DNA of 64,000 bases, taken from assembly GCA_035574275.1 (NCBI GenBank), contig DATLYY010000017.1, forward strand, positions 1,057 through 65,056. The letters are read 5' to 3'. Shown here piece after piece: positions 1-64,000 of this stretch (the stretch's first letter is position 1; every line of letters starts with the position of its first letter). The notes below the pieces were generated by a model that saw only the letters and a list, made by a program, of their open reading frames with translations, ran no database searches and was not told where the DNA came from. The translations under genes were made by a program, and so were the position numbers. The stretch comes from Verrucomicrobiia bacterium (GTDB lineage Bacteria; Zixibacteria; MSB-5A5; DSPP01).

Positions 1-213
1 CGGGTCGGGTTCAATAGCGGAACAGCAGAAGTGCGGCTCACGTACATAGTTCGCGCTTGGCAACAAGGAGAATTACCCAACTTCGGGATACTTGTTTATC
101 CGGCGAAGACATCCGCATCAACTTTCCAACTTCGCAACTTGACCGATGGAAGCGTGGCCGAATTGGAGATACAATACACGGAGTCAGAGAAAAAGTAGGT
201 GAAAAAGCACATA

Positions 214-247
214 ACAAAAAAAGCCCCCGTGCTTCGGGGGCTTTTTG
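214..247. terminator. Bidirectional rho-independent terminator (AGCCCCCG-tgcttc-CGGGGGCT flanked by an A-run and a T-run)
   Basis: 8-bp GC stem, 6-nt loop, AAAAAAA upstream and TTTTTG downstream. On the minus strand it follows the bcp-like gene stop at 261. Confidence 0.7.
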
Positions 248-260
248 TTGGTGCAATAAG

Positions 261-929
261 TTAAATCCGGCGGAGGGTTTCCAAAACCTCGGCGGAGTGG
301 CCGTCCACCTGAACGCGGGGAAAAACCTTGGCAATTTTTCCTTCAGAATCGATAATGAACGTGGTGCGCTCGATCCCCCAGAATTTCTTGCCGTACATAT
401 TCTTTTCCTTATAGACACCGTATGCTTTGGAAACCGAGGCGTCCGGGTCGGAAAGAAGGGTGAAGTTCAAGTTGTATTTCTGGGCAAAGTTCTGGTGGCT
501 GGCCCAGTCGTCGTTGGAAACGCCCAAAACGACGGCCCCCGCGTTTTCCCATTCCGACTTGGTGTCCCGGAATGAACAGGCCTCCATTGTGCAGCCGGGG
601 GTGTCGTCTTTGGGATAAAAGTAGAGCACCACTTTTTTGCCGCGGAAATCGGCCAGCGTATGCTCTCCGTCCGGATAGGCCCGCAGGCGAAAGTCGGGGG
701 CCCGCATCCCCTCCATCAAGACCGGAGAGGGCTCGGTCGGCGGCGTTGGAACAGCCGGTGGCTTTGGAGCGCGGGGGCGACGGGGAGCCGCTTTCTTGGC
801 ACGCTTGACGACCCGTTTGGCCTTCTTGGCCGGCTTTCTGGCCTTGGCTTTGGGTTTTTTCGGTTTTCTCGCTTTTAAAACTTTCTTTCTGGCAGGCTTT
901 TTGGACTTCTTTTTAGCTTTTCTGGGCAT
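261..929 (-). CDS. bcp: Thioredoxin-fold thiol peroxidase (Bcp/PrxQ-type peroxiredoxin) with an N-terminal ~60-aa Lys/Ala/Pro-rich histone-H1-like tail
   Basis: C-terminal 150 aa carry the peroxiredoxin hallmarks FYPKDDTPGCTMEACSFRD (peroxidatic Cys in TPGC) and a Bcp-like fold. The N-terminus is MPRKAKKKSKKPARKKVLKARKPKKPKAKARKPAKKAKR... followed by a Pro-rich linker. ATG at 929 has a GGGAGG Shine-Dalgarno 4 nt upstream; an internal Met (about nt 716) is an alternative start. Confidence 0.75.
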   Translation of the reverse strand: MPRKAKKKSKKPARKKVLKARKPKKPKAKARKPAKKAKRVVKRAKKAAPRRPRAPKPPAVPTPPTEPSPVLMEGMRAPDFRLRAYPDGEHTLADFRGKKVVLYFYPKDDTPGCTMEACSFRDTKSEWENAGAVVLGVSNDDWASHQNFAQKYNLNFTLLSDPDASVSKAYGVYKEKNMYGKKFWGIERTTFIIDSEGKIAKVFPRVQVDGHSAEVLETLRRI

Positions 930-972
930 CGTACCTCCCTTTCCTCGGTTTTTGTTTCTCCTATGTGGCGAA

Positions 973-1587
973 TTACAAAGCGACCGGAATGCCTCGGTGT
1001 TCCTCGATAAACTCCTCCACGAAAAATTTGTGCACCCGCCGGTCGGCGGTCAATTCCGGATGAAAAGCCAAAACCAGAATCTTCTCCGAGCGGGCCATCA
1101 CCACTTCCTCCCCCAAGGTGGCGAGCGGGAGCACGGCCGGGCCGCAGGAGACCAGCTGCGGGGCGCGGATGAAGACCATTTCCAGCTTCGGGTTGTCGTC
1201 CCACATCGGCACCCGGCCGAAGTCGACGAAGGAATGAATCTGCCGGCCGTAGGCGTTGCGCCGGACGGTGATGTCAATCAGCTTCAACGGCTCGACGGTG
1301 GAATCCTCCACTTTTGTCGAAAGCAGAATCATCCCCGCGCAGGTGCCCATGATTGGCCGGGTTCCGGTGAATTTTTTGATAGCAGTATCCAGCCCTTCCG
1401 CGACCATCATTTTGCGGATGGTGGTCGATTCCCCGCCGGGCATTATCAAAGCCGAACAGGAGTTCAAATCCTCGGCCGTGCGAACCTCTTTGGCGGGCAA
1501 ATTGATTTCTGCCAGGGCCTGCCGGTGTTTTGCGAAATCCCCCTGCAGGGCCAAAACGCCGATTGGGGAGCGTTCCGATACTCTCAT
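973..1587 (-). CDS. pdxT: Pyridoxal 5'-phosphate synthase glutaminase subunit PdxT
   Basis: Class I glutamine amidotransferase; N-terminus [13 protein letters not shown]. It overlaps pdxS by 4 nt (translational coupling), the typical pdxST pair. Confidence 0.9.
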
Positions 1588-2462
1588 CGAATCTGCAAAA
1601 GCTGGCTTTCCGGAATCAGCTTGATATCCAGCCCCTTCATCGGCTCCCCCAGTCCCTTGCAGGCCTCGGCCACCTTTTTGGGGTCTTTGTAGTGGGTGGT
1701 AGCCATTACAATCGCTTTGGCCCGCTTGGCCGGGTCTTCTGATTTGAAAATGCCGGAGCCGACGAAAACCGCTTCCGACCCCAGTTGCATCACCAAGGCG
1801 GCGTCAGCCGGGGTGGCAATGCCGCCGGCGGCAAAGTTGGGCACCGGCAGTTTGCCGGTTTTGGCCACTTCTTTAACCAGTTCATACGGGGCACCCAGAT
1901 TTTTCGATTCGGACATGAGTTCTTCCTCACCGAGCGTGGTCAGCCGTTTGATGGCGCCAATAACTTCCCGGATATGTCGCACGGCCTCCACGATGTTGCC
2001 GGAGCCGGCCTCTCCCTTGGTGCGAATCATCGCCGCCCCTTCGCCAATCCGCCGCAGGGCCTCTCCTAAGTTGCGCGCCCCGCAAACGAAAGGGACTTTG
2101 AAGTCATGCTTGTCGATATGGTTTTTCTCGTCGGCTGGCGTTAAAACTTCGCTCTCGTCGATGTAGTCCACTTCCAAGGCCTCCAGAACCTGTGCTTCGG
2201 CAAAATGCCCGATGCGGCATTTGGCCATAACCGGGATGGTCACGGCGTTCTGAATTTCTTCAATGATCTTGGGGTCGGCCATCCGGGCCACCCCCCCCTC
2301 CTTGCGGATGTCCGCCGGCACCCGTTCCAAGGCCATCACGGCGCAGGCCCCCGCCTCCTCGGCGATTTTGGCCTGCTGGGCGGTGGTGACATCCATAATT
2401 ACCCCACCCTTCAGCATTTCCGCCAACCCGACTTTAACTTTCCAGTTCTCTTCTCTGGTCAT
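1584..2462 (-). CDS. pdxS: Pyridoxal 5'-phosphate synthase lyase subunit PdxS
   Basis: Highly conserved PdxS/SNZ sequence (…[34 protein letters not shown]…[16 protein letters not shown]…), 292 aa. Confidence 0.95.
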
Positions 2463-2573
2463 AATCGCTCGCCTTCCTTAGGAATTCCCTTCCGGTTTAA
2501 TATACATTTTCCAATCCCCTTTTCCAATAGCGGGCCGGGCCTTCGAAAAAAAGCGAAAAGTCAAAAAATTCCC

Positions 2574-2603
2574 TTGACAAGTAGAGGCAACGGATTGATT
2601 ATT
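2574..2603 (+). promoter_or_regulatory. Candidate sigma70-like promoter (TTGACA - 18 nt - ATTATT) upstream of the OmpA-TSP3 gene
   Basis: TTGACA at about 2574 and a -10-like ATTATT about 18 nt downstream, roughly 45 nt before the ATG at 2647. Read by eye only. Confidence 0.3.
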
Positions 2604-2646
2604 CTCCCTTACCTTGAACGTAACGCATAGGAGACAGGAGGGAGCG

Positions 2647-4203
2647 ATGAAAAGGTTCGGTTGGGCGTTGATTTTAACGCTCGCAACACTCGTTTTTGCT
2701 TCCACCGCCGCTTTCGGCGTGGAATTGAAGGGGAAGCTGGGGTTATCGGCCAACGGCGGGCTTTACAAGCTGGGGTTGACCGACCATTCCGATTATTGGA
2801 CAATGGGCGGGGTGGTGGGGGCCGGCCTGAAATACGGGCTTACCCCCAAATGGGTTTTGGGCGTGGAAGGAACAGGCCGCATGACCTGGATGGCGGACAC
2901 CTCCAAGTGGACGGATGGGGCCGGTTTCACCTTCAGCAACCTGGACGGGGGGCCCAAGCAAAAGGCCTTTTCCGTCGGGCTTTTGGGAGAATACCATTTC
3001 ACGCCGGAGAAGAAATTTTCTCCGTACGTTTCCTTGGGCGCCGGGCTTTACATGTGGAAGTGGCAGGATTCCTCCGGCAACACCCTGATGTCCAACGACC
3101 CGTCGCTTTCGCAAACGGGGATTCCCGCCACGGATTTGAACGGCCAGCCGTACGAGTTGAAGGACCAGGAGCTCTACGGGATGCTCGGGTTGGGCTTTGC
3201 CTATTATTTCAGTGAAAATTTCAGCTGGGAACTGGGGGCCCGCGGCCGCTATCTTTCCCATTTCCTGACCGACTTCAAGGACAATTTGGATATCGTGGGA
3301 ACGGGCGCCGGCGAATTGGACTTGCCCAAGCTTACGGCGGAAGTGTACACCGGGTTCTCCTTCTACTTCGGCGGAGGGGCCAAGGACGAGGACTTGGATG
3401 GCGTTTCGGATAAAAAGGATAAATGCCCCGGCACCAAAATCGGCTGCCGGGTGGACGAAACCGGCTGTCCGGTCGATTCGGACGGTGACGGGGTTTGCGA
3501 CGGCATTGACGTCTGCGCCAACACACCCAAGGGGGCCAAGGTGGATGCCAAGGGCTGCCCGATGGATTCCGACGGGGACGGCGTTTCGGACGGCACCGAC
3601 AAGTGCGACAACACCCCCAAGGGATGTTCTGTGGACGCCACCGGCTGTCCGACGGATGCGGATGGCGACGGCGTTTGCGATGGTCTGGACAAATGTGCCG
3701 ACACTCCCAGGGGCTGCACGGTGGACGCCACCGGCTGCCCGACCGATTCGGACGGCGACGGCGTTTGCGACGGGGTTGACCAGTGCCCGAACACCCCGGC
3801 CGGAAGCAAGGTGAACGCCATCGGCTGCGTGCTGCCCACGGTCGAATACATTCCTGAACCGGACAAGCCGTTGGTTTTGAAAGGGGTCAACTTCCAAACC
3901 GGCAAGGCGGTTTTGCTGGAGGAATCCAAAAAGATTCTGGATGAAGTGGCCATCAGCTTGATGGCCCATCCGGAAGTGAAAGTGGAGGTCGGGGGGCATA
4001 CGGATGCCACCGGTTCGGATGCGCACAATATGAACCTTTCCGAGCAGCGGGCCACTTCCGTCCGGAACTATCTGGCGGAAAAGGGTGTGAAAGCCGAAAA
4101 CCTGTTCGTCAAAGGGTACGGCGAGACCACGCCGATTGCGGATAACAAGACCGCCGCCGGCCGGGCCCAGAATCGCCGGGTGGAGTTGAAGCGGGTGCAG
4201 TAG
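2647..4203 (+). CDS. OmpA-family outer membrane protein with thrombospondin type 3 (TSP3) Ca-binding repeats and a C-terminal OmpA peptidoglycan-binding domain
   Basis: Start taken at MKRFGWALILTLATLVFASTAAFG (signal peptide, GGAG RBS) rather than the upstream ATG at 2614. The N-terminus looks like a beta-barrel, the middle has five DxDxDGxxDxxD repeats, and the C-terminus is an OmpA_C-like domain (…GHTDATGSDAHNMNLSEQRATSVRNYL…RRVEL). Confidence 0.85.
   Translation: MKRFGWALILTLATLVFASTAAFGVELKGKLGLSANGGLYKLGLTDHSDYWTMGGVVGAGLKYGLTPKWVLGVEGTGRMTWMADTSKWTDGAGFTFSNLDGGPKQKAFSVGLLGEYHFTPEKKFSPYVSLGAGLYMWKWQDSSGNTLMSNDPSLSQTGIPATDLNGQPYELKDQELYGMLGLGFAYYFSENFSWELGARGRYLSHFLTDFKDNLDIVGTGAGELDLPKLTAEVYTGFSFYFGGGAKDEDLDGVSDKKDKCPGTKIGCRVDETGCPVDSDGDGVCDGIDVCANTPKGAKVDAKGCPMDSDGDGVSDGTDKCDNTPKGCSVDATGCPTDADGDGVCDGLDKCADTPRGCTVDATGCPTDSDGDGVCDGVDQCPNTPAGSKVNAIGCVLPTVEYIPEPDKPLVLKGVNFQTGKAVLLEESKKILDEVAISLMAHPEVKVEVGGHTDATGSDAHNMNLSEQRATSVRNYLAEKGVKAENLFVKGYGETTPIADNKTAAGRAQNRRVELKRVQ
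3397..3810 (+). repeat. Five tandem coding repeats (~40 aa each) encoding TSP3 calcium-binding motifs inside the OmpA-family gene
   Basis: Repeated protein unit ...GCPxDSDGDGVxDGxDxCxNTPKGxxVDAxGCP... and repeated nucleotide unit gacggcgacggcgtttgcgacgg. Confidence 0.8.
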
Positions 4204-4221
4204 GTCTCTAAAAGGAGAACG

Positions 4222-4254
4222 AAAAAGGGCGTCCTTCGGGACGCCCTTTTTTTT
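4222..4254. terminator. Bidirectional rho-independent terminator (GGGCGTCC-ttcg-GGACGCCC + T8) between the convergent OmpA-family and mscL genes
   Basis: Perfect 8-bp GC-rich stem with tetraloop, TTTTTTTT on the plus strand and an A-run upstream that gives a T-run on the minus strand. Confidence 0.8.
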
Positions 4255-4257
4255 GAA

Positions 4258-4695
4258 CTATGCCGGCTTAAGTTCGGCCGTGCAGAAAGCACAGCGAGCG
4301 GCTTTGATCGGAATGTTCGACAGACAGTGGGGGCACTCCTTGGTGTTCGGAGCGGCCGGCGGGGGATGGCTTTTCAACCGGTTTATCTGCTTGACCAAAA
4401 GAAAAATTACAAAGGCGACGATGATGAAGTCGATTACAGTGTTTATAAACACACCGTAGCTCATCACCGGCACCCCAGCCGCTTTGGCTTCCGCCAGGGA
4501 GGTGAAGGATCGTCCCGACAGATTGATGAATAAATTGGAAAAATCGACGTTCCCCATCAATAGCCCAATCGGCGGCATCAACACATCCCCCACCAAGGAG
4601 CTTACGATTTTACCGAAGGCCGCGCCGATGATGATGCCGATTGCCATGTCCATCACATTTCCCTGCATCGCGAACGCCTTGAACTCTTTTAACAT
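4258..4695 (-). CDS. mscL: Large-conductance mechanosensitive channel MscL with a C-terminal Cys4 zinc-ribbon extension
   Basis: [35 protein letters not shown]… is a canonical MscL N-terminus and TM1. The C-terminus ends …[27 protein letters not shown] (CxxC-x12-CxxC). Confidence 0.85.
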
Positions 4696-4910
4696 GCTTC
4701 CTCCTTTCGGGTTGGCCGGAAAGTAGCCGGAACGGCCCGCAAGTCAAGGCGGTTGAAGCAAACATCCTGTTGGATTGGAAAAGAAATAGCCCGCCGGGTG
4801 ACGAAAATCATAATTCATTGTTTTTTTTCTTGACATAAAGGTAGCCGGAATTAACTTAACCCTGCTCTTGGAAATTAGACCATAAACCATTAACCAATGG
4901 GAGGTGCTTA

Positions 4911-5942
4911 ATGCACAAGTATCTGTCCAAACCGGCACGCGGCTGGGTCTTTTTGGTGGGCGTGGTGCTTTTGGCTTCCGCTCTTTTGTGGGTGAGTTGC
5001 AGCGAAAAGCAGCCTGCCTCCACCCGTCCGGAACAGGCCGTGGCCTTGTCGGCCGGTGATTTGGGTCGTGTTATGGCCGTTCAAAGCCGCCATACCGACC
5101 GGCTGATGGAAATTGACGGCGTGGTCGGCACGGCCACCGGGCTTTCCGCCGCTGGCCGGCCGGTGGTCAAGATTTTGCTCGAGCGGGAAGGGGTGGCCGG
5201 TATTCCATCAACCGTTGACGGCATCCCCGTCGAGGTGATGGTCACGGGGAAGATTTACGCCCAGGCTTTGACCAAGCGGTACCGCCCCGTGCCGATTGGG
5301 GTTTCGGTCGGCAATAACGGCGAATGCGCCGCCGGAACCATCGGCTGCATGGTGGAGAAGGGAGGCCAGCATTACATCTTGAGCAACAATCACGTGTTGG
5401 CCCGTCAGAACGCCGCTTCCATCGGCGAAGACATTGTCCAGCCCGGGCGCTATGACAACAAGCCGAGGTGCGCCAACAAGGTCTCCACCGACAAGGTGGC
5501 TGATTTGTCGGACTTCGTGCCGATTGTCTTTTCCACCTCGGCCAACAACCGGGTGGACGCCGCCATCGCGCTTTTGTCCACCTCCGACTTTACTTGCGCC
5601 ACCCTTCCGTCGTACTACGGTTTTCCCGGCACTACCAACGTGACGGCGACGGTTGGACTGGGGGTAAAGAAAGTGGGACGGACCTCGTCGCTTTCCACCG
5701 GTTCGGTGACGGCCGTCAACGCCACGGTCAACGTGGGGTATTCCGCCGGCACGGCCCGTTTCGTAGGACAGATACTGACAACCAGCATTTCCCGCTCGGG
5801 GGATTCCGGTTCCCTGGTGGTGACCAACGATGCCAACAACAATCCGGTTGGGCTTTTGTTCGCCGGCTCCAGTTCGGTCACTGTCGTGAATCCGATTGCG
5901 GATGTGCTTTCGGCTTTCAACGTGACGATTTGCAGCAATTAG
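4911..5942 (+). CDS. Secreted/lipoprotein S1-family (chymotrypsin-fold) serine peptidase with an N-terminal ~90-aa pro-domain-like module
   Basis: Signal or lipoprotein N-terminus (…LLWVSCSEK). Catalytic triad context: SNNHV (His), VDAAIALL (Asp) and GDSGS (Ser). The N-domain HTDRLMEIDGVVGTATG…IPVEVMVTGKIYA is paralogous to the ORF at 6024-6350. Confidence 0.75.
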   Translation: MHKYLSKPARGWVFLVGVVLLASALLWVSCSEKQPASTRPEQAVALSAGDLGRVMAVQSRHTDRLMEIDGVVGTATGLSAAGRPVVKILLEREGVAGIPSTVDGIPVEVMVTGKIYAQALTKRYRPVPIGVSVGNNGECAAGTIGCMVEKGGQHYILSNNHVLARQNAASIGEDIVQPGRYDNKPRCANKVSTDKVADLSDFVPIVFSTSANNRVDAAIALLSTSDFTCATLPSYYGFPGTTNVTATVGLGVKKVGRTSSLSTGSVTAVNATVNVGYSAGTARFVGQILTTSISRSGDSGSLVVTNDANNNPVGLLFAGSSSVTVVNPIADVLSAFNVTICSN

Positions 5943-5960
5943 TCAAATCGCTTAATCGCA

Positions 5961-5996
5961 AGCGGGAGTCCGAAAGGGCTCCCGCTTGTTTTTTTC
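5961..5996 (+). terminator. Rho-independent terminator after the S1 peptidase gene
   Basis: AGCGGGAG-tccgaaaggg-CTCCCGCT followed by TTGTTTTTTT. Confidence 0.75.
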
Positions 5997-6023
5997 TTTC
6001 GGGGGGGTTAATTATAGAATGAA

Positions 6024-6350
6024 GTGAATATGAAGTGGGTTTCAACTGCGGTTTTTGTACTGGTTTTGTTGACCGGATGTGCGGATTTAAACGATGCACA
6101 AGCTCCAAAGGAAATTAAAATGCCCGCCAAGACTATTGAACAAGTACAGGAAACCCACACCGAGCATTTGATGTCCATTCCCGGCGTGGTCGGTACGGCC
6201 ATCGGCGAGTCGGGCGGAAGGCCCTGCATCAAGGTATTGGTAAGCCAAAAAACAGCCGAAATAGAGAAAAGGGTCCCGGCATCTTTGGAAGGGTATCCTG
6301 TGGTTATCGAGATAACCGGTGAGTTCAAGGCTCTAGACCCCGATACTTGA
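6024..6350 (+). CDS. Small lipoprotein homologous to the N-terminal domain of the adjacent S1 peptidase (stand-alone pro-domain-like protein)
   Basis: Lipobox LLTGC. HTEHLMSIPGVVGTAIGESGGRPCIKVLV…IPASLEGYPVVIEITGEF aligns with HTDRLMEIDGVVGTATGLSAAGRPVVKILL…IPSTVDGIPVEVMVTGKI of the protease. Confidence 0.6.
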   Translation: MNMKWVSTAVFVLVLLTGCADLNDAQAPKEIKMPAKTIEQVQETHTEHLMSIPGVVGTAIGESGGRPCIKVLVSQKTAEIEKRVPASLEGYPVVIEITGEFKALDPDT

Positions 6351-6405
6351 TTTGATTTTTGGCTTGATTTTGGAAAACTAAAAGCTCATCTTTGCGGAGG
6401 ATAAA

Positions 6406-6696
6406 ATGGCGCAGCCCAAACAATTCGTTAAAGGCAAACCGGCCCCGAAAATAAAGGCCGAAACCGGCCCGATTTTCGGCAAGCGGAATTACATACTCTT
6501 TGCCGTTGGCTTGTTGGTCATAATTGCCGGCTTCATCTTTTTGGGCACCGGGGACACCGTCTTTGCGCCGATTCTTCTGGTCTTGGGCTATTGCGTGATT
6601 ATCCCGGTTGCCATCATCATCAAGGACAAAAAGAAGGAACCGGAAGCATCTCCGGCTTTTCAGCCGACGGATAGACCGGCTTCTCCCGCATCCTGA
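6406..6696 (+). CDS. Small two-TM membrane protein (DUF3098-like)
   Basis: A basic N-terminus, two hydrophobic helices (ILFAVGLLVIIAGFIFLG / APILLVLGYCVIIPVAIII) and a KDKKKE tail. GGAGG RBS upstream. Confidence 0.5.
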   Translation: MAQPKQFVKGKPAPKIKAETGPIFGKRNYILFAVGLLVIIAGFIFLGTGDTVFAPILLVLGYCVIIPVAIIIKDKKKEPEASPAFQPTDRPASPAS

Positions 6697-6815
6697 TTTT
6701 CTTTAAGAAAGCCTTCCTCCAAGCAGTTTTCTTTTCTCAATACAAGTCCGGCTATTGAAAATCCCTTCCAAATACGTTTTATTGGGGTCTGCAGTTTTGT
6801 GAATGATACGGCAAC

Positions 6816-6889
6816 GGGGTCGTAGTTCAGTTGGTTAGAACGCCTGCCTGTCACGCAGGAGGTCGCGAGTTCGAGTCTCGTCGGCCCCG
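6816..6889 (+). tRNA. tRNA-Asp (anticodon GTC)
   Basis: Cloverleaf read by hand: acceptor GGGGTCG/CGGCCCC with one G-U pair, D-arm TAGTTCAGTTGGTTAGAAC, anticodon stem CCTGC/GCAGG with loop CTGTCAC (GTC), T-arm GCGAG-TTCGAGT-CTCGT, discriminator G, no CCA encoded, followed by a T-run. Confidence 0.9.
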
Positions 6890-7026
6890 CTTTTTGCAAA
6901 GGAGATTTTGCCGGGGGCTTGGTTTTTTTCGAGGGGAAAAAGACCGGCCCGGGCGGTTAAAAAAATGCGTAACTTTCCTCGGACAGTTCTCGTCTCTATG
7001 TTAGGTCGGATATGAAAGGAGCTCCT

Positions 7027-10000
7027 ATGCCGCGCGCTGTTTTGGTCGGTTTTTTTGCGTTTGTGTTGTTCGTTTTAGCTTTGGTCGGAGCGGAGGCCAA
7101 AACCACCCCGCCCGATGGGCTGCGGGAAAACACCCCGCAGGTTTTTGCCTTGACCAATGCCCGGTTGGTTTTGTCCCCGGGAAACACAATTGAAAAGGGA
7201 ACGCTGGTTATTCGCGAAGGGGTAATCGAGGCGGTCGGCGCCAACGCCGCCGTCCCGGCGGATGCCGTCGTGCTGGATATGGAGGGGAAGACCATCTACC
7301 CCGGGCTTATCGATTCCTACTCGGACTGGGGCTTGCCTAAACCGCCCCAGCGGGCACCGGGCGGCCCCGGACGAAGACAACGGGCTCAACCGGAGCAACC
7401 CGAAGAGCCGCGCGGCCCGCGCTACTGGAACCCCAACGTTTTGGCCCATCAAAAAGCGGATAAATTATTCTCGGCGGATGAAGAGGCCGCCGGGAAACTC
7501 CGCGAGCAGGGGATCACCACGGTCCTTGCCGTGCCGACCAGGGGGCTTTTCAAAGGAACCTCGGCTCTGGTCAATCTGGGTGAAGGAAAACCGAACGATT
7601 TAATCGTCAAATCCACCGTCGCCCAACACATCTCTTTGCAAACCAACTCGATGGGTGATGATTATCCCAATTCGTTGATGGGGGCCATCACGTTGGTTCG
7701 CCAGACCCTTCTGGACGCTGACTGGTACCGCCAGGCGCAGGCGGCTTGGAGCCGCAATCCCAGACTGGTGCGGCCGGAAGTAAATGAAGCACTCGAGGCC
7801 TTGAACCAGCCGGTCGGCGCCTATGTAATCGAGGCCGGTGACGAACTGGATTTTCTGCGGGCGGCAAAAATCGGCAAAGAGTTCACCCTGCCTTTAATCG
7901 TGCGGGGGAGCGGCACGGAGTACTTACGACTGCAGGCCATCAAGGCAACCGGTCTGCCGGTCATTTTGCCGGTCAACTTTCCCGATCCCCCTTCGGTGGA
8001 AAACCCGGATGAAGCGGTTGAAGTAACTTTGCGCGAGCTGCGTTTGTGGGATGAAGCGCCCGAGAACCCGAAACGTCTATCGGAAGCCAAAATTCCTTTC
8101 GCCTTCACCTCGGCCACCCTGAAAGACCCCGGCAATTTTTTGAAAAACGTCAAAAAAACGGTGGAACGAGGGCTTTCAAAAGAAGCTGCCTTGGCCGCCC
8201 TGACCACCACGCCAGCCCGGCTCTTCGGCGTTGAAAACAAAGTCGGAACGCTCTCGGCCGGAAAGACCGCCAACCTGGTGGTTACCGACGGGGAGCTGTT
8301 CGCCGAAAAAACCAAAATCAAGGAAACCTGGGTGGACGGCAAGCGGTACGAAATCAAGCCAGACCCCTTGGTGGATGTGCGCGGCAAGTGGGATCTAACC
8401 CTTTCAACCGGCACCCAGCCGGAGGATTCGATAGTTCTGGATTTGAAAGGGGAAGCGGACGGGCCGGAAGGAAATTTCAAAATAAATAAGGAAGCCAAGC
8501 TTTCAAAAATTACTCTTTCCGGAAAACGGTTGACCTTCTCCTTCACCGGCGATTCGGTCGGTTTCAAGGGGGTGGTGCGGATGGGGGGGAACGTTTCCGC
8601 CGATGAGATTTTGGGCACCGGAGAGTTGGCGGATGGAAGCACATTCACTTGGAAAGCCAAACGGGTGGCGACGTTCACCCCCGAACCGGACACTTCAAAG
8701 GCCAAAAAGCCGGAAATGGCCTCCTTTACGCCGGTTTATCCGGCCGCCGAATTTGGAAGGCCAAAGCTTCCCGAACAGCCGGAATATGTTTTGGTGAAAA
8801 ACGCCACCATCTGGACATCCGGACCGCAGGGAGTAATCGAAGAAGGCGATATGCTGGTGCGCCGGGGGAAAGTCGTCCGCCTCGGCCAAAACCTTTCCGC
8901 CCCCTCCGGCGCGCTGGTCATCAACGCCGAAGGGAAACACGTTACCCCCGGTCTGATTGACTGCCATTCCCATTCCGCCATTTCCGGCAACGTCAACGAA
9001 TCGGGACAGACGATAACAGCCGAGGTGCGCATCGGAGATGTGGTGGACCCGGACGACATCGCCATCTACCGCCAGCTGGCGGGTGGGCTTACCGCCGCCA
9101 ACTTGCTCCACGGCTCGGCCAACGCCATCGGCGGGCAGAACCAGGTCATCAAGCTCCGTTGGGGGGTCTCCGACCCGGAAGAGATGAAATTTGAAGGAGC
9201 CATACCGGGAATCAAATTTGCCTTGGGCGAAAACCCCAAGCAGTCGAACTGGGGGGACCAGTACACGACCCGCTACCCACAGACCCGGATGGGGGTGGAA
9301 CAAATCATCCGGGACGCCTTCAAGGCCGGCTTGGATTATCAAAAAGACTGGGACGACTGGGCCAAAAACAAAAACCGCATTCCTCCCCGCCGGGATTTGG
9401 AGCTGGAGACCATCTCCGAAATTCTGCAGAAAAAAAGGATCGTCCACTCCCATTCCTACCGGCAGGATGAGATTCTGATGCTCATGCGGGTGGCCCAGGA
9501 TTTCGGCTTCACCATCGGCACCTTTCAGCATGTGCTGGAGGGATACAAAGTGGCCGACGAGATGGCCCGGCTGGGAATCGGCGCCTCCTGTTTTTCCGAC
9601 TGGTGGGCCTATAAATTCGAGGTGTACGACGCCATTCCCTACAACGGGACTTTGATGCATAATGCGGGCGTGGTGGTCTCCTTCAATTCCGATTCGGACG
9701 AACTGGCCCGCCGGTTGAACCTGGAAGCAGCCAAGGCGGTCAAATACGGCGGCGTGCCACCGGCCGAGGCGCTTAAATTTGTGACCTTGAACCCGGCCAA
9801 GCAGCTACGCATCGACGGCCGGGTCGGCTCGCTGGAGGCCGGAAAGGATGCCGATTTCGTACTCTGGAGCCAAAGCCCCCTTTCCACCTATACGGTTTGC
9901 GAACAGACCTGGATTGATGGGCGGAAGTATTTCGATAAGAACGAAGATGCCAAGTTGCGTGCCGAAGTCACCCGCCAGCGCGCCGTATTGACTCAGAAAA

Positions 10001-10110
10001 TCCTGGCGGAGAAAAAATCGGGCAAGGAGGGCTCCGGCGAACGCGGGGGCTGGAAACGCCCGGGTGAAAGAAAAGTGCACAATTGTATGGACGAGGAGGT
10101 GCAGCCGTGA
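7027..10110 (+). CDS. Secreted two-domain amidohydrolase-superfamily protein (N-terminal degenerate domain plus C-terminal metal-binding domain)
   Basis: Start taken at the second ATG (MPRAVLVGFF…), which has an AAGGAG RBS; signal peptide. The first domain has YPGLIDSYSDWG, where the HxH motif is lost. The second domain has TPGLIDCHSHSAISG with HxH intact. Total ~1030 aa. Confidence 0.85.
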   Translation: MPRAVLVGFFAFVLFVLALVGAEAKTTPPDGLRENTPQVFALTNARLVLSPGNTIEKGTLVIREGVIEAVGANAAVPADAVVLDMEGKTIYPGLIDSYSDWGLPKPPQRAPGGPGRRQRAQPEQPEEPRGPRYWNPNVLAHQKADKLFSADEEAAGKLREQGITTVLAVPTRGLFKGTSALVNLGEGKPNDLIVKSTVAQHISLQTNSMGDDYPNSLMGAITLVRQTLLDADWYRQAQAAWSRNPRLVRPEVNEALEALNQPVGAYVIEAGDELDFLRAAKIGKEFTLPLIVRGSGTEYLRLQAIKATGLPVILPVNFPDPPSVENPDEAVEVTLRELRLWDEAPENPKRLSEAKIPFAFTSATLKDPGNFLKNVKKTVERGLSKEAALAALTTTPARLFGVENKVGTLSAGKTANLVVTDGELFAEKTKIKETWVDGKRYEIKPDPLVDVRGKWDLTLSTGTQPEDSIVLDLKGEADGPEGNFKINKEAKLSKITLSGKRLTFSFTGDSVGFKGVVRMGGNVSADEILGTGELADGSTFTWKAKRVATFTPEPDTSKAKKPEMASFTPVYPAAEFGRPKLPEQPEYVLVKNATIWTSGPQGVIEEGDMLVRRGKVVRLGQNLSAPSGALVINAEGKHVTPGLIDCHSHSAISGNVNESGQTITAEVRIGDVVDPDDIAIYRQLAGGLTAANLLHGSANAIGGQNQVIKLRWGVSDPEEMKFEGAIPGIKFALGENPKQSNWGDQYTTRYPQTRMGVEQIIRDAFKAGLDYQKDWDDWAKNKNRIPPRRDLELETISEILQKKRIVHSHSYRQDEILMLMRVAQDFGFTIGTFQHVLEGYKVADEMARLGIGASCFSDWWAYKFEVYDAIPYNGTLMHNAGVVVSFNSDSDELARRLNLEAAKAVKYGGVPPAEALKFVTLNPAKQLRIDGRVGSLEAGKDADFVLWSQSPLSTYTVCEQTWIDGRKYFDKNEDAKLRAEVTRQRAVLTQKILAEKKSGKEGSGERGGWKRPGERKVHNCMDEEVQP

Positions 10111-11468
10111 AAAAAATTCTTGGATTGACGACGATGCTCGGCTTCGGGCTGGCCGCCGCGCTTTGGGGCTTTGACCAGCGGCCGGCCCCACCGCAAAGCC
10201 ATCCGATCGCCCTGGTCGGCGGCACGGTTCATACTGTCACCGGCGGGGAACTGGCCGGGGCTACCGTTCTTTTCGACAGGGGAAAAATCAGCGCCATCGG
10301 CCGGGGCATTTCGCTTCCACCCGGCGCGGAAGTAATCGACGTAACCGGCCGACATATTTACCCCGGGCTCATCGACCCCTTTTCCAATCTGGGGCTGACC
10401 GAAATCGGCGCCGTTCGGGCCACCAACGACGTTTCCGAAACCGGGCGCATCAATCCCAACGCCCGGGCCGAAGTGGCGGTCAATCCGGAATCGGAACTGA
10501 TTCCGGTGGCTCGCGCCAACGGTGTCACCACGGCTCTGACCGCACCGGAGGGAGGAATCATTTCAGGAACGGCCGCCCTCATTAATCTGGACGGCTGGAC
10601 TTGGGAAGAGATGACTTTCAAAGCCCCGGCCGCTCTGGTGGTCAACTGGCCCCAAATGACCCCCCAGCGGGCCTGGTGGGTCACGGAATCGGAGGAGGAG
10701 CAGAAGAAAAACCGGGAGCGGAACTTGAAGGAACTTTTCCAAGCGTTCAAGGATGCCCGCGCCTACTGGACGGCCAAGAAAGCGACCGCCCGAAGCGGCA
10801 AGAGCATTCCCACCGATATGCGCTGGGAGGCGATGGTTCCGGTTTTTGAAAGGAAACTGCCGGTTTTGGTGATGGCCAACAACATCCAGCAAATCCACGC
10901 TGCCATCGCTTGGGCCGATGAGGAAAAAATAAAAATCATCATCGGCGGCGGCTACGACGCCTGGCGGGCGGCTGAGCTTCTGAAATCTAAAAACATCCCG
11001 GTTCTGGTCGGCGGCACCTTGCGCCAGCCGGCACGTCGATACGAGGATTACGATATGGCCTATTCGGTTCCAGCCAAGCTCTATCAGGCCGGGGTTAAAT
11101 TCGCCCTCTTCGGCGACGGCGGGGCCTCCAACGAGCGGAATCTGCCCTACCATGCGGCGATGGCCTCGGCCTATGGCTTGCCTAGGGAAGCGGCCTTGAA
11201 GGCGATTACACTCTTTCCGGCGGAAATCTTCGGTGTGGCCGACCGCATCGGCTCCTTGGAAGTGGGCAAGGATGCCACCCTCATCGTCACCACCGGCGAC
11301 CCCTTGGAAATCACCACCAACGTGGAGATTGAATTTATCCAAGGGAAAAAAGTCGATTTGACTTCCCGCCACACGCAGTTGTACGAAAAATATAAGGTAA
11401 AATACCAGCAGAAAGCTCCCGCCAACGGCCGTATGCGGGCCGGGGAAGAAGAGGAAGAAGCAAAGTAA
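10106..11468 (+). CDS. Secreted amidohydrolase-family protein (paralogue with a degenerate HxH motif)
   Basis: GTG start overlaps the upstream stop (GTGA) and has a GAGGAGG RBS. Signal peptide KKILGLTTMLGFGLAAALWG. YPGLIDPFSNLG replaces the metal-binding HxH. Amidohydrolase fold throughout. Confidence 0.8.
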
Positions 11469-11496
11469 TCGGACATCTGTCGTCGTAGTTCTGCAG

Positions 11497-11523
11497 GGGC
11501 AACCTTCCGGTTGCCCCTTTTCA
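11497..11523 (+). terminator. Rho-independent terminator after the amidohydrolase pair
   Basis: GGGGCAACC-ttcc-GGTTGCCCC followed by TTTTCATTTG. Confidence 0.75.
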
Positions 11524-11679
11524 TTTGTCTTCGTTGGCTGATCCGATATTTCCTCTCTTCCCCGCCAAAGGGAACGAAACCCAAAGGCCGGAGGGGGGGT
11601 TCTGAAGCGGCACTTAAGGCCATATGTCCCCCCTGCTTTCCATTGACAGCCGTATCTCCCCTATTTACTTTTCCGGCCT

Positions 11680-13224
11680 ATGCGCAACCGGCTGGCCAAA
11701 GTTTATTCCTCCTCGCTTTTGGGCATCGACGCTTATCTGGTGGAAGTGGAGGCCGACATCACCGGTGGAATGCCCTATTTCGCCACGGTCGGGTTGCCGG
11801 AAGGGGCCGTGCGGGAAGCCAAGGAGCGGGTTGCCTCCGCCGTAAAAAATTCCGGCTTCTCCTTCCCCCGTCAAAAAGTAACCATCAATCTGGCTCCGGC
11901 GGACATCAAAAAGGAAGGGAGCGCTTTCGATTTGCCGATGGCCGTCGGCATCCTAGCCGCCACGGGACAATTGGGACGGGAGGACTTTTCGGACGTGGTG
12001 CTGGTGGGGGAGCTTTCCTTGAATGGCGACATCCGTCCCGTCCCCGGCATCCTGCCGATTGCAATGGCTTTGAAGCAGAACGGCAGCCGGGCGCTTTTGG
12101 TGCCAAAGGAAAACGCCGCCGAGGCAGCCATGGCCACCGGCCTGCCGGTATATCCCATCTCCTCCCTCCGGGAGGCGGCCGGTTTTCTGGAAGGAGACGA
12201 GCGCATCGAACCGTTCACGCTGGACATCAATTTGGTCTTTCAAAAAGCACTCGATTATCCGCTTGATTTCGCCGAAGTGAAGGGACAGGAAGCTGTCAAG
12301 CGGGCTTTGGAAGTGGCCGCTGCCGGCTCGCACAACATTCTGCTAATCGGTCCGCCCGGTTCGGGCAAGACGATGCTCTCCCGCCGGCTGCCGACCATCT
12401 TGCCGCCGTTGACCGTCGAGGAAGCATTGGAAACAACCAAAATTCATTCTGTCGCCGGACAGCTGGAGCCGGGGGTGCCCCTTCTGGCCACCCGCCCGTT
12501 TCGTAGCCCGCACCACACGATTTCAGACGCCGGTTTAATCGGCGGAGGCACGGTCCCCCGCCCGGGCGAGGTTTCGTTGGCCCACCATGGCGTTTTGTTT
12601 TTGGACGAGATGCCGGAGTTCAAAAAAGATGTGCTGGAGGTTTTGCGCCAGCCGATGGAAGATGGCAAGGTCACCATTTCCCGCGCCAAGATCTCTTTGA
12701 CCTATCCCTCTCAGTTCCAGCTTGTGGCCGCGATGAATCCCTGCAAGTGTGGATTTTCTGGTGATCCGAGCGGAAAATGCCATTGTTCTCCTGCGGAAAT
12801 TCAAAGATACGTTTCGAAAATTTCAGGCCCACTTTTAGATCGCATCGACATTCACATAGAAGTTCCTGCAGTAAAATTTAAAGAATTAGCTGCGAGTGAA
12901 AGCGCAGAACCCTCTGCGAAAATTCGCGAAAGGGTAATTTCCGCTCGCAAAATTCAAACGGAGCGTTTCTCGAGGGAAAAGAAGGTCTTTGCGAATGCGC
13001 ACATGCAGACGCGTCACCTGAAGAAGTATTGTCAGATAACTTCTGCAGGGCAAGAACTCCTGCGGGCAGCTATGTCGCGGCTGGGATTGTCAGCTCGAGC
13101 CTACGACAGAATTCTAAAAGTAGCTCGCACCATAGCCGATCTGGAAGCCAGCCCCGACATCAAAGAATCCCACCTTTCCGAAGCCATCCAATATCGGACA
13201 TTGGATAGGAATTTGTGGATGTAA
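11680..13224 (+). CDS. comM: YifB/ComM-family Mg-chelatase-like AAA+ ATPase
   Basis: N-terminal Lon-protease-like domain ([22 protein letters not shown]…), Walker [14 protein letters not shown], and a C-terminal Mg-chelatase ChlI-like domain. 514 aa. Confidence 0.9.
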
Positions 13225-13238
13225 AAAGGTGCAACAGC

Positions 13239-15368
13239 CTAACAGGGTAACGTCGTACCTGAAAAAACCAGATTCAACTCAAGAACCACATCCGCTGGAG
13301 TTAAATTGCTGGAGCAGTTCAGGTCGGCCACCGAAAGAGGGCAAGTGCCCGTGCCCGCAAAAACACAGTTCAACATCAACACGACATCAGAGGGTGAAAG
13401 CTGTCCATCGTTGGAAAGGTCCCCCTTGATGCCGGAGAAAGGTTTTCGGGGAAGGGTCGTAAAAATCGTGCTATCGACGCGGACTTGTACCCCGCTTACC
13501 ACCAGCGAATCGAACAAACTGGCGGGCGGCGGTACGAAGTGCAGAGTGTAGGTGCCGGGCACGAGAATGCCAGCAAAACTACCGACGGCATCGGTTGTAC
13601 CCTTGGTCAAGGGAACTTCCGGAGAACCAAAGGCCCGCACCCGCACACCGGAAATCGGGTTGGCGGACGAATCGCGAACCGTGCCGGAGAGCTCCACGCC
13701 GTGGCGCAAGGTCAAATTGATTGCCGTGTCATTTACAATGGAAGCTCCCGCAAATGAGGCTCCCGCGAAGCGGGAAGCCAAGGGCGGCGTGTAGGCCAAA
13801 TCGAGTGTGCCCGGCGGAACGACGACTTCATAATATCCGGTTGAATCGGTGTTATCGGAAGGAGTGTATAGTTCGTTTCCGGACGAGGTGATGAAAGCGT
13901 CGAAATCCACCTCGAAGATTGGAATGTTCGACGAATCCCTGATGAATCCCGAAACAACCCGCCCGGAATCGAGCGTAACATTCAGGGTCATATTGGAATT
14001 GAGCGCAAAATTGGGGAAATCTTTGGCCGCCCGGCGGATGGATTTGGGCGGTTCGAATTCGACCGTGTAGCTGCCTGGCACGGCCACCACCGAGTAATTC
14101 CCCAACGCGTTGGTAAAGTGATTGGCTAAAGGCACCTTGGCGCCGGTCGCCGAATTTACAAATTTTATGTTTATGTTGGAAAGCCCGCCACCGCCCGCGC
14201 GCTGCACATTACCGGAAAGGGTGAATCCGGCCAGAACGGTGGCGTTTAATGTTCGGTCGGCGGCTACTGCCACGTGCAAGCTTTCCACCGGTGCCAGACC
14301 GGAAACCACAGGCGGCTGGAAGGTGACATCGTAGGCCCCCGCAGGCACCACGATTTGATAAAAGCCGGTGCCATCCGTGAAATCGAACGGGGTGGGGATT
14401 TTGGTGTTGGTCAGCGTGTCGTGCACGTCGATATCGACGTTGGCCACCCCGGCGTTGTCGCTGGCGCGACGGACGAATCCGGAAAGATACAATCCGGGTT
14501 GCAAGACGAAGTCAATCGACGTATCCTTGGTTACAGGCACAGAAAATTTCAGCCCGGCTATCAATTTGTCATCCACCAAGGGCTCCACGGTTATGTCGTA
14601 AGTCCCGGCTCCCACCACCACCTGATAAAAACCGTTGTTGTCTGTATTGTCGTTTGGCGTGGGGATGCGGGCCTGGGTGGCGGAAACATCAAAGTCCATA
14701 TCGGCATCCCGAACCGGCTGGCTGTTATTGTCGACGACCGTGCCGGAAACGAAAAAGCCGGCTTGCAACACCACGTCCCGTGTCTGGTTGGAGTTGAAGA
14801 TTATCCCCTTGAATTCTGCTGCCACCAGTTTTTGGGCGGCGACGGGGCGATAGGTCAACGTGTAAACTCCATTCGCGGGAAGCACCAATGAGTAAAAACC
14901 GAACGGATCGGTGTTGTCGGTCGGGTTGGGCGTGTAGACCAACTGTCCCGTCAACTCATCGGTGACATTCAAATCAATATCCGGCTGACCCACCCCGGCC
15001 GTATCCCGCACGAAGCCGGAAAGGGTGAAGCCGAGCGGCACGGTGTCGTTGAACACCTGGTTGCCGGAAAGCAGGTAGCCCGTGTTGTAAACGGGTGCCA
15101 GATTGCTGACCGCTGGCGGCGTAAAGGCAACATCGTAGGTGCCCGCGGGCAGGCCAAAGGGCTGGTTCAAATTGTAGTTTCCCAAAGCGTCTGTTTTGTC
15201 AGTCAAAATCCCCACGGGATTGCCATTGATGTCATATAAATCTACATCAACGTTTGCAATCCCTGTCCCGTTGGGATCGGTGATTTTTCCGGACAGGGTA
15301 AACTGGGCCTGCGTTCCGGATGCCAGCCCCAAAATCAAAACGATACTCCAAACCAAACGCCCGAACAT
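13239..15368 (-). CDS. Secreted repeat protein with ~7 CarboxypepD_reg-like (Cna-B/transthyretin-like) domains and a C-terminal dockerin-like double EF-hand module
   Basis: Start set at the internal Met (MFGRLVWSIVLILGLASGTQA signal peptide; GGAGG RBS) rather than 15524. It has repeating ~100-aa units (…SGFVRD…G…D…T….TD..GFY…P.G.Y.L…P). The C-terminus is GDLSNDGQLSPSDVVLMLNCVF…ADLNCSSNLTPADVVLELNLVF…LPC, two dockerin-type Ca-binding repeats. It is the last gene of a translationally coupled operon. Confidence 0.75.
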   Translation of the reverse strand: MFGRLVWSIVLILGLASGTQAQFTLSGKITDPNGTGIANVDVDLYDINGNPVGILTDKTDALGNYNLNQPFGLPAGTYDVAFTPPAVSNLAPVYNTGYLLSGNQVFNDTVPLGFTLSGFVRDTAGVGQPDIDLNVTDELTGQLVYTPNPTDNTDPFGFYSLVLPANGVYTLTYRPVAAQKLVAAEFKGIIFNSNQTRDVVLQAGFFVSGTVVDNNSQPVRDADMDFDVSATQARIPTPNDNTDNNGFYQVVVGAGTYDITVEPLVDDKLIAGLKFSVPVTKDTSIDFVLQPGLYLSGFVRRASDNAGVANVDIDVHDTLTNTKIPTPFDFTDGTGFYQIVVPAGAYDVTFQPPVVSGLAPVESLHVAVAADRTLNATVLAGFTLSGNVQRAGGGGLSNINIKFVNSATGAKVPLANHFTNALGNYSVVAVPGSYTVEFEPPKSIRRAAKDFPNFALNSNMTLNVTLDSGRVVSGFIRDSSNIPIFEVDFDAFITSSGNELYTPSDNTDSTGYYEVVVPPGTLDLAYTPPLASRFAGASFAGASIVNDTAINLTLRHGVELSGTVRDSSANPISGVRVRAFGSPEVPLTKGTTDAVGSFAGILVPGTYTLHFVPPPASLFDSLVVSGVQVRVDSTIFTTLPRKPFSGIKGDLSNDGQLSPSDVVLMLNCVFAGTGTCPLSVADLNCSSNLTPADVVLELNLVFSGTTLPC

Positions 15369-15397
15369 ATTGCCTCCTCTGATGAAAAGCCCCGTTG

Positions 15398-16936
15398 TCA
15401 GCGAATCAAGGCCGCCTTTAAGACTTTCTCCATTCGTTGCAAACCGCTCGTTTCCCGCAGGATTATTTTGCAGAAGTAAACCCCGGATGCGGCCGGTTCG
15501 CCGTTGTCGTTGTGTCCGTTCCAAAACAGTTCGCGCCCGTTTATCTGGCCGCCAGAAAGTTTTTTTTCCTCCTTAAAAACGATTTCCCCCGCTGGGGTGA
15601 AGATAGTGAGCAATGCCTTCCAATTGCCGGACAGAGCAGTCAAATCAACCGGAAAGTATATGAAGGAGTTTACCGCCGGACGAAAGGGGTTGGGATAAGC
15701 ATCCAGAATCCGCTCCTCGCCGGGGGGGGTAATCCGCACCGGCTGGCCGGGGAGCGTAACGTCAATGGTGGTGTCGTTCAATACCTGCACCAACCCTGGC
15801 AGCGTGTCGGCGAGGAAGTTGGTCGCGCCGGCCGGCGGATTGATAACAATCGTGTAACTGTCCGGAGGGACGGCGACTTTGATTACCCCAAATTGGTCGG
15901 CGTTGTCGGTTGGGGTGAACATTTCATTCGAGGGAGGAGGAAATTCGCGAATCACGTCCAAATCAGCAAAAGGCACCGGTTTATTTAGAGAGTCAACGAC
16001 ACGCACGGTCAGAAGGACGCCTCGGTTAAGCGTTTGGGTGATGGAGGTATCCGAAGTCAGCGCAAAAGAGCGCACTTTCTTGGCTACAAAGTGAGAATCT
16101 CGCGGCGGTACGAAAAGAAAATCATACATGTTGCCTGGGGCTACCACGGTCAGTTTGCCCAGCGAATCGCTCGTGTTGCGGGGAAGAAAGATTTTGTTCC
16201 CCAACGTGTCTTCTAAATCCAAATCCACGCCGGCAATCGGCGTTCTGGCTGGATTAAACGTCGTATCGATAGTCGTAGCGGAAACAAAAAAGCCGGAGCG
16301 AATGGTGACGTTAATGACCGTATCGCGGCCGGAAATTTTCACCGTATCCAACTGTAGCCCCACCTGTCTCCGTCCCGGGGCCGGGGCGTAGCGGAAGCGG
16401 TAGGCGCCGTTGGGAATGACGATTCTATAGTTGCCCAAACTGTCGGTCTTGTCGCCGGGGGTGAAAAGACGTTTCTTGCTGACCCAGTCGTCCACCGCCA
16501 AATTGATGGAGTCGATCGGCTTTCCCGCCGTGTCGGTCGCCTGTCCAGCGACGGCCCAGCCAAATCCAAGACGTATGTCCGGCAGGACGCGCGATGAAAA
16601 AAGTGGGACGCTTAAAGTTTCCTTTGCAACCAAATTTGTGTTATACGGATAGAGCGGATCATAAGTAATCCGATATGTGCCGGGTGTGCTGACGCAAACG
16701 CTATAATAGCCCGAAGAATCGGTGTTATCGCAAACGTAGGGCATTTTGAACCCCAGTAAGAAGAAATCCAAATCAACTTTCCGCACTGGTTTGCCATTGG
16801 CATCCACTACGCGCCCCTGTATAGTGAGTTGAGGGGGAGCACAAACCTGCGGACACTGGCAAAAGCTTTTCTTGGGGATTACGGTTAGTAGGGCGAAGGA
16901 CATTCCCAGGAAGAGAACGGGACAAAATTTGGACAT
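15398..16936 (-). CDS. Secreted repeat protein (CarboxypepD_reg-like domains) with a T9SS C-terminal sorting domain (Por_Secre_tail/TIGR04183-like)
   Basis: Signal peptide, then repeats paralogous to the 13239-15368 protein. The C-terminus …YPNPFRPAVNSFIYFPVDL…LLTIFTPAGEIVFKEE…GRELFWNGHNDNGEPAASGVYFCKIIL…EKVLKAAL matches the T9SS CTD consensus. Confidence 0.8.
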   Translation of the reverse strand: MSKFCPVLFLGMSFALLTVIPKKSFCQCPQVCAPPQLTIQGRVVDANGKPVRKVDLDFFLLGFKMPYVCDNTDSSGYYSVCVSTPGTYRITYDPLYPYNTNLVAKETLSVPLFSSRVLPDIRLGFGWAVAGQATDTAGKPIDSINLAVDDWVSKKRLFTPGDKTDSLGNYRIVIPNGAYRFRYAPAPGRRQVGLQLDTVKISGRDTVINVTIRSGFFVSATTIDTTFNPARTPIAGVDLDLEDTLGNKIFLPRNTSDSLGKLTVVAPGNMYDFLFVPPRDSHFVAKKVRSFALTSDTSITQTLNRGVLLTVRVVDSLNKPVPFADLDVIREFPPPSNEMFTPTDNADQFGVIKVAVPPDSYTIVINPPAGATNFLADTLPGLVQVLNDTTIDVTLPGQPVRITPPGEERILDAYPNPFRPAVNSFIYFPVDLTALSGNWKALLTIFTPAGEIVFKEEKKLSGGQINGRELFWNGHNDNGEPAASGVYFCKIILRETSGLQRMEKVLKAALIR

Positions 16937-16938
16937 TT

Positions 16939-18732
16939 TCAGAATTCCACGCGCACATTGAGCCGGTTTAAAACGGCGTTGTCAATACGGGGCGCAAAAG
17001 CGTCACCTGGATTGAACAGCCCAAAACTGTAACCTATATTAAAGCGCCGCCAAATTTTTTCTACACCAATAATAAAATCGATTTCCCAGCCCAGATCCTT
17101 GGACACGGCGTTAGGGACGACCGGCGGCGTGATTAAATTGGAACGGACGTTGTTGTCCAGCCGGTGCTGGCGGTAGGTGTGAAAGACCGCATCGACTGAG
17201 ACCTGCTTGTGGGGGCGGAAGCCCGCGGCGGCGGTCAGAACCTGCAAATTGGCCAGCTCGGGGTCCAAAACCTCGCCGTAGTATTGAAAATTGGCAAACC
17301 CGCCGAAGCGCCCGGAGTTGTCCTCGTAGCCGGTCTGGCGAAACTCCTGTGAAATGGTATCACTGCTGCTCTTGTCGCCGGAGCCCAAAGCATATCCCAA
17401 AGTCAAGCTGGGCCGAAAGGAAAAATTCGTCGCGGCAAAGGTGGCTCCCGCATCAAAGGCATACGCCTCCTGATCCCGCTGCTTGTCGGTACCGCGCAAA
17501 AGCGAGGCCTGCACCCAGCCAGTTACAAATTTCTTCGGGCGGCCGTAATAGGAAAGCCCCCAATAGACCGGCTCCCGGTTGCGGAGGTCGGAGTCCCAGC
17601 GTTTCAGCATATACACGTTCGCCTCGTTTTTTCCATCAGGAATAAATCGAACCCGGAAGAGCAAATCATCCCACGTGCGGTATTTCTCGTTCTTAAAAGG
17701 AAAAAGGGAGGGAAGAAAAGAGGCCTCCAAAACCACCGGCTGGGTTTCATAAACATAAAGCCGTACGGCATCCAGATATTCGTCAAAAAGCCACTCCCGT
17801 TTATCCCGCACGCGCTGTTTGCCGACCATCAAAGCCGCCTTTCGTCCCGCCGGGGCGCGCAAGAGCAGGTAGGCCTGAATGGCTTGAAATTCAAACCGGG
17901 TGGACTCCGCCGTGGAGGGGCGGTTCGGAAAGGTACCGAAGGTGTATTTTTTCCGCAGCCGCAGCTGAAAGAAGCTTTGCACCTCCGGTGCCCAGTTGCC
18001 TGCCGCCTCCAGCCGCAGGGCCGGTTCGGTATCCTGATAATCATCCTCCTGCACGTCGGAAAGGGTGTAACTTTTTTCCAAGCGCGTGGTCTGGCGGTAA
18101 TCGCCGGAGAAAAGCATCCGTTCCCCCACGCGAATGTGGGGAACGTTGGCGCTCCCTTCGTCGGCGGTCAGGTTGCCGAAAAGTTCCTCTTCCAGATAGC
18201 GGGCCGAGCCATACAGGTCGGTTTCCTCGGTCACCAGAATTTTCAGGCCGGAAATCTCGATGGTGTCCGGCGGTTTGCTGTCGAAAGCCATTCGGGTTAT
18301 CGTCCCCTTAATTTTGTCCGACGCCTTGATTTCGTTCCAGTCGATTTTGTCCGCCGCCCAAGCGCCAGATTTGCTCACGTTGCAGGTAACTTCCAGCCGC
18401 ATTCCCTCCTTCAAATTTTCCAGCCCGCCGGCGCTTTCCCCCCTTGCCGGGAAAAGGGTTTTGGCATCCACTTTGATTTTTAATCCGAAGAGAAGGAAGG
18501 AGGAATCGGCTTTGTTCAACTTTTCGATGGCGCCGCGCAGCTTGGGCCGGCGGGCTTCCGCCAGTTTTTCCACCGACTTGGCGTCAAAGATGCCCTTGTT
18601 CCAGCTGCCGGAAACCTCCACGCCATCCCCTTCTTTCAGCTTGGTATAGGGCCCGGCTTCCGTGCTCTTGATTCCCCCAAGCGTCAGGGCAAAGGCAAAA
18701 AGCCCCGGCACCATCCAGATTCTACTCAACAT
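16939..18732 (-). CDS. Outer-membrane beta-barrel protein (C-terminal …RLNVRVEF; possibly an alginate-export-like polysaccharide porin) with an N-terminal periplasmic DUF5666-like domain
   Basis: Signal peptide. The N-terminal ~180 aa is paralogous to the upstream ORF 18732-19367 (…RRPKLRGAIEKL…LFGLKIKVD…ENLKEGMRLEVT…IKASDKIKGTITRMAFDSKPPDTIEISGLKILV). The C-terminal ~400 aa has alternating amphipathic strands and ends in aromatic F. The start overlaps the upstream stop (TGATG). Confidence 0.7.
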   Translation of the reverse strand: MLSRIWMVPGLFAFALTLGGIKSTEAGPYTKLKEGDGVEVSGSWNKGIFDAKSVEKLAEARRPKLRGAIEKLNKADSSFLLFGLKIKVDAKTLFPARGESAGGLENLKEGMRLEVTCNVSKSGAWAADKIDWNEIKASDKIKGTITRMAFDSKPPDTIEISGLKILVTEETDLYGSARYLEEELFGNLTADEGSANVPHIRVGERMLFSGDYRQTTRLEKSYTLSDVQEDDYQDTEPALRLEAAGNWAPEVQSFFQLRLRKKYTFGTFPNRPSTAESTRFEFQAIQAYLLLRAPAGRKAALMVGKQRVRDKREWLFDEYLDAVRLYVYETQPVVLEASFLPSLFPFKNEKYRTWDDLLFRVRFIPDGKNEANVYMLKRWDSDLRNREPVYWGLSYYGRPKKFVTGWVQASLLRGTDKQRDQEAYAFDAGATFAATNFSFRPSLTLGYALGSGDKSSSDTISQEFRQTGYEDNSGRFGGFANFQYYGEVLDPELANLQVLTAAAGFRPHKQVSVDAVFHTYRQHRLDNNVRSNLITPPVVPNAVSKDLGWEIDFIIGVEKIWRRFNIGYSFGLFNPGDAFAPRIDNAVLNRLNVRVEF

Positions 18733-19367
18733 CAGTCCCTCCTGTTAAGATTTTTAACCGCCTGATATTTGACTCCGGTCGAAACGGCGGCGGCTTTTTC
18801 CGCCGCTCCAGGAGTAAATGTGGGGGACTCCGTTCCCCACGGCCCGAAAAGGTCCGTCCCCTCCACGACCAAAATTTTAAGGCCCGAAATTTCAAAGGTG
18901 TCCGGCGGGGTGCCATCGAAGGCCAGACGGGTCACTGTCCCTTTCACCTTGTCCGAGGCCTTCAGTTTGCCGATTTCGATTTTCCGGGCAATCCAGTTTC
19001 CGTTCTCGTCCACCCGCGAGGTGACCTCCAAGCGCATTTTTACTTTCAAGTTTTCGAAACGCATGGCCTGGCCGCCGTTGTCCATAAATTCGGTTTTGTC
19101 GTCCACCTTGATTTTCATTCCGAAGAGGACAAAACTTTTTTCCTGCGGCAAAAGCTTGAAGATGGCCCCGCGCAGCTTGGGGCGGCGGGGATCCGGCAGC
19201 TTTTCAATGTCGTCGGCTGTGAAAACACCGGCTTTTTTGTCCCATTCGCCGTCCACCTCCACGGCGTCCCCCACTTTCAGCTTCATATACTCCGGCTTGG
19301 GGGAGGCCGCAGCCGGGGCGATTAAAAAGAGCAAAAGCGACGGGACTACAAAAAACTTCTTACGCAT
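18732..19367 (-). CDS. Periplasmic DUF5666-like protein (paralogue of the N-domain of the downstream outer membrane protein)
   Basis: Start chosen at the internal ATG (MRKKFFVVPSLLLFLIAPAAASP; GAGGAG RBS). It is ~60% identical to the N-domain of the 16939-18732 protein over two sub-repeats (GTVTRLAFDGTPPDTFEISGLKILV). Confidence 0.65.
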   Translation of the reverse strand: MRKKFFVVPSLLLFLIAPAAASPKPEYMKLKVGDAVEVDGEWDKKAGVFTADDIEKLPDPRRPKLRGAIFKLLPQEKSFVLFGMKIKVDDKTEFMDNGGQAMRFENLKVKMRLEVTSRVDENGNWIARKIEIGKLKASDKVKGTVTRLAFDGTPPDTFEISGLKILVVEGTDLFGPWGTESPTFTPGAAEKAAAVSTGVKYQAVKNLNRRD

Positions 19368-20667
19368 AATCTTCTCCTCGCAGGTTTTTTTCCGACTGTT
19401 CCAAAAGGGGTAACGCCAGTTTTTTCCAGCGCGGGCGCAGGGAATACAGGCAGGCCAGCCGCAGAAGAGTGGCGGCCTCCCACCAGACAGTTCTTTTCTG
19501 AAACGCCTCACTCACACCTACCTGCTGGCACGACCGGTATGCTTCAAGAAAATTCGCCCGGGCCTCTCCGGTCGTCTTTTCGGGAAGGGCGTTCTGTTTG
19601 CCCCGCAAAACGAGATGGGCCAAAAAATTTCCAACATCCACGGCTGGATCGCCCAAAGCCAACGTGTCCGTATCCAAAAGGGTGATGCGGTTGGCGCCGA
19701 CCAAAAGCTGTTTGTCGTAAAAATCACGGTGTACGAGCACGGTCTCTTTTTCCGCCACGGCGGGAGTGCGGGTCTCCAGCTGTTGCCAAACGCCCTCAAT
19801 ACTCTCGCGCAAGACCGGATAGATTTGGGCCGTTTCCAGGGCGAGTGTTTTCAACTGTGCCTGCGCCTCCTCAACCGAAAACGTTGGAAGGTTGGGTAGT
19901 TTTGCTCTATGCAGCCGTTGCAGCACGAGCCCGGTCGAGCGGCAGGCGGAAACGTAGGGCCCCGTCCCGACCAAATCATGCAGGGAGAGATCAAAAACTG
20001 CCTCCAGCCACAATACCCCTTCCGGCGTGACGGCAAGCGGATGCGGAACTCGGATGTTATTGTCGCTTGTGGCACCAAAACCGTTTTTCTCGAGCGCTTG
20101 CAATTCTTCGAAAAGCCCAGCAGCCTTTTCAGGTCGCACCAGCTTGGCCACCAAGGAAACGGTTCGAGTTCGCTCTTGTACGCTCACGCTCAGAGTCCCG
20201 CGCCGTTCCAATCGGTAGCCCAAAACCTCCACTTTCGCCAGTTGCGCCGTGCCGTTCAGGCCAATGGCTCCGGCCAGGGGTTGCAAAAGACGGGGGCCGG
20301 AGGCTGAATCAAAGAATTGCGCCAGCATTTTCAACTTCGAGTCGAAAGGAAAGATCGGCACCACCAGCCGAATATCAGATACAAAAAAGGCGTTTGGCTC
20401 CTTGGCATAGGCCGGAATCATATCGGCAGGGGATAAAAGGCGGCCGAAGAAAATCCGGGGTTGGCTGCCGTCCTCATCCACGGTCGAGAAACGATACTGA
20501 ACAAGAAATTTTCCTTCCCGCTTGGGAATGACCCGGGGAATATGGAAATTTTCTATCGCAACCGGACGGCCCCAGAGCCGGGTTAGGTGGGTCTGAAAAA
20601 TTGATTGCATTTCCGCCTCGTTGGTGGCGGATGCGAGATAGGAATAGGCCGGGCTTGTTTTCAGCAT
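19360..20667 (-). CDS. Aminoglycoside-phosphotransferase/protein-kinase-like fold protein (APH/CHK-family putative small-molecule or sugar kinase), atypical catalytic loop
   Basis: C-lobe motifs VLVHRDFYDKQLLV (HRD catalytic loop with Gln where Asn normally sits) and LLDTDTLALGDPAVDVGNFLAHL (DxD-based loop replacing the DFG-equivalent). ATG with a GAGGAA RBS. Overlaps the upstream gene by 8 nt. Confidence 0.7.
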   Translation of the reverse strand: MLKTSPAYSYLASATNEAEMQSIFQTHLTRLWGRPVAIENFHIPRVIPKREGKFLVQYRFSTVDEDGSQPRIFFGRLLSPADMIPAYAKEPNAFFVSDIRLVVPIFPFDSKLKMLAQFFDSASGPRLLQPLAGAIGLNGTAQLAKVEVLGYRLERRGTLSVSVQERTRTVSLVAKLVRPEKAAGLFEELQALEKNGFGATSDNNIRVPHPLAVTPEGVLWLEAVFDLSLHDLVGTGPYVSACRSTGLVLQRLHRAKLPNLPTFSVEEAQAQLKTLALETAQIYPVLRESIEGVWQQLETRTPAVAEKETVLVHRDFYDKQLLVGANRITLLDTDTLALGDPAVDVGNFLAHLVLRGKQNALPEKTTGEARANFLEAYRSCQQVGVSEAFQKRTVWWEAATLLRLACLYSLRPRWKKLALPLLEQSEKNLRGEDYA

Positions 20668-22109
20668 AAAAGTTCCTCAAGCGCCCGTAAAATCTCCTTT
20701 GTTTTTTTCGCCCATTCGGCTTCCAGGTGGCGGAAGGGGGAAACGGCCAGGAAGAAAAGCGAAAGTGCCGTCCACCAGTCAAGTTCTTTCGGTTCGATTT
20801 CGGCCTTGGCCCAGTCCGCATACGCTTCCGCCCAGCGCTGCGTCAACTCCAGACCGTTTTGCAAACGGCCTTCCAGTTCAAGCAATCGCAAATGGGCCGC
20901 AAAATTTCCCACGTCGGCCAAGGGGTTTCCAGCATGGCTGCGGTCGAAATCCACAAAACTGACCTTTTCCCCGTCGATGAGCACCTGCCCGTAATGGAAA
21001 TCACCGTGAACAAAAGCGGCGGCGAATTGGGAGTCCGGTGTTTGTTCCTCGAGTTTTACATATACTTTTTCGATTAAAGATGTTTGTTCGGGCAGAAGTG
21101 CCGCCAGCATTTTTTGGGTCTCGTTGGCTTCGGCCAAAAAGTCTGCGGGCCGCCAAACGGAGAGCTTTTCATCAGATAGTGCGTGCAGAGCGGCCAATGC
21201 GGCGGCCGTTCGCTCAAGGGCCTGTGAAGTTGCCGCTGTTACGAGCAACTCAAGAAGCGGTTTGCCGTGCAGTGCTTCCATCAATAAGATTTGGTGCTCC
21301 GGCTCATAGCCATAGGGAGTGGGTGTGGTCAGGAGGGTTTCCTTGGACAAACTCTTCTTCAAAAACTGCATCCGTCGGAAGACCTCTTCCCCCTGTCTTT
21401 CCCCGTACACTCGCCAAAACACTTCGATTTTTCGCTTTTCCTCCGTTTGGTGATGAATGGCCTTCGTTTCCGAACGGAAAACCGCCCGGCGCTCCGGCTT
21501 ATAGCGAACCAGTTCCGTCTTCAGCCGTTTGTCGGAAAGCCGCCAGATTTCGGCAGGATAGGACGTGAGATGTTCATACAAAAAACGTTGAAATTTCTTT
21601 GGCTCCTCCAAAATGCGCAACCCGTCCAAGAGGGCGTCGTTCGGAAAGGCAAAAAGCAAAGCCGCGGCGGCATCCCAGCGCATCACGGAGGGGGCATAGG
21701 GAACGTCCACCCAGCGGTGGTTTTCAGCCTTGGTGGCGGCCAAAAGATATCCGTTGGTCGTCATCCCCTTGGCGTAGAAAACAACCGGCTTGCGCCCTCC
21801 CGTTTCCGGATTTTTTCGTTCAAACTCATAGGCCGCAAGGCAGCTTGTTTTCGGTTTGTAACGCACATAGAAAATGCGGCCCCCTTCCACTTCGACGCCG
21901 GAATCCCCAAGCGCTTCGCGGGCTTTCGCCGCATCCATAACGAACGGCAGGCCGGTCAAAACCTCCTCCGGCGGCAGAGGAATTTTACTCACCGGCGACG
22001 GCGGACTCGAATAGATTTCGCTTTTCATTTTGACCAAGCCATTCCTGGTAGAAAGCAAAAAATTTCCCTTTTTTGTCAAGCAATTCCTCAACCGTTCCCT
22101 GTTCCGCAA
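20661..22109 (-). CDS. Second APH/kinase-like fold protein (paralogue), start uncertain
   Basis: VHGDFHYGQVLIDGEKVSFVDFDRSHAGNPLADVGNFAAHL matches the APH Brenner motif HGDxxxxN…D with Gln in the Asn position. The ORF-track start at 22109 is a TTG. ATG candidates at 22028 or 21938 would reduce overlap with the ABC gene. Confidence 0.65.
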   Translation of the reverse strand: MRNRERLRNCLTKKGNFLLSTRNGLVKMKSEIYSSPPSPVSKIPLPPEEVLTGLPFVMDAAKAREALGDSGVEVEGGRIFYVRYKPKTSCLAAYEFERKNPETGGRKPVVFYAKGMTTNGYLLAATKAENHRWVDVPYAPSVMRWDAAAALLFAFPNDALLDGLRILEEPKKFQRFLYEHLTSYPAEIWRLSDKRLKTELVRYKPERRAVFRSETKAIHHQTEEKRKIEVFWRVYGERQGEEVFRRMQFLKKSLSKETLLTTPTPYGYEPEHQILLMEALHGKPLLELLVTAATSQALERTAAALAALHALSDEKLSVWRPADFLAEANETQKMLAALLPEQTSLIEKVYVKLEEQTPDSQFAAAFVHGDFHYGQVLIDGEKVSFVDFDRSHAGNPLADVGNFAAHLRLLELEGRLQNGLELTQRWAEAYADWAKAEIEPKELDWWTALSLFFLAVSPFRHLEAEWAKKTKEILRALEELLC

Positions 22110-23847
22110 CCCGTCCGGCTTCGAGGTAGACCACCTGGTTGGCTAAATTCAAAAAATTGAGTCGGTGGGTTATCAAAAGCAGGGTGCGTCCCTCCTTCAA
22201 GGCCGAAAGCGCCTCCTGGGCCACCTTTTCCGCCTGCGGGTCCAGCCCGGTGGCCGGTTCGTCAAAAATCATGATGCGCGAATCCCGCAGGGCGGCACGG
22301 GCGAAGGTGATGCGCTGGCGCTGCCCGCCGGAAAGGGTCTGGCCGCCTTCTCCCACCAGGGTGTTATACCCCTCCGGCAAGTTATGGATAAACTCGTCCG
22401 CCCCCACTTTGCGGGCGGCCGCTATGATTTCGTCAAAACCCGCCTTCGGATTACCGAAGGCGATGTTTTCCATAATGGAGGTGCGGAATAAAAACGCCTC
22501 CTGTGAGAGTGAAGTGATTTGCTTGCGCAAGGATTTGATGCGGTACTCCCCGATTGGCAGCCCGTCCAGATAAATACTCCCCCTGGAGGGGTCGTACAGC
22601 CGCAAGATGAGCTTGGCGATGGTCGACTTCCCCGCGCCGCTCGGCCCGATGATGGCGGTGGTCTTGCCGGCCGGCAATGTAAAGCTCACCTCTTCCAATG
22701 CCGGTTGTCCCGGCTGATAGGCGAAGCGCACCTTGTCGAAGCGAATTTCACCTCTGATATCCCGGGCGGAAATCCCCTCCGGCCGATCGATGACTTCCGG
22801 CTGAATGTGCAGAATTTCCAAAATCCGCTCCCCGCAAACGGTGGCCTTGGCAGTGCGGGCTGAAAGCTGTGCCACGTCTCGTAACGGCTTGTAGGAAGTC
22901 CGTAAATAGGAAAGAAAAATCAATAGATTACCGGCGGTAAGCTGTCCGGCCAGAACCTGCTTGACACCGAAAAATAAAACTAAGACCGTTCCCAAAGCAG
23001 TCAAAACATCCACCCAGCGGGAATAGGCCGCTTCCAGCTTGGTCGCCTTGAGCCCCGCTTTGACGTCGGAGGAAACCGATTTCCCCAACAATTTTTCGTG
23101 CCATTTTTCCCGGCCGAAAACCTTGGTCACGCTGATGCCGGAAACTCCCTCGTAGGCGGCAGCGGAAAGCTGCCCTTCCTTTTTGCGCGCTCGGCGGGAG
23201 GCCTCCTTGATTTTTCCAGAAAAGCGGAAAGTCGTCAAAAAAAGAAAGGGCATCACGGCAAAGGCCAGAAGCGTCAGTTTCCAGTTCATATAAACCATCA
23301 GCCCAAGCATTCCCAAAACGATGAAAATCCGGCTCCCCAAGGTGATGAAAATCGAAGTCAAAAGCTCTTTCAATAGATTGATGTCCCCGGTCAGCCGCAT
23401 CAAAAGCTCGCCGGTCTGGCGGTAATCGTGGTAGCTTTGCGGCAGGCGCTGGATGTGGGAAAAAAGCTCCAGCCGGATGGCACCGGAGAGTTTCTGGCCG
23501 ACGGAGGCAAACAAAACGTTCTGGGCGTAGGAGAAAAGCGCCCCCAAGAGGGCCAATAGAATCACTCCGCCGGCCGCCAGAGTCAAAACCGCCATCGGGT
23601 CCCATTGGGAAAGTGGAGCCAAAAAGCTCCAATCCTTGTGCGCACGGGAAGGAATCAAGATGTAGTCGAAAACAATCTTCAGCGGCCAGGGGCGGGCCAG
23701 CTCCACCAAAGCCAGACCCAAAAGCGAAAGTCCGCCCAACGCCAAGCTTTTTTTATGCGGCTTTAGGTGTTTGCCGAAATGGTGGAAAATCCGGGAAAGT
23801 CCGGCCCAGTCCACTCGCGCAAATGGGGATTTGAATTTGAAGGCCAT
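21985..23847 (-). CDS. ABC exporter, fused transmembrane and ATP-binding domains (MsbA/ABCB-like half transporter)
   Basis: Six-TM N-domain followed by an NBD: Walker A GPSGAGKST, signature LSGGQRQRITFARA, Walker B IMIFDEPATGLD. Start taken at MAFKFKSPFARVDW. Confidence 0.85.
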   Translation of the reverse strand: MAFKFKSPFARVDWAGLSRIFHHFGKHLKPHKKSLALGGLSLLGLALVELARPWPLKIVFDYILIPSRAHKDWSFLAPLSQWDPMAVLTLAAGGVILLALLGALFSYAQNVLFASVGQKLSGAIRLELFSHIQRLPQSYHDYRQTGELLMRLTGDINLLKELLTSIFITLGSRIFIVLGMLGLMVYMNWKLTLLAFAVMPFLFLTTFRFSGKIKEASRRARKKEGQLSAAAYEGVSGISVTKVFGREKWHEKLLGKSVSSDVKAGLKATKLEAAYSRWVDVLTALGTVLVLFFGVKQVLAGQLTAGNLLIFLSYLRTSYKPLRDVAQLSARTAKATVCGERILEILHIQPEVIDRPEGISARDIRGEIRFDKVRFAYQPGQPALEEVSFTLPAGKTTAIIGPSGAGKSTIAKLILRLYDPSRGSIYLDGLPIGEYRIKSLRKQITSLSQEAFLFRTSIMENIAFGNPKAGFDEIIAAARKVGADEFIHNLPEGYNTLVGEGGQTLSGGQRQRITFARAALRDSRIMIFDEPATGLDPQAEKVAQEALSALKEGRTLLLITHRLNFLNLANQVVYLEAGRVAEQGTVEELLDKKGKFFAFYQEWLGQNEKRNLFESAVAGE

Positions 23848-23848
23848 A

Positions 23849-25042
23849 TTATCTTTTATCCACCAGCGATTTGAAAATCGCTTCGACATTCTTCAAACGA
23901 TTTTTCCAGCTATGCTTTTCACAGGCAGCTTTTTGTGCCTGTTTTCCCAACTGTTCTCCCAACTTTCGTTCGCTTTTTAAGCGAAGCAGAGCGGAGACCA
24001 ACGCTTCCGGGTTTTCCGGCGGAACCAAAAGGGCGTTCTTGCCGTCCTCTAAAATTTCTGCCACCTGCCCGATTCGGGAAGCCACAATCGGGCGTCCCGC
24101 CGCCATATACTCAAAAATCTTGAGCGGGGAGAAATAGAAGCCGTCCATCCGCGGATAGGGTGCGACCAAGGCGTCCAGCATTTTTAGTGTTTTTGGAATC
24201 TGTTCAAAATCGACCGCGCCGGTGAAAGCGACCCGGCGTTGAAGATTCAGCTTTTGGGACAATTTCTCCAAAGAGGGGCGCAAAGGCCCTTCACCGACGA
24301 TTTTCAGTTCAAAACCCTCGCTTTCCGGCAACCGTCGGAACGCCTCCAGCAAAAACTCCAGCCCATGCCACGGCTTCAAGCTGCCGACAAATCCGACAGT
24401 GAACTTCTTCTTCCTACTCTTTTCTGGTTTTCCGTTCGAGGCCCGAACTTTAAGAAAGGGCCTGACGTCGACACCGTTCGGCACAACCGTAACAGCCGCC
24501 TTGGGCGCAACGGAATGAATGTAATCCTTGACCGCATCGGAAACGGCCACAAGATGGCCGGCGTTGGAAAAAAGATATGCCTCTACCGCCTTGGCCAGCG
24601 GTTCCAGCGCCAACTGTCGGTTGGTCTTCGCCTCCTCCACCAAGGGGGAGTTGACTTCCAGAACAAAGGGGAGCCGGCTTTCCTTTGAAAAGGAAAGCCC
24701 GGCAATGCCGAAAAGCGAATAGCGCTCATACACCAAATCAAACTTTTTGGTTTTTACCTGCTTCAAAAGCTTCCGCAAGCCAAAGTTTTGCGCAAACGCC
24801 TTGCTTTCAGCCAGAAGATGAAATTCTTTTGAGTTTTCCTGGTGGAAAAAGTCCGCTTCTACTTTCGGCAGCTCAAAAATATCTTTGGCCTTCTTATTTG
24901 AATCGCCGAGTCGAGCTACAACCGTCGTCACTTTATACCCCGTTTCCTTGAGCGCTTTGGTAAATTCCCGGATGTGGATGGAAGCCCCCTTCGTTCCCCA
25001 GTATGGAATGCCGGAGTCAAATGACAAGTACAGAATCTTCAT
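23849..25042 (-). CDS. Glycosyltransferase family 4 (GT-B, retaining)
   Basis: GT4 C-terminal motifs (…ALVAPYPRMDGFYFSPLKIFEYMAAGRPIVASRIGQVAEIL…); 397 aa; overlaps neighbours by 4 nt. Confidence 0.85.
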   Translation of the reverse strand: MKILYLSFDSGIPYWGTKGASIHIREFTKALKETGYKVTTVVARLGDSNKKAKDIFELPKVEADFFHQENSKEFHLLAESKAFAQNFGLRKLLKQVKTKKFDLVYERYSLFGIAGLSFSKESRLPFVLEVNSPLVEEAKTNRQLALEPLAKAVEAYLFSNAGHLVAVSDAVKDYIHSVAPKAAVTVVPNGVDVRPFLKVRASNGKPEKSRKKKFTVGFVGSLKPWHGLEFLLEAFRRLPESEGFELKIVGEGPLRPSLEKLSQKLNLQRRVAFTGAVDFEQIPKTLKMLDALVAPYPRMDGFYFSPLKIFEYMAAGRPIVASRIGQVAEILEDGKNALLVPPENPEALVSALLRLKSERKLGEQLGKQAQKAACEKHSWKNRLKNVEAIFKSLVDKR

Positions 25043-26322
25043 ACGTCTTTCCCAGCCAGCGAGGCAGCGGGCGTTTCGGCGTGAATGCCCGGCAAGCTGT
25101 TTTCCACTGACTGCCGGTAATAGCTCTCCAAAGTCGCCGCGCTTTTTTTCAAATCAAACCGCTCTTCTGCCTTCTTTCTTCCTTCCCGTGCCAAACGGGC
25201 CGCCCAATCAGGAGAGGAAAGTGTTTTCTCGATGGCTTCGGCCAAAGCCGCCGGATTGTTCGGCGGCACCAAAAGCCCATTTTTTCCGTCATTCACAATT
25301 TCCGGTATCCCGGAAACGGTGGTGGAAACGACTGGACAGCCGGTTCCCAGCGCTTCCAAAAGCACGGTCGGCAGAGCATCCTGATTGCCGTCGGCATCCA
25401 CCGTGCAGGGAAGGGCCAAAAGCGACGCCCGCTTTAAATGGGGAAGCACCTCGGCCTGGGTCTTGGGGCCCGCAAAGCAAACGAGACCGTCCAAACCCAA
25501 TTCACGGTTTCTGGCTTCAAGTGAACTCGCTTGTTCCCCCTGGCCGATAATAACGCAGCGGAAGGGGATTCTCTTTTGTTTCAAAATGGCGCAGGCTTCC
25601 AAAAGGTCGGGAAAGCCCTTTTTGGGTACCAGCCGGCCGATGGAAAGGATAAGATTTTTTTCTCTTTGCAGATCCGGTTCATAATTGAAAAAATCCAAAT
25701 TGATGCCGTTGTATAAAACCTTGATTTTTTCCGCCGGAACCGAAGGATAAGTCGATGTCAAGTAACGGCGGTTGAACTCTGTGACCGTAATTACAAAACC
25801 GGCGGCTTTAAGCTTTTCCTTCAGCATTTTCTGGTTGACGGAGTCCTGAAAAATATCCTTGGCGTGGGCGGTAAAGCTGAAAGGCAACCCGGAAATCCGG
25901 CTCGTAAAGTAGGCCGCCGTTGAAGGCAGGCTGGCAAAATGGGCGTGCAGGTGCCCCAGCCCGCTCTTTACGGCGATAGCGGCCGCCCAGGCGGTGCCGA
26001 AAAAGAGTTCCATAAGCTGGGGATCGTTTTGGGGAATCAGCGTCTCCAAAAGTTTCCAAAGCTCGGCACGACAGGGAGAAAGGGTGGGCCAGTTTTCAGC
26101 CAAAACGGCCCACCCTTTTTTGGGCTCAAGTTCGTCCAGATAGTAAACCGGCGCTTTGATTTCGGCGGTCTGTGGATGAAACCGTCCTTCGTTCGGCTTT
26201 TTCAAGGAAAAAATGGTGACCTCCACTCCCCGGCGCTCCAGCTCCAGAATTTCGTTCAAAATGAAGGTCTCCGAAAGCCGGGGGTACATTTTGACGAAGT
26301 AACCGACTTTGAGTGGATTCAT
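25039..26322 (-). CDS. Glycosyltransferase family 4 (WcaL-like)
   Basis: N-terminus MNPLKVGYFVKMYPRLSETFILNEILELERRG is typical of the WcaL-like GT4 subgroup; E-x7-E region EALGTGCPVVSTTVSGIPEIV. Confidence 0.85.
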   Translation of the reverse strand: MNPLKVGYFVKMYPRLSETFILNEILELERRGVEVTIFSLKKPNEGRFHPQTAEIKAPVYYLDELEPKKGWAVLAENWPTLSPCRAELWKLLETLIPQNDPQLMELFFGTAWAAAIAVKSGLGHLHAHFASLPSTAAYFTSRISGLPFSFTAHAKDIFQDSVNQKMLKEKLKAAGFVITVTEFNRRYLTSTYPSVPAEKIKVLYNGINLDFFNYEPDLQREKNLILSIGRLVPKKGFPDLLEACAILKQKRIPFRCVIIGQGEQASSLEARNRELGLDGLVCFAGPKTQAEVLPHLKRASLLALPCTVDADGNQDALPTVLLEALGTGCPVVSTTVSGIPEIVNDGKNGLLVPPNNPAALAEAIEKTLSSPDWAARLAREGRKKAEERFDLKKSAATLESYYRQSVENSLPGIHAETPAASLAGKDV

Positions 26323-27566
26323 TTCAAGGCCCCTTTTTGTGCGAGAAGCGGCCGACAGAGTTCAGCCAGTTTGCATGCCCCGTCCAAAGGCAAAAGATTT
26401 TTTTCTCGGGCTTCGGTAAGTGGGTTTTTGGGGTTGGCCAAATTGGACATAACCGTTTGATACAGCCGATCCGGCGTTAGTTCCTCCGGTGAAATATAAT
26501 CCACGAGCCCCATTTCAAAAAGTCGGCGGGCGCGCAGGAGCTGCTCCCTGCGCGGATAAATCCGGGGTATAATCAGCGCCCTGCGCGCCGCGCCTAATAT
26601 TTCAACTGTCGTGTTGTAGCCCCCCATCGAAATCACCAAGTCCGCTTCTGCCAGGCGGCTGTGAAGCTCCGGCACAAATTCCTCAAAGCGTAGTGAAAGA
26701 TCCTGGGCCTGGACGGTGAACGCCTTTCGTTTGTTCTCAGGCATAAACGGGCCCAATACGGCCGTGGTTTCGACGGCGAGCCGCTCCCCGTAGGCCAGAA
26801 GCATTTCAATGTAGGCGGCGACAATTTCGGCCCCATCCTCTCCGCCGCCGATGGTCAACAAAATTTTCCTGGTGTCGCCGTTGGCAACATTAGCCGAGGC
26901 GGACAGACGGGCGGAGTCGGCGATAAATCCGGAAAAGCTGGTTTTATCCTTCGCGGCCTGTCCAAAATGATAGGAGGAGACCGGGTCAAAAAACTTCGGC
27001 GTGCCGTAGATGAAAATGCGGTCGTACACTTCATCCAGAATGGGATAAACCCCTTCCGTTGTCCAGGTTTCGCAAACTTTTTCCGGCTCATCCAAAATGT
27101 CCCGTAAGCCCAAAACTAGCGCCGGAGCATCACTTCTGTTTTTCAGTTCCTCGAGGGTACTTCTAATTTCCCCTTTCATCCCGAGGGGAGCATGGTCCAC
27201 CAGAAAGATGTGGGGTTGAAAGGTGCGAACCGCCTCAACAATCAAATTCCGTCGCAGTTCGAAAATTCTCTGGAAGGAGCTTCCCAGCGAGCGGGGTTGA
27301 TAACGGTTTTCCCCCACTTTCACCACCGCCGGCAGCTTGATAAAATCGGTCCTTTCCGGCAGCCGGTAGCGCTCTGCCTGCGGCTGTCCGGTCACGATTA
27401 AAATCGAGCTTTGGAGATAGGAGGACGCAAACGCCTGGGCGATTTTCAAACAGCGCCGGAAATGTCCCAAACCGAAGGTGTCGTGGGAATAGATTAAGAA
27501 CCGGGGAGTTTCGGCCGTTTTTTCGGCGCCGGTGACCGGTACGTCGGGGACGGACTTAAATTTCAT
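26319..27566 (-). CDS. GT-B fold glycosyltransferase (GT28/MurG-like or PseG-like, GxGHxxR N-motif)
   Basis: HDTFGLGHFRRCLKIAQAF is a MurG/GT28-type Gly-rich motif; the C-terminal half is a nucleotide-sugar binding domain (…LVISMGGYNTTVEIL…). Confidence 0.65.
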   Translation of the reverse strand: MKFKSVPDVPVTGAEKTAETPRFLIYSHDTFGLGHFRRCLKIAQAFASSYLQSSILIVTGQPQAERYRLPERTDFIKLPAVVKVGENRYQPRSLGSSFQRIFELRRNLIVEAVRTFQPHIFLVDHAPLGMKGEIRSTLEELKNRSDAPALVLGLRDILDEPEKVCETWTTEGVYPILDEVYDRIFIYGTPKFFDPVSSYHFGQAAKDKTSFSGFIADSARLSASANVANGDTRKILLTIGGGEDGAEIVAAYIEMLLAYGERLAVETTAVLGPFMPENKRKAFTVQAQDLSLRFEEFVPELHSRLAEADLVISMGGYNTTVEILGAARRALIIPRIYPRREQLLRARRLFEMGLVDYISPEELTPDRLYQTVMSNLANPKNPLTEAREKNLLPLDGACKLAELCRPLLAQKGALK

Positions 27567-28978
27567 ACTTCTCCCGGTTTCTGCCCCATTCCAAGATAGG
27601 CAAACCCATGGCGGGTCAAAATTTCAGGTACCAGCAGATTGCGGGCATCCACAATATTTTTAGCCTTCATCCGCTCCCCGACGGCTTCCCAGTCCAACGC
27701 CATAAACTCCGGCCATTCGGTCAGGATTGCTAAAGCATCCGCTCCTTGGGCCGCCTCTTCCGGTTTGGGAGAAAGTTTTAACTCCGGCCAGAGCCTCTTC
27801 GCCTCCGCTTCCGCCACCGGGTCATAGGCCTGCAAAAATGCCCCTTTGGCCGCCAGCCGTTTCATCACTTCCAAGGCCGGTGAACTGCGCAAGTCGTTGG
27901 TGTGGGCCTTAAAAGCCAGACCCAGAATACCGATCGTTTTTCCTTTCAAGTTCCCGAGCAAGCTCTCCAGTTTCTCCACAACTTTATCCGGTTGACGGCG
28001 GTTGGCTTCTTTCACCGCCTCGGCAATGGAAAGTTGCACCCCATTTTTTTGAGCTAAATTCAAAATCGCTTCCAAATCCTTCGGCAGGCAGGAGCCGCCG
28101 AAGCCGGGACCGGGGCTTAAAAACTCCGGGCTGATGCGGGAATCCAACCCCATCCCGCGGGTCACCTCGGTGACATTGATTCCGGCCGCGTCGCACAGAT
28201 TGGCCAGTTCGTTGGTAAACGTCACCTTGGTCGCCAGAAAAAGATTGGAGGCGTACTTGATCATCTCCGCCGTTTCGTTGTTGGTGACCACGATGGGGCA
28301 GGCATCCATCATCCCGACCCGGTAAAGCTGGGCGACCGTCTCGATCGCCTTCGGGCGGTCCCCGCCGATGACAATCCGCTGCGGCCGGAAAAAATCCAAA
28401 ACCGCCGTCCCCTCCCGCAAGAATTCCGGATTGGAAACGACCGCAGTTTGTTTTTTTTCGGCTCCGTTTCGGAACAACAAGTTTCGCACCTGCGAAGCGG
28501 TGCCAACGGGCACGGTCGATTTCAAAACAACTATCTGCCTAGGCTCCAGCAGGGAAATTAAATTTTCAATCACTTCAAAAACAGCCGACAAATCCGCCTC
28601 GCCGGAGGAAAGGGAAGGGGTTCCCACAGCCAGGAAGATGGCTTGCGCCCCTTTAACTGCTTCCGCCAGTTCCGAACGAAACGACAACCGCTGCCGACGC
28701 AAATTCGCGGCAATCAACTCCGGCAAGCCGCGCTCGTAGATGCGCACCTTCCCGGCGCGCAATTCATCCAATTTTTGCGAATCTTTTTCGACGAGTGAAA
28801 CGGTATGGCCGAATTGGGCAAAACCAGCCGCCGCCACCAGCCCCACAAACCCGCCGCCGACAACGGCCACCCGCAGACCAGTGGGGGGATAAACGGGTAG
28901 GCCGGACTCGGTCGCCAGCCCGTGCGAAAGCCCCTTTTCCTCGAAGACTTCAGCCGGTTTGGCGGGCGTGCGTTTCAA
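27563..28978 (-). CDS. ugd: Nucleotide-sugar 6-dehydrogenase (UDP-glucose 6-dehydrogenase family)
   Basis: Rossmann motif VAVVGGGFVGL, catalytic region GFGGSCLPKD and a UDPG_MGDP_dh C-terminal domain. The annotated start is TTG; a GTG about 108 nt downstream is an alternative. Confidence 0.85.
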   Translation of the reverse strand: MKRTPAKPAEVFEEKGLSHGLATESGLPVYPPTGLRVAVVGGGFVGLVAAAGFAQFGHTVSLVEKDSQKLDELRAGKVRIYERGLPELIAANLRRQRLSFRSELAEAVKGAQAIFLAVGTPSLSSGEADLSAVFEVIENLISLLEPRQIVVLKSTVPVGTASQVRNLLFRNGAEKKQTAVVSNPEFLREGTAVLDFFRPQRIVIGGDRPKAIETVAQLYRVGMMDACPIVVTNNETAEMIKYASNLFLATKVTFTNELANLCDAAGINVTEVTRGMGLDSRISPEFLSPGPGFGGSCLPKDLEAILNLAQKNGVQLSIAEAVKEANRRQPDKVVEKLESLLGNLKGKTIGILGLAFKAHTNDLRSSPALEVMKRLAAKGAFLQAYDPVAEAEAKRLWPELKLSPKPEEAAQGADALAILTEWPEFMALDWEAVGERMKAKNIVDARNLLVPEILTRHGFAYLGMGQKPGEV

Positions 28979-29317
28979 TTTCCCATCCTTGGCGGGCCGC
29001 TTTTCCTACGCGGGAAGAGGACCGGGTGGCCGCACATTAGTTCATCGATGGAGCGATTGACTCTACTAACAGTCAAAAGAATACCAACCGCTCGGCTGTT
29101 TGTCAACCAGGCAATGGGCAAAGCAGGGCCGGGCACTTGGTTTTTTGAAGAAAAATCAACCTGCATCCGCGCATTGCAAGAGAGGAGTATCAAATCGGAT
29201 GCCGGGGTAACGGCAAATTGCCAACTTGAAGATTGACAGGCAATTACGAGAAAAAACGGGGTGTTCTAATCCCCCGCAGGTCTGGTTTATTTCAACCGGT
29301 CGGTTGATTTCAACCAA

Positions 29318-30715
29318 TCAATACTTGAGGCCGAATTTCTGCACCCGGTAACGCAGCGCTTCGCGGGTCAGCTTCAATTTTCGGGCCGCTTCGGAAACGT
29401 TGCCGGACGATTCCTCCAAGGCGCGGATGATCAACTGTTTTTCCACTGCTTCAATGTCGATGCCGTCCGGCCCGAAATTCACTTTCACTTCGGAGTTTGA
29501 ACCGACCGCCACGGCGGAAGCTGCTTCGGCCTGCAGCCGCAGCTCGGCCGGTTCAATCGTCTCGCCCGCCGTAAACAGGGCGGCCCGCTCCAAAAGCTGC
29601 CGCAGCTCCCGCACGTTCCCCGGCCAGGGGTAGGACAATAGCGCCCTTTGGGCCGCCTCTCCCAATTTTTTCGGTTTTTCCGGACCCGCTTTCTGGCCGG
29701 AGGTTCTATGCAGAAAATGCTCCGCCAAAAGCAAAATGTCTTCTTTTCTTTCCCGCAAAGGGGGCAGTGTAAGAGTGACGTGGTTTAGCCGGAAGAAAAG
29801 ATCCTGCCGGAACTGGCCGGTTTTGACCGTCTGCTCCAAATTCCGGTTCGTGGCGGCGATGATGCGCACGTCGATGGACAAATCCCTAAGCCCGCCCACA
29901 TGCCGCAGTTTTTTCTGCTCAATCAAGCGTAAAAGCTTGGCCTGCGACTCCAGTTGCAGCTCCCCAATTTCGTTCAAAAAAAGAGTTCCGCCTTCCGCCA
30001 CCTCCGCCAATCCCCGTTTCGACTGCCGGGCGTCGGTAAAGGCCCCCTTTTCATAGCCAAAAAGCTCCCCCTCTTCCAAACCGCGCGGGAGGGTGGGGCA
30101 GTTCACTTCGATAAACGGAGCGGCAGCAAAAGCGCTTTTGAAATGCAAGAGCCGGGCGACCAAATCCTTCCCCGTGCCGGTTTCCCCCAGAATCAAAACC
30201 GGCGGCAATTCGGAAACTTTTGCGACGGATAAGCCGGAAAGTTTTTGGATGAAATCCCGTACCTCGCGCGCCTTTGAGCTTTCTCCCAAAAATTCTTCTT
30301 CTGAAAGCCGCTCCGCCTCCCGTTTTTGGTAAAAGGAAACCGTGCGCGCCAGCCGGGCGTGCGCCAAGGCCCGCTCGATGGCAATTGCCACTTCGTCCGT
30401 GTCCAACGGCTTGCGCAGGAAATCAATGGCCCCGAGCTTCATTGCTTCCACCGCCAAGGCGATGGTGCCGTAGGCCGTGACAATGATGACCAAGATGTTG
30501 GGATCGGACTCGCGGATTTTTTTCAAGGCCTCCAAGCCGGAAAGCCCGGGCAGCTGCATATCCAAAAGCACGATGTCGGGCAAAAGCTTGTCTAGAAGGG
30601 AAAGTCCCTCTTCGGCGGTGCCGACGGCGGAGGCCTCATGCCCCCGTTGGGCCAGGGCGCGCGCAAGGGAACGTCCCAAAAGAATCTCGTCATCGATGAT
30701 TAAAATCTGCGCCAC
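29318..30715 (-). CDS. Sigma-54-dependent response regulator (NtrC-family enhancer-binding protein: REC + AAA+ + HTH)
   Basis: REC domain (ILIIDDE…DIVLLDMQLPGLSGLEALKKI). AAA+ domain with GETGTGKDLVARLLH and the sigma54-contact motif GAFTDA (GAFTGA variant). C-terminal Fis-type HTH. Confidence 0.9.
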   Translation of the reverse strand: MAQILIIDDEILLGRSLARALAQRGHEASAVGTAEEGLSLLDKLLPDIVLLDMQLPGLSGLEALKKIRESDPNILVIIVTAYGTIALAVEAMKLGAIDFLRKPLDTDEVAIAIERALAHARLARTVSFYQKREAERLSEEEFLGESSKAREVRDFIQKLSGLSVAKVSELPPVLILGETGTGKDLVARLLHFKSAFAAAPFIEVNCPTLPRGLEEGELFGYEKGAFTDARQSKRGLAEVAEGGTLFLNEIGELQLESQAKLLRLIEQKKLRHVGGLRDLSIDVRIIAATNRNLEQTVKTGQFRQDLFFRLNHVTLTLPPLRERKEDILLLAEHFLHRTSGQKAGPEKPKKLGEAAQRALLSYPWPGNVRELRQLLERAALFTAGETIEPAELRLQAEAASAVAVGSNSEVKVNFGPDGIDIEAVEKQLIIRALEESSGNVSEAARKLKLTREALRYRVQKFGLKY

Positions 30716-32152
30716 TTAACCTTCCTCCCAAAATAAGGGCAAGGTGAGGGTTACCGTGGTTCCGGCCCCAGATGTGCTCTCCACTTTAATGGAACCGCCG
30801 TGCAAATCCAGAATTTTTTTGGCTTGTGCCAGACCCAGACCGGTGCCGCCCGGCTTGTCGGTTACGAACGGCTTGAAAACCTTCTCAATAAAAGCAGGAG
30901 AGATTCCCTTGCCGGTGTCGGTGACCCGCAGGATCGCCTCGCGGCTGCCGGCGGAGGCCTCAATGGTCAAAGTTCCGCCGGTCTCCATCGCTTCGGCAGC
31001 GTTGACAATCAAGGCCGAAAGCACCTGCTCCAACAAAACCGGATCAGCCAATATCGGGGGGAGCGGCTCAAGGCGAATGGCTCGGCTGATTCTTTTGGAT
31101 TCCAAGAGCGCCTCATGTAAGCCAAGCGCTTCGTATACCAACTGCGGCAGCTCTGTTTTAGTCGGCTGCAGATCGAGCGGCTTGGCGAATCCCAAAAGTC
31201 GCTGTATCCACATATCGAGCTTGTCCACGGACTGAATGATGTCCGAAAGCGAGTCCTTGATGGCCGGTTGGTCTGCGTTTTCCGCCAGCATCACTTGCGA
31301 GGCAGCCCGGATGCTGGCCAAGGGGTTGCGGATGTTGTGGGTGGCAAAGGAGGCCAATTCACCCAAAGCCGCCAGACGCTCTTGCGCCCGCAACTTTTGC
31401 TCATACCCTTTCAACGCTTCCGCCATCCGGTTGATGGCACCTGCCAGTTCTCCCCATTCATCCCGGCTGCCGATTGCCACTCTGGCCTCAAAGTTTCCCT
31501 GACTAATTTTGGTCGTAACCTGACCCACCTCCGCTATCGGGCCCGCCAGCCAATGCTGCAGCAAAAAAACGGTGGCGACAAGCTGGACCAACGCCAAAAG
31601 CGCCGCGCCTCCCACCAGATAGGCGATGAGATTGCCCGAACCGGCGGCCGCCGCAAGGGCCACGTTTTCCAGTCCCTGATAATATTGATTTAACACCGCC
31701 ACATCGGAGGTCACCTCGTCGCCGATTTCCTCCAGCTTTTCCGCCGGCCGCTCCTTCGGATTGCGCATCCCCGCGCCGGAGGGCCGGAAAACGTTTTGCG
31801 CCACGTAAACCAATTCACGCTGGGTCTCCTCCAGCGCCTCGAGATGGTCGGTTTCTTCTTCGCTTTTGGCGGCTGCTTTCAATTTTCCCATCTGGCCGGC
31901 CACCCGTTTTTGAATATCCCAGAAGTCCGCCTCGGCCTCCCGGTCGCCGGAAAGAAAATCGCTGCCGGATGAAATCTGGCGGTAGATGTCGGCCCGCAGC
32001 CGCTCGGCGGCGATTCCCTGGTTGTAGGCCCGCGAAAGCTCGGCTGCCGCGCTCCGCCAGCGCCCGGAGGCCCAAAAGGCGGCTGCTCCGATAGCCAAAA
32101 CGACCAAAAACAAAAGAAGGTAACTTAGCGTCAATTTGGAACGAATGGTCAT
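30716..32152 (-). CDS. Sensor histidine kinase (two TM segments, periplasmic sensor, HAMP, HisKA, HATPase_c)
   Basis: H-box ASFATHNIRNPLASI; N/G1/G2 boxes …GGTGLGLAQAKKILDLHGGSI…; its start overlaps the epimerase stop (ATGA). Confidence 0.85.
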   Translation of the reverse strand: MTIRSKLTLSYLLLFLVVLAIGAAAFWASGRWRSAAAELSRAYNQGIAAERLRADIYRQISSGSDFLSGDREAEADFWDIQKRVAGQMGKLKAAAKSEEETDHLEALEETQRELVYVAQNVFRPSGAGMRNPKERPAEKLEEIGDEVTSDVAVLNQYYQGLENVALAAAAGSGNLIAYLVGGAALLALVQLVATVFLLQHWLAGPIAEVGQVTTKISQGNFEARVAIGSRDEWGELAGAINRMAEALKGYEQKLRAQERLAALGELASFATHNIRNPLASIRAASQVMLAENADQPAIKDSLSDIIQSVDKLDMWIQRLLGFAKPLDLQPTKTELPQLVYEALGLHEALLESKRISRAIRLEPLPPILADPVLLEQVLSALIVNAAEAMETGGTLTIEASAGSREAILRVTDTGKGISPAFIEKVFKPFVTDKPGGTGLGLAQAKKILDLHGGSIKVESTSGAGTTVTLTLPLFWEEG

Positions 32153-33090
32153 TGATTAAAAATGCCCGAGTTCTTGAACCAGAGCACGGTTTCCCGCAGG
32201 GAGCGGGAAAAATCGGCCTTCGGTGCAAAGCCCAGCACCTTCCGGCTCCGCTGGACATTCGCCCAGGTATGTAGCACATCCCCTTGTTTGCGCGGAGAGA
32301 ACTCCGGTGTTGATTTGGTGTTAAGAATCTTCTGAATTTCGGCAAAGAGCTTGTTCACCGAAACCCGCCTTCCGGAGCCGACGTTGAAAACGCCGCCGAC
32401 CGCTTTTTTCGAACGGGCGGCCCGTTCGGCCGCCCGAACCACGTCCCCCACATAAACGAAATCACGCGTCTGATTGCCATCGCCGTAAATCGTCGGCGTC
32501 TGCCCGGTAAGAAGTTTGCGAGTAAAATTCGGGATGGCGTTGGCATACTGCGAAAAAGGATTCTGCCGCGGGCCGTACACGTTGAAAAGGCGCAAAGCCA
32601 CCGTCTCCAGCCCATACAACCGCCAATAAAGCGAACAGAGCTGCTCCCCGGCAAGCTTGGACAAAGCATATGGGGATTCCGGCTGGGGTGGATAGCTTTC
32701 TTTAAACGGCAGCTTGGGATATTCCCCGTAGACCGCTGAGGAGGAAATGAAAACCACTCGTTTGACTTTTGCCCGCCGGGTCGCTTCTAAAACGTTGTAG
32801 GTTCCTTTCAAATTCACTTCCCAGGTGGTCTGCGGCTCTTCCAGCGAAGTCAAAACTGAAACCACGGCGGCCAAATGAAAAACGACGCCGGTTCCTTCCA
32901 AAAGACCGCAAAGCTTCTCAAAATCCCGCACGTCCCCTTCAACAACTTCCACCGGCTCCAGCCCGGCCAGATTCTCCCTCCGGCCGGAAGAAAAATTGTC
33001 CAGAATAACGACCGAATGCCCCTTTTTGAGCAGGGCATCAACGACATGGGAACCGATAAAACCTGCCCCCCCTGTTACTACCGCGCGGAT
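32149..33090 (-). CDS. NAD-dependent sugar epimerase/dehydratase (SDR family; likely UDP-glucuronate/UDP-glucose 4-epimerase), apparent non-canonical ATC start
   Basis: The six-frame ORF (from GTG at 32952) lacks the Rossmann motif. The same frame continues upstream to IRAVVTGGAGFIGSHVVDALLKKGHSVVILDNFSSGRREN… with an in-frame TGA immediately 5' of it. The only plausible initiator is ATC (33090-33088), 7 nt after a GGAGG. YxxxK and C-terminal epimerase motifs are present. Confidence 0.7.
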   Translation of the reverse strand: MRAVVTGGAGFIGSHVVDALLKKGHSVVILDNFSSGRRENLAGLEPVEVVEGDVRDFEKLCGLLEGTGVVFHLAAVVSVLTSLEEPQTTWEVNLKGTYNVLEATRRAKVKRVVFISSSAVYGEYPKLPFKESYPPQPESPYALSKLAGEQLCSLYWRLYGLETVALRLFNVYGPRQNPFSQYANAIPNFTRKLLTGQTPTIYGDGNQTRDFVYVGDVVRAAERAARSKKAVGGVFNVGSGRRVSVNKLFAEIQKILNTKSTPEFSPRKQGDVLHTWANVQRSRKVLGFAPKADFSRSLRETVLWFKNSGIFNQ

Positions 33091-33290
33091 AGGGTTTCCT
33101 CCTCAATCATAGTTCTGTTCGCACGGGAGAATTCGTCGAAGGCATTTCATGCTGGGAAATATATGATTCCCGTTCCTCAATGCAAACCAAGCCTGGAAAA
33201 GGTTTTTGGGTTGAGGGTCGAAAGCAAAATAAAAAATCCACCCACCCTCAAACCGCTTGTAAAAAAAATATTTCCTGCCATCTTTCCGGC

Positions 33291-33992
33291 GTGAAGCCAA
33301 AATCGATTTTGGTGGTGGAGGATGATGCCGACATCCGTCAGCTGTTGTGGCGTTATCTGGAAAAGGAAAAGTACAAAGTCATTTTGGCCAAGGATGGCGA
33401 GGAAGGGTTGGAAGCTGCGGAGGCGCAAAAGCCGGATGTGATAATTCTGGATCTGATGCTCCCCCGCCGGGACGGACTTTCGGTTTTGAAGGAACTTCGC
33501 GGCAAGCAGGAACTCTCTTCCATTCCGGTATTAATCTTGACGGCCAAAGGGGACGAGGCCGACCGGGTGGTCGGGCTCGAACTGGGGGCCGACGACTACG
33601 TTGCCAAGCCCTTCTCCCCGCGCGAGGTGGCGGCCCGCGTAAAAGCACTTTTGCGCCGTGCGGTTCCCTCCGAAAAACCGGCCGAAGCGGCCGGCGAGCT
33701 CGCCTACGGGTCTCTTCGGCTGGATGCCGAGGGACACAAGGTATTTTACAAAAAAGAGGAGCTGGAGCTGACCGCCAAGGAGTTCGGGTTGCTTAAGCTG
33801 TTTTTGGAAAACCGGGGAAAGCTGCTTTCCCGCGACCGGATTCTGGCGCGGGTCTGGGGGGCCGACTTTTCTGGCGGCCCGCGCACGGTGGATGTGCACA
33901 TCCGCCGGCTCCGGGAAAAAATACCCCTTTTGGAAAAAGCCCTCGTCACCGTAAAATCGTACGGCTATCGGCTGGAGGAGAAAGCGCCGTGA
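33291..33992 (+). CDS. phoB: OmpR/PhoB-family response regulator (PhoB-like)
   Basis: REC domain (ILVVEDDADIRQLL…DVIILDLMLP…) and a winged-helix DNA-binding C-terminus (…LLSRDRILARVWGADFSGGPRTVDVHIRRLREK). Start uncertain: GTG at 33291 preferred over the ATG at 33180, which would add 37 atypical residues. Confidence 0.75.
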   Translation: MKPKSILVVEDDADIRQLLWRYLEKEKYKVILAKDGEEGLEAAEAQKPDVIILDLMLPRRDGLSVLKELRGKQELSSIPVLILTAKGDEADRVVGLELGADDYVAKPFSPREVAARVKALLRRAVPSEKPAEAAGELAYGSLRLDAEGHKVFYKKEELELTAKEFGLLKLFLENRGKLLSRDRILARVWGADFSGGPRTVDVHIRRLREKIPLLEKALVTVKSYGYRLEEKAP

Positions 33993-35320
33993 GGTTCGGA
34001 TCTCGGTTTCTTGTATTGCTTTTTATTCTTTTCACTCTCCTTCTCTTCGCCGGCGGGGAAGCCGGCGCGTCCCGCGGGCGGCTTTTTCTTTTCAGCGTTT
34101 TTTTCCTTCTCGCCGGTGGGATCGGTTTTTGGTTTCTGCGTCCCAAATCCCGCTCGGCCGAGACTCTTGCCGCCGCCGCCGAAAAAATGAAATGCGGGGA
34201 TTTTTCCGCGCGGGTCTCGCTCCCCGCGGAGGATGGGCTGGCCCCTTTGGGCCAAAAGGTAAACGAACTGGCCGAGGGGCTGCAAAAAGAGTTTGATGAG
34301 ATGAAAGAACGAGAACTGGTGCAGAACGCCACGATGGAGACCCTTTCGGAAGGGGTTCTGGCGGCCGACGCCGAGGGAAAAATCCTCTTTGCCAACCCCA
34401 CCATCCGCTCCATTTTCGCCCTTTCCGCCGAGCCGGTCGGCCAGCCCTTCCATCTCGTTTTCCGCCAGCCGACACTCCTGGCCGCCTTTGAAAAAGTGCT
34501 GCGGGAGGGGGGGAACGAAAAAGTTCAAATCAAAGAGGCCTTTCCCACCCATAAGGTCGTGGATGTTTATCTGTTGGCCCCACCCCGGACCCGGCGCGCC
34601 CGCGTGGTGGTGGTCTTTCAGGACTCGACCCAAGCGTACCGCTTGGAGCAGGTGCGCAAGGATTTCGTGGCCAACGCCTCCCACGAACTGCGCACCCCCC
34701 TTGCGGTAATCCGGGGCTACCTCGAAACGCTGGAAGACGGGCTGGTGGCGGAAGCGGAAAAAAAACAGGTTTTCCATACCCTGAACGACAACGTCCGCCG
34801 GATGGGAAATTTAATCGATGACCTCCTGCACCTTTCCAAGCTGGAATCACCGGAATTCACTCTGAAACCGGAAAAACTTGCCGTTCTCGAAGTCGTTCAG
34901 GCGGCGCTCACCGCTTTAATACCACAGGCCGAAGCCAAAAAACAACAACTTTCCCTGAAGATTTCTTCCGGACTCCACGTGACGGGTGATCGGCAGGAGC
35001 TGGAAGTGGCGCTGAAAAATATTCTGGAAAACGCCATCCATTACACCGGCGAAGGGGGCGAAATCACGGCCACGGCGGCCAAAAAAGAGGGTGCGGTGGA
35101 AATTTCCGTCACCGATACCGGAATCGGCATCCCTTCGCAGGATTTGGGACGCATCTTCGAACGTTTCTACCGGGTGGAGAAATCCCGCTCGAAAGAAGAG
35201 GGGGGAACAGGATTGGGCTTGTCCATCGTCAAACACATCGCGGAGGCCCACGGCGGCCGGGTGGAGGTGGAAAGCGAAGTGGGCAAGGGCAGTCGCTTCA
35301 CATTGGTGATTCCCGGTTGA
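33989..35320 (+). CDS. phoR: PhoR-like sensor histidine kinase (TM, PAS, HisKA, HATPase_c)
   Basis: GTG start overlapping the phoB stop (GTGA). H-box NASHELRTPLAVIRGYLETL; ATPase motifs GGTGLGLSIVKHIAEAHGG. Lies ~10 kb upstream of the pst-phoU genes in the same orientation. Confidence 0.8.
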   Translation: MRFGSRFLVLLFILFTLLLFAGGEAGASRGRLFLFSVFFLLAGGIGFWFLRPKSRSAETLAAAAEKMKCGDFSARVSLPAEDGLAPLGQKVNELAEGLQKEFDEMKERELVQNATMETLSEGVLAADAEGKILFANPTIRSIFALSAEPVGQPFHLVFRQPTLLAAFEKVLREGGNEKVQIKEAFPTHKVVDVYLLAPPRTRRARVVVVFQDSTQAYRLEQVRKDFVANASHELRTPLAVIRGYLETLEDGLVAEAEKKQVFHTLNDNVRRMGNLIDDLLHLSKLESPEFTLKPEKLAVLEVVQAALTALIPQAEAKKQQLSLKISSGLHVTGDRQELEVALKNILENAIHYTGEGGEITATAAKKEGAVEISVTDTGIGIPSQDLGRIFERFYRVEKSRSKEEGGTGLGLSIVKHIAEAHGGRVEVESEVGKGSRFTLVIPG

Positions 35321-35498
35321 TCAAACCACCTTCCCTGTTGCAGGCAGCTCGACTGGAACGTATCGGAAATCCCGCTTGCTGTCCGTAAAAAGACGAAAAT
35401 ATCACCAGGTGGTCACAGGCACGCCACGCCGATGGTTTAACATTTGGGGCAACGAGTCGCTTATTTCGCATCAAGCCGTTAAAAGGGGTTTTAATAAA

Positions 35499-35532
35499 GG
35501 GACCCGCCTCCACCGAGGTCCCTTTTTGTTTT
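35499..35532 (+). terminator. Rho-independent terminator downstream of phoR
   Basis: GGGACC-cgcctccaccga-GGTCCC followed by TTTTTGTTTT. Confidence 0.65.
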
Positions 35533-35743
35533 AATGTGAAACCTCCGGAACGCTAAATTTGCAAACCTTTTATCCTTCACGAGAATATTCAATCATCTCT
35601 GAAATTCCCGTTTCAGCTCCGTCTTCCCATATAGCCTGCGCTTCAAGCAATACCCGCTCAAACTATTTATAGTCCGTTCCCGGACAGCAGCTTATTAGGA
35701 TTTTGGCCGTTATTCTTCCGGGGAGAGTTTTTGTTGTCACGGT

Positions 35744-35764
35744 TATGTAACACCGATTTAACAT
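35744..35764 (+). promoter_or_regulatory. Conserved 19-nt motif TGTAACACCGATTTAACATT (TTAACA-type direct repeats with 11-bp periodicity), candidate OmpR/PhoB-family binding site
   Basis: GTAACA-ccgat-TTAACA about 45 nt upstream of the response-regulator gene start at 35807. A near-identical copy is at about 41792-41812. Confidence 0.5.
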
Positions 35765-35806
35765 TGGGATCACACAACCGAAACAGCCGTTGACGAGAAT
35801 AGCAGC

Positions 35807-36526
35807 GTGGGACAAGAAAAGCTTTTAATCGTCGAGGACGAAGCCGACCTGTCGCGTCTTTTGTCCTCCTCCTTCACCCGGGAAGGATTTTTGGTGGAAA
35901 CCGCCGCTGACGGGGAGGAAGGGGTGGAAAAAACCTTCCGTTTCTCGCCGGATTTGATTCTTCTGGACCTGCTTTTGCCCAAGCTCGACGGCTTTTCGGT
36001 CTGCCGCTATTTGAAAAGCCGGGAGGAGACCAAGGCCATTCCCATTTTAATGCTTACCGCCAAGGGGACGGAAGAGGACAAGCTGAAAGGGTTGGAGTTG
36101 GGGGCCGACGATTATGTCACCAAACCGTTTTCCATCCGCGAGCTTTCGGCCCGGGTCCGCTCCATTTTCCGCCGCCGCTACCAGAGCGACGCCGGAAAAC
36201 TGAAGGCGGCCGACCTGGAAATCGACTCTCGCCAGCTTTCCGTTGCCCGGGGAGGCAAATCGCTCTTTTTGACCCCCATCCAGTTCCGGTTGCTCTATGT
36301 CTTGGCCAGCCAAAAAGGGCGGGTGATGTCCCGAAGCGAACTATTGGACCGGGTCTGGGGATTTGACGCCGTTTTGACCGACCGGGTGGTGGATGCCCAA
36401 ATCAAACGCCTGCGCCAAACCCTGCGCCGGGTGCTGGGGGAAGACCGCTACATCAAAACCGTGCGTGGTGCGGGGTATCGGTTCACGGCTCCTCCGGAAA
36501 AAGGGGAGAACGGTTCTCTTTCCTGA
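35807..36526 (+). CDS. OmpR-family response regulator (orphan; no cognate kinase adjacent)
   Basis: REC (LLIVEDEADLSRLL…DLILLDLLLPKLDG…) and a Trans_reg_C winged helix (…VMSRSELLDRVWGFDAVLTDRVVDAQIKRLR…). GTG start. Confidence 0.85.
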   Translation: MGQEKLLIVEDEADLSRLLSSSFTREGFLVETAADGEEGVEKTFRFSPDLILLDLLLPKLDGFSVCRYLKSREETKAIPILMLTAKGTEEDKLKGLELGADDYVTKPFSIRELSARVRSIFRRRYQSDAGKLKAADLEIDSRQLSVARGGKSLFLTPIQFRLLYVLASQKGRVMSRSELLDRVWGFDAVLTDRVVDAQIKRLRQTLRRVLGEDRYIKTVRGAGYRFTAPPEKGENGSLS

Positions 36527-36555
36527 TAAAAATCGGACTGGAAAGGAAAAAAGTT

Positions 36556-36777
36556 ATGAAAAGGATTGAACTCAAACCGGTCCGGCCCGTCAAGGATTAC
36601 TGGTTTACCCATGGGCTGCAGGAACTCTCGCCGGAAAAGTTTTTGAAGGTCGTGACCAAAATTTTGAACGGGGAATATGTGCTGTTGCACTTCCCCTGCG
36701 CCCGGACGCTCGGTTCCCCATCGGAATTGCGGAACGGAAGCCCGGAAATTTTACCAAGCAATGGGAGGATGAAATGA
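36556..36777 (+). CDS. Hypothetical small protein (73 aa) overlapping the TonB-receptor start by 4 nt
   Basis: ATG after a GGAAAGGAAAAAAG purine-rich stretch. The N-terminal half is non-repetitive (KDYWFTHGLQELSPEKFLKVVTKILNGEYVLLHF). ATGA overlap with the downstream gene. No recognisable domain. Confidence 0.35.
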   Translation: MKRIELKPVRPVKDYWFTHGLQELSPEKFLKVVTKILNGEYVLLHFPCARTLGSPSELRNGSPEILPSNGRMK

Positions 36778-39710
36778 AACGAATACTCGCAACACTCGTG
36801 ATACTTTTAATGATGCCTTACCTGCCTGTTTTTTCGCAGGAATTGCCGGCGGCCGATTCCCCGGCCCTGGCCCAAAACGGCGGCCCACACCCCCCCACCG
36901 GCCGGATTTCCGGCAAGGTGGTGGACGGGGAAACCGGTGAACCGATTATCGGCGCGCGGGTCTTCATTGAGGGAAGCGCTCCCACCATCGGCGCCCTTTC
37001 CGATTTGAACGGTAACTACACCTTGAGAAACGTCCCGCCCGGCAATCACACAATCGTGGTCACTTCTCCCGAGTACGCCAAAGTGGTAATCACCGGCTTG
37101 GCCCTGGGGGAAAATGAAACCAGGCAGGAGGATTTCTCCTTAAAACCGGAAATCAAACAAATCGAGGGGGATGTGGTGGAAGTAATTGCCAAGGTCTCCC
37201 GCCGCAGCGCGGCGGGGCTTTTGAAGGACCGGCAAAAAGCGGCTGCCTTCTCGGATGCCATCGGCGCCGAGGAAATGTCCCGCACCGGAAGCGGCAACGC
37301 CGCCCAGGCGATGAGCAAGGTGACCGGCACCACCATCGTGGACGGCAAATACGTCTACGTTCGCGGGCTGGGGGAGCGCTACAGCACCACCCAGTTGAAC
37401 GGCGCCGAACTCCCCTCCACCGACCCGAACAAACGGGCCGTGCATCTGGACCTTTTCGCCTCCAACCTGATTGAAAACATCGTCACGGTGAAATCCTACA
37501 CCCCGGACAAGCCCGGGAATTTCACCGGCGGCAGCGTCAACATGGTCACGAAGTCCTATCCCGACCATTTCAATGCCAACTTTTCCCTTTCCAGCGCCTA
37601 CAATACTCAATTCAGCTTGCAGGAAGGGCTTTTGACCTATCCGGGCGGCCATACCGACTGGCTGGGGATGGATGACGGCACTCGGGATCTTCCCGACCCC
37701 TTAAACGACCCGAATGTGGCGATTCCCCACATCACCACAACCCGCCGGGACACCGCCGCCGCCAACCGGCTTGACTTTTTGTCCAAATCGTTCAACTCCA
37801 ATATGGCTCCCATCAAAAAGATGGCTCCCTTGAACCGGAATTTTGCCTTTTCGCTGGGGGATCAGGTGCAGGTTTTGGGACGCCCGCTCGGTTTTTTGGG
37901 AAGTTTGAGCTATACCCGCGGCTTTAATTCCTACACCGGCGGCACGGCCGCCCGCTGGGAACTCTTGGACAATGTCAACAATGCCGACTCCTTGGCGGCG
38001 AATTATATTTTTAATGACTCCAAAAGCTCCGATGAGGTGATCTGGGGGGCTTTGGCCAATCTTACTTACCAGCCCCACCCAAAACACGAGTTTAAAACCA
38101 CCTATATGTACAACCGCAGCGGGGAGTCGGTGGCCCGTTACTTGTACGGCACGATGCTCCAAGGGGGCGGATTGGGTCCAAGCGACGTGATGGAAACCAG
38201 AGTTTTGCAGTATACGGAAAGGGCTTTGGGTTCCTTTCAGCTTTCCGGGCGCCACGCCCTGCAACCCCTTCTGAGAATGGATTTAAACTGGAGCGGCTCG
38301 CTGGTTAAATCGAAGCAGGATGAACCGGACTTGCGCTATTTTTCCAACCATTACACCGTGGACAGCAGCGCCGGAACGCCCGATACGACCTACGACACCC
38401 GCACCAATGCGTATGACCTGCCGACCCGCAATTACCGCAATTTGAACGAGGACAACGCTGAATTCAATATGGATTTTTCCATCCCGTTCAAACAGTGGAA
38501 GGGCCTCGGCGGCAAGCTTAAACTGGGAGGATACCTACTGAGTAAGGAGCGCGCCTTCCGGGAAAGGCGGTTTATTTACGAGCAGGACATTTCCTTCTAT
38601 GAGGGGGATCCGGAAACCTATTTCTCCGACACGGTGGTGGGGATAAACGAGCAGTACAGTGGCGGAGGAATCACCCGGTTTGGAAACTATATCGTTCAGG
38701 ATAACACCGGCCGCAGCAATTACGATTCAGACCAAAAAATTTCGGCCCTTTTCGGAATGCTTGACTTTCCCATTCTGCGCCGGCTCCGCTTTGCCGGCGG
38801 CATCCGCTTGGAAGCCACCCGGATGAATCTGACCAGCAAGGACACCTCCCTGGCCAAAGCCCATCTTTTCAACAACGACTGGCTCCCTTCTGCCAACTTG
38901 ATTTATCAATTGCGCCCCGATATGAATTTGCGGGCTTCTTATTCCCGCACGCTGGCCCGGCCGGAATTCCGGGAGCTGGCCCCCTATTCCAGCTTTGATT
39001 TCGTGGGGGATTACGTCTACGTCGGCTACCAAGACCTCAAACGGACGCTGATTCACAACTACGATTTGCGCTGGGAATGGTTCGAGCGTCCCGGCGAGCT
39101 TTATTCAATCAGCGGTTTTTACAAACGGTTCATCGGTGCGATTGAGCGGGTCAAAGTCACCGGCGAGTTGGGGGTAAGTTCCCGCAACGTTCCGGAAGCG
39201 AATGTGTACGGACTGGAATTGGAAGTCCGCAAGCGGCTGGACAACGTAGCTCCGTTTCTGGCGCACTTCCAAGTGGGGACCAACTTAACTTTGGTTCATT
39301 CCACGGTGGATATTGATTCGTTGGAGTTAAGGATTATTCAGGGATACGACCCGAATCCCAAGACCACCCGGGAACTGCAGGGGCAATCCCCCTTCATCTT
39401 AAACTTGGACGTGTCCTACAGCAACTACAAAACGGGTACCACGGCCAGTGCGCTGTATAACGTTTTTGGCAAACGGTTGGCGGAAGTAAGCAAGGGCGGA
39501 GCTCCCAACGTGTTCGAGGCGGCCCGCGGACAGTTAGACTTCACCCTTTCCCAGCGGATTTGGAATGCTGTCACTTTCAAGGCCTCGGCCAAGAATCTCT
39601 TGGATTCGGAGTATAAGAAGGTCTACACCTTCAAAGGCCAGGAATACCCGGCCTTGGTTTACAAAAAAGGACGCGTCTTTTCCGCTGGCTTCAGTTGGGC
39701 TATCGATTAG
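36774..39710 (+). CDS. TonB-dependent outer-membrane receptor with an N-terminal CarboxypepD_reg domain (SusC/RagA-like architecture)
   Basis: Signal peptide. CarboxypepD_reg domain (ISGKVVDGETGEPIIGARVFIEGS…GNYTLRNVPPGNHTIVVTSPEYA). Plug domain (…KYVYVRGLGERYSTTQLNGAELPSTDP…). ~700-aa beta-barrel. 978 aa. Confidence 0.85.
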   Translation: MKRILATLVILLMMPYLPVFSQELPAADSPALAQNGGPHPPTGRISGKVVDGETGEPIIGARVFIEGSAPTIGALSDLNGNYTLRNVPPGNHTIVVTSPEYAKVVITGLALGENETRQEDFSLKPEIKQIEGDVVEVIAKVSRRSAAGLLKDRQKAAAFSDAIGAEEMSRTGSGNAAQAMSKVTGTTIVDGKYVYVRGLGERYSTTQLNGAELPSTDPNKRAVHLDLFASNLIENIVTVKSYTPDKPGNFTGGSVNMVTKSYPDHFNANFSLSSAYNTQFSLQEGLLTYPGGHTDWLGMDDGTRDLPDPLNDPNVAIPHITTTRRDTAAANRLDFLSKSFNSNMAPIKKMAPLNRNFAFSLGDQVQVLGRPLGFLGSLSYTRGFNSYTGGTAARWELLDNVNNADSLAANYIFNDSKSSDEVIWGALANLTYQPHPKHEFKTTYMYNRSGESVARYLYGTMLQGGGLGPSDVMETRVLQYTERALGSFQLSGRHALQPLLRMDLNWSGSLVKSKQDEPDLRYFSNHYTVDSSAGTPDTTYDTRTNAYDLPTRNYRNLNEDNAEFNMDFSIPFKQWKGLGGKLKLGGYLLSKERAFRERRFIYEQDISFYEGDPETYFSDTVVGINEQYSGGGITRFGNYIVQDNTGRSNYDSDQKISALFGMLDFPILRRLRFAGGIRLEATRMNLTSKDTSLAKAHLFNNDWLPSANLIYQLRPDMNLRASYSRTLARPEFRELAPYSSFDFVGDYVYVGYQDLKRTLIHNYDLRWEWFERPGELYSISGFYKRFIGAIERVKVTGELGVSSRNVPEANVYGLELEVRKRLDNVAPFLAHFQVGTNLTLVHSTVDIDSLELRIIQGYDPNPKTTRELQGQSPFILNLDVSYSNYKTGTTASALYNVFGKRLAEVSKGGAPNVFEAARGQLDFTLSQRIWNAVTFKASAKNLLDSEYKKVYTFKGQEYPALVYKKGRVFSAGFSWAID

Positions 39711-39748
39711 GAGCTTTTCCTAAGACCGCACGCTAAGTTTTCGCCACA

Positions 39749-39780
39749 AGCCAACCCCCTGCAAGGGGTTGGCTTTTTCT
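39749..39780 (+). terminator. Rho-independent terminator after the TonB-dependent receptor gene
   Basis: AGCCAACCCC-ctgcaa-GGGGTTGGCT followed by TTTTTC. Confidence 0.8.
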
Positions 39781-40068
39781 TTAGTCAAAGACGGGCGATT
39801 TCCACTTCTCTCAAAATGACCAATTTGTCATACAATCGCCATAGATACGAAACATCGGTTTTTTAAGTTGGGTCTGCCTCGCAGTTTACAGATGGATTGG
39901 AATGAATGTTTGCAGGAAAGGAGGGGAAAGATTGGAAAGTCAGGACCGTTCGGCTCAATCCTGACTTTCCGCCGTGAAAAACACTTCCACCTAAAAAAGT
40001 CGGGCCGGCAGCCCGAGGAAAAGGCATGGTTTTGTTGTGAACTTAAAATCACTCACAAGGAGGAATAA

Positions 40069-41703
40069 ATGCTTCGCAGATTTCTGTTGTCGGTTTTTGC
40101 GGTTGCGCTTTTGGCGGCTGCCGCTGGGGCCCGTCCCACCGACACCGGCAAACCGGTCAAGCCGGTTTTTGATGCGGATTTGACGGGGTCGAGCAACGTT
40201 ACTTGGTATCCGGATACGGTTTACAATCTCAAAAACCTCGTTTACTTGGAGTCAGGTGGCAAACTGACCATCCTCCCAGGAACGATTATCAAAGGGGATA
40301 CGGGTCGGGCGGAAAATGTGAAGGCCCTGGTCATCTGCCGGGGCGCCAAGATTGATGCTCAAGGAACGCGGGCCAACCCGATCGTCTTCACTACTGCACT
40401 AGACACGGTCGATTCCCAGACCGACCTATTGGTGGATGACAGGGGGCTGTGGGGCGGCTTGGTGCTTTGCGGCCAGGCCCGCATCTCAGACGGCAAGTTT
40501 GAAGACGTGGTCGAAGGGCTTCCCTTGGTAGGCGGCCAGCCCGACCCCCGCTCCCTCTACGGTGCCCCCGGCGGAGACACCACCCTCTTTAACGATGACG
40601 ACAGCTCGGGGGTTTTGCGTTACATCTCTGTACGCCACAGCGGAAGTGTGCTTCTGGCTAACGTTGAGCTTAATGGCTTGATGTTCGGCGGGATTGGCCG
40701 GCGGACGGTTATCGACCATGTGGAGTCCTTCGGCTGCGCCGACGACGGTTTCGAATGGTTTGGCGGCACAGTGAACATCAAGTATATGGTCGCTTCCTAT
40801 GGGGACGATGATGAGTACGACACAGACGAGGGGTATCGGGGACGGGTTCAGTTTGGGCTCCGCTATATGAGCGATTTGGTGGGGAACAACGGCAGCGAAA
40901 ACGATGGCGCCGAAAACCCGATTACCACGACCCCCTTTACCAATTATGACTGGCGAAACTTCACTTTCATCGGTTCGGGGCTGGGGGCGGTGAACAACGC
41001 CAACGACCGGGCGTTTCACATCCGCGACAACGCCGCCCCCCGGTTGCGCAACAGCATCATCACAGAATTCGACGAGTTGGCATTGGCGTACGAAGCCACC
41101 AACACCCTGCCGGTGGTGGGGACCGATTATATAATGACCGACAACATCTGGTGGCGCTTCGGCTGCAACGGCGGCGCGGCGGGAGCCCTAGGGTTGGCCT
41201 CTTGCGTCGTCGATCCCGGCGCGCAGGGGATTTCCGCTTATCTGACCAATCCGGCCAACAACAACGACGAAGTGGACCCGATGCTGACCGCCATCGGCCG
41301 CCCGCACGTTTATAACGCCCGGGTTCTGGACCCCCGCCCGCAAATCGGCAGCCCGGCCGCCAGCGGCTATCCGGACCCGTCCCTTTCCGACCCGTGGTTT
41401 ACTTCGGTCACCTATGCCGGCGCCTTTCCGGTCAACGATGTTACCACCAACCCGGACGGTAACTGGCTCTGCGGCTGGACCGCCTTGGCCCAGTACGGAT
41501 TTTTGACCCTGCGGCGCGGAGATCTGGACAACAACGGCAGTTTCTCCCCGGCCGACGTGGTGACCCAGTTGAACACGGTTTTTGGCGGCTTGCTGAAGGA
41601 TTACTGCCAGGCGGACACAAATTGCGACGGCCAGCTTACGCCCGCCGACGTGGTTAACGAACTCAATCTGGTATTCGGCGGGTCTCCTCTGCCCTGCATC
41701 TAA
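40069..41703 (+). CDS. Secreted protein of unknown function with a C-terminal dockerin-like double EF-hand module
   Basis: Signal peptide MLRRFLLSVFAVALLAAAAGA. ~480-aa Asp/Gly/Asn-rich body with no motif I recognise. The C-terminus GDLDNNGSFSPADVVTQLNTVFGG…ADTNCDGQLTPADVVNELNLVFGGSPLPCI is homologous to the C-terminus of the 13239-15368 protein. Confidence 0.8.
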   Translation: MLRRFLLSVFAVALLAAAAGARPTDTGKPVKPVFDADLTGSSNVTWYPDTVYNLKNLVYLESGGKLTILPGTIIKGDTGRAENVKALVICRGAKIDAQGTRANPIVFTTALDTVDSQTDLLVDDRGLWGGLVLCGQARISDGKFEDVVEGLPLVGGQPDPRSLYGAPGGDTTLFNDDDSSGVLRYISVRHSGSVLLANVELNGLMFGGIGRRTVIDHVESFGCADDGFEWFGGTVNIKYMVASYGDDDEYDTDEGYRGRVQFGLRYMSDLVGNNGSENDGAENPITTTPFTNYDWRNFTFIGSGLGAVNNANDRAFHIRDNAAPRLRNSIITEFDELALAYEATNTLPVVGTDYIMTDNIWWRFGCNGGAAGALGLASCVVDPGAQGISAYLTNPANNNDEVDPMLTAIGRPHVYNARVLDPRPQIGSPAASGYPDPSLSDPWFTSVTYAGAFPVNDVTTNPDGNWLCGWTALAQYGFLTLRRGDLDNNGSFSPADVVTQLNTVFGGLLKDYCQADTNCDGQLTPADVVNELNLVFGGSPLPCI

Positions 41704-41763
41704 TGCCTTTTGGTTGGCGCCTCTCGACTTGCTCCTCTCCAAGACGAGCCTGTCGAAGGTAAA

Positions 41764-41792
41764 GCCGGTCCGCTTTGCGGGCCGGCTTTTTT
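41764..41792 (+). terminator. Rho-independent terminator after the dockerin-tailed protein gene
   Basis: GCCGGTCCGC-ttt-GCGGGCCGGC followed by TTTTTT. Confidence 0.8.
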
Positions 41793-41812
41793 GTTAACGC
41801 CGATTTAACATT
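41792..41812 (+). promoter_or_regulatory. Second copy of the 19-nt motif (TGTTAACGCCGATTTAACATT), candidate Pho-box-like site upstream of the porin-pst operon
   Basis: TTAACG-ccgat-TTAACA starts 2 nt after the terminator T-run and lies ~60 nt upstream of the porin ATG at 41870. 18/19 identical to the copy at ~35745. Confidence 0.5.
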
Positions 41813-41869
41813 AAAGTAATTTGGCGGCAACATGAAAGGTGTATCTATGACAGTGGAGAGGAGCAAAAT

Positions 41870-43099
41870 ATGAGAGGACTGCTAAAAGCTGTGTTAACAG
41901 CGGTATTGCTGGCTCCGACGAGTCTTTGGGCGCAGGATGCGGCCACGGACAGCCTGAAGGAGCGGATGAGCGAAACGGCCGACAAAATCGCCGGGATCGA
42001 AGAGCGCTTGGGGATTGCGGAAACCGACATCGCCGGGTTGAAGAAACTGAAGATTTCCGGCTACGTGCAGGCCCGCTACGAGTACCATGATGACGCGTCC
42101 AGCGCCCCGCTGCAGGGGACGGTGTCAACCTCGTCAAGTAACCAAGGCAAGCTTTTGAACCGATTCTTTATTCGGCGGGGCCGGGTCAAAACCACGTATC
42201 AGGCGACCCCCAACGCCTTGGGAGTGGTTTATTTCGACGGTTCCGCCTCCGGGGTTTCGCTCAAAGAGGCCTACGTGGCCGTAACGGAACCCCGTTCCAA
42301 AGTTACCGCGACGCTGGGGCAGTTCAACTGGCTTTTCGGCTATGAAATCTCGTTTTCATCTTCCAAGCGGGAGTTTCCGGAGCGGGCCCGCTGGTCCCGC
42401 ACGCTCTTCCCGGGGGAACGGGATCGGGGCATCAAGCTGGAGCGTCCGTTTCTTTTGATGGGAAAATACAACCTTACGCTTCAAGCCGGAGTGTACAACG
42501 GCAACGGCATCGAGGACGTCGGTTTTGGAGTTCGAGACCCGAACAAGTGGAAGGATTTCATCGCCCGGGCCGCTTTCGGTCTGGGGCATCTGGATTTCGG
42601 GCTCTCCGGCTACTGGGGAAAGCAGTTCAACCCAAGCGACTCGGCCATTCCCGTCCAGCGTCCTTCTACCTCTGACAAAATCCGCTACGGGGCGGACGCC
42701 CAGTTCTTCTATGAGCTGCCGGTTTTGGGAGGCGGGGTACTGAAAGCGGAGGGGGTTTTGGCCGAGGAGCCGAAAAACCAGTCCAAGCCGTTCCGCTCGT
42801 TGGACTCCACCCGCAACGCCGCCGGCCTCCACGCCGTTTGGGCGCAGAATCTGAAGGAAAAATTCCAGTGGATTTCCCGCGTGGACTTTTACGACCCGGA
42901 TCGGGACATCGACGAAGATCACTTCATCACCTACGGCTTCGGACTGATATATTTCTGGGACGGCGCCAGCAAACTGAAGCTGGTATACGAACTGCCCAAA
43001 TCGTTCGTCAACAGCCGCTCCGGTACGGTTACCGTGAACGGGGTAAAAGAAGATGAAAAGGACAACATTCTGACTTTGGAATGGGTCTACACGTTCTAA
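41870..43099 (+). CDS. Outer-membrane porin, phosphate-selective porin O/P (OprO/OprP)-like, with an N-terminal coiled-coil segment
   Basis: Signal peptide …LWAQD; heptad-like SLKERMSETADKIAGIEERLGIAETDIAGLKKLKISGYVQARYEY, then beta-strands; C-terminal …TLEWVYTF. It sits immediately upstream of pstS. Confidence 0.65.
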   Translation: MRGLLKAVLTAVLLAPTSLWAQDAATDSLKERMSETADKIAGIEERLGIAETDIAGLKKLKISGYVQARYEYHDDASSAPLQGTVSTSSSNQGKLLNRFFIRRGRVKTTYQATPNALGVVYFDGSASGVSLKEAYVAVTEPRSKVTATLGQFNWLFGYEISFSSSKREFPERARWSRTLFPGERDRGIKLERPFLLMGKYNLTLQAGVYNGNGIEDVGFGVRDPNKWKDFIARAAFGLGHLDFGLSGYWGKQFNPSDSAIPVQRPSTSDKIRYGADAQFFYELPVLGGGVLKAEGVLAEEPKNQSKPFRSLDSTRNAAGLHAVWAQNLKEKFQWISRVDFYDPDRDIDEDHFITYGFGLIYFWDGASKLKLVYELPKSFVNSRSGTVTVNGVKEDEKDNILTLEWVYTF

Positions 43100-43122
43100 A
43101 ACAAAACCAAAAAGGAGGAGAA

Positions 43123-43989
43123 ATGAAAAGAATACTCGCACCCCTTCTGATTGCGCTGGGATTCAGTTTCGGCTCGATTGGGCTGGGACTGGCCGGCAAG
43201 ATGATCACGATGAAGGGCTCGGACACGATGGTGATCTTGGGTCAGCGCTGGGCCGAGCAGTATATGCAGAAAACCCCCGGCGCCGTGATTCAGGTTACCG
43301 GCGGCGGCAGCGGCACTGGCATTGCAGCCCTCATCAACGGCACCACCGACATCTGCCAGTCCTCCCGCCCCATCAAACCGTCCGAAAAGAACAAAATGAA
43401 GGAGCGCTACTTCACGCAGGGAATTGAAATTCCGGTGGCTAAGGACGGGTTGGCCGTTTACGTGCACGAGTCCAACCCGGTGGACAAGCTGACTATAGAG
43501 CAGGTAAAGTTGATTTACACCGGCAAAATCACCAACTGGAAGGAACTCGGCGGGCCGGATGCCAAAATCATCCTGTACGGCCGGGAAAACAACTCCGGCA
43601 CCTATGTGTTCTTCAAAGACAACGTTTTGATGGGGGCCGATTTCGCCCCGCAGACCGCCACTTTGCCTGGCACGGCGGCCGTCGTGAACGCCGTTTCGAA
43701 AGACAAAAATGGCATCGGCTATGGCGGTGCCGCTTACGCCAAGGGGATCAAGGAGTGCGCCTTGGCGGAAAAAGCGGGTGCCCCGGCCTACGGCCCGACG
43801 CTCGAAAACGTGCAGAGCGGCAAGTATCCTTTGGCCCGCGACCTGTACTGGTATTTCCGCACCAAGCCGGCCGGCGACGTCAAAAAACTGGTGGACTGGG
43901 TACTATCGCCGGAAGGCCAGAAGGTCGTTTCCGAAGTCGGCTACTTCCCGGTCAAAAGCACCAAACCCTCGGCGGATGCGGAAAAATAG
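43123..43989 (+). CDS. pstS: Phosphate ABC transporter substrate-binding protein PstS
   Basis: Start at MKRILAPLL (AAAGGAGGAG RBS). PBP superfamily with the PstS signature GSDTMVILGQRWAEQY…VTGGGSGTGIAALINGTTDICQSSRPIK. Confidence 0.9.
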   Translation: MKRILAPLLIALGFSFGSIGLGLAGKMITMKGSDTMVILGQRWAEQYMQKTPGAVIQVTGGGSGTGIAALINGTTDICQSSRPIKPSEKNKMKERYFTQGIEIPVAKDGLAVYVHESNPVDKLTIEQVKLIYTGKITNWKELGGPDAKIILYGRENNSGTYVFFKDNVLMGADFAPQTATLPGTAAVVNAVSKDKNGIGYGGAAYAKGIKECALAEKAGAPAYGPTLENVQSGKYPLARDLYWYFRTKPAGDVKKLVDWVLSPEGQKVVSEVGYFPVKSTKPSADAEK

Positions 43990-44033
43990 TTCCGCTTGAT
44001 TCTCTCCGGGAGAAGATATACCTTGGAGGAAAG

Positions 44034-44939
44034 ATGGACAAAAAAAAACTCGTTGAGCTCGGGGTGGAGCTTCTGGTCTATCTTTCCTCCTGGGTTTCCA
44101 TTTTGGGGATCGTCTTCCTATTCATTTTCATCGGCAAGGAGGCCTTTCCCCTTTTAACCGACCCCCGGATGCGGGAGGAAGTCCACCTTTCCCAGCTCTG
44201 GACCTCTGTCTGGCAGCCGGTTTCGGATGTACCGAAGTTCGGCCTGATTCCGCTTTTCATCGGCACTTTGAAAGCCTCTTTCGTGGCAATGCTTTTTGCC
44301 ACCCCGCTGGCCATTCTGGCCGCCATTTTTACTTCCGAGTTCGCCCCTCCCCGTTTGGGACGGGCCATCAAACCGGCCGTTGAGCTTTTGGCCGGCATTC
44401 CGTCTGTCGTTTTGGGATTCTTTGCTTTGGTTGTTTTGGCTACCTGGGTGCAGGGGCTTTTCGGTTTCACCATGCGGTTGAACGCCACCGCCGCCGGCAT
44501 CGCTTTGGGGCTCGCGGTACTCCCCATCATTTACACCGTGACGGAAGATGCCTTGGCCACCGTGCCGAAAGCGTTTCGCGAGGCCTCCTTGTCCCTCGGT
44601 GCCACGCCGTGGCAGACCGCCTTCAAAGTGGTTTTACCGGCCGCCCTGCCGGGGATTTTCGCCGCCTTGGTTTTGGGGTTCGGCCGGGCGGTGGGGGAGA
44701 CGATGATTGTCTTGATGGCCTCCGGGAATGCCTCGATTGTCAGCGCCAACTTGGGGGACTCCATCCGCACTCTGTCCGCAACCATCGCGGCGGAGCTGGC
44801 CGAAGTGGTCTTCGGCGACGGGCATTACCGACTCCTGTTCGGCCTCGGGGTGATGCTTTTTTCCTTCACCTTCGTTTTGAATCTGGTCGGCAGCTGGTAC
44901 ATCCAGCGGGTTAAAAAACGGCTTTTGGGGGCGGCGTGA
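44034..44939 (+). CDS. pstC: Phosphate ABC transporter permease PstC
   Basis: Start at MDKKKLVELG (GGAGGA RBS) rather than the long upstream extension, which has Arg/Gly-rich low-complexity content. BPD_transp_1 permease with the EAA-loop region. Confidence 0.9.
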   Translation: MDKKKLVELGVELLVYLSSWVSILGIVFLFIFIGKEAFPLLTDPRMREEVHLSQLWTSVWQPVSDVPKFGLIPLFIGTLKASFVAMLFATPLAILAAIFTSEFAPPRLGRAIKPAVELLAGIPSVVLGFFALVVLATWVQGLFGFTMRLNATAAGIALGLAVLPIIYTVTEDALATVPKAFREASLSLGATPWQTAFKVVLPAALPGIFAALVLGFGRAVGETMIVLMASGNASIVSANLGDSIRTLSATIAAELAEVVFGDGHYRLLFGLGVMLFSFTFVLNLVGSWYIQRVKKRLLGAA

Positions 44940-45826
44940 AAGACAAGCTTTTCGTCGGCCTCTCGGCCGCCGCCATGCTGGTCATTTTGGCGATGCTGGC
45001 CGTCATTCTCGGTAACATTTTCTGGTTCGGCAAGGATATGCTCTCCTGGGAATTCATCTCCGCCAAACCGACGATGGGAATGACCGAAGGGGGAATTTTC
45101 CCCGCCATCTTCGGCACGGTCGCTCTGGTTTTCTTGATGTCGATCGCCGTGATGCCGGCCGGCGTTCTGACCGCCGTTTACCTTGAAGAGTACGCCCGGG
45201 CCGATTCCAAAATGGTCAAACTCGTCCAGCAGGCGGTCGCCAATCTGGCCGGCGTCCCGTCCATTGTTTTCGGCCTTTTCGGTTTGGGGTTTTTCGTCAA
45301 CTTCGTCGGCCGGGGTGTGGATGGGTTGTTTTTCGGTGGCGAACTCTACTACGGTCAGCCGGCGATTATCTGGGCGGCCGCTACGCTGGCCCTTTTGACT
45401 CTGCCGGTGGTGATCGTCACCACTTCGGAAGCGCTGCGCGCCGTGCCGCGCGAAATAAAAGAAGGGGGCCTGGCGCTCGGCGCCACCCGCCTTCAGAACC
45501 TCCGACGCATCATCATACCCTCCGCCCTCCCCGGTATTCTGACCGGCGGCATTCTGGCGGTTTCCCGCGGCGCCGGGGAGGTGGCCCCGATTATGTTCAC
45601 CGGCGCGGCCTATTTTCTTCCCTATCTGCCTACCAAGCCGAACGACCAGTTTATGGAACTCGGCTACCACGTCTACGTGATGGCCACCCAGTCGCCGGAC
45701 GTGGAGGCAACCAAGCCGATTTTGTATTCCACCGTGTTGGTGCTTTTAGCTTTGACTTTCCTTTTGAACCTTTTGGCCATATACTTGCGGGCGCGGCTGC
45801 GCAAACGATTTGCCGAGGGACGCTGA
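44936..45826 (+). CDS. pstA: Phosphate ABC transporter permease PstA
   Basis: Overlaps pstC by 4 nt; PstA-type permease (…[47 protein letters not shown]…). Confidence 0.9.
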
Positions 45827-46671
45827 TGGAACTGGTAAACGAGGAAATTGAAACGGTGACCAAACTGCCCCAATTCCGGCTGGACGCCATCGGCCGGCCG
45901 GAAACCGTCCCGGCCGAGCGGGAAAAGATTCGGATAGAGAATTTTTCCTTCTGGTACGGAAAAACAAAGGCCTTGGACGACATCACCAGCAAAATTTACG
46001 AGCACCGCATCACCGCTTATATCGGCCCCTCCGGCTGCGGCAAGTCCACCTTTCTGCGCTGTTTGAACCGGATGAACGATTTGATTCCCCACACCCGCTG
46101 GGAGGGAAAAATCTTTTTGGAGGAGGAGGAAATCTCCCGCCCCAAGCCGGATTTTACCGCGCTCCGCCGGAAGGTGGGGATGGTTTTCCAGAAATCGAAC
46201 CCCTTCCCCAAATCGATTTTTGAAAACGTGGCCTTCGGGCTGCGCATAGCCGGGGAAAGCAACGCCGAAAAGCTTTCCGCCGCCGTGGAAGAGAGCTTGA
46301 AGCAGGCGGCTTTGTGGGAGGAGGTTAAGGATAAGTTGGAGCGTTCGGCTTTGGCTCTTTCCGGCGGCCAGCAGCAGCGGCTCTGCATCGCAAGGGCTTT
46401 GGCCGTCCGGCCGGAGGTTTTGCTTCTGGACGAACCCTGCTCGCAGCTGGATCCGATTTCGACCGCCAAAATCGAAGAACTCCTGCTCAATTTAAAGAGC
46501 CGCTACACCATCGTTCTGGTCACCCACAATATGCAGCAGGCAGCCCGCGTTTCCGACTTTACCGGCTTTTTCCTCCTTGGACAACTGGTGGAGTTCGACG
46601 ACACCCGGAAATTGTTCACCAACCCGGCTGACAAGCGTACGGAAGATTACATCACCGGAAGGTTCGGATAA
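45826..46671 (+). CDS. pstB: Phosphate ABC transporter ATP-binding protein PstB
   Basis: Walker [10 protein letters not shown], signature [15 protein letters not shown], and the PstB-specific N-terminus ([16 protein letters not shown]). Confidence 0.95.
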
Positions 46672-47330
46672 TGCAAAGGCACTTTGACGAGGAACTGGGG
46701 CTCATCAAAAAAAAGCTGGCCGAGATGGCCGGGTTGGCGGAGGGGATGATTTCCCGTGCCGTGCAAGTTTTGGTTGAGCGGGATTCGAAACTGGCGGAAG
46801 AAATCTGGCCGGATGAGAAGGAAGTGAATTCAAAGCAGCTGGATATTGATGAGGATTGCCTGAAACTTCTGGCCCTCCACCAGCCGATGGCCACCGATTT
46901 GCGCTTCCTGGTGGCCACCCTGCGCATCACCGGAGAGCTGGAACGGATTGCCGACCAGGCGGTCAACATCACTCAGGCGGCCTTGGTGTTGATTGAAAAG
47001 CCGGAGCTAAAACCGCTTATCGACATCCCCCGCATGGCCACAGTGGCGGCCGGAATGGTGAAGGATAGCTTGGATTCCTTTGTGAAAAAAGATCCGGCGT
47101 TGGCCCGGCAGGTGCTGGAGCGGGACAACGAAGTGGACGCCTATAAGGATCAGATTTTCCGCGAGCTTTTAACCTATATGTTCTCCGACCCCAAATCGAT
47201 TGAGCGGGCCATCGAACTCATCTTGATCTCTCGCCATCTCGAACGGATTGCCGACCACGCCACCAACATCGCCGAAGACGCCATCTACTACGTGGAAGGG
47301 CGCGACGTCCGTCACCACGCCGCCGAGTAG
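46671..47330 (+). CDS. phoU: Phosphate signalling complex protein PhoU
   Basis: Two PhoU repeats, each with the ELERIADQAVNI / HLERIADHATNIAED motifs; start overlaps the pstB stop. Confidence 0.9.
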   Translation: MQRHFDEELGLIKKKLAEMAGLAEGMISRAVQVLVERDSKLAEEIWPDEKEVNSKQLDIDEDCLKLLALHQPMATDLRFLVATLRITGELERIADQAVNITQAALVLIEKPELKPLIDIPRMATVAAGMVKDSLDSFVKKDPALARQVLERDNEVDAYKDQIFRELLTYMFSDPKSIERAIELILISRHLERIADHATNIAEDAIYYVEGRDVRHHAAE

Positions 47331-47353
47331 CGTCCCGCTTTTTCGGATTTAGT

Positions 47354-48349
47354 TCAGTCCGCCAATAAATGAGCCAACCGGGCAAAACCGTACCCCATCA
47401 GGGCGCAGCCGGGCAAAGTCAAAATCCAGGCCAGAACGATGTTTCCCGCCACCCCCCAGCGGACGGCGGAAAACTTTTGTGAAGCCCCCACTCCCATAAT
47501 CGTCGAGCTGATGACGTGTGTGGTGGAAAGGGGAACGCCGATGCGCGAGGCGATTTCAATCAAGGTCCCGGCGCCTGCTTCCGCCGAAAAACCGTGGAAG
47601 GGGGTCAAGTGTACGATACGCATCCCCATCGTTTTGATAATCCGCCACCCTCCCATCGCCGTGCCCGCCGCCATCGCCACGGCGCAGAGTAAAATCACCC
47701 AGAGGGGGATATGAAAATCGGAGAACTGATAGTAACTCACCAAGGCCATCGTGATAATTCCCATCGTCTTCTGGGCATCGTTGGAACCGTGGCTGTAGGC
47801 CATCCAGGCGGCGGAAACAATCTGCAGCCGGCTGAACAGCGTGCCGACCCGCCCCGGATGGGATTTTTGGAAAAAAAAGAAGAGCAGATTGGTCAAAAGC
47901 CAGCCAAAGCCGAAAGCAAGGAGCGGAGACAAAAACAGAGGTAAAATCACTTTGGTTGTGATCCCCGAAGTGACCAGAACCTCCGAGCCCCCCATGGCAT
48001 ATCCGGCCCCGATGATGGAAGCCATCAAAGCGTGACTCGAGGAAGTGGGAAGCCCGAAATACCAAGTCAGCAAATCCCAAAGAAAGGCGGAAAGGAGGGC
48101 GCAGCCAATCGCCAGTTGGGACATCGCCTGCGGATCCACCAATCCCTTGCCGACAGTGGCGGCGACAGCCGTGCCGGTCAAGGCCCCCACGAAGTTCAAA
48201 ACGGCGGCCATGGCGATGGCGGCGCGCGGCGTCAAAACCCGGGTGGAAACAGAGGTGGCAATGGCGTTGGCGGCGTCGTGGAAGCCGTTCATCAAATCGA
48301 AAGCTACCGCCAGGACGATGACGACGATTAAGAGGGAAAAACTATCCAT
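47354..48349 (-). CDS. pit: Inorganic phosphate transporter, PiT family
   Basis: PHO4/PiT signature GFHDAANAIATSV near the N-terminus and a second GSNDAQKTMGII repeat; 331 aa, multi-TM. Confidence 0.9.
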   Translation of the reverse strand: MDSFSLLIVVIVLAVAFDLMNGFHDAANAIATSVSTRVLTPRAAIAMAAVLNFVGALTGTAVAATVGKGLVDPQAMSQLAIGCALLSAFLWDLLTWYFGLPTSSSHALMASIIGAGYAMGGSEVLVTSGITTKVILPLFLSPLLAFGFGWLLTNLLFFFFQKSHPGRVGTLFSRLQIVSAAWMAYSHGSNDAQKTMGIITMALVSYYQFSDFHIPLWVILLCAVAMAAGTAMGGWRIIKTMGMRIVHLTPFHGFSAEAGAGTLIEIASRIGVPLSTTHVISSTIMGVGASQKFSAVRWGVAGNIVLAWILTLPGCALMGYGFARLAHLLAD

Positions 48350-48363
48350 CCGGAAGGAAGGCC

Positions 48364-48987
48364 TTAGGCGTTTTTCACCACCACCGATTCAATTACCACG
48401 GCCATATCTTCGCATTTGTCGATCGCTTTTTCCAGACTCTCGTACACCTCCTTCCACTTGATGACTTCCAAAGGCGAGGGGGCGCGCTCAAAAAGCTCTA
48501 CCATCGTCATTTTCAAAAGCATATCCGCCTCGTTTTCCAGCCGGTTGATTTCGATGGCATAATCCAGAATCCGGCGCGGACGCTTTAAGTCCCGAAGGGA
48601 AGTGATGGCCTTGGCAACCTCCATCACCGACTGGTGGAGAATCTGGGCCATTTGAACCAGGTTCTGCGTCGGTTTTTCCAGTTTGTACAGGAAAATCCGG
48701 TCTGCCACTTCCTCGGTCAAATCCAAAACGTCGTCGATCCCCGCGGCGATGGCGTGTATGTCATCTCGGTCGATGGGGGTAATAAATGTGCGGTTCAGCC
48801 GGTCCATAATCTCGTGGGTGATGATGTCCCCCTCGTGCTCCAGCTCGTCCAATTTCTGCACCCCTTTTTCCAGCTTGGAAAAATCCTTTATCATTTCCAA
48901 AAAAACGTCCACCGAGGCGGACAGATTTTTGGTGGCGCGCTCGAACATGTCGAAAAACGCTTCTTCCTTTTTTACCAGCCAGGGCAT
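48364..48987 (-). CDS. DUF47/TIGR00153-family protein (PhoU-like accessory protein of PiT transporters)
   Basis: MPWLVKKEEAFFDMFERATKNL…HEGDIITHEIMDRLNRTFITPIDRDDIH… is the characteristic YkaA/DUF47 family sequence. Co-oriented with and upstream of pit. Confidence 0.85.
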   Translation of the reverse strand: MPWLVKKEEAFFDMFERATKNLSASVDVFLEMIKDFSKLEKGVQKLDELEHEGDIITHEIMDRLNRTFITPIDRDDIHAIAAGIDDVLDLTEEVADRIFLYKLEKPTQNLVQMAQILHQSVMEVAKAITSLRDLKRPRRILDYAIEINRLENEADMLLKMTMVELFERAPSPLEVIKWKEVYESLEKAIDKCEDMAVVIESVVVKNA

Positions 48988-49084
48988 TTTTTTCTCCTTT
49001 GGTTCACGGCCACTATACTTTTCGGGCTGACTTAAGTCAACTGTGACAAGGCCGGGACTGAATCGCCGATACGACTGTCGCCAA

Positions 49085-49131
49085 ATAAAAAACGAGAGGG
49101 AACCGGGAGGCGCAGGAAAGGTTCCCTCTCG
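49085..49131 (-). terminator. Rho-independent terminator after the RND efflux operon (minus strand)
   Basis: On the plus strand, CGAGAGGGAACC-gggaggcgcaggaaa-GGTTCCCTCTCG preceded by TAAAAAA; on the minus strand it is a 12-bp stem followed by TTTTTTAT. Confidence 0.75.
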
Positions 49132-49146
49132 TCTGGTACGGTAAAC

Positions 49147-52100
49147 TTATTCGGTCGTGCCTCGCACCGTGGCCGGCACAATGGCCGGAAATTCCGCGCT
49201 TACCGGCTCTTTTCCGTCACCTCCCTCAACGGCGGCCGCCGTCTCCGCGGCAGTTTCTTCCTGCTTGGTAAAGCGGGCCATTAGGGTATAAACCACCGGC
49301 ACCAGAACCAAAGTCAAAAACGTGGAAAAAAGCATTCCACCCACCACCGAAATCCCGAGCGGGCGGCGGGCTTCGCCTCCCGCGCCGAGGCCGATGGCAA
49401 TCGGCAAAACGCCGAATACCACGGTCAAGGAGGTCATCAAAATCGGCCGCAAGCGGGTGCGGGCGGCCTGCGTCACGGCGTCAAATAGCGCCACGCCCCG
49501 TTCCCGCAATTGGTTGGCGAACTCCACAATCAGAATAGAGTTCTTTGTCACCAAACCGATTAGCATAACCAGCCCGATTTGGGAATAGATGTTCAAGCTC
49601 TGGCGGAAGATGAACAAGGAGACCAAGGCCCCGACCAGAGCGAGCGGCACGGCCAAAAGAATGGTCAAGGGATGAATGAAGCTCTCAAACTGCGCGGAGA
49701 GAACGAGGTAAATGAAAACCACCGCCAGCAAAAAGACGAAATAGAGGGCGCTGCTTGATTCGCGGAATTCGCGCGACTGGCCGGCCAGCTCCCGCTTGAT
49801 GCCCGGGGGCAGATCGTTTTGGCGAATTTGGTCGAGATCATCCAAGGCCTTCCCCAAGCTGACGCCGGGAAGCATGCTGGCGGTGATGGTGGCGGAGCGG
49901 ATACGGTTGTAATGGTTCAGCTCCTTGGGGGCCACGGTCTCCTTCAACTGCACCACGTTGGCGAGCTGCACCAACCCGCCACGGGTGCGGACGTAGAGGT
50001 CTTCAATCGTCCGGGGGGTGGCCCGGTCGGCGGGCTTCATCTGCAAAATGACGTCGTACTGCTTGGCCCCCCGCTTGAAATTGGTGACCACCCGGCCGCC
50101 CAGGAAGGTTTCCAACGTCGCGCCGATGTCTGCCACGGAAACGCCGAGCCCGGCGGAGCGCTCGCGGTCAATCTGGATGTTCAGTTGCGGCTTGTTCAGG
50201 CGCAAATCGGTGTCAAGGTTATAGAGGTAGCCCAGCTGCTGGGCCTTGCCCATCATAATTCCGACCGCTTGCTGCAGTTCCTCGTAGGTGTCTCCCTGCA
50301 AGACGTACTCCACCGGGCTGGAGGTGAAATCGGCCCCCAAGCTGGGAGGGTTGATGACAAAGGCCAGAACGCCGGGAATCGACATCAACTGCGGGAAGAG
50401 GGACTGCACGATTTCCTGCTGGGAGCGGTCCCGTTCCCCGCGCGGTTTCAAACGTAAAAACAGAACCCCGTTGGTCACCCGCCCCGGCCCGGCGAACCCC
50501 AGGCCGACCGCGGTGAAAAGCCCCTGGCGCTCCGGCAGGTTCATCAAGATGTTTTCCACCTGGTGCATATAGCGATCCGTGTAGTCCAGCGTGGCCCCTT
50601 CCGGGGCAATCACGACGCCGAAGCCGATGCCGCGGTCCTCCACCGGCACCAGTTCGGAGGGGAGGAACTTAAACAGGGAGAGGGAAAGCAAAACCAGAAC
50701 GGTTGCGCCGGCAAACACCTTCAGCCGATTTTTCAAAGCCCAAGCCAGAATTCGGGTGTAGGTCGAATCCAGCCAGGCAAAGAAAGCATCGAAGCTCTTG
50801 GTGGCCCAATTGTGGCCGACGCCGTAAAGCGGCTTTAGAATCCGGGAGGTGAGCATCGGCGTCAGCGTAAGCGCGGTGAAACCGGAAATCAGAACGGCGG
50901 CGGCCACGGAAAGGCCGAACTCCCGGAAGAGCTTGCCGACGTTGCCGGTCAAAAAGGAAAGGGGGATGAAAACCGCCACCAGCGTTATGGTGATGGCAAT
51001 AACGGCAAAGCCTATCTCCTTGGAGGCGTCGAAGGCCGCCTTTCTCCTATCCTTTCCCATCTGCATATGGCGGTAAACGTTTTCCAAAACGACGATGGCG
51101 TCATCCACCACCAAGCCGATGGCCAAAACCAAGGCCAAAAGGGTCAGAATGTTCAGTGTGAAGCCGAGGAAGTAGGCGACGGCAAAACTTCCAAAGATGG
51201 AAACCGGGATGGCGAGAGTAGGAATCACGGTGGCGCGGAAGCTTTTCAAAAAGGCCAGAATGACCAAAATTACCAAACAGAAGGCAATGAACAGGGTCTC
51301 CTGCACCTCGTTTATGGAATCTTGAATGAAGTCGGCGGCGTTGTAGGCGACCTCCAAATTCATCCCTTTCGGCAGCTCCTTGGCCAGTTGGGGGAGGGCG
51401 GCCATCACCGTTTTGGAAACCTCGATGGTGGAGGCCTTGTTCTGTTTGCCAATGCCGACGCCGACGGCGGGATGGCCGTTGTAGCGCACCACTGTGCGCT
51501 CATCCTCGGCCCCCAAGGTCACTTCCGCCACTTGTCCCAGTCGGACGATTTGATCGCCATCCTGTTTGACGATGAGTCCGGCGAACTCCTCCGGGGTGGC
51601 CAGCTTGCCGAGCGTGCGCACGGCGAACTCCCGCCCCGCTCCCTCCACCCGGCCGCCGGGAATTTCGGCGTTCCCCCGGCGGATGGCATTTTCCACATCT
51701 TGAGTGGTCAACCCAAAGGCGGCCATTCGCTGGGCGTCCAGCCAGACCCGCATGGCGTATTTCCGTTCCCCGCCGATGAAGACCAGCCCCACCCCCGGCA
51801 GGCGCTGCAACTTTTCTTTTAAAATCCGGTCGGCGATTTCGGAAACCTCCAAATCGGAATGGCGGGTCGAGGAGAGGGCCAGCCACAAAAAGGGCTGGGC
51901 GTTGACATCCAGTTTTTCAATGATGGGATCATCCGCCTCGGCTGGCAGCTCGCCGCGAATGCGGGTGACCCGGTCGCGCACGTCATTGGCCGCCTCGTTG
52001 ACATCCCGGTTCAGTTCAAACTCGACGGAAATAACCGATCCTTGCTCCACGCTGGAGGACTTGATGGTTTTCACCCCTTCGAGCGTGGAGAGCTGCTCTT

Positions 52101-52302
52101 CCAGAATGTCCGTTATTTCGGTTTCCACCACGCTCGGGCTGGCACCGCGGTAAAAGGTGGTGATGGAGACGACCGGCGGGTCGATATCCGGATATTCCCG
52201 CACCGGCAGCCGGGTGAAGGCGATCACCCCGAAAAGGAGGATGACCAAGCTCATCACCGAGGCGAAAACGGGGCGCTTGATGGAAAGTTCGCTTAGCTTC
52301 AT
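49147..52302 (-). CDS. RND efflux pump inner-membrane permease (AcrB/HAE1 family)
   Basis: 1051 aa with 12 TM and two large periplasmic loops; the N-terminus MKLSELSIKRPVFASVMSLVILLFG is typical of AcrB. Confidence 0.9.
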   Translation of the reverse strand: MKLSELSIKRPVFASVMSLVILLFGVIAFTRLPVREYPDIDPPVVSITTFYRGASPSVVETEITDILEEQLSTLEGVKTIKSSSVEQGSVISVEFELNRDVNEAANDVRDRVTRIRGELPAEADDPIIEKLDVNAQPFLWLALSSTRHSDLEVSEIADRILKEKLQRLPGVGLVFIGGERKYAMRVWLDAQRMAAFGLTTQDVENAIRRGNAEIPGGRVEGAGREFAVRTLGKLATPEEFAGLIVKQDGDQIVRLGQVAEVTLGAEDERTVVRYNGHPAVGVGIGKQNKASTIEVSKTVMAALPQLAKELPKGMNLEVAYNAADFIQDSINEVQETLFIAFCLVILVILAFLKSFRATVIPTLAIPVSIFGSFAVAYFLGFTLNILTLLALVLAIGLVVDDAIVVLENVYRHMQMGKDRRKAAFDASKEIGFAVIAITITLVAVFIPLSFLTGNVGKLFREFGLSVAAAVLISGFTALTLTPMLTSRILKPLYGVGHNWATKSFDAFFAWLDSTYTRILAWALKNRLKVFAGATVLVLLSLSLFKFLPSELVPVEDRGIGFGVVIAPEGATLDYTDRYMHQVENILMNLPERQGLFTAVGLGFAGPGRVTNGVLFLRLKPRGERDRSQQEIVQSLFPQLMSIPGVLAFVINPPSLGADFTSSPVEYVLQGDTYEELQQAVGIMMGKAQQLGYLYNLDTDLRLNKPQLNIQIDRERSAGLGVSVADIGATLETFLGGRVVTNFKRGAKQYDVILQMKPADRATPRTIEDLYVRTRGGLVQLANVVQLKETVAPKELNHYNRIRSATITASMLPGVSLGKALDDLDQIRQNDLPPGIKRELAGQSREFRESSSALYFVFLLAVVFIYLVLSAQFESFIHPLTILLAVPLALVGALVSLFIFRQSLNIYSQIGLVMLIGLVTKNSILIVEFANQLRERGVALFDAVTQAARTRLRPILMTSLTVVFGVLPIAIGLGAGGEARRPLGISVVGGMLFSTFLTLVLVPVVYTLMARFTKQEETAAETAAAVEGGDGKEPVSAEFPAIVPATVRGTTE

Positions 52303-53387
52303 GATTTACCTCCCGCCGCTTGCGGCGTTCCCGAATCCGGCACCGGAAAGACCTTGGCGCCGGGGAAGAGCTTTTGATGCCCGGCTTTGACCACCTGCGT
52401 GCCCGGGGCCAGCCCGCTTAAAACCTCCACGGAGGCCTTCTGCCGGGTGCCGCAGACAATCGGCGTGGGAACCACCGTGCTGTCTTTTTGGATCACGTAC
52501 ACCAAATTTTTATCCCCCTCGGCAAAGACCGCCTCGTCCGGCACGGTGAGGGCGTTCTTGCGTTCGCTCAAAACGGCCGATACGTTGGCCGACATGCCGG
52601 GACGGAACTTGCGGGCCGGGTTGGGGACCCGCGCCAGAATTTTGACCGTGCGGGATTCCGGGTTGACCACCGGCTCTATCACGCTGATTCTGCCTTTCAA
52701 CTCATGACCCGGAAAGGCAGGGGCGGAAACGGTAACGGAGGCGCCGGACTTGAGCTCGGATAAATACCGTTCGGGGGCGTAGAAGATGATTCGCAGTTCG
52801 TCGATTTTGGCCAAATCGGTAATTACGTCCCCGGTGCGGACGAAGGCCCCTGGGGAAATCCGGCGTGCGCCGACCAAGCCGGAAAAGGGGGCGGTGATTT
52901 TTGTTTTGGCCAAGCGGGCCTTGGCCAAGGCCCAATCCGCTTCGGCCATTTTTAAAGCGGCGGCGGCGTCGTCCAAATCCTGCGGCGCACCAGCCTTCTG
53001 CTCGACGATTGATTTCACCCGTTCGTAGCTGATTTTCCGCTGGTCGCGCAGGGCTTCGGCACGGTCTTCTTCGGCTTTCAACTGCTCATCATCCAGTTGG
53101 GCAATCAATTCCCCTTTTTCAATCACCGAACCTTCCTTGTAGGGGATGTCGATGACCTGGGCGTCGATTTGGGCCACCACGGTGATGGCCTCCAACGCTT
53201 CCAACGTGCCGACCGCCTCAAATTTGTCGGAGACCGTCCCGGCCGTGACCGTGGCGACCTCCACCGGCATCGGCGGCGGGGAAAAACCGTTCCCCTTGTT
53301 CTTGGCGCAGCCGGTGATTAACAGGAAAACCAGAATTAGGGCAATCACCCAGCCCAAATCTATTCCCCAGCGATTATTTATTTTCAT
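52299..53387 (-). CDS. RND efflux periplasmic adaptor (membrane fusion protein), lipoprotein
   Basis: Lipobox LLITGCAKN; biotinyl-lipoyl, beta-barrel and MP domains; overlaps the RND permease gene by 4 nt. Confidence 0.85.
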   Translation of the reverse strand: MKINNRWGIDLGWVIALILVFLLITGCAKNKGNGFSPPPMPVEVATVTAGTVSDKFEAVGTLEALEAITVVAQIDAQVIDIPYKEGSVIEKGELIAQLDDEQLKAEEDRAEALRDQRKISYERVKSIVEQKAGAPQDLDDAAAALKMAEADWALAKARLAKTKITAPFSGLVGARRISPGAFVRTGDVITDLAKIDELRIIFYAPERYLSELKSGASVTVSAPAFPGHELKGRISVIEPVVNPESRTVKILARVPNPARKFRPGMSANVSAVLSERKNALTVPDEAVFAEGDKNLVYVIQKDSTVVPTPIVCGTRQKASVEVLSGLAPGTQVVKAGHQKLFPGAKVFPVPDSGTPQAAGGKS

Positions 53388-53399
53388 CTTTTCCTCGCG

Positions 53400-54974
53400 T
53401 CAGTTATTGGTTTCCGTTTCGATTACACTTGTCGTAAGCTTTTTCAATTCCGCCGCCGCCTTGGCCGCCCGCACCAGGGCCTGCGAATAACGCTGCTGGG
53501 CGGTGGCCAAGTCCGCGCTCAAGCGAACCAACTCGAAAGCCGTCGTACGGCCAACCTGATATTCCAGCATTCCGATTCTGACCTGCTCGGCGGAGGCCTC
53601 CACGCCCGTGCGGGCCGCCTCCAGTCGTTTTTTGGCATGCAACAATTCCCGGTAACTGGCGCGCACATCCTCTTCCAGTCCCCTCTTGGCGGCGATATAC
53701 TGCTGGTAAGCCCGCTCCGCCTCGCCATTCAAACGCTGGCGTTCTCCCAAACCGGAGCGGAGTCCAATCGGCAAGGAGAAACGGAAACCGACGTTCCAAG
53801 TGGGATAATCTCGTTGAAAAACCTGCGTCCAGGCGCGGTCGGCGCTGCCAGCGAAGGGGCCGCCCAAGGTGTCTGTTCCGGAAAGTCCGTTGGCTCCCAA
53901 GATACCGTACAGGTCCAATTTGGGCAAAGCATTCCAACCGGCCCCCTTGGCTAAGGAACGGGCCGCCGCCCAGTTTTTTTCCGCCACTTTAAGATTGCGG
54001 TTTTCCTCCAGCGCCTTTTGAACCAAACTGTCCGGGTCTTCCACCGGAAAATCGGAAGGGGGGGTATCGGAAGGGCGGTAGCGTACAGAAGAGGAACGCT
54101 GTCCCAGCAAGGTTGCGAGCTGGTCGGAAATTTTGTCCAAATTTTCTTCCCTATCCAAAACGGCCTGCTCCTGCTCGGCCAAAAAGACCTTGGCGTTCGC
54201 CACCTGGTTCGGCCCGACGCGGCCGACGGCGGCTTTCAACTCCGTCTCTTTCAAAAAAGCAGCCGCCCGGTCGCGGATTAAAATCTGCACGGCCAAATCC
54301 CGCTCGGCGGCATACAAATCCCAGTAGGTTTGCTCCACTTCGGCATTAAGAGATAAAACGGCATCCGCATAGCGCGCCTGGGCCGCTTCCAGACCACGCC
54401 GGGCGGAGCTCAAATTCGAGGCCGTCCCCGGGCCGAAGCCGGAAAGAATCGGCTGGGTTATTTCAATTTTCCCAAAGTTGGTGTATTGCGACTTCAGCGC
54501 CGTGTAGGGGGAATTGCTTTCCAGCCGAGTGGTGTTTACGGAGGTCTCCAGTTGCGTGCCGAGGGGCGACTTCAACCGCAGGCCGGCCGAGCCGGTAAGC
54601 CGTTCATCCTCCTGCACGATGGCAAAAGAACCGACGCCGGGCACGGCGAAGGCGGAGGGCTGACGAAATCTCGATTTCTCTCCTTCGGCAAAAAGCTCTG
54701 GGTCGAAAGCCCCTTTTTCGCGGCGATGGACGCCGCCAGCCGCCTTGAGTGCGGCCCTGGCTTCCTGCAGGGAGGTGGCGTGCTTCATCGCTTCCGCTTT
54801 GGCTTCCTCCATCGAGATAAAGCTTCCTTCAAATTGCGCCAAGGTCAAAGCCAACGCGCTGTCCGGGTTGGTTTCCAAAAGCTGCGGCTGGGCCAAGACC
54901 TGTTCCCTTCCCAAAAGGAAAGAGAAAATTATTATGGTCTGTATTATAAAGAGTCCCTTAACTTTGTCTTTCAC
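53400..54974 (-). CDS. Outer-membrane efflux protein (TolC/OMF family)
   Basis: Signal peptide and two OEP repeats with coiled-coil alpha-helical segments; 524 aa; first gene of the efflux operon after tetR. Confidence 0.85.
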   Translation of the reverse strand: MKDKVKGLFIIQTIIIFSFLLGREQVLAQPQLLETNPDSALALTLAQFEGSFISMEEAKAEAMKHATSLQEARAALKAAGGVHRREKGAFDPELFAEGEKSRFRQPSAFAVPGVGSFAIVQEDERLTGSAGLRLKSPLGTQLETSVNTTRLESNSPYTALKSQYTNFGKIEITQPILSGFGPGTASNLSSARRGLEAAQARYADAVLSLNAEVEQTYWDLYAAERDLAVQILIRDRAAAFLKETELKAAVGRVGPNQVANAKVFLAEQEQAVLDREENLDKISDQLATLLGQRSSSVRYRPSDTPPSDFPVEDPDSLVQKALEENRNLKVAEKNWAAARSLAKGAGWNALPKLDLYGILGANGLSGTDTLGGPFAGSADRAWTQVFQRDYPTWNVGFRFSLPIGLRSGLGERQRLNGEAERAYQQYIAAKRGLEEDVRASYRELLHAKKRLEAARTGVEASAEQVRIGMLEYQVGRTTAFELVRLSADLATAQQRYSQALVRAAKAAAELKKLTTSVIETETNN

Positions 54975-55016
54975 CTACCCACACTCCTTTTGCCCCTGAT
55001 TGGCCCGGTTTGTTCT

Positions 55017-55697
55017 CTACAGTTCCAGATTGAAGTTTTTGCGCGCCTCGTCGGTCAAAATGGCGGATATCAGCATTGCGGTCGATCTCCGGTACATTTT
55101 CTCAAAGTCCAAACCTTCCCACGGCTTGCCGGTCGATACCTCGCGGCTCGAAAGATGGTCGATGATTTCCATAACCCCCCGGCAATGGGCCCAGAGAATG
55201 ATGGACATCTCCACCGGGTTTGTCTCCCTCCGGAAACTGCCGTCTTCAATTCCTTTGCGTATCACTTCCTGCACCACCCCGCCCAAGCACTGCCCGGACT
55301 CGGCACAGGCTTTTTTCATCTCCTCCGAAACCTGGGCGTGCAACTGGGTGTTTTCGGAAAAGGAAAACATTTTGAAGTAATCGTGATGGCGCTTGTAGAA
55401 GGCGTAATAGGCCTGCCCCAAATTTTCCAAAAGCTTGACGGAACTTTCGCCGGTTGCGGCCGCCTCTTGGAACATTTTCAAAAGGATTTGATGCCCCCGG
55501 CAGATGATGGCCATATACAAATCCTCTTTGCTTTTGTAGTAAAGGTAGAGGGTTCCTTTGGAAAGCTCGGCCCGCTCGGCTATTTCATCCATCGTGGATA
55601 TGGCCAGCCCCTTTTCAAAAAACACCGTTTCCGCCGCGTTCAGAATCTCCTCTTTTCGGTGAAGCTTTTCTCTTTCTTTTCGTTCGGTTATTCCCAT
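55017..55697 (-). CDS. TetR/AcrR-family transcriptional repressor
   Basis: N-terminal HTH (ILNAAETVFFEKGLAISTMDEIAERAELSKGTLYLYYKSKEDLY); AAGGAG RBS; directly upstream of the OMF-MFP-RND genes. Confidence 0.85.
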   Translation of the reverse strand: MGITERKEREKLHRKEEILNAAETVFFEKGLAISTMDEIAERAELSKGTLYLYYKSKEDLYMAIICRGHQILLKMFQEAAATGESSVKLLENLGQAYYAFYKRHHDYFKMFSFSENTQLHAQVSEEMKKACAESGQCLGGVVQEVIRKGIEDGSFRRETNPVEMSIILWAHCRGVMEIIDHLSSREVSTGKPWEGLDFEKMYRRSTAMLISAILTDEARKNFNLEL

Positions 55698-55733
55698 TCC
55701 AGCTCCTTCATTTAGGTCAACCCTTCAGAACCA

Positions 55734-55752
55734 ATGACTGACCGTCAGTCAT
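55734..55752. promoter_or_regulatory. Perfect 9-1-9 inverted repeat ATGACTGAC-C-GTCAGTCAT, candidate TetR-family operator
   Basis: 19-bp palindrome about 37-55 bp upstream of the tetR ATG, inside an AT-rich divergent promoter region (55698-55951). Confidence 0.6.
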
Positions 55753-55951
55753 AAATTACGCTTTAATCTATTGAAAGTTTCGCTTTTGTCAAGAAAAAAA
55801 TCTAAAATCATATAACTTATTGAAAAAATTTGACTTATATCATATTAGTAAGTGTTTTCACATTATCAAATGATTCCCTTAGCGGATTTATTGGCTATCT
55901 TCATGAGCAATTATTTTGAGCTGAATCAATTGTTTCTTTGCTTATATTTCG

Positions 55952-57685
55952 TTGCCGATGAAACGAATCTCCAATCAGGAAGTAGCTCGCATCATCGCCG
56001 AAATCGGCGAATATCTGGATATGGAAGGGGTTCCCTTTAAACCCCGGGCCTACGAAAAAGCGGCCCAGGTAGTTGGCGATTTAGATCAGTCCCTTTCTGA
56101 ACTGTATCAAACCGGCGGGCTTAAGGCCCTCGAACAAATCCCCGGCGTGGGGACCTCAATCGCCAAAAAAATCGAGGAGCTGCTCAAGACCGGCCGTCTC
56201 AAATATTACGACGAACTGAAAAAGAAAATTCCGGTCGATTTGTCGGGCCTGCGCAAAATAGAAGGACTGGGGCCGAAGTCTATCAAAAAATTGTACGAAA
56301 AGCTGGGGGTCAGAACGGTTGCCGACTTGGAGAAAGCGGCTAAAGCAGGGAAAATTTCCAAATTAGAACACTTCGGCGCCAAATCGGAGGAAAACATTCT
56401 TAAAGGACTCGAGTTTTTGAAAAAAGCCACGGGCCGCTTTCTTTTGGGAATGGCCCTGCCCATCGGAAGGAAAATCGAGGCGCGCTTGAAGGGGCTGGAG
56501 GAGGTGGAGCGGGTTACTCTGGCCGGGTCTTTGCGCCGCCGCAAGGAAACCATCGGCGATTTGGATATTTTGGTCGTCTCAAAAAAACCGATGCCGGTGA
56601 TGGATTTCTTCGTCTCGATGCCGGAGGTGGTGCGGGTGACCGCCCACGGAGAGACCAAATCGGCGGTCAAGCTGGAGTCGGGGCTGGATGTCGATTTACG
56701 GGTGGTTCCGGCCGAATCGTACGGCGCCGCTCTGAACTACTTTACCGGCTCCAAGGATCACAACGTCACCCTGCGCGAAATGGCCTTGGCCAAAGGGTGG
56801 AAGCTGAACGAGTACGGGTTGTTCAAAGGGAAAAAGCAGCTCGCCGGCCGAACCGAGGAGGAACTCTACGCCGCTTTGGGGATGGAATACGTTCCGCCGG
56901 AAATGCGGGAAAATACCGGCGAAATTGAACTGGCCAAAAAGCACAAGCTTCCCAAGCTCATCGGTTACGACGACTTACAGGGCGACCTGCAAATCCAGAC
57001 CGACTGGACCGACGGCGCTGACACGATAGAGGCCTACGCCCAAGCCGCCATCGAACGGGGTTTGAAATACATCGCCATCACCGACCACACCAAACGGCTG
57101 GCGATGACCGGCGGGCTGGATGAGAAAAAAATTCGCCGGCAGTGGGCGGAAATCGACCGGGTGCAGAAAAAAATCGGCTCGAAGTTGAAAATCCTGAAGG
57201 GGACCGAGTGCGATATTCTGAAAGACGGAAGTCTGGATTTGGACGACGAAACGCTGGGCCGGCTGAACGTTTGCGGCGTCGCCGTCCATTCCCATTTCGA
57301 TTTGTCGCGGGAGGAGCAAACCAAACGTATCATCCGCGCCATCAATAATCCCAACGTCGATATACTCTTCCACCCCACCGGACGGTTGATTGGGAAACGG
57401 GAGGCGTATGACGTCGATATGGACGCCATTATAAAAGCCGCCAAGGAGACCGGCACCGTTCTGGAAATAGACGCCTTCCCCGACCGGCTGGATTTGAAAG
57501 ATGAGCATATCAAAAAATGCGTGGCCGCCGGGGTGAAGCTGGCCATCGACACGGACGCCCACGCTATCGCCCATCTCGATTTTCTCGAATACGGCATCGC
57601 CCAGGCCCGCCGCGGCTGGGCGGAAAAATCCGACGTCATCAACACCCGCCCGTTGGAGGCGTTATTGAAATTGCTTAAAAAATAG
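55952..57685 (+). CDS. polX: DNA polymerase/3'-5' exonuclease PolX (family X polymerase with a C-terminal PHP domain)
   Basis: N-terminal HhH/8-kDa domain; Pol-beta-like nucleotidyltransferase motif (TLAGSLRRRKETIGDLDILVV); C-terminal PHP histidinol-phosphatase domain (…HTKRLAMTGG…HPTGRLIG…DTDAHA…). Confidence 0.9.
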   Translation: MPMKRISNQEVARIIAEIGEYLDMEGVPFKPRAYEKAAQVVGDLDQSLSELYQTGGLKALEQIPGVGTSIAKKIEELLKTGRLKYYDELKKKIPVDLSGLRKIEGLGPKSIKKLYEKLGVRTVADLEKAAKAGKISKLEHFGAKSEENILKGLEFLKKATGRFLLGMALPIGRKIEARLKGLEEVERVTLAGSLRRRKETIGDLDILVVSKKPMPVMDFFVSMPEVVRVTAHGETKSAVKLESGLDVDLRVVPAESYGAALNYFTGSKDHNVTLREMALAKGWKLNEYGLFKGKKQLAGRTEEELYAALGMEYVPPEMRENTGEIELAKKHKLPKLIGYDDLQGDLQIQTDWTDGADTIEAYAQAAIERGLKYIAITDHTKRLAMTGGLDEKKIRRQWAEIDRVQKKIGSKLKILKGTECDILKDGSLDLDDETLGRLNVCGVAVHSHFDLSREEQTKRIIRAINNPNVDILFHPTGRLIGKREAYDVDMDAIIKAAKETGTVLEIDAFPDRLDLKDEHIKKCVAAGVKLAIDTDAHAIAHLDFLEYGIAQARRGWAEKSDVINTRPLEALLKLLKK

Positions 57686-57809
57686 GCGCACTTTTACATA
57701 AGGGTATTCACTACTCCAACGGCGACGAATTGTTTTTGAATGGACAGATTTATACTTTGCCGTATATGCCTTCGAACGCCGTGATTCGAAAATCCCGTCC
57801 GGTCAGATA

Positions 57810-60599
57810 ATGCTGCATTCTGATACAGAAGCGTTCGACCAGATTCCCATGATGGAGGACCGGAGGGTTCTCGAGGCAATGGCCTCCCGGTTGGAAGGAT
57901 TGACCAAGCAGGAGGTCATCCAGAACCTTGACCGTTTTGGCCGCAACGCCGTCCCCGGGCTCAAGAGAAAGTCCCTTATAAAACGGTTTCTTGCCAATTT
58001 CACCCATCTGATGGCTTTCCTTTTATGGGGGGGTGGGGTTATCGGCTTTGTCGCCGGTATGCCCCAGTTGGGATACGCCATATGGGCCGTCAATCTAATC
58101 AACGGGATCTTCAGCTTCTGGCAGGAGTACAAGGCGGAAAAAGCAACCGAGACCCTGCTCCGATTGCTTCCTGCTTTCGCCCGAATCGTTCGTGAAGGCA
58201 GAGAAGTCCGCGTGCTGGCGGAGGAACTGGTACCGGGGGATATTTTGCTCTTGGCGGAAGGGGAAAAAATCCCGGCCGACGCCCGGCTTCTTTCCGGCTC
58301 GGCGTTGACTGTCGATCAATCAACCCTGACTGGCGAATCCCGACCGGTGCAGAAAACCGGTGATGTTGCCCACCCTCATCAAGACCGCTGGGAGTACCCC
58401 AATTTAATTTTCGCCGGCACCAGTGTCGCGACCGGCAGCGCCCGGGCCGTGGTCATTGCCACAGGCGGTGACACCGAGTTTGGAAAAATTGCCCGGCTGA
58501 CACAAGCCCTACCGGAGGCACCCAGTCCCCTGCAGAAGGAGATGATGTGGGTGACGCGGCTGATCACCCTCTTGGTCGTTGCCATCGGCGCGGTTTTTTG
58601 GGCGGCGGCCACTCTTTTGGCCGGCTTGGAGTTACGGGTAGGATTTGTCTTTGCGATGGGAATGATTGTTGCCTTCGTCCCGGAAGGGCTTCTGCCCACC
58701 GTCACGCTCTCATTGGCCATGGGGGTGCAGCGGATGGCCCGCCGCAACGCCTTGGTCAAGACCCTCTCTTCGGTCGAAACGTTGGGCTCCACCACCGTCA
58801 TCTGCACGGACAAAACCGGCACCTTGACCCAAAACGAAATGACCGTGACCGACTTCTGGGTGGGCGGGCGAAAGTTGAAACTGACCGGCGTGGGCTATCA
58901 TTCTGATGGGCAGGTTCTGGAAGCGGGCCGGCCGGTTTCGGTTCATTTTCAGCCGGATTTGCAGGAGCTGCTCACAGCCGCCAGTTTGTGCAACAATTCA
59001 CGCCTTGTATCCTCGGGAAGTGTCCCGGGGGTCTGGACACCGGTTGGGGAGTCCGGCGAAGCAGCTTTGAGAGTGGCCGCGTTGAAAGCAGGTCTTAACG
59101 GAGAGGAAATTGAACGCCTGTATCCGAGGATTTCGGAAATCCCCTTCGACACCCGCCGGCGGCGAATGACCACCATTCAGCAGGGGCCGGAAGAGCGCAT
59201 CGTCTTCGTCAAAGGTTCCGCCAAAGAACTTTTGACCCTCTGCACCCGCTTCCGGCAGGGAGGCGCGGAAATTACCCTCGATGAAAAAACCCGCCGGGAA
59301 ATTTCTGATGCCGTTGACGGCTACGCCCGGGGCGGTCTGCGGGTTTTGGCCTTCGCCCGGCGTACGCTTCCCGGCTCGCTTTCCGATTTCACCCCTTACC
59401 AGATGGAGCGGGAACTGACCTTTCTGGGGCTGGCCGCCCTTACCGATCCACCCCGAGCGGGGGTGGCAGAGGCCGTGGAAAAATGTCACCGGGCCGGCAT
59501 CCGGCTGGTGATGTTTACCGGGGATTACGAACTCACCGCCGAAGCGGTGGCCCGCAAGATAGGCCTCCTCCGCTCCTCCCGATCCCGGATTTACACGGGG
59601 GGAGAGGTGGCCGAAATGAGCGATGCGGAACTGGCGGAGGTGTTGCGTGCCAACGTGGTCTTCGCCCGTTTTACGCCGGAAGAGAAGCTCCGTTTGGTCG
59701 CCATCCTGCAAACGATGGGGGAGGTGGTCGCCGTTACCGGCGACGGCGTCAATGACGCCCCGGCTTTGAAGAAGGCCGATATCGGCGTGGCAATGGGAAA
59801 ATCCGGCACGGATGTGGCCAGGGAAGCCGCCGATATGGTTCTGGTCGATGACGACTTTGCCTCCATCGTGAATGCGGTGGAAGAGGGGCGCGCGGTTTAC
59901 GCCAATATCCGCAAGTTCATCACCTACATTTTCACCAGCAACGTGGCGGAGGCCTTTCCCTTCATATTTTTCGCGCTTTCCAGCGGGAGGATTCCGTTGG
60001 GCTTGAACGTAATGCAGGTGCTTTCTATCGATTTGGGCACGGACATTATGCCCGCGTTGGCCTTGGGGGCTGAAAAGCCCGAGTCCGGTCTCATGGACCG
60101 GCCGCCCCGGCCGCGGAATCAGCACGTCATTGACAAACCGCTTTTGATCCGGGTTTTTTTCTGGTTGGGGCTGTTCCAGGGGATTACGGCGATGGTCGCT
60201 TTTTATTTCCAGTATTGGCGGAACGGATTTGTCGGGCAGTGGATCGATCTGCCATCGGGAGGAACTTTGTATGCGTCCGCAACGACAATGACGCTGGCTG
60301 CCATCGTGGCCTCTCAAGTCGGTAATCTCTTTACCCAGCGCTCGGAGCGCTTGTCCCTTTTTCGCATGAATCCTTTTACCAACCGCCTTCTGTGGCTGGG
60401 GGTGGGCGTGGAGGTGGTTCTGCTTTTGGCCGTCGTTTATTTACCGCCCTTTCAAAAAGTGTTCGGCACGGCGCCGTTTGCGGCCGCCAATTGGTTTCTG
60501 CTTCTGGCTGCCGTCCCCCTTTTGCCATTAGCGGATGAAGTCAGAAAAGCCGTGGCACGAAGAAAAACAAAAAGTCGGGGTAATGAATCTCTTCACTAA
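57810..60599 (+). CDS. Cation-transporting P-type ATPase (type II, Ca2+/Mg2+-ATPase-like)
   Basis: DKTGTLT phosphorylation motif, TGES actuator motif, TGDGVNDAPALKKADIGVAMG hinge motif, and 10 predicted TM segments; 929 aa. The start could be the downstream Met pair (MMEDRR). Confidence 0.9.
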   Translation: MLHSDTEAFDQIPMMEDRRVLEAMASRLEGLTKQEVIQNLDRFGRNAVPGLKRKSLIKRFLANFTHLMAFLLWGGGVIGFVAGMPQLGYAIWAVNLINGIFSFWQEYKAEKATETLLRLLPAFARIVREGREVRVLAEELVPGDILLLAEGEKIPADARLLSGSALTVDQSTLTGESRPVQKTGDVAHPHQDRWEYPNLIFAGTSVATGSARAVVIATGGDTEFGKIARLTQALPEAPSPLQKEMMWVTRLITLLVVAIGAVFWAAATLLAGLELRVGFVFAMGMIVAFVPEGLLPTVTLSLAMGVQRMARRNALVKTLSSVETLGSTTVICTDKTGTLTQNEMTVTDFWVGGRKLKLTGVGYHSDGQVLEAGRPVSVHFQPDLQELLTAASLCNNSRLVSSGSVPGVWTPVGESGEAALRVAALKAGLNGEEIERLYPRISEIPFDTRRRRMTTIQQGPEERIVFVKGSAKELLTLCTRFRQGGAEITLDEKTRREISDAVDGYARGGLRVLAFARRTLPGSLSDFTPYQMERELTFLGLAALTDPPRAGVAEAVEKCHRAGIRLVMFTGDYELTAEAVARKIGLLRSSRSRIYTGGEVAEMSDAELAEVLRANVVFARFTPEEKLRLVAILQTMGEVVAVTGDGVNDAPALKKADIGVAMGKSGTDVAREAADMVLVDDDFASIVNAVEEGRAVYANIRKFITYIFTSNVAEAFPFIFFALSSGRIPLGLNVMQVLSIDLGTDIMPALALGAEKPESGLMDRPPRPRNQHVIDKPLLIRVFFWLGLFQGITAMVAFYFQYWRNGFVGQWIDLPSGGTLYASATTMTLAAIVASQVGNLFTQRSERLSLFRMNPFTNRLLWLGVGVEVVLLLAVVYLPPFQKVFGTAPFAAANWFLLLAAVPLLPLADEVRKAVARRKTKSRGNESLH

Positions 60600-60677
60600 A
60601 CGAAAGCCGGTCGCCGACGGAGCTTGAATTGCTCCCTTGACTGCCCGAAGACCTTCGCATATGCTCCCTTCTTCCGT

Positions 60678-61394
60678 ATGACCGCAAATCCCGAAGGGAT
60701 TTTTCACATCCACAAAATCTCAAAAATTTACAAAATGGGAGAAGTGGAAATTCACGCCCTGCGGCGGGTCGATTTTGATTTGTACGCCGGCGAATTCGTG
60801 GTGCTTCTGGGCCCCTCCGGCAGCGGCAAATCGACTTTGCTCAACATCCTAGGGGGGCTGGACGTCCCCACCAGCGGCGAGGTTTATTATCTCGATCACA
60901 AACTGACTTCCGCTGACGAACCGGATTTGACCCGCTTCCGCCGGGAGCATGTCGGCTTCGTGTTCCAGTTCTACAACCTGATTCCAAGCTTGACCGCCTT
61001 GGAAAACGTAGCTTTGGTCACGGAAATCTCCCCCCGATCGATGGCCCCGGAAGAAGCCCTGCGGCTGGTCGGGCTGGAAAATCGGATGCACCATTTCCCG
61101 GCCCAGCTTTCCGGCGGGGAACAGCAGCGGGTGGCGATCGCCCGCGCCGTGGCCAAACGTCCGGAGGTGCTGCTCTGTGACGAGCCGACCGGGGCACTGG
61201 ATTTTGCCACGGGGAAAGTCGTGCTCGAAGTTTTGGAAAAGGTGAACCGGGAACTGGGAACCATCACCGTGGTCATCACTCACAACGCCTCCATTGCGCA
61301 AATGGCCGACCGGGTCATCCGCTTGAGCAGCGGGCAAGTGGCCGGCATCCGGAAAAACGAGCGCCGGGCCTCTCCGGCGGAACTGGCCTGGTAG
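60678..61394 (+). CDS. ABC transporter ATP-binding protein (MacB/LolD-type NBD)
   Basis: Start taken at [18 protein letters not shown]; Walker [10 protein letters not shown], signature [14 protein letters not shown], Walker [12 protein letters not shown]. Confidence 0.85.
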
Positions 61395-61397
61395 CCG

Positions 61398-63761
61398 ATG
61401 GGCGCGCTTGACAGAAAATTGCTGCGGGATCTTGGGCGGCTGCGCGGCCAGTTGATTGCGGTGGCACTCGTGGTCGCCTGCGGCATCGCCGCCTACGTCA
61501 CCATGCGCAGTGCCTACCAGTCGCTGGTGGTCTCGCAGGCCGCCTACTATCAGGAATACCGCTTCGCCAATCTCTTCGCCCATCTCAAGCGGGCCCCGAA
61601 CTCCTTGGCGGAGCGCATCGCCCGAATCCCCGGCGTGGCTCAAGTCCAAACCCGCATCGTTATGGAAGTGAACCTGGACGTTCCCGGACTGGAGCAGCCC
61701 GCCACCGGTCGGATGGTCTCCATTCCAGAAAAAAGAGTTCCGATGTTGAACGATTTGCACCTCCGGGCCGGCCGCTACATCGAGCCGGGCCGCCGCGGGG
61801 AGGTTCTGGCGAGCGAAGCGTTCGCCACGGCCAACGAGTTGAAGGTCGGCGACCGAATCGGTGCGGTTTTGAACGGCCGCTGGGAGGAGCTCCAAATCGT
61901 CGGCATTGCCCTTTCCCCCGAGTACGTCTATGAAATCCGCGGCACGGAGGTCCTGCCGGACAACCGCCGCTTCGGCGTTTTCTGGATGGGGCGGGAGGCG
62001 CTTGCCGCCGCCTTCAACATGGAAGGGGCTTTCAACGATCTGGCTCTGACGCTGGCACCGGGCGCCGTCGAGGCCGAAGTGATCTCCCGACTGGACGCCC
62101 TGCTTTCCCGCTACGGCGGCTTGGGGACCTACAGCCGTTCCGAGCAGATTTCCCACCGTTTTCTTTCGGATGAAATCGCCCAGGACCGGATTACCGGCCT
62201 CTTCGTCCCCTCCATCTTCCTGGCCGTCGCCGCCTTTTTAATCCACATCGTTCTGACCCGTCTGGTCGGCACGCAAAGGCCCCAGATTGGCGTCTTGAAG
62301 GCCTTCGGCTACGGCAACTGGGAAATCGGTGCGCACTACTTGAAGTTCGCTTGGACGGCGGTTTTCGCCGGCACCGTTTTGGGGGTTGCTTTGGGAATCT
62401 GGTTTGGCAAGGAGATCGCCGAACTCTACTCCCTTTATTTTCATTTTCCGGTCCTGCAATTTGTCCCCGATTTCTGGTTGATAGGGTTGGCGATTTTCAC
62501 CAGCGCGGCGTCCGCCGGACTGGGAGCTTTGACTTCCGTGCGTTCCGCCGTGGCGCTGCCGCCGGCCGAAGCGATGCGCCCCCCCGCCCCGGCCCGCTTC
62601 CGTACCGGCTGGGCCGAACGGCTGGGGCTGTCCCGATTTTTCTCCATCCCTGCGCGGATGATTCTGCGCAACTTGGAGCGCCGCCCCTTGAAGGCCTTTC
62701 TTTCTCTTTTGGGCATCGCTTGGGCCGTCGCCATTCTGCTTCTGGGTCGCTACTTTTTCGACGCCGTTGACAAAATCATAGATCTCCAGTTTCGGGCCAT
62801 TCAACGGGAGGATATGACCGTCCTTTTTGCAACACCCCTCCCCGGGCGCGTTCGTTACGAACTGAATCAGCTCGAAGGGGTGCGCAAAACCGAGCCGTTC
62901 CGCGCCGTTCCGGTCCGCCTGCGCTTCGGCCACCGCGCCAAACGGCTCGGGCTTTTCGGCTTGGAGCCGGAGGGAAAGCTGCGGACGCTGCTGGACAAAA
63001 ACGAAAAAAAAGTTTTTCTGCCGCCGGAAGGGCTGGTACTGACCTCCAAGCTGGCGGAAATTTTGGGCGCCGCCCGGGGGGACACGTTGACCCTCGAGGT
63101 TTTGGAAGGGGAGCGCCCCGTGCGCCGGGTTGTTTTGGTCGGTCTCGTGGATGAAATGGTGGGGGTCTCCGCCTATATGGATCGGGCCGCTTTGGGACGC
63201 CTCTTGCGCGAAGAGGGAAACGTTTCCGGTGCCTTTTTAGCGGTCGACCCGCCTGCCGAGCAGGCGTTGTACGCCGAACTGAAAAAGACCCCCGCCGTGG
63301 CGGGTGTCGCCGTCCGCTCCGTGATGCTGGAAAGTTTTCAAAAATCGATCGCTGAAAGTTTGACCGTCACCACCACCGTGCTCATCCTCTTTGCCTGCGT
63401 GATCGCCGTCGCGGTGGTGTACAACAGCGCCCGCATCGCCCTCTCCGAGCGGGGCCGCGAGCTGGCCAGCTTGCGCGTTCTGGGTTTTTCCAAAAAGGAG
63501 ACCGCCTTCATGCTTGTGGGAGAACAGTCCTTTCTGACGATTGCGGCCCTTCCCTTCGGGTTGGTCCTGGGCTATGCCGTCGCCGCCCTTCTTTCAGAGG
63601 TGATGGAATCGGAGCTGTACCGGATGCCTTTGGCCATCAGCGGCCGCTCCTTCGTTTTTTCCATTGCCACGGTCGGCGCGGCCGCGTTTCTTTCCGCTTT
63701 GGTGGTCGTGCGGCTTTTGAACCGGCTGGACTTGGTGTCCGTTTTGAAAACGGGTGAATGA
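61398..63761 (+). CDS. ABC transporter permease with two FtsX-type 4-TM domains and MacB-like periplasmic domains (YbbP-like)
   Basis: 787 aa; N-terminal TM, large periplasmic domain and FtsX module, repeated twice. Confidence 0.85.
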   Translation: MGALDRKLLRDLGRLRGQLIAVALVVACGIAAYVTMRSAYQSLVVSQAAYYQEYRFANLFAHLKRAPNSLAERIARIPGVAQVQTRIVMEVNLDVPGLEQPATGRMVSIPEKRVPMLNDLHLRAGRYIEPGRRGEVLASEAFATANELKVGDRIGAVLNGRWEELQIVGIALSPEYVYEIRGTEVLPDNRRFGVFWMGREALAAAFNMEGAFNDLALTLAPGAVEAEVISRLDALLSRYGGLGTYSRSEQISHRFLSDEIAQDRITGLFVPSIFLAVAAFLIHIVLTRLVGTQRPQIGVLKAFGYGNWEIGAHYLKFAWTAVFAGTVLGVALGIWFGKEIAELYSLYFHFPVLQFVPDFWLIGLAIFTSAASAGLGALTSVRSAVALPPAEAMRPPAPARFRTGWAERLGLSRFFSIPARMILRNLERRPLKAFLSLLGIAWAVAILLLGRYFFDAVDKIIDLQFRAIQREDMTVLFATPLPGRVRYELNQLEGVRKTEPFRAVPVRLRFGHRAKRLGLFGLEPEGKLRTLLDKNEKKVFLPPEGLVLTSKLAEILGAARGDTLTLEVLEGERPVRRVVLVGLVDEMVGVSAYMDRAALGRLLREEGNVSGAFLAVDPPAEQALYAELKKTPAVAGVAVRSVMLESFQKSIAESLTVTTTVLILFACVIAVAVVYNSARIALSERGRELASLRVLGFSKKETAFMLVGEQSFLTIAALPFGLVLGYAVAALLSEVMESELYRMPLAISGRSFVFSIATVGAAAFLSALVVVRLLNRLDLVSVLKTGE

Positions 63762-64000
63762 TGAAAAAAATAAGCGTGCCGAAAATTCTTTTTTTCGCCG
63801 TTTCGCTGGTGGTGACGGCCTTTTTAGTGTACGCGCTGCTCCCCTCCCCGATTTCCGTCGAAACGGCGAAAGTCAAGGTGGGGGTCCTGCGAGTGACCAT
63901 CGACGAGGAAGGAGAGGCCCGCGCCCACGACCACTACACAGTGGCCGCCCCCGTCGCCGGGCGGATGGAGCGCGTGGAATGGCACGACGGGGATGCGGTT
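63758..64000 (+). CDS. HlyD-family periplasmic adaptor (partial, 5' end only)
   Basis: ATG overlaps the permease stop; N-terminal TM (ILFFAVSLVVTAFLVYALL), then …VETAKVKVGVLRVTIDEEGEA…APVAGRMERVEW, the typical start of the MFP biotinyl-lipoyl domain. Truncated by the window end. Confidence 0.6.
   Translation, partial: MMKKISVPKILFFAVSLVVTAFLVYALLPSPISVETAKVKVGVLRVTIDEEGEARAHDHYTVAAPVAGRMERVEWHDGDAV

Follow-up and report, generated by a model that had tools for sequence, protein, structure and literature searches.

Synthase-dependent exopolysaccharide secretion is represented by the alginate proteins AlgE, AlgK, and AlgX, and also by PelB for Pel and PgaA for PNAG. Export of cyclic β-1,2-glucan and periplasmic glucans combines an NdvA/ChvA ABC exporter with an OpgB-type phosphoglycerol transferase, and the Bacillus subtilis spore-coat pair cotSA-cotS encodes a GT4 glycosyltransferase and a CotS/YtaA-type APH-fold kinase. 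The A-LPS of Porphyromonas gingivalis is a lipid-A-anchored O-polysaccharide, made in a Wzy-dependent way and delivered along the LPS route. In P. gingivalis, the C-terminal domain (CTD) of T9SS cargo is cleaved, and the cargo is then joined to anionic LPS (PMC8545088, PMC4560394). In E. coli O9a, WbdD phosphorylates the non-reducing end of an O-polysaccharide of the ABC-transporter pathway, a precedent for glycan phosphorylation ahead of ABC export (PMC3482155).

Here, we examined the minus strand of positions 13239-28978 in the window (the whole stretch of 64,000 nucleotides that was analyzed), which holds 11 co-directional genes with every junction either overlapping or separated by a gap of ≤29 nt:

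27563..28978, minus strand, nucleotide-sugar 6-dehydrogenase (Ugd), operon gene 1
26319..27566, minus strand, GT-B glycosyltransferase, GT1/GT28-C-like, core gene 1
25039..26322, minus strand, GT4 glycosyltransferase a
23849..25042, minus strand, GT4 glycosyltransferase b
21985..23847 (alternative start 23889), minus strand, half-size ABC exporter
20661..22028, minus strand, kinase 1, APH/choline-kinase fold
19360..20667, minus strand, kinase 2, paralogue of kinase 1
18732..19367, minus strand, stand-alone DUF5666 protein, secreted
16939..18732, minus strand, AlgE-type outer-membrane beta-barrel with N-terminal DUF5666
15398..16936, minus strand, CTD repeat protein, secreted
13239..15368, minus strand, dockerin-tail repeat protein, secreted, last operon gene

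Three of the overlaps are ATGA. The genes for GT4 b and the ABC exporter are 1 nt apart, or overlap by 41 nt if the earlier ABC start is used, and further overlaps join the ABC and kinase 1 genes (44 nt), the two kinase genes (7 nt), kinase 2 and the DUF5666 gene (8 nt), and the DUF5666 and barrel genes (1 nt, TGATG). The barrel and CTD protein genes are separated by 2 nt, and the two repeat protein genes by 29 nt, with GGAGG preceding the dockerin-protein start. Inspection of all intergenic gaps found no room for a terminator between operon genes, and promoter-like and terminator-like matches inside the operon were no more frequent than in shuffled sequence. These junctions bear out the preliminary description of the region as a single co-directional, translationally coupled block. 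Domain searches agreed with its account of the contents, in which glycan synthesis is combined with an MsbA-type ABC exporter, two APH-fold kinases, a barrel of the AlgE type, and a pair of secreted repeat proteins. Assigning HMMs to each ORF confirmed or supported the domain calls, with the barrel matching Alginate_exp and the kinases APH. The layout is also non-canonical, as had been claimed, in that signatures of Wzx/Wzy, Wzm/Wzt, synthase, and LPS-core systems are all absent from the operon.

The core order GT1-GT4-GT4-ABC-kinase 1-kinase 2 was kept in ~30 well-flanked loci from more than 10 phyla, including Actinomycetota. At 24–40% identity, the co-linear core was found in Zixibacteria, Krumholzibacteria, Ignavibacteria, Eisenbacteria, Myxococcota, Nitrospiraceae, and Planctomycetota, and also in Woeseia, Verrucomicrobiota, Gemmatimonadota, Rhodothermaceae, Paracoccaceae, Acidimicrobiia/Actinomycetota, and Chloroflexia. 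Occurrence was counted over the 31 loci with enough flanking sequence: GT1, GT4 a, GT4 b, and kinase 2 were each present in 29, the ABC exporter in 30, and the DUF5666-AlgE-type barrel in 21, none of them from Actinomycetota. Some diderm loci, from Gemmatimonadaceae (L006), Rhodothermaceae (L025), and Lacipirellulaceae (L026), had no barrel nearby. Ugd (8 of 31), the two-component genes described below, and the CTD and dockerin-tail proteins (13 and 14 of 31) are accessories of Zixibacteria, Ignavibacteria-labelled, and Krumholzibacteria loci. What is conserved is the unit GT1-GT4-GT4-ABC-kinase-kinase, the barrel being optional. Neighborhood conservation, proposed earlier as a check on the system, was thus strong, and the genes are co-conserved elsewhere. 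These observations of gene content, order, coupling, and co-conservation are direct, as are those of gene fusions and protein folds. We found no curated family or publication covering the cassette, and no described pathway matched it. In other phyla, genes for an AlgX-like SGNH protein and for a member of the sulfatase/phosphodiesterase family lie near it (L091 and L005), as do those for right-handed beta-helix proteins (L088, L090, and Planctomycetota loci), and these neighbors point to a hydrophilic polysaccharide product.

Among the sugar enzymes, the Ugd protein scored 451.6 bits against TIGR03026 (cut-off 189.8), has three Pfam UDPG_MGDP_dh domains, and matched TuaD (428 bits) and AglM (341 bits), each under its equivalog cut-off; by sequence, it is most like a UDP-glucose 6-dehydrogenase. 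The GT1/GT28-C-like enzyme belongs to a "predicted glycosyltransferase" family, with 38.8 bits against Glyco_tran_28_C (cut-off 22), and its closest solved structures are YjiC-type UDP-glycosyltransferases (E = 1.6e-9). A receiver domain, with or without PAS, is fused N-terminally to GT1 in about one-third of the homologues among the matches listed, and also in L091; the enzyme is probably a regulated initiating step. GT4 a has Glycos_transf_1 (2.2e-38) and Glyco_transf_4 domains, and over its whole length it most resembles exopolysaccharide GT4 enzymes of the EpsE/WcaL type, with a full-length match to the EpsE model NF041876 of 204.8 bits against a cut-off of 400. GT4 b has Glyco_trans_1_4 (5.3e-34) and Glyco_transf_4 domains and scored 134.9 bits against TIGR04063, under its cut-off.

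The half-size exporter consists of ABC_membrane (2.2e-48) fused to ABC_tran (1.5e-32), and its translation contains Walker A (GPSGAGKST), signature (LSGGQRQR), and Walker B (IMIFDEP) motifs. MsbA models were among its best ABC matches (391–399 bits; cut-offs 602–780), the NdvA model gave 311 bits (cut-off 733), and we infer from sequence that the protein performs the inner-membrane export step as a member of an MsbA/HepA/NdvA-like fold class. Both kinases have an APH domain (67 and 49.6 bits; cut-off 23.2), are of the small-molecule type, and retain catalytic-loop and metal-binding residues. Kinase 1 has an additional N-terminal domain of ~150 residues. Kinase 2 (APH, 5.7e-13) shares 24% identity with kinase 1 (E = 8e-20), and its residues H313, D315, D332, and D334 were invariant across 15 homologues. 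The CotS models matched the kinases weakly (E about 4e-4). A fusion of the two kinases (~800 aa), ordered kinase 1 then kinase 2, is found in most other lineages and was the dominant form among the best 150 profile matches. ABC-kinase fusions also occur (L089, 1379 aa; P0334, 1404 aa) and place the kinases at the exporter's cytoplasmic face.

The stand-alone DUF5666 protein has a signal-peptide-like N-terminus and a DUF5666 domain (62 bits, 6.2e-17), and is 54% identical to the barrel N-terminus over 177 residues (E = 7e-56). A separate DUF5666 gene occurred only in the window and L007, and sequence similarity marks the protein as having arisen by recent duplication of the periplasmic module at the barrel's N-terminus. 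The barrel protein combines this module with Alginate_exp (91.4 bits; cut-off 25.2) in an AlgE-type, 18-stranded barrel of the polysaccharide-porin type. Each of six lookups with the barrel as starting point led to the cassette, and the barrel would be the outer-membrane exit of the pathway. The alignable AlgE pore-ring residues Arg353, Arg362, and Arg459 (PMC4118822) are not conserved in it, so selectivity for an anionic substrate lacks support. The same DUF5666 sub-type, with RRPKLRG and KASDKxKG motifs, serves histidine kinases P0218 and P0219 as their periplasmic sensor, and one of these kinases adjoins the receiver-GT1 fusion heading the cassette in L091; DUF5666 looks like a product-binding module.

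In every complete Zixibacteria-, Ignavibacteria-, and Krumholzibacteria-labelled locus, the barrel gene is followed by one for a repeat protein whose tail is of the T9SS type, down to 34–43% identity. In the window, this CTD protein has beta-sandwich repeats (CarboxypepD_reg, 2.9e-11), and its tail is supported as a T9SS type-A-like C-terminal sorting domain, partly through its orthologues. The last 115 residues align with the final ~90 positions of the PorU (E = 2.8e-8) and PorZ (1.3e-6) models, with YPNPF, GVYFCKI, and KVLKAALIR motifs, and the orthologues have canonical T9SS tails, although the window protein itself scored 18.3 bits against TIGR04183, under the curated cut-off of 23. The second repeat protein is paralogous to the first (30% identity, E = 1e-30), with about eight CarboxypepD_reg/SdrD_B-type repeats (CarboxypepD_reg, 2.3e-39; SdrD_B, 2.6e-19). 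Its proposed dockerin tail draws its sole support from the clear duplicated dockerin repeats of orthologues L010-L013, as the window protein matched Dockerin_1 only weakly (12.3 bits, E = 0.21).

Upstream of Ugd, the following features were identified:

29078..29106, minus strand, sigma-70-like promoter candidate TTGACA-17-TATTCT with upstream TG, a consensus match only
29318..32152, minus strand, two-component pair, from Pfam domains
29318-30715, minus strand, sigma-54-type response regulator of the pair
30716-32152, minus strand, HAMP histidine kinase of the pair

The promoter candidate lies in the 340-nt gap preceding Ugd and matches 10 of 12 consensus positions, tying for the top score among 11 matches in 12.5-30 kb; no other match with that score has the extended TG. 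Upstream of it, after the response-regulator gene, lie a terminator-like hairpin and T-run (~29245-29275; z-score not significant). Of the 31 loci, 12 have an orthologous response regulator upstream of the cassette, and the pair of kinase and regulator occurs in L002, L007, and L009-L013. A search for a sigma-54 promoter preceding the operon found none, so the link between regulator and operon is one of adjacency alone; on that basis, the pair likely regulates the operon.

We favor, with moderate confidence, the reading that this block is a dedicated system building, phosphorylating, and exporting an envelope glycan. Since its core of six to seven genes recurs in one order across many phyla and fits no pathway described so far, an envelope sugar polymer is the probable product, made, phosphorylated, and exported by the operon. 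In the proposed mechanism, for which the substrate, the phosphorylation target, and all transport steps are read from gene content, the glycan would be started on the cytoplasmic side by the GT1/GT28C-like enzyme and extended by the two GT4 enzymes. UDP-glucuronate from Ugd means that, in the window's lineage, the glycan may contain uronic acid. The paralogous APH-fold kinases, at the ABC ATPase side, would add phosphate to the glycan or its carrier, either to finish the product or to license it for export, and the product would then cross the inner membrane via the half-size ABC exporter. In outer-membrane bacteria, it would exit via the AlgE-type barrel, bound by the barrel's periplasmic DUF5666 module, which is duplicated here as a free periplasmic protein. 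The repeat proteins, with their T9SS-type and dockerin tails, may be surface partners of the glycan (matrix, scaffold, or anchor) in lineages of the FCB group, the superphylum to which Bacteroidota belong.

The cassette contains neither a priming phosphoglycosyltransferase nor a polymerase or chain-length gene, and its product may be polymeric, a short oligosaccharide, or a glycolipid. A phosphorylated membrane glycolipid (e.g., a tri-glycosyl lipid), flipped by the MsbA-like exporter to the outer leaflet of the inner membrane, with the barrel and surface proteins separate or secondary, would suit this gene content, with its just three non-processive-type GT-B enzymes. Lipid glycosyltransferases occur in the GT28/GT1 and GT4 families (a monoglucosyl-diacylglycerol synthase model matches GT4 b at 1.4e-12), lipid flippases fall within the MsbA/PglK fold class, and Actinomycetota cassettes work without a barrel. 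However, we consider this product rather unlikely, as the barrel is dedicated to the cassette, a polysaccharide-porin-type barrel is hard to square with a lipid-anchored product, and the periplasmic AlgX-like and beta-helix neighbors suggest a soluble polymer.

The preliminary description had proposed an anionic or phosphorylated glycan as the surface anchor for the T9SS cargo encoded in the operon itself, following the covalent attachment of cargo to A-LPS in Porphyromonas, which PorU carries out. The T9SS-tail protein following the barrel in all complete Zixibacteria, Ignavibacteria, and Krumholzibacteria loci, the match of its tail to PorU and PorZ, and the acidic glycan that could arise from Ugd and the kinases are consistent with this. 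As a basic function, it does not hold. The core is present in Planctomycetota, Proteobacteria, Nitrospirota, and Myxococcota, in which T9SS is, to our knowledge, undescribed, and in Actinomycetota, so cargo anchoring cannot be the core function. Nor does the pairing of Ugd with kinases argue generally for an anionic glycan: Ugd is a lineage-specific accessory outside the core, absent even from L012 and L017, otherwise complete loci that keep both surface proteins, and the argument therefore turns on an add-on. Furthermore, the tail of the second surface protein is dockerin-like or PKD rather than a CTD, and an AlgE-type pore would free a hydrophilic polymer rather than insert a lipid-anchored LPS. 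Within the window, we found no gene for a T9SS component, a ligase, or lipid A, and among the papers searched, none joined Zixibacteria and T9SS. Covalent anchoring is thus unlikely, with the A-LPS analogy a possibility for the Zixibacteria/Ignavibacteria/Krumholzibacteria version only.

Streptomycin 6-phosphate is exported first and activated after, and by analogy the product could be a small secreted glycoside, silenced by phosphorylation in the cell and exported by the ABC protein. The kinase folds are closest to APH-type small-molecule and antibiotic kinases, the GT1 relatives YjiC and macrolide glycosyltransferases use small aglycones, and gene fusion couples kinase to exporter. Against this, clustering of all neighboring ORFs revealed no tailoring gene conserved with the cassette, whether for an aglycone, a cyclitol, an aminotransferase, or another such function, no conserved phosphatase was found for re-activation, and the wide, uniform distribution, DUF5666 sensor, and receiver-GT fusion better suit an envelope component; we regard such a glycoside as very unlikely. 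An LPS inner-core-type module with WaaP/WaaY-like sugar kinases and an MsbA flippase is extremely improbable, disfavored by tests in this analysis, though GT4 enzymes, two kinases, and an ABC protein with MsbA models among its best matches resemble core-oligosaccharide assembly.

Returning to the favored envelope glycan system, the cassette can be set against the described pathways. The cotSA-cotS pair has neither ABC exporter nor porin and belongs to another cell-envelope context. In contrast to synthase-dependent secretion, the cassette encodes neither a membrane-embedded synthase (Alg8/BcsA/PgaC) nor a c-di-GMP receptor or a TPR scaffold; it would export across the inner membrane by an ABC exporter, its periplasmic module is DUF5666 rather than TPR, and the alignable AlgE ring arginines are not conserved in its barrel. 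As in P. gingivalis (PMC8545088, PMC4560394), a glycan locus accompanies a protein with a T9SS-type C-terminal domain, and the glycan may be acidic and phosphorylated, but the operon has no lipid A, ligase, Wzy, or Wzx genes, its export would run through an AlgE-type pore, and the core also occurs outside phyla with described T9SS. Like the NdvA/ChvA system, the cassette has an MsbA-like ABC exporter, which there moves a soluble, cytoplasm-made glucan to the periplasm, and the sulfatase-family gene adjoining it in L005 and L091 recalls OpgB-type decoration by sulfatase-family transferases. Unlike that system, it has kinases and no giant GT84 cyclic glucan synthase, and its dedicated outer-membrane porin implies release rather than periplasmic retention. 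The O9a/WbdD pathway (PMC3482155) differs in using Wzm/Wzt, where the cassette has a fused MsbA-type half-transporter, and in its methyltransferase and coiled-coil ruler, absent from the window operon. The cassette kinases have the APH fold and an N-terminal domain of their own, WbdD being absent from the best 60 fold matches, and the outer-membrane route would be a porin, without lipid A ligation. With O9a/WbdD, the cassette shares GT4-type cytoplasmic glycan assembly, a kinase that would act before ABC export, and a functional coupling of kinase and transporter that, in the cassette, is sometimes a physical fusion.

Within positions 13239-28978, we found 11 long open reading frames (ORFs), all on the minus strand. 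In order, they encode a nucleotide-sugar dehydrogenase (Ugd), a GT28-C-like glycosyltransferase (GT1), two GT4 glycosyltransferases (GT4a and GT4b), an ABC exporter, two APH-fold kinases (kinase 1 and kinase 2), a DUF5666 protein, an outer-membrane barrel, a repeat protein with a T9SS-type C-terminal tail (the CTD protein), and a repeat protein with a dockerin tail. Start codons were picked from ribosome-binding sites and homologue lengths, and the following junction spacings depend on these starts:

Ugd/GT1, GT1/GT4a and GT4a/GT4b: ATGA overlaps
GT4b/ABC exporter: gap of 1 nt (overlap of 41 nt with an earlier ATG)
ABC exporter/kinase 1: overlap of 44 nt
Kinase 1/kinase 2: overlap of 7 nt
Kinase 2/DUF5666 protein: overlap of 8 nt
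DUF5666 protein/barrel: TGATG overlap
Barrel/CTD protein: gap of 2 nt
CTD protein/dockerin-tail protein: gap of 29 nt, with GGAGG inside

Every junction either overlaps or leaves a gap of ≤29 nt, bearing out the tightly coupled block proposed in the preliminary description. The junctions leave no space for an internal terminator, and terminator-like and promoter-like matches inside the block were not commoner than in shuffled sequence. A 340-nt gap precedes the block, upstream of Ugd, and includes a sigma-70-like site, TTGACA-17-TATTCT, at 29106-29078, with the joint top consensus score among 11 promoter-like matches in the scanned region. We rejected a sigma-54 promoter that would tie the operon to the neighboring NtrC-type regulator: the gap (28978-29318) contained no match with ≤2 mismatches, no GG-N10-GC element was consistent across eight orthologous upstream gaps, and the sigma-70-like site is the only candidate. 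A terminator after the response-regulator gene was also set aside, as the hairpin and U-run 3' of that gene have an ordinary folding energy (z -0.83). The 3' end of the block lies 14 nt from a convergent ChlI/ComM-type gene.

Elsewhere, the window contains the following features:

7012-11468, plus strand: two neighboring amidohydrolase-family genes with a slight overlap, the larger unusually big (1032 aa, several amidohydrolase segments)
32149-33105, minus strand: NAD-dependent sugar epimerase/dehydratase gene, upstream of a histidine kinase
~33180-48349: phosphate-acquisition-type region adjoining the regulators, comprising the next seven entries except the 544-aa ORF
33180-35320: OmpR-type regulator and PAS histidine kinase
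35807-36526: second OmpR-type regulator
36774-39710: TonB-dependent receptor with a CarboxypepD_reg N-domain
40069-41703, plus strand: 544-aa ORF between the receptor and the porin-like gene, with no Pfam match at E ≤ 1
41870-43099: phosphate-selective porin O/P, weak match
43755-46671: PstC/PstA/PstB-like ABC genes
47354-48349: PHO4 phosphate transporter
49147-54974, minus strand: complete RND efflux operon, comprising the next three entries
49147-52302, minus strand: AcrB-type pump
52299-53387, minus strand: membrane-fusion protein
53400-54974, minus strand: outer-membrane factor

The epimerase/dehydratase gene has no ATG, GTG, or TTG ahead of its Rossmann motif, VVTGGAGFIGSH. Its frame opens after the TGA at 33105-33103, and the sole plausible start, an ATC at 33090, lies 6 nt past GGAGGA, which suggests a non-canonical ATC start. 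The mechanically called ORF (32149-32952) is without the NAD-binding N-terminus.

We then compared each gene of the block with family models, and the functional labels of the preliminary description were largely upheld. Ugd passes the subfamily model TIGR03026 (451.6 bits against a cut-off of 189.8). It falls below the cut-offs of the equivalogs TuaD (428.5 against 700) and AglM (340.8 against 670), though both scores far exceed those of the UDP-ManNAc dehydrogenase models (164-179 bits), and its sequence is most like UDP-glucose dehydrogenases. GT1 belongs to the GT-B enzymes and carries a GT28-C signature; its nearest solved relatives are GT1 UDP-glycosyltransferases, and the two GT4 enzymes come directly after it. 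The ABC protein is a fused half-transporter (PF00664 and PF00005) with intact Walker and signature motifs. It fell well short of every cut-off for the MsbA lipid A flippase (TIGR02203, 391.4 of 602 bits; PRK11176, 335.7 of 867; TIGR02204, 398.9 of 780.4) and matched only the generic ABC_membrane and ABC_tran architecture. As for a Wzm/Wzt pathway, the block contains no ABC-2 Wzm permease with a separate Wzt, the half-transporter being its only ABC protein.

Both kinases score above the cut-off of the APH model (PF01636) and have the kinase fold, HxD loop, and DxD site. They are paralogues with 24% identity, and both are probably active, since each has an invariant DxD metal site and invariant His and Asp residues in its catalytic loop. 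Tested against the LPS core heptose kinases WaaP/WaaY, they did not qualify by closeness of fold or sequence within an LPS core locus. Among NCBIfam curated models, none reached its cut-off for the kinases, and the DUF5666 protein and the barrel had no match whatever.

The small DUF5666 protein (18732-19367) is secreted. The 597-aa barrel protein (16939-18732) combines DUF5666 with Alginate_exp (PF13372, 91.4 bits against a cut-off of 25.2, residues 208-585). A barrel profile built from 21 homologues matches AlgE chains (E 8e-19), and the fold is an 18-strand beta-barrel closest to AlgE. A ten-residue electropositive pore ring in AlgE (Lys47, Arg74, Arg129, Arg152, Asp162, Asn164, Arg353, Arg362, Arg459, and Arg485) selects polyanionic alginate (PMC4118822). 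We gave up using this ring to probe for an anionic substrate, as its three alignable residues are not conserved: Arg353 and Arg459 both correspond to variable positions, the latter occupied by Gly in the window protein, and Arg362 corresponds to an insertion, with the other seven falling outside the aligned stretch. Partners of an alginate synthase system (an Alg8/Alg44-type synthase and the AlgK TPR lipoprotein) were absent from the 11 genes, their flanks, and the related loci. The structural description of the operon and the claim that its layout is non-canonical both stand.

The last two genes encode paralogues with CarboxypepD_reg/SdrD_B-type repeats, and we accept their T9SS and dockerin labels with a caveat because orthologues in related loci carry canonical tails. 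The tail of the CTD protein (15398-16936) has the expected T9SS motifs and aligns with the last ~90 positions of the PorU (E 2.8e-8) and PorZ (E 1.3e-6) models, and its orthologues end in canonical NFPNPFN...GxYFY...KMLLxK tails, but the generic CTD models stay below threshold (TIGR04183, 18.3 bits against 23; PF18962, 12.3 against 27). The dockerin-tail protein (13239-15368) matches PF00404 weakly (12.3 bits, cut-off 22.9, E 0.21); of its two repeats, GDLSNDGQLSPSDVV is good and the other degenerate, but its orthologues in loci L010-L013 have two clear dockerin repeats. T9SS components (PorU, PorV, Sov/SprA, and PorK-N) were not found among the Pfam-scanned genes of the 64-kb window, which comprise all but a few smaller ORFs.

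To place the block among related loci (L numbers), we took kinase 1 homologues, their gene neighborhoods, and 80 loci from species-representative genomes, and mapped all window proteins onto the loci. Presence was counted in the 31 loci with sufficient sequence on both sides:

ABC exporter: 30 of 31
GT1, GT4a, GT4b and kinase 2: 29 of 31 each
Barrel: 21 of 31
Dockerin-like repeat protein: 14 of 31
CTD-like repeat protein: 13 of 31
Sigma-54 regulator: 12 of 31
Ugd: 8 of 31

The gene order and single strand of the window are nearly always kept. Co-conservation, on which the preliminary description had staked its proposal, is strongly supported, with GT1, GT4a, GT4b, the ABC exporter, and kinase 2 each found in 29-30 of the 31 loci. 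L002, L007, and L009-L013 repeat the entire layout of 11 to 13 genes, upstream kinase-regulator pair included, with kinase identity to kinase 1 down to 26-38%. L017 (Krumholzibacteria) keeps the core, barrel, and both repeat proteins, is without Ugd, and has no detected upstream kinase. All of these loci are labeled Zixibacteria, Ignavibacteria, or Krumholzibacteria. The six-gene core alone also occurs in Eisenbacteria, Myxococcota, Nitrospiraceae, Planctomycetota, Woeseia, Verrucomicrobiota, Gemmatimonadota, Rhodothermaceae, Paracoccaceae, Acidimicrobiia/Actinomycetota, and Chloroflexia. Relatives were also seen in MAGs labeled Chitinophaga, Woeseia, Planctomycetota, and Gemmatimonadota. In an independent test starting from the barrel, all six barrels looked up (29-48% identity) lay directly in the same cassette. 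None of the four well-flanked Actinomycetota loci has the barrel, which fits a component of the outer membrane. Searching 1.84 billion cluster representatives with a profile gave 3456 kinase-1-type proteins at E ≤ 1e-30, so the kinase family is large (>3400, counted in cluster representatives at 50% identity). As to the source bin, a protein 100% identical to the window barrel is labeled Verrucomicrobiae at NCBI and some close relatives Limisphaerales (P0104, P0105, P0005, and P0007), the nearest relatives on longer contigs are labeled Zixibacteria, and the bin's taxonomic label looks unreliable.

Gene fusions link several components. In most lineages, kinase 1 and kinase 2 form, in that order, a single ~800-aa protein. 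At L089 (5862-10001), the ABC exporter and APH kinases are one 1379-aa protein, and the homologue P0334 is seemingly a similar fusion (~1380-1400 aa for the two). Going by these fusions, the kinases act on the cytoplasmic face of the exporter, where its ATPase lies. Methyltransferase genes lie on both sides of the L089 cassette. In about one-third of the GT1 homologues listed, a receiver domain, in many cases accompanied by PAS, is fused to the N-terminus. At the head of the L091 cassette (1-3549), a histidine kinase gene precedes such a receiver-GT1 fusion, and its periplasmic sensor is of the same DUF5666 sub-type as the barrel N-domain, with RRPKLRG and KASDKxKG motifs common to both; this arrangement suggests product-sensing feedback. 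Sensors of this sub-type occur in histidine kinases P0218 and P0219. The stand-alone DUF5666 protein shares 54% identity over 177 aa with the periplasmic module at the N-terminus of the barrel and is a recent copy of it; no locus other than the window and L007, the nearest relative, has such a separate gene, and elsewhere the barrel directly follows kinase 2. On the simplest reading, DUF5666 would bind the exported product in the periplasm, at the pore mouth and as a feedback sensor controlling GT1.

In other phyla, neighbors of the cassette include an AlgX-like SGNH protein, sulfatase/phosphodiesterase-family proteins, and right-handed beta-helix proteins, all belonging to periplasmic enzyme types seen alongside secreted polysaccharides. 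Outside the FCB group, the superphylum that includes Bacteroidota, beta-helix proteins of ~770-800 aa flank the cassette in several loci: L088 (1-1478), L090 (1-2030), and, downstream of the barrel, L032, L037, and L041. Their role may be to act on the product as polysaccharide lyases or epimerases. All-against-all ORF clustering of 50 loci identified the beta-helix proteins of Planctomycetota loci as the only real further conserved neighbors, two additional "families" being spurious antisense ORFs in high-GC loci. L003 and L004, from another metagenome, are arranged differently: the cluster there brings together an ABC exporter, a histidine-phosphatase gene, several sulfotransferase genes, and four to five paralogous members of this kinase family, with no glycosyltransferase among the genes listed.

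From the gene content, order, coupling, co-conservation, fusions, and folds observed here, we infer each step of the following pathway. A hydrophilic glycan would be assembled on the cytoplasmic side by GT1, GT4a, and GT4b, and glucuronate from Ugd may be part of it in the window lineage. The exporter-associated kinases would phosphorylate the glycan as a completion or export-licensing step, the ABC exporter would pump it out, and in diderms it would be released through the DUF5666-AlgE barrel. We judge this mechanism, taken whole, to be somewhat probable. That the exporter flips a phospho-glycolipid as its product appears unlikely.

The barrel is steadily paired with both CTD-tailed and dockerin-tailed repeat proteins in Zixibacteria-, Ignavibacteria-, and Krumholzibacteria-labeled loci, which argues for a functional link between glycan and repeat proteins, whether as matrix partner, scaffold, or anchor. 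The preliminary description had proposed an anionic or phosphorylated glycan that anchors the operon's own cargo, by analogy with the A-LPS to which T9SS cargo is covalently attached in Porphyromonas. The evidence does not lead to this analogy: the core occurs in phyla without a described T9SS and in Actinomycetota, Ugd is dispensable even in the complete relatives L012 and L017, AlgE-type pores pass soluble polymers rather than lipid-anchored LPS, and no T9SS, ligase, or lipid A gene was found among the Pfam-scanned genes of the window. We consider such an anchor improbable, and a phosphorylated small secreted glycoside slightly more so. The reading as an LPS-core-type module, with several tests against it, is rejected as highly improbable.

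Returning to the phosphorylated, exported glycan, a broader and more doubtful proposal, which we offer tentatively and only as a joint whole, is an undescribed secretion route spanning phyla. Tandem APH-fold kinases docked on the MsbA-type exporter, and in some lineages fused to it, would phosphate-tag a cytoplasm-built glycan as an export licence, and the tagged glycan would pass a dedicated DUF5666-AlgE porin. The DUF5666 module would also serve as product sensor, with a feedback two-component circuit controlling the first glycosyltransferase, and FCB-group bacteria would have recruited T9SS-tailed and dockerin-tailed surface proteins.

The papers searched contained nothing on the cassette's gene combination, nor on DUF5666 function, COG4671, alginate export with aminoglycoside phosphotransferase, or Zixibacteria with T9SS. 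We rate the cassette as a widespread, uncharacterized pathway, probably for glycan assembly and export, in which an MsbA-type ABC exporter is joined by an AlgE-type porin and by APH-fold kinases that are tandem and obligate. It is not the curiosity of one metagenome bin: Zixibacteria, Planctomycetota, Proteobacteria, and Actinomycetota share its gene order, and the kinase family alone has >3400 cluster representatives. Were the model true, a new and widespread pathway for an envelope polymer would be defined, DUF5666 would gain a role in binding or sensing glycans, and there would be a second, independent case of phosphorylation gating glycan export. For uncultured FCB-group lineages, it also suggests a connection, open to testing, between T9SS- or dockerin-tailed proteins and a secreted glycan.

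Surface glycan export is usually sorted into Wzx/Wzy, Wzm/Wzt or KpsMT ABC transporters, and synthase-dependent secretion. The cassette mixes parts of these schemes, combining an MsbA-type ABC exporter and an AlgE-type porin with a conserved APH-fold kinase pair that, to our knowledge, no described glycan export scheme uses. The closest functional precedent is the E. coli O9a pathway, in which WbdD phosphorylates the glycan ahead of ABC export (PMC3482155). The cassette differs from WbdD/O9a in transporter class, kinase family, and outer-membrane route.

Follow-up and report, generated by a model that had tools for sequence, protein, structure and literature searches.

Cysteine-bearing dockerin modules at the extreme C-terminus of diverse exported proteins: a candidate surface-retention tag in a Zixibacteria-like lineage

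Cellulosomes of Gram-positive bacteria are the textbook setting of dockerins, whose role in other systems is largely obscure. The type I dockerins (PF00404; e.g., 5lxv_B, 2mte, 1ohz_B and 8x39_A) are modules of ~60-70 aa with two F-hand repeats and D/N/D...D Ca ligands; those of clostridia and ruminococci have a three-helix fold and near-identical repeats, are usually C-terminal, and occur in many copies per genome. The T9SS type A C-terminal domain (CTD; PF18962/TIGR04183) is a beta-sandwich of ~80-100 aa (Por_Secre_tail), found lineage-wide on Sec-exported, surface-bound proteins of many kinds, and serves as a translocation signal removed by cleavage. In NCBIfam/TIGRFAMs usage, 'Choice-of-anchor' domains denote families whose C-terminal sorting signal differs from lineage to lineage; sortase, exosortase and T9SS signals are the documented alternatives, and we know of no dockerin listed among them. 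Among non-cellulosomal dockerin/cohesin systems of FCB-group candidate phyla is that of Ca. Stygibacter (Cloacimonadota), a diderm that also uses T9SS CTDs. There, signal-peptide-bearing, non-cellulase cargo has C-terminal dockerins and has been proposed to dock on a tandem-cohesin scaffoldin held in its turn by a T9SS CTD (PMC8542988).

The stretch of DNA analyzed here (the window, 64 kb) encodes two proteins, predicted to be exported, with a similar C-terminus. ORF A (40069..41703, plus strand, from the ORF list) is 544 aa long and consists of a signal peptide, a Beta_helix_4 (PF28492) body and a C-terminal Cys-dockerin; PF28492 is also present in the precomputed Pfam annotation of its homologues. 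The predicted Sec signal peptide, read from the translation, is MLRRFLLSVFAVALLAAAAGA (40069..40131, plus strand) and has no lipobox cysteine. Its putative cleavage site was placed by eye, and the AF2 model of the full-length protein (pLDDT 87.6) begins with a helix at residues 2-20 followed by a low-pLDDT segment. The body is modeled as a beta-helix with only weak PDB matches. ORF B (13239..15368, minus strand), for which an independent gene call in public data gives an identical 709-aa product, has at least six CarboxypepD_reg repeats and the same kind of C-terminal module.

The modules span residues 483-544 of ORF A (41515..41700, plus strand; delimited by BLASTP, the PDB-dockerin profile, the module model and Foldseek) and 648-709 of ORF B (13242..13427, minus strand). 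In a composition-adjusted BLASTP alignment, ORF A 483-543 and ORF B 648-709 were identical at 36 of 62 positions (58%), with one gap and an E-value of 3e-16; no other part of the two proteins aligned significantly. The original prediction of a common C-terminal module on otherwise unrelated secreted proteins therefore holds in both halves, and it survives the test of alignment significance that it had itself named. A six-frame motif scan of the window found exactly two modules (four half-repeats), those of ORF A and ORF B. The DNA of the two copies agrees at 56% of positions, nowhere in an unbroken run of more than 8 nt; the likeness has therefore been kept at the protein level and does not reflect a recent copy. 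The possibility that the likeness is biologically meaningless, a chance match of biased sequences or the product of local duplication or gene conversion in the very recent past, has practically nothing to recommend it: we found no evidence in its favor, chance is contradicted by the composition-adjusted alignment, and public data hold hundreds of independent family members. Recent duplication or conversion is ruled out by the DNA divergence.

A dockerin is recognized by two tandem segments of ~22 residues, each comprising a 12-residue EF-hand-like Ca loop (ligands at positions 1, 3, 5, 9 and 12) and a helix, and this arrangement was found in both ORF A and ORF B. In ORF A, loop 1 runs from D485 to D496 and loop 2 from D516 to D527, with helices at 494-506, 509-515 and 525-537; ORF B has two equivalent loops. 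Both loops are intact, with D/N/D/D at positions 1/3/5/12 of each. Across the subfamily, D occupies positions 1 and 12 in 95-100% of 161-169 modules. Positions 3 (N/D) and 5 (D/S/N) agree with the consensus in 71-85% (161 modules), and substitutions there are mostly D, N or S. The consensus of one repeat is nearly that of the other, as in dual-binding type I dockerins. What sets both repeats apart from those of type I dockerins is T-P-A-D-V-V at loop positions 9-14 and L-N-x-V-F at positions 17-21.

Searched against the PDB, a profile of seven modules matched 5lxv_B (E 3.8e-6), 2y3n_B (1.5e-4), 2mte_A (CelS; 1.3e-3) and 1daq_A (1.4e-3), and no non-dockerin scored better than E 0.48. The AF2 model of the isolated module (pLDDT 92.8) has the three-helix dockerin fold. 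In a Foldseek search of the PDB its best 30 matches were all dockerins (TM 0.73-0.84, rmsd 1.5-2.3 A, probability ~1.0), and the tail of the full-length ORF A model superimposed on 8x39_A at 1.8 A. The earlier description of the module as dockerin-like is thus borne out by profile and predicted fold, the latter being the structure prediction that it had called for. We conclude that the C-terminal 62 residues of ORF A and ORF B are, as judged from sequence and modeling, a Ca2+-binding dockerin of type I-like form.

Unlike typical type I dockerins, the two copies in the window fall below the Pfam gathering thresholds. The ORF B tail scored 13.5 bits (E 0.084) against Dockerin_1 (PF00404), for which the threshold is 22.9 bits, and the ORF A tail had no Dockerin_1 match, only weak EF-hand matches. 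EF-hand models (PF00036/PF13405) scored 15-16 bits on the tails against cut-offs of ~25, and no NCBIfam model matched the isolated tails. Only 4 of 62 subfamily members reached Dockerin_1 at E 1e-5. These sequence comparisons support a distinct dockerin subfamily.

A further difference from type I dockerins lies in the cysteines, which come as one to three pairs with one Cys at or next to the last residue. The module of ORF A has C513, C519 and C543; that of ORF B has cysteines in helix 1 (LNC), in the linker (GTC), at position 4 of loop 2 (LNC) and in the terminal LPC. It had been claimed that the Cys positions of the two copies match. This is correct for loop-2 position 4 and for the terminal L-P-C, the only two that truly align, and incorrect for the remainder, since C513 of ORF A and the helix-1 and linker cysteines of ORF B are members of two different optional pairs. 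The predicted partner of Cys513 is an upstream residue, Cys468, in the WLCGWT motif of ORF A (41470..41472, plus strand); the T9SS-tagged orthologues of ORF A have WxxGWT without a Cys at this site.

Counted by HMM column, the loop-2 Cys is present in 97% and the terminal Cys in 99% of modules, and in 153 of 161 the last Cys stands at the very end of the protein or no more than two residues before it. The helix-1 Cys co-occurs with the linker Cys (p=1.5e-23), and the upstream Cys with the CxAD Cys (p=2.6e-21); distant subtypes have exactly the loop-2 and terminal cysteines. Because the three pairs are present or absent together, one to three disulfides are predicted, and these co-occurrence statistics suggest that the module is probably disulfide-stapled. 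The proposal of a distinct Cys-containing subfamily is sustained by the three co-occurring pairs and the sub-threshold Pfam scores. It is not sustained by the loop-2 Cys alone, which is shared with a solved dockerin of Ruminococcus flavefaciens (5lxv_B; DLNCDG in loop 2) and so is not unique to the subfamily. We found no literature on dockerin disulfides, and the paper on 5LXV does not mention one.

An exhaustive HMMER search returned 4161 representatives at E<=1e-3; with the cut-off tightened to E<=1e-10, there were 407 cluster representatives. The module ends within three residues of the protein C-terminus in 160 of the 177 matches examined (about 90%). In one related MAG, ~29 tagged proteins were found within the ~150 kb sampled; this count comes from one narrow pattern drawn from the 7-sequence alignment and essentially from that single MAG, and has little bearing on taxonomic breadth. 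Taxon labels of the module-bearing lineage conflict, Zixibacteria being the most frequent, with Verrucomicrobiae/Limisphaerales and Ignavibacteria also represented; the hosts are probably uncultivated diderms of the FCB type, unlike those of clostridial and ruminococcal dockerins.

The cargo is diverse. Sixty-two cargo proteins matched 45 Pfam families, and the main ones among the 25 listed were FG-GAP, HYR, BNR/Sortilin, Beta_helix/NosD, BACON, CarboxypepD_reg and peptidases M6 and M23. No glycoside hydrolase was among those 25, in contrast to cellulosomal cargo, and the module is not a cellulosome component in the sense of a dockerin on GH, CE, PL or CBM proteins that degrade plant cell walls. 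The lineage attaches its Cys-dockerin to dozens of unrelated Sec-exported proteins at their extreme C-terminus. What was originally suggested from two proteins, a tag on unrelated secreted cargo, thereby extends to a much larger set, and its slot is one that a T9SS domain can also occupy.

This last point emerged from the relatives of the two cargo families. In both, more distant relatives have a T9SS type A sorting domain in the place of the module: ~69 of 120 Beta_helix_4 relatives have the PF18962 CTD, and CarboxypepD_reg family tails comprised 31 of dockerin type and 31 T9SS CTDs. (T9SS tails were classed with precomputed Pfam annotation and a CTD HMM built from PF18962-annotated tails.) Each family has at least five mutually exclusive C-terminal elements, distributed by lineage, and in this resembles the 'Choice-of-anchor' families. 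The module itself is no T9SS CTD. It is a 62-aa, Ca-binding helical domain without sequence similarity to the beta-sandwich, PF18962 did not match ORF A or ORF B, and the CTD HMM gave no match at the C-terminal tail of either. Nothing points to cleavage of the Cys-dockerin, as opposed to the T9SS CTD. In its position at the extreme C-terminus of diverse Sec-exported cargo, however, it is placed just as the T9SS CTD is. We found no literature joining Zixibacteria with dockerins or with T9SS.

The genomic context of ORF A illustrates the exchange. Directly upstream is a TonB-dependent receptor (CarboxypepD_reg, Plug and barrel by Pfam; 36774..39710, plus strand), and downstream are a 409-aa protein and then pstS, pstC, pstA, pstB and phoU (41870..47330, plus strand; Pfam). 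The receptor/ORF A pairing is conserved at two other loci, L021 and L022, which share the pst/phoU synteny and carry a Cys-dockerin, and at the distant locus L023, where the same context comes with a T9SS CTD. The 409-aa protein matched no family and no PDB sequence. An exopolysaccharide-type cluster (glycosyltransferase/alginate-export) has ORF B at its end.

These observations bear on whether the module sorts or anchors. It might be a secretion or sorting signal analogous to the T9SS CTD, read by a dedicated outer-membrane export or sortase-like system that may remove it or modify its terminal cysteine, rather than a cohesin-binding anchor. Such a function would account for the extreme C-terminal location of module and last Cys and for the exact filling of the CTD slot in two cargo families, and it would need no cohesin, of which we found none (see below). 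We nevertheless consider it unlikely. A small, Ca-binding, three-helix dockerin fold is unlike the beta-sandwich CTD, and the conserved, symmetric helix surfaces resemble a binding interface. T9SS CTD proteins are present in the same genome, and in one MAG a bona fide T9SS CTD protein adjoins a Cys-dockerin gene, so the lineage did not simply swap one signal for another. Moreover, cellulosomal dockerins are also typically C-terminal, and we know of no secretion system that uses a dockerin as its signal.

Type I dockerins bind a cohesin module in a Ca2+-dependent manner. In a six-frame phmmer --max search of 280 kb (the window and 23 loci, L001-L023) with the CipA cohesin as query, checked against the PDB, no cohesin was found (best E 0.26), although divergent ones may be missed, as a preprint reports for sequence searches. 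Pfam likewise identified none in 10 neighboring proteins; together these are a small sample. So far this differs from Ca. Stygibacter, in which a tandem-cohesin scaffoldin was found; the Cys architecture and the T9SS CTD swap in relatives are not described for that organism (PMC8542988). The module could be imagined to have no protein partner, and to be a Ca2+-dependent, disulfide-stabilized stability or solubility module or a binder of some non-protein envelope component, such as LPS or the exopolysaccharide from the cluster that ends at ORF B. The empty cohesin search and that cluster fit this reading, as do the dockerin-like modules reported for non-cellulosomal organisms (Peer et al. 2009). 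Yet cargo in unrelated genomic contexts, such as the Pho locus of ORF A, carries the same tag. Both helix faces are highly conserved over hundreds of cargos, which suggests one specific ligand, and a role in stability alone would account neither for strict C-terminal placement nor for exchange with the T9SS CTD. We judge a module without a protein partner to be decidedly improbable.

On balance we lean, by a modest measure, towards the Cys-dockerin as a modular tag for cell-surface retention, with one receptor shared by all cargo; the model proposed for Cloacimonadota is a precedent. The cargo would be exported by Sec, and the module would fold around two Ca2+ ions, with a core disulfide between the loop-2 and terminal cysteines (C519-C543 in ORF A) and optional ones between the helix-1 and linker cysteines and between the upstream and CxAD cysteines. 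Its two near-identical helix faces would then dock non-covalently on a common surface receptor, a cohesin-like module or an analogue, and so hold the cargo on the cell; ORF A would thereby sit next to the TonB-dependent receptor encoded in a locus for phosphate acquisition. In related phyla, surface display of these cargo families would rely instead on the T9SS C-terminal domain.

A bolder version is a long shot. In it, the Cys-dockerin would be the recognition element of a hitherto undescribed surface-display system parallel to T9SS in Zixibacteria-like diderms, in which dozens of exported cargos are fixed to an outer-membrane receptor of their own. Beyond forming an internal staple, the invariant terminal Cys would help to make the attachment, either covalently (disulfide or thioester type) or in a redox-switchable way, and related Cys-terminated two-repeat tags would be lineage-specific versions.

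The retention-tag proposal does not account for the route by which cargo crosses the outer membrane, and the empty cohesin search in 280 kb and the sub-threshold Dockerin_1 scores of both copies in the window also count against it. Strict C-terminal placement together with exchange for a secretion signal would be expected of a sorting signal no less than of an anchor.

A well-delimited dockerin subfamily thus appears to serve one lineage of uncultivated diderms as a C-terminal tag throughout the genome, carried by adhesin-like proteins and proteins of nutrient acquisition and not by cellulases. The natural dockerin/T9SS swap offers a testable hypothesis for non-cellulosomal dockerins, namely surface retention. 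The predicted staples and the terminal Pro-x-Cys provide an annotation signature for hundreds of proteins that Pfam and NCBIfam mostly leave untagged, and protein engineering could make use of so compact a Ca-dependent docking module, possibly locked by disulfides.

Some neighbors of the tagged genes have features of their own. A secreted protein of ~470 aa beside the mini-dockerin genes of locus L017 had no Pfam or PDB sequence match. Next to ORF B is a CarboxypepD_reg paralogue without a dockerin (15398..16936, minus strand), whose tail weakly resembles a T9SS CTD or FlgD_ig domain. This reading is tentative because the Pfam scores are below threshold both in the paralogue (FlgD_ig, E 0.0076) and in its orthologue at locus L010 (479-2005; FlgD_ig and CHU_C at ~1e-3). 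ORF B itself matches the CTD HMM weakly at an internal site, residues 103-154 of the translated frame (E 3.3e-4); similar internal matches occur in its L010 orthologue.

The C-termini of two exported proteins of the window, ORF A (40069-41703, plus strand, 544 aa) and ORF B (13239-15368, minus strand, 709 aa; the same product length in an independent public gene call), align as the original prediction had claimed. BLASTP of the whole proteins paired residues 483-543 of ORF A with residues 648-709 of ORF B (36/62 identities, one gap, E 3e-16) and found no significant similarity elsewhere, which agrees with the claim that the hosts are otherwise unrelated. A six-frame motif scan located exactly two modules in the window, these two. 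At the coding-DNA level the copies are 56% identical with a longest common run of 8 nt; therefore, the module is conserved at the protein level, and the same values rule out recent copying between the two genes. Both N-termini, read from the translations, are typical Sec signal peptides without a lipobox cysteine. The body of ORF B comprises at least six CarboxypepD_reg repeats (Pfam). That of ORF A had no match in the local Pfam copy; its homologues carry the precomputed annotation PF28492, named Beta_helix_4, and the AF2 model of ORF A (pLDDT 87.6, pTM 0.88) has an all-beta, right-handed beta-helix-like body with weak PDB matches (top, AlgG, E 0.017).

We conclude that fold, Ca loops and profile homology identify the shared tail as a dockerin, though one unrecognised at Pfam's own threshold: Dockerin_1 gave the ORF B tail 13.5 bits, short of its 22.9-bit cut-off, and did not report that of ORF A, and NCBIfam matched neither. 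A profile of seven modules searched against the PDB returned exclusively dockerins at the top of the list (5lxv_B, 3.8e-6; 2y3n_B, 1.5e-4; CelS and 1daq, ~1.3e-3). The module-only AF2 model, from a 28-sequence alignment, contains three helices (pLDDT 92.8), and its top 30 Foldseek PDB matches were dockerins without exception (30/30; TM 0.73-0.84, rmsd 1.5-2.3 Å, probability ~1.0). The tail of the full-length ORF A model gave independent agreement, superimposing on 8x39_A, a C. thermocellum dockerin, at 1.8 Å. Calcium ligands are kept in both 12-residue loops, with D1 and D12 near-invariant and positions 3 and 5 mostly N and D, varied by conservative substitutions. The two repeats have a near-identical consensus (D-x-N-x-D-G-x-L-T-P-A-D-V-V-L-x-L-N-x-V-F-L-G), the same internal symmetry as in type I dockerins. 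These observations bear out the dockerin-like character first proposed for the module, and we regard the structural identity of this C-terminal tag family as secure, with very little room for doubt. The module is not a cellulosome component. Non-cellulosomal dockerins are already known, including in FCB candidate phyla (PMC8542988), and the cysteine-bearing module (Cys-dockerin), a well defined, widespread and testable finding, is an extension of a known class. Our literature searches found no work linking Zixibacteria with dockerins or T9SS, and none describing disulfide-stapled dockerins.

When 1.84 billion cluster representatives were searched exhaustively with the module profile in HMMER, 4161 proteins matched at E≤1e-3, of which 407 reached E≤1e-10. 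The dominant consensus was KGDLNGDGxLTPADVVLMLNCVFLGTGNCDLCFADVNCDGxLTPADVVLELNxVFLGxPFPC. The module ended within three residues of the protein C-terminus in 160 of 177 sequences, and the last cysteine was followed by no residue in 78, one in 45 and two in 30 (n=161). Across 169 modules the cysteines form three pairs, each either present or missing as a unit. The core pair is near-invariant (loop-2 position 4, 97%; terminal cysteine, 99%). The helix-1 cysteine co-occurs with the linker cysteine (table [[30,1],[10,128]], p=1.5e-23), and a cysteine lying within the 25 residues before loop 1 co-occurs with that of 'CxAD' ([[53,10],[13,93]], p=2.6e-21). ORF B adds the helix-1/linker pair to the core and ORF A the upstream/CxAD pair. 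The predicted match of cysteine positions thus holds for the loop-2 position-4 cysteine and the terminal L-P-C, but not for the remaining cysteines, which belong to different optional pairs. The upstream cysteine of ORF A is C468, in the body motif W-L-C-G-W-T; in T9SS-tagged orthologues the motif is W-x-x-G-W-T, without cysteine. Distant dockerin-type tails among ORF B relatives contain exactly two cysteines, both at core positions. From the pairings we predict between one and three disulfides within the module. By itself the loop-2 cysteine does not set the subfamily apart, since the loop of R. flavefaciens dockerin 5lxv_B also reads DLNCDG; the paper on that structure mentions no disulfide. 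The three co-occurring pairs, together with scores below the Dockerin_1 cut-off, support the proposal that the cysteines define a distinct dockerin subfamily.

A scan of species-representative genomes with one narrow peptide pattern gave 20 loci, and one MAG, CAZSIT01, accounted for 19. It is related to the window organism: its locus L010 shares synteny with the ORF B region and encodes a 76% identical ORF B orthologue. In the ~150 kb sampled from it, ~29 proteins bear the module, always C-terminally and often in adjacent gene pairs. Pfam matched 45 families on 62 tagged proteins, including FG-GAP (23 proteins), HYR, BNR/Sortilin, Beta_helix/NosD, BACON, CarboxypepD_reg and peptidases M6 and M23; no glycoside hydrolases were among the families listed, and Dockerin_1 at 1e-5 matched 4/62. 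The suggestion of a tag common to unrelated secreted proteins is well sustained by this range. Source labels conflict (Zixibacteria for most relatives, also Limisphaerales and Ignavibacteria; the nearest relatives of ORF A and ORF B bear one or another of the three), and an NCBI contig of 67.9 kb, identical to the window and encoding protein P0301, which is 100% identical to ORF B, is labelled 'Verrucomicrobiae bacterium'. The taxonomic assignment of the lineage is therefore provisional.

We found that the Cys-dockerin and the T9SS type A C-terminal sorting domain (CTD, PF18962) take each other's place on the same cargo families, in a clean natural swap of domains. PF18962 is present on ~69 of the 120 best ORF A relatives (precomputed Pfam, counted from the table). 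The six closest (51-94% identity; one, P0005, is a fragment that spans 56% of the query) all carry the Cys-dockerin, and others have a second dockerin type, with a CC...DIGDLTxLIxxLFI repeat, or further tails. The junction is identical throughout, the tag following the conserved G-W-T-x-L-x-Q-x-G motif that ends the body. Two loci from Zixibacteria-labelled MAGs, L021 and L022, show synteny with the window and have the Cys-dockerin; in L023, from a distant genome, pstSCAB lies beside a TonB receptor of the same type, and the Beta_helix_4 protein after the receptor ends in a T9SS CTD. A search with the ORF B body alone showed the pattern again in an unrelated cargo family, with 31 tails matching the dockerin-module HMM and 31 T9SS CTDs. 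ORF B's own subtype occurs in its ~13 closest relatives (at least 58% identity), and T9SS-CTD-tailed relatives are 28-44% identical; the remaining tails include several further Cys-terminated two-repeat modules. In the window, adjacent CarboxypepD_reg-repeat paralogues (13239-16936, minus strand; syntenic in L010) have unlike tails, a weak T9SS-CTD/FlgD_ig-like one at 15398-16936 and the Cys-dockerin on ORF B.

At least five other Cys-terminated two-repeat C-terminal modules swap on the same cargo families (tails of P0025, P0094 and P0314-P0356), for example CC..DIGDLTxLIxxLFI, NILDLTFxVDRIFRGG..C, FNIADVTxxIARIFSGG..C, DVVxxVNVAFRG..DPCP and GDWNGS..VNYIFN. Such interchangeability suggests that uncultivated lineages have a broader superfamily of dockerin-like tags.

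The evidence best fits a modular tag that retains its cargo at the surface. C-terminal position (160/177) and cargo range support the original view of a sorting or anchoring tag, and of the two it is anchoring that we infer. Cargo would be exported through Sec; the module would fold around Ca2+ with disulfide staples and dock non-covalently, via two conserved helix faces, on a common receptor. A published model for Cloacimonadota offers a direct precedent: there, cargo bearing a dockerin sits on a cohesin scaffoldin, which in turn is anchored through a T9SS CTD (PMC8542988). In the main rival reading the module acts as a sorting signal in its own right, like the CTD, an idea that fits its strictly C-terminal position and the conservation of the last cysteine; against it stand the dockerin fold, the symmetry of the binding-type surfaces and the coexistence of T9SS tags with the module. 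The two systems do coexist, since in CAZSIT01 the gene immediately upstream of one Cys-dockerin gene encodes a protein with a bona fide Por_Secre_tail (34.7 bits, cut-off 27). The weak point of surface retention is the lacking cohesin partner: a verified cohesin query found none in the window and related loci (280 kb, a small sample), nor did Pfam in 10 neighbouring proteins. A recent preprint reports that sequence-based detection misses divergent cohesins. On balance we lean slightly towards a receptor-docking surface anchor.

Docking would keep ORF A beside its TonB-dependent receptor. Their phosphate-type locus (33180-47330) runs from a response regulator and histidine kinase through a second response regulator, the receptor, ORF A and a 409-aa protein to pstSCAB-phoU. 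Recurrence of the receptor and Beta_helix_4 pair beside pstSCAB in L023 suggests a conserved phosphorus-acquisition pair. The 409-aa protein, without Pfam or PDB match, has an N-terminal coiled coil and is possibly an outer-membrane porin. In the close relatives L021/L022 (3063-5483) an insertion encoding a DNA methyltransferase and a BsobI-like endonuclease separates the histidine kinase from the second response regulator; this restriction-modification pair is absent from the window (~35320-35807). ORF B is the last gene of a minus-strand cluster, where the CarboxypepD_reg pair lies downstream of an alginate-export-type porin, DUF5666 proteins, two APH-like kinases, an ABC exporter and glycosyltransferases (up to ~28978).

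Locus L017 (140-4201) holds two tandem cassettes, each encoding a ~470-aa secreted protein, then a ~150-aa protein with little beyond a signal peptide and a Cys-dockerin. The ~470-aa proteins, which had no Pfam or PDB sequence match, are candidate docking partners. Five proteins of ~1000-1200 aa (P0152-P0155, P0162) gave 6-12 tandem module-profile matches in the HMMER search, as internal arrays rather than a terminal tag; at least P0155 and P0162 have subtilisin-like sequence near the C-terminus, and the five may come from a different lineage.
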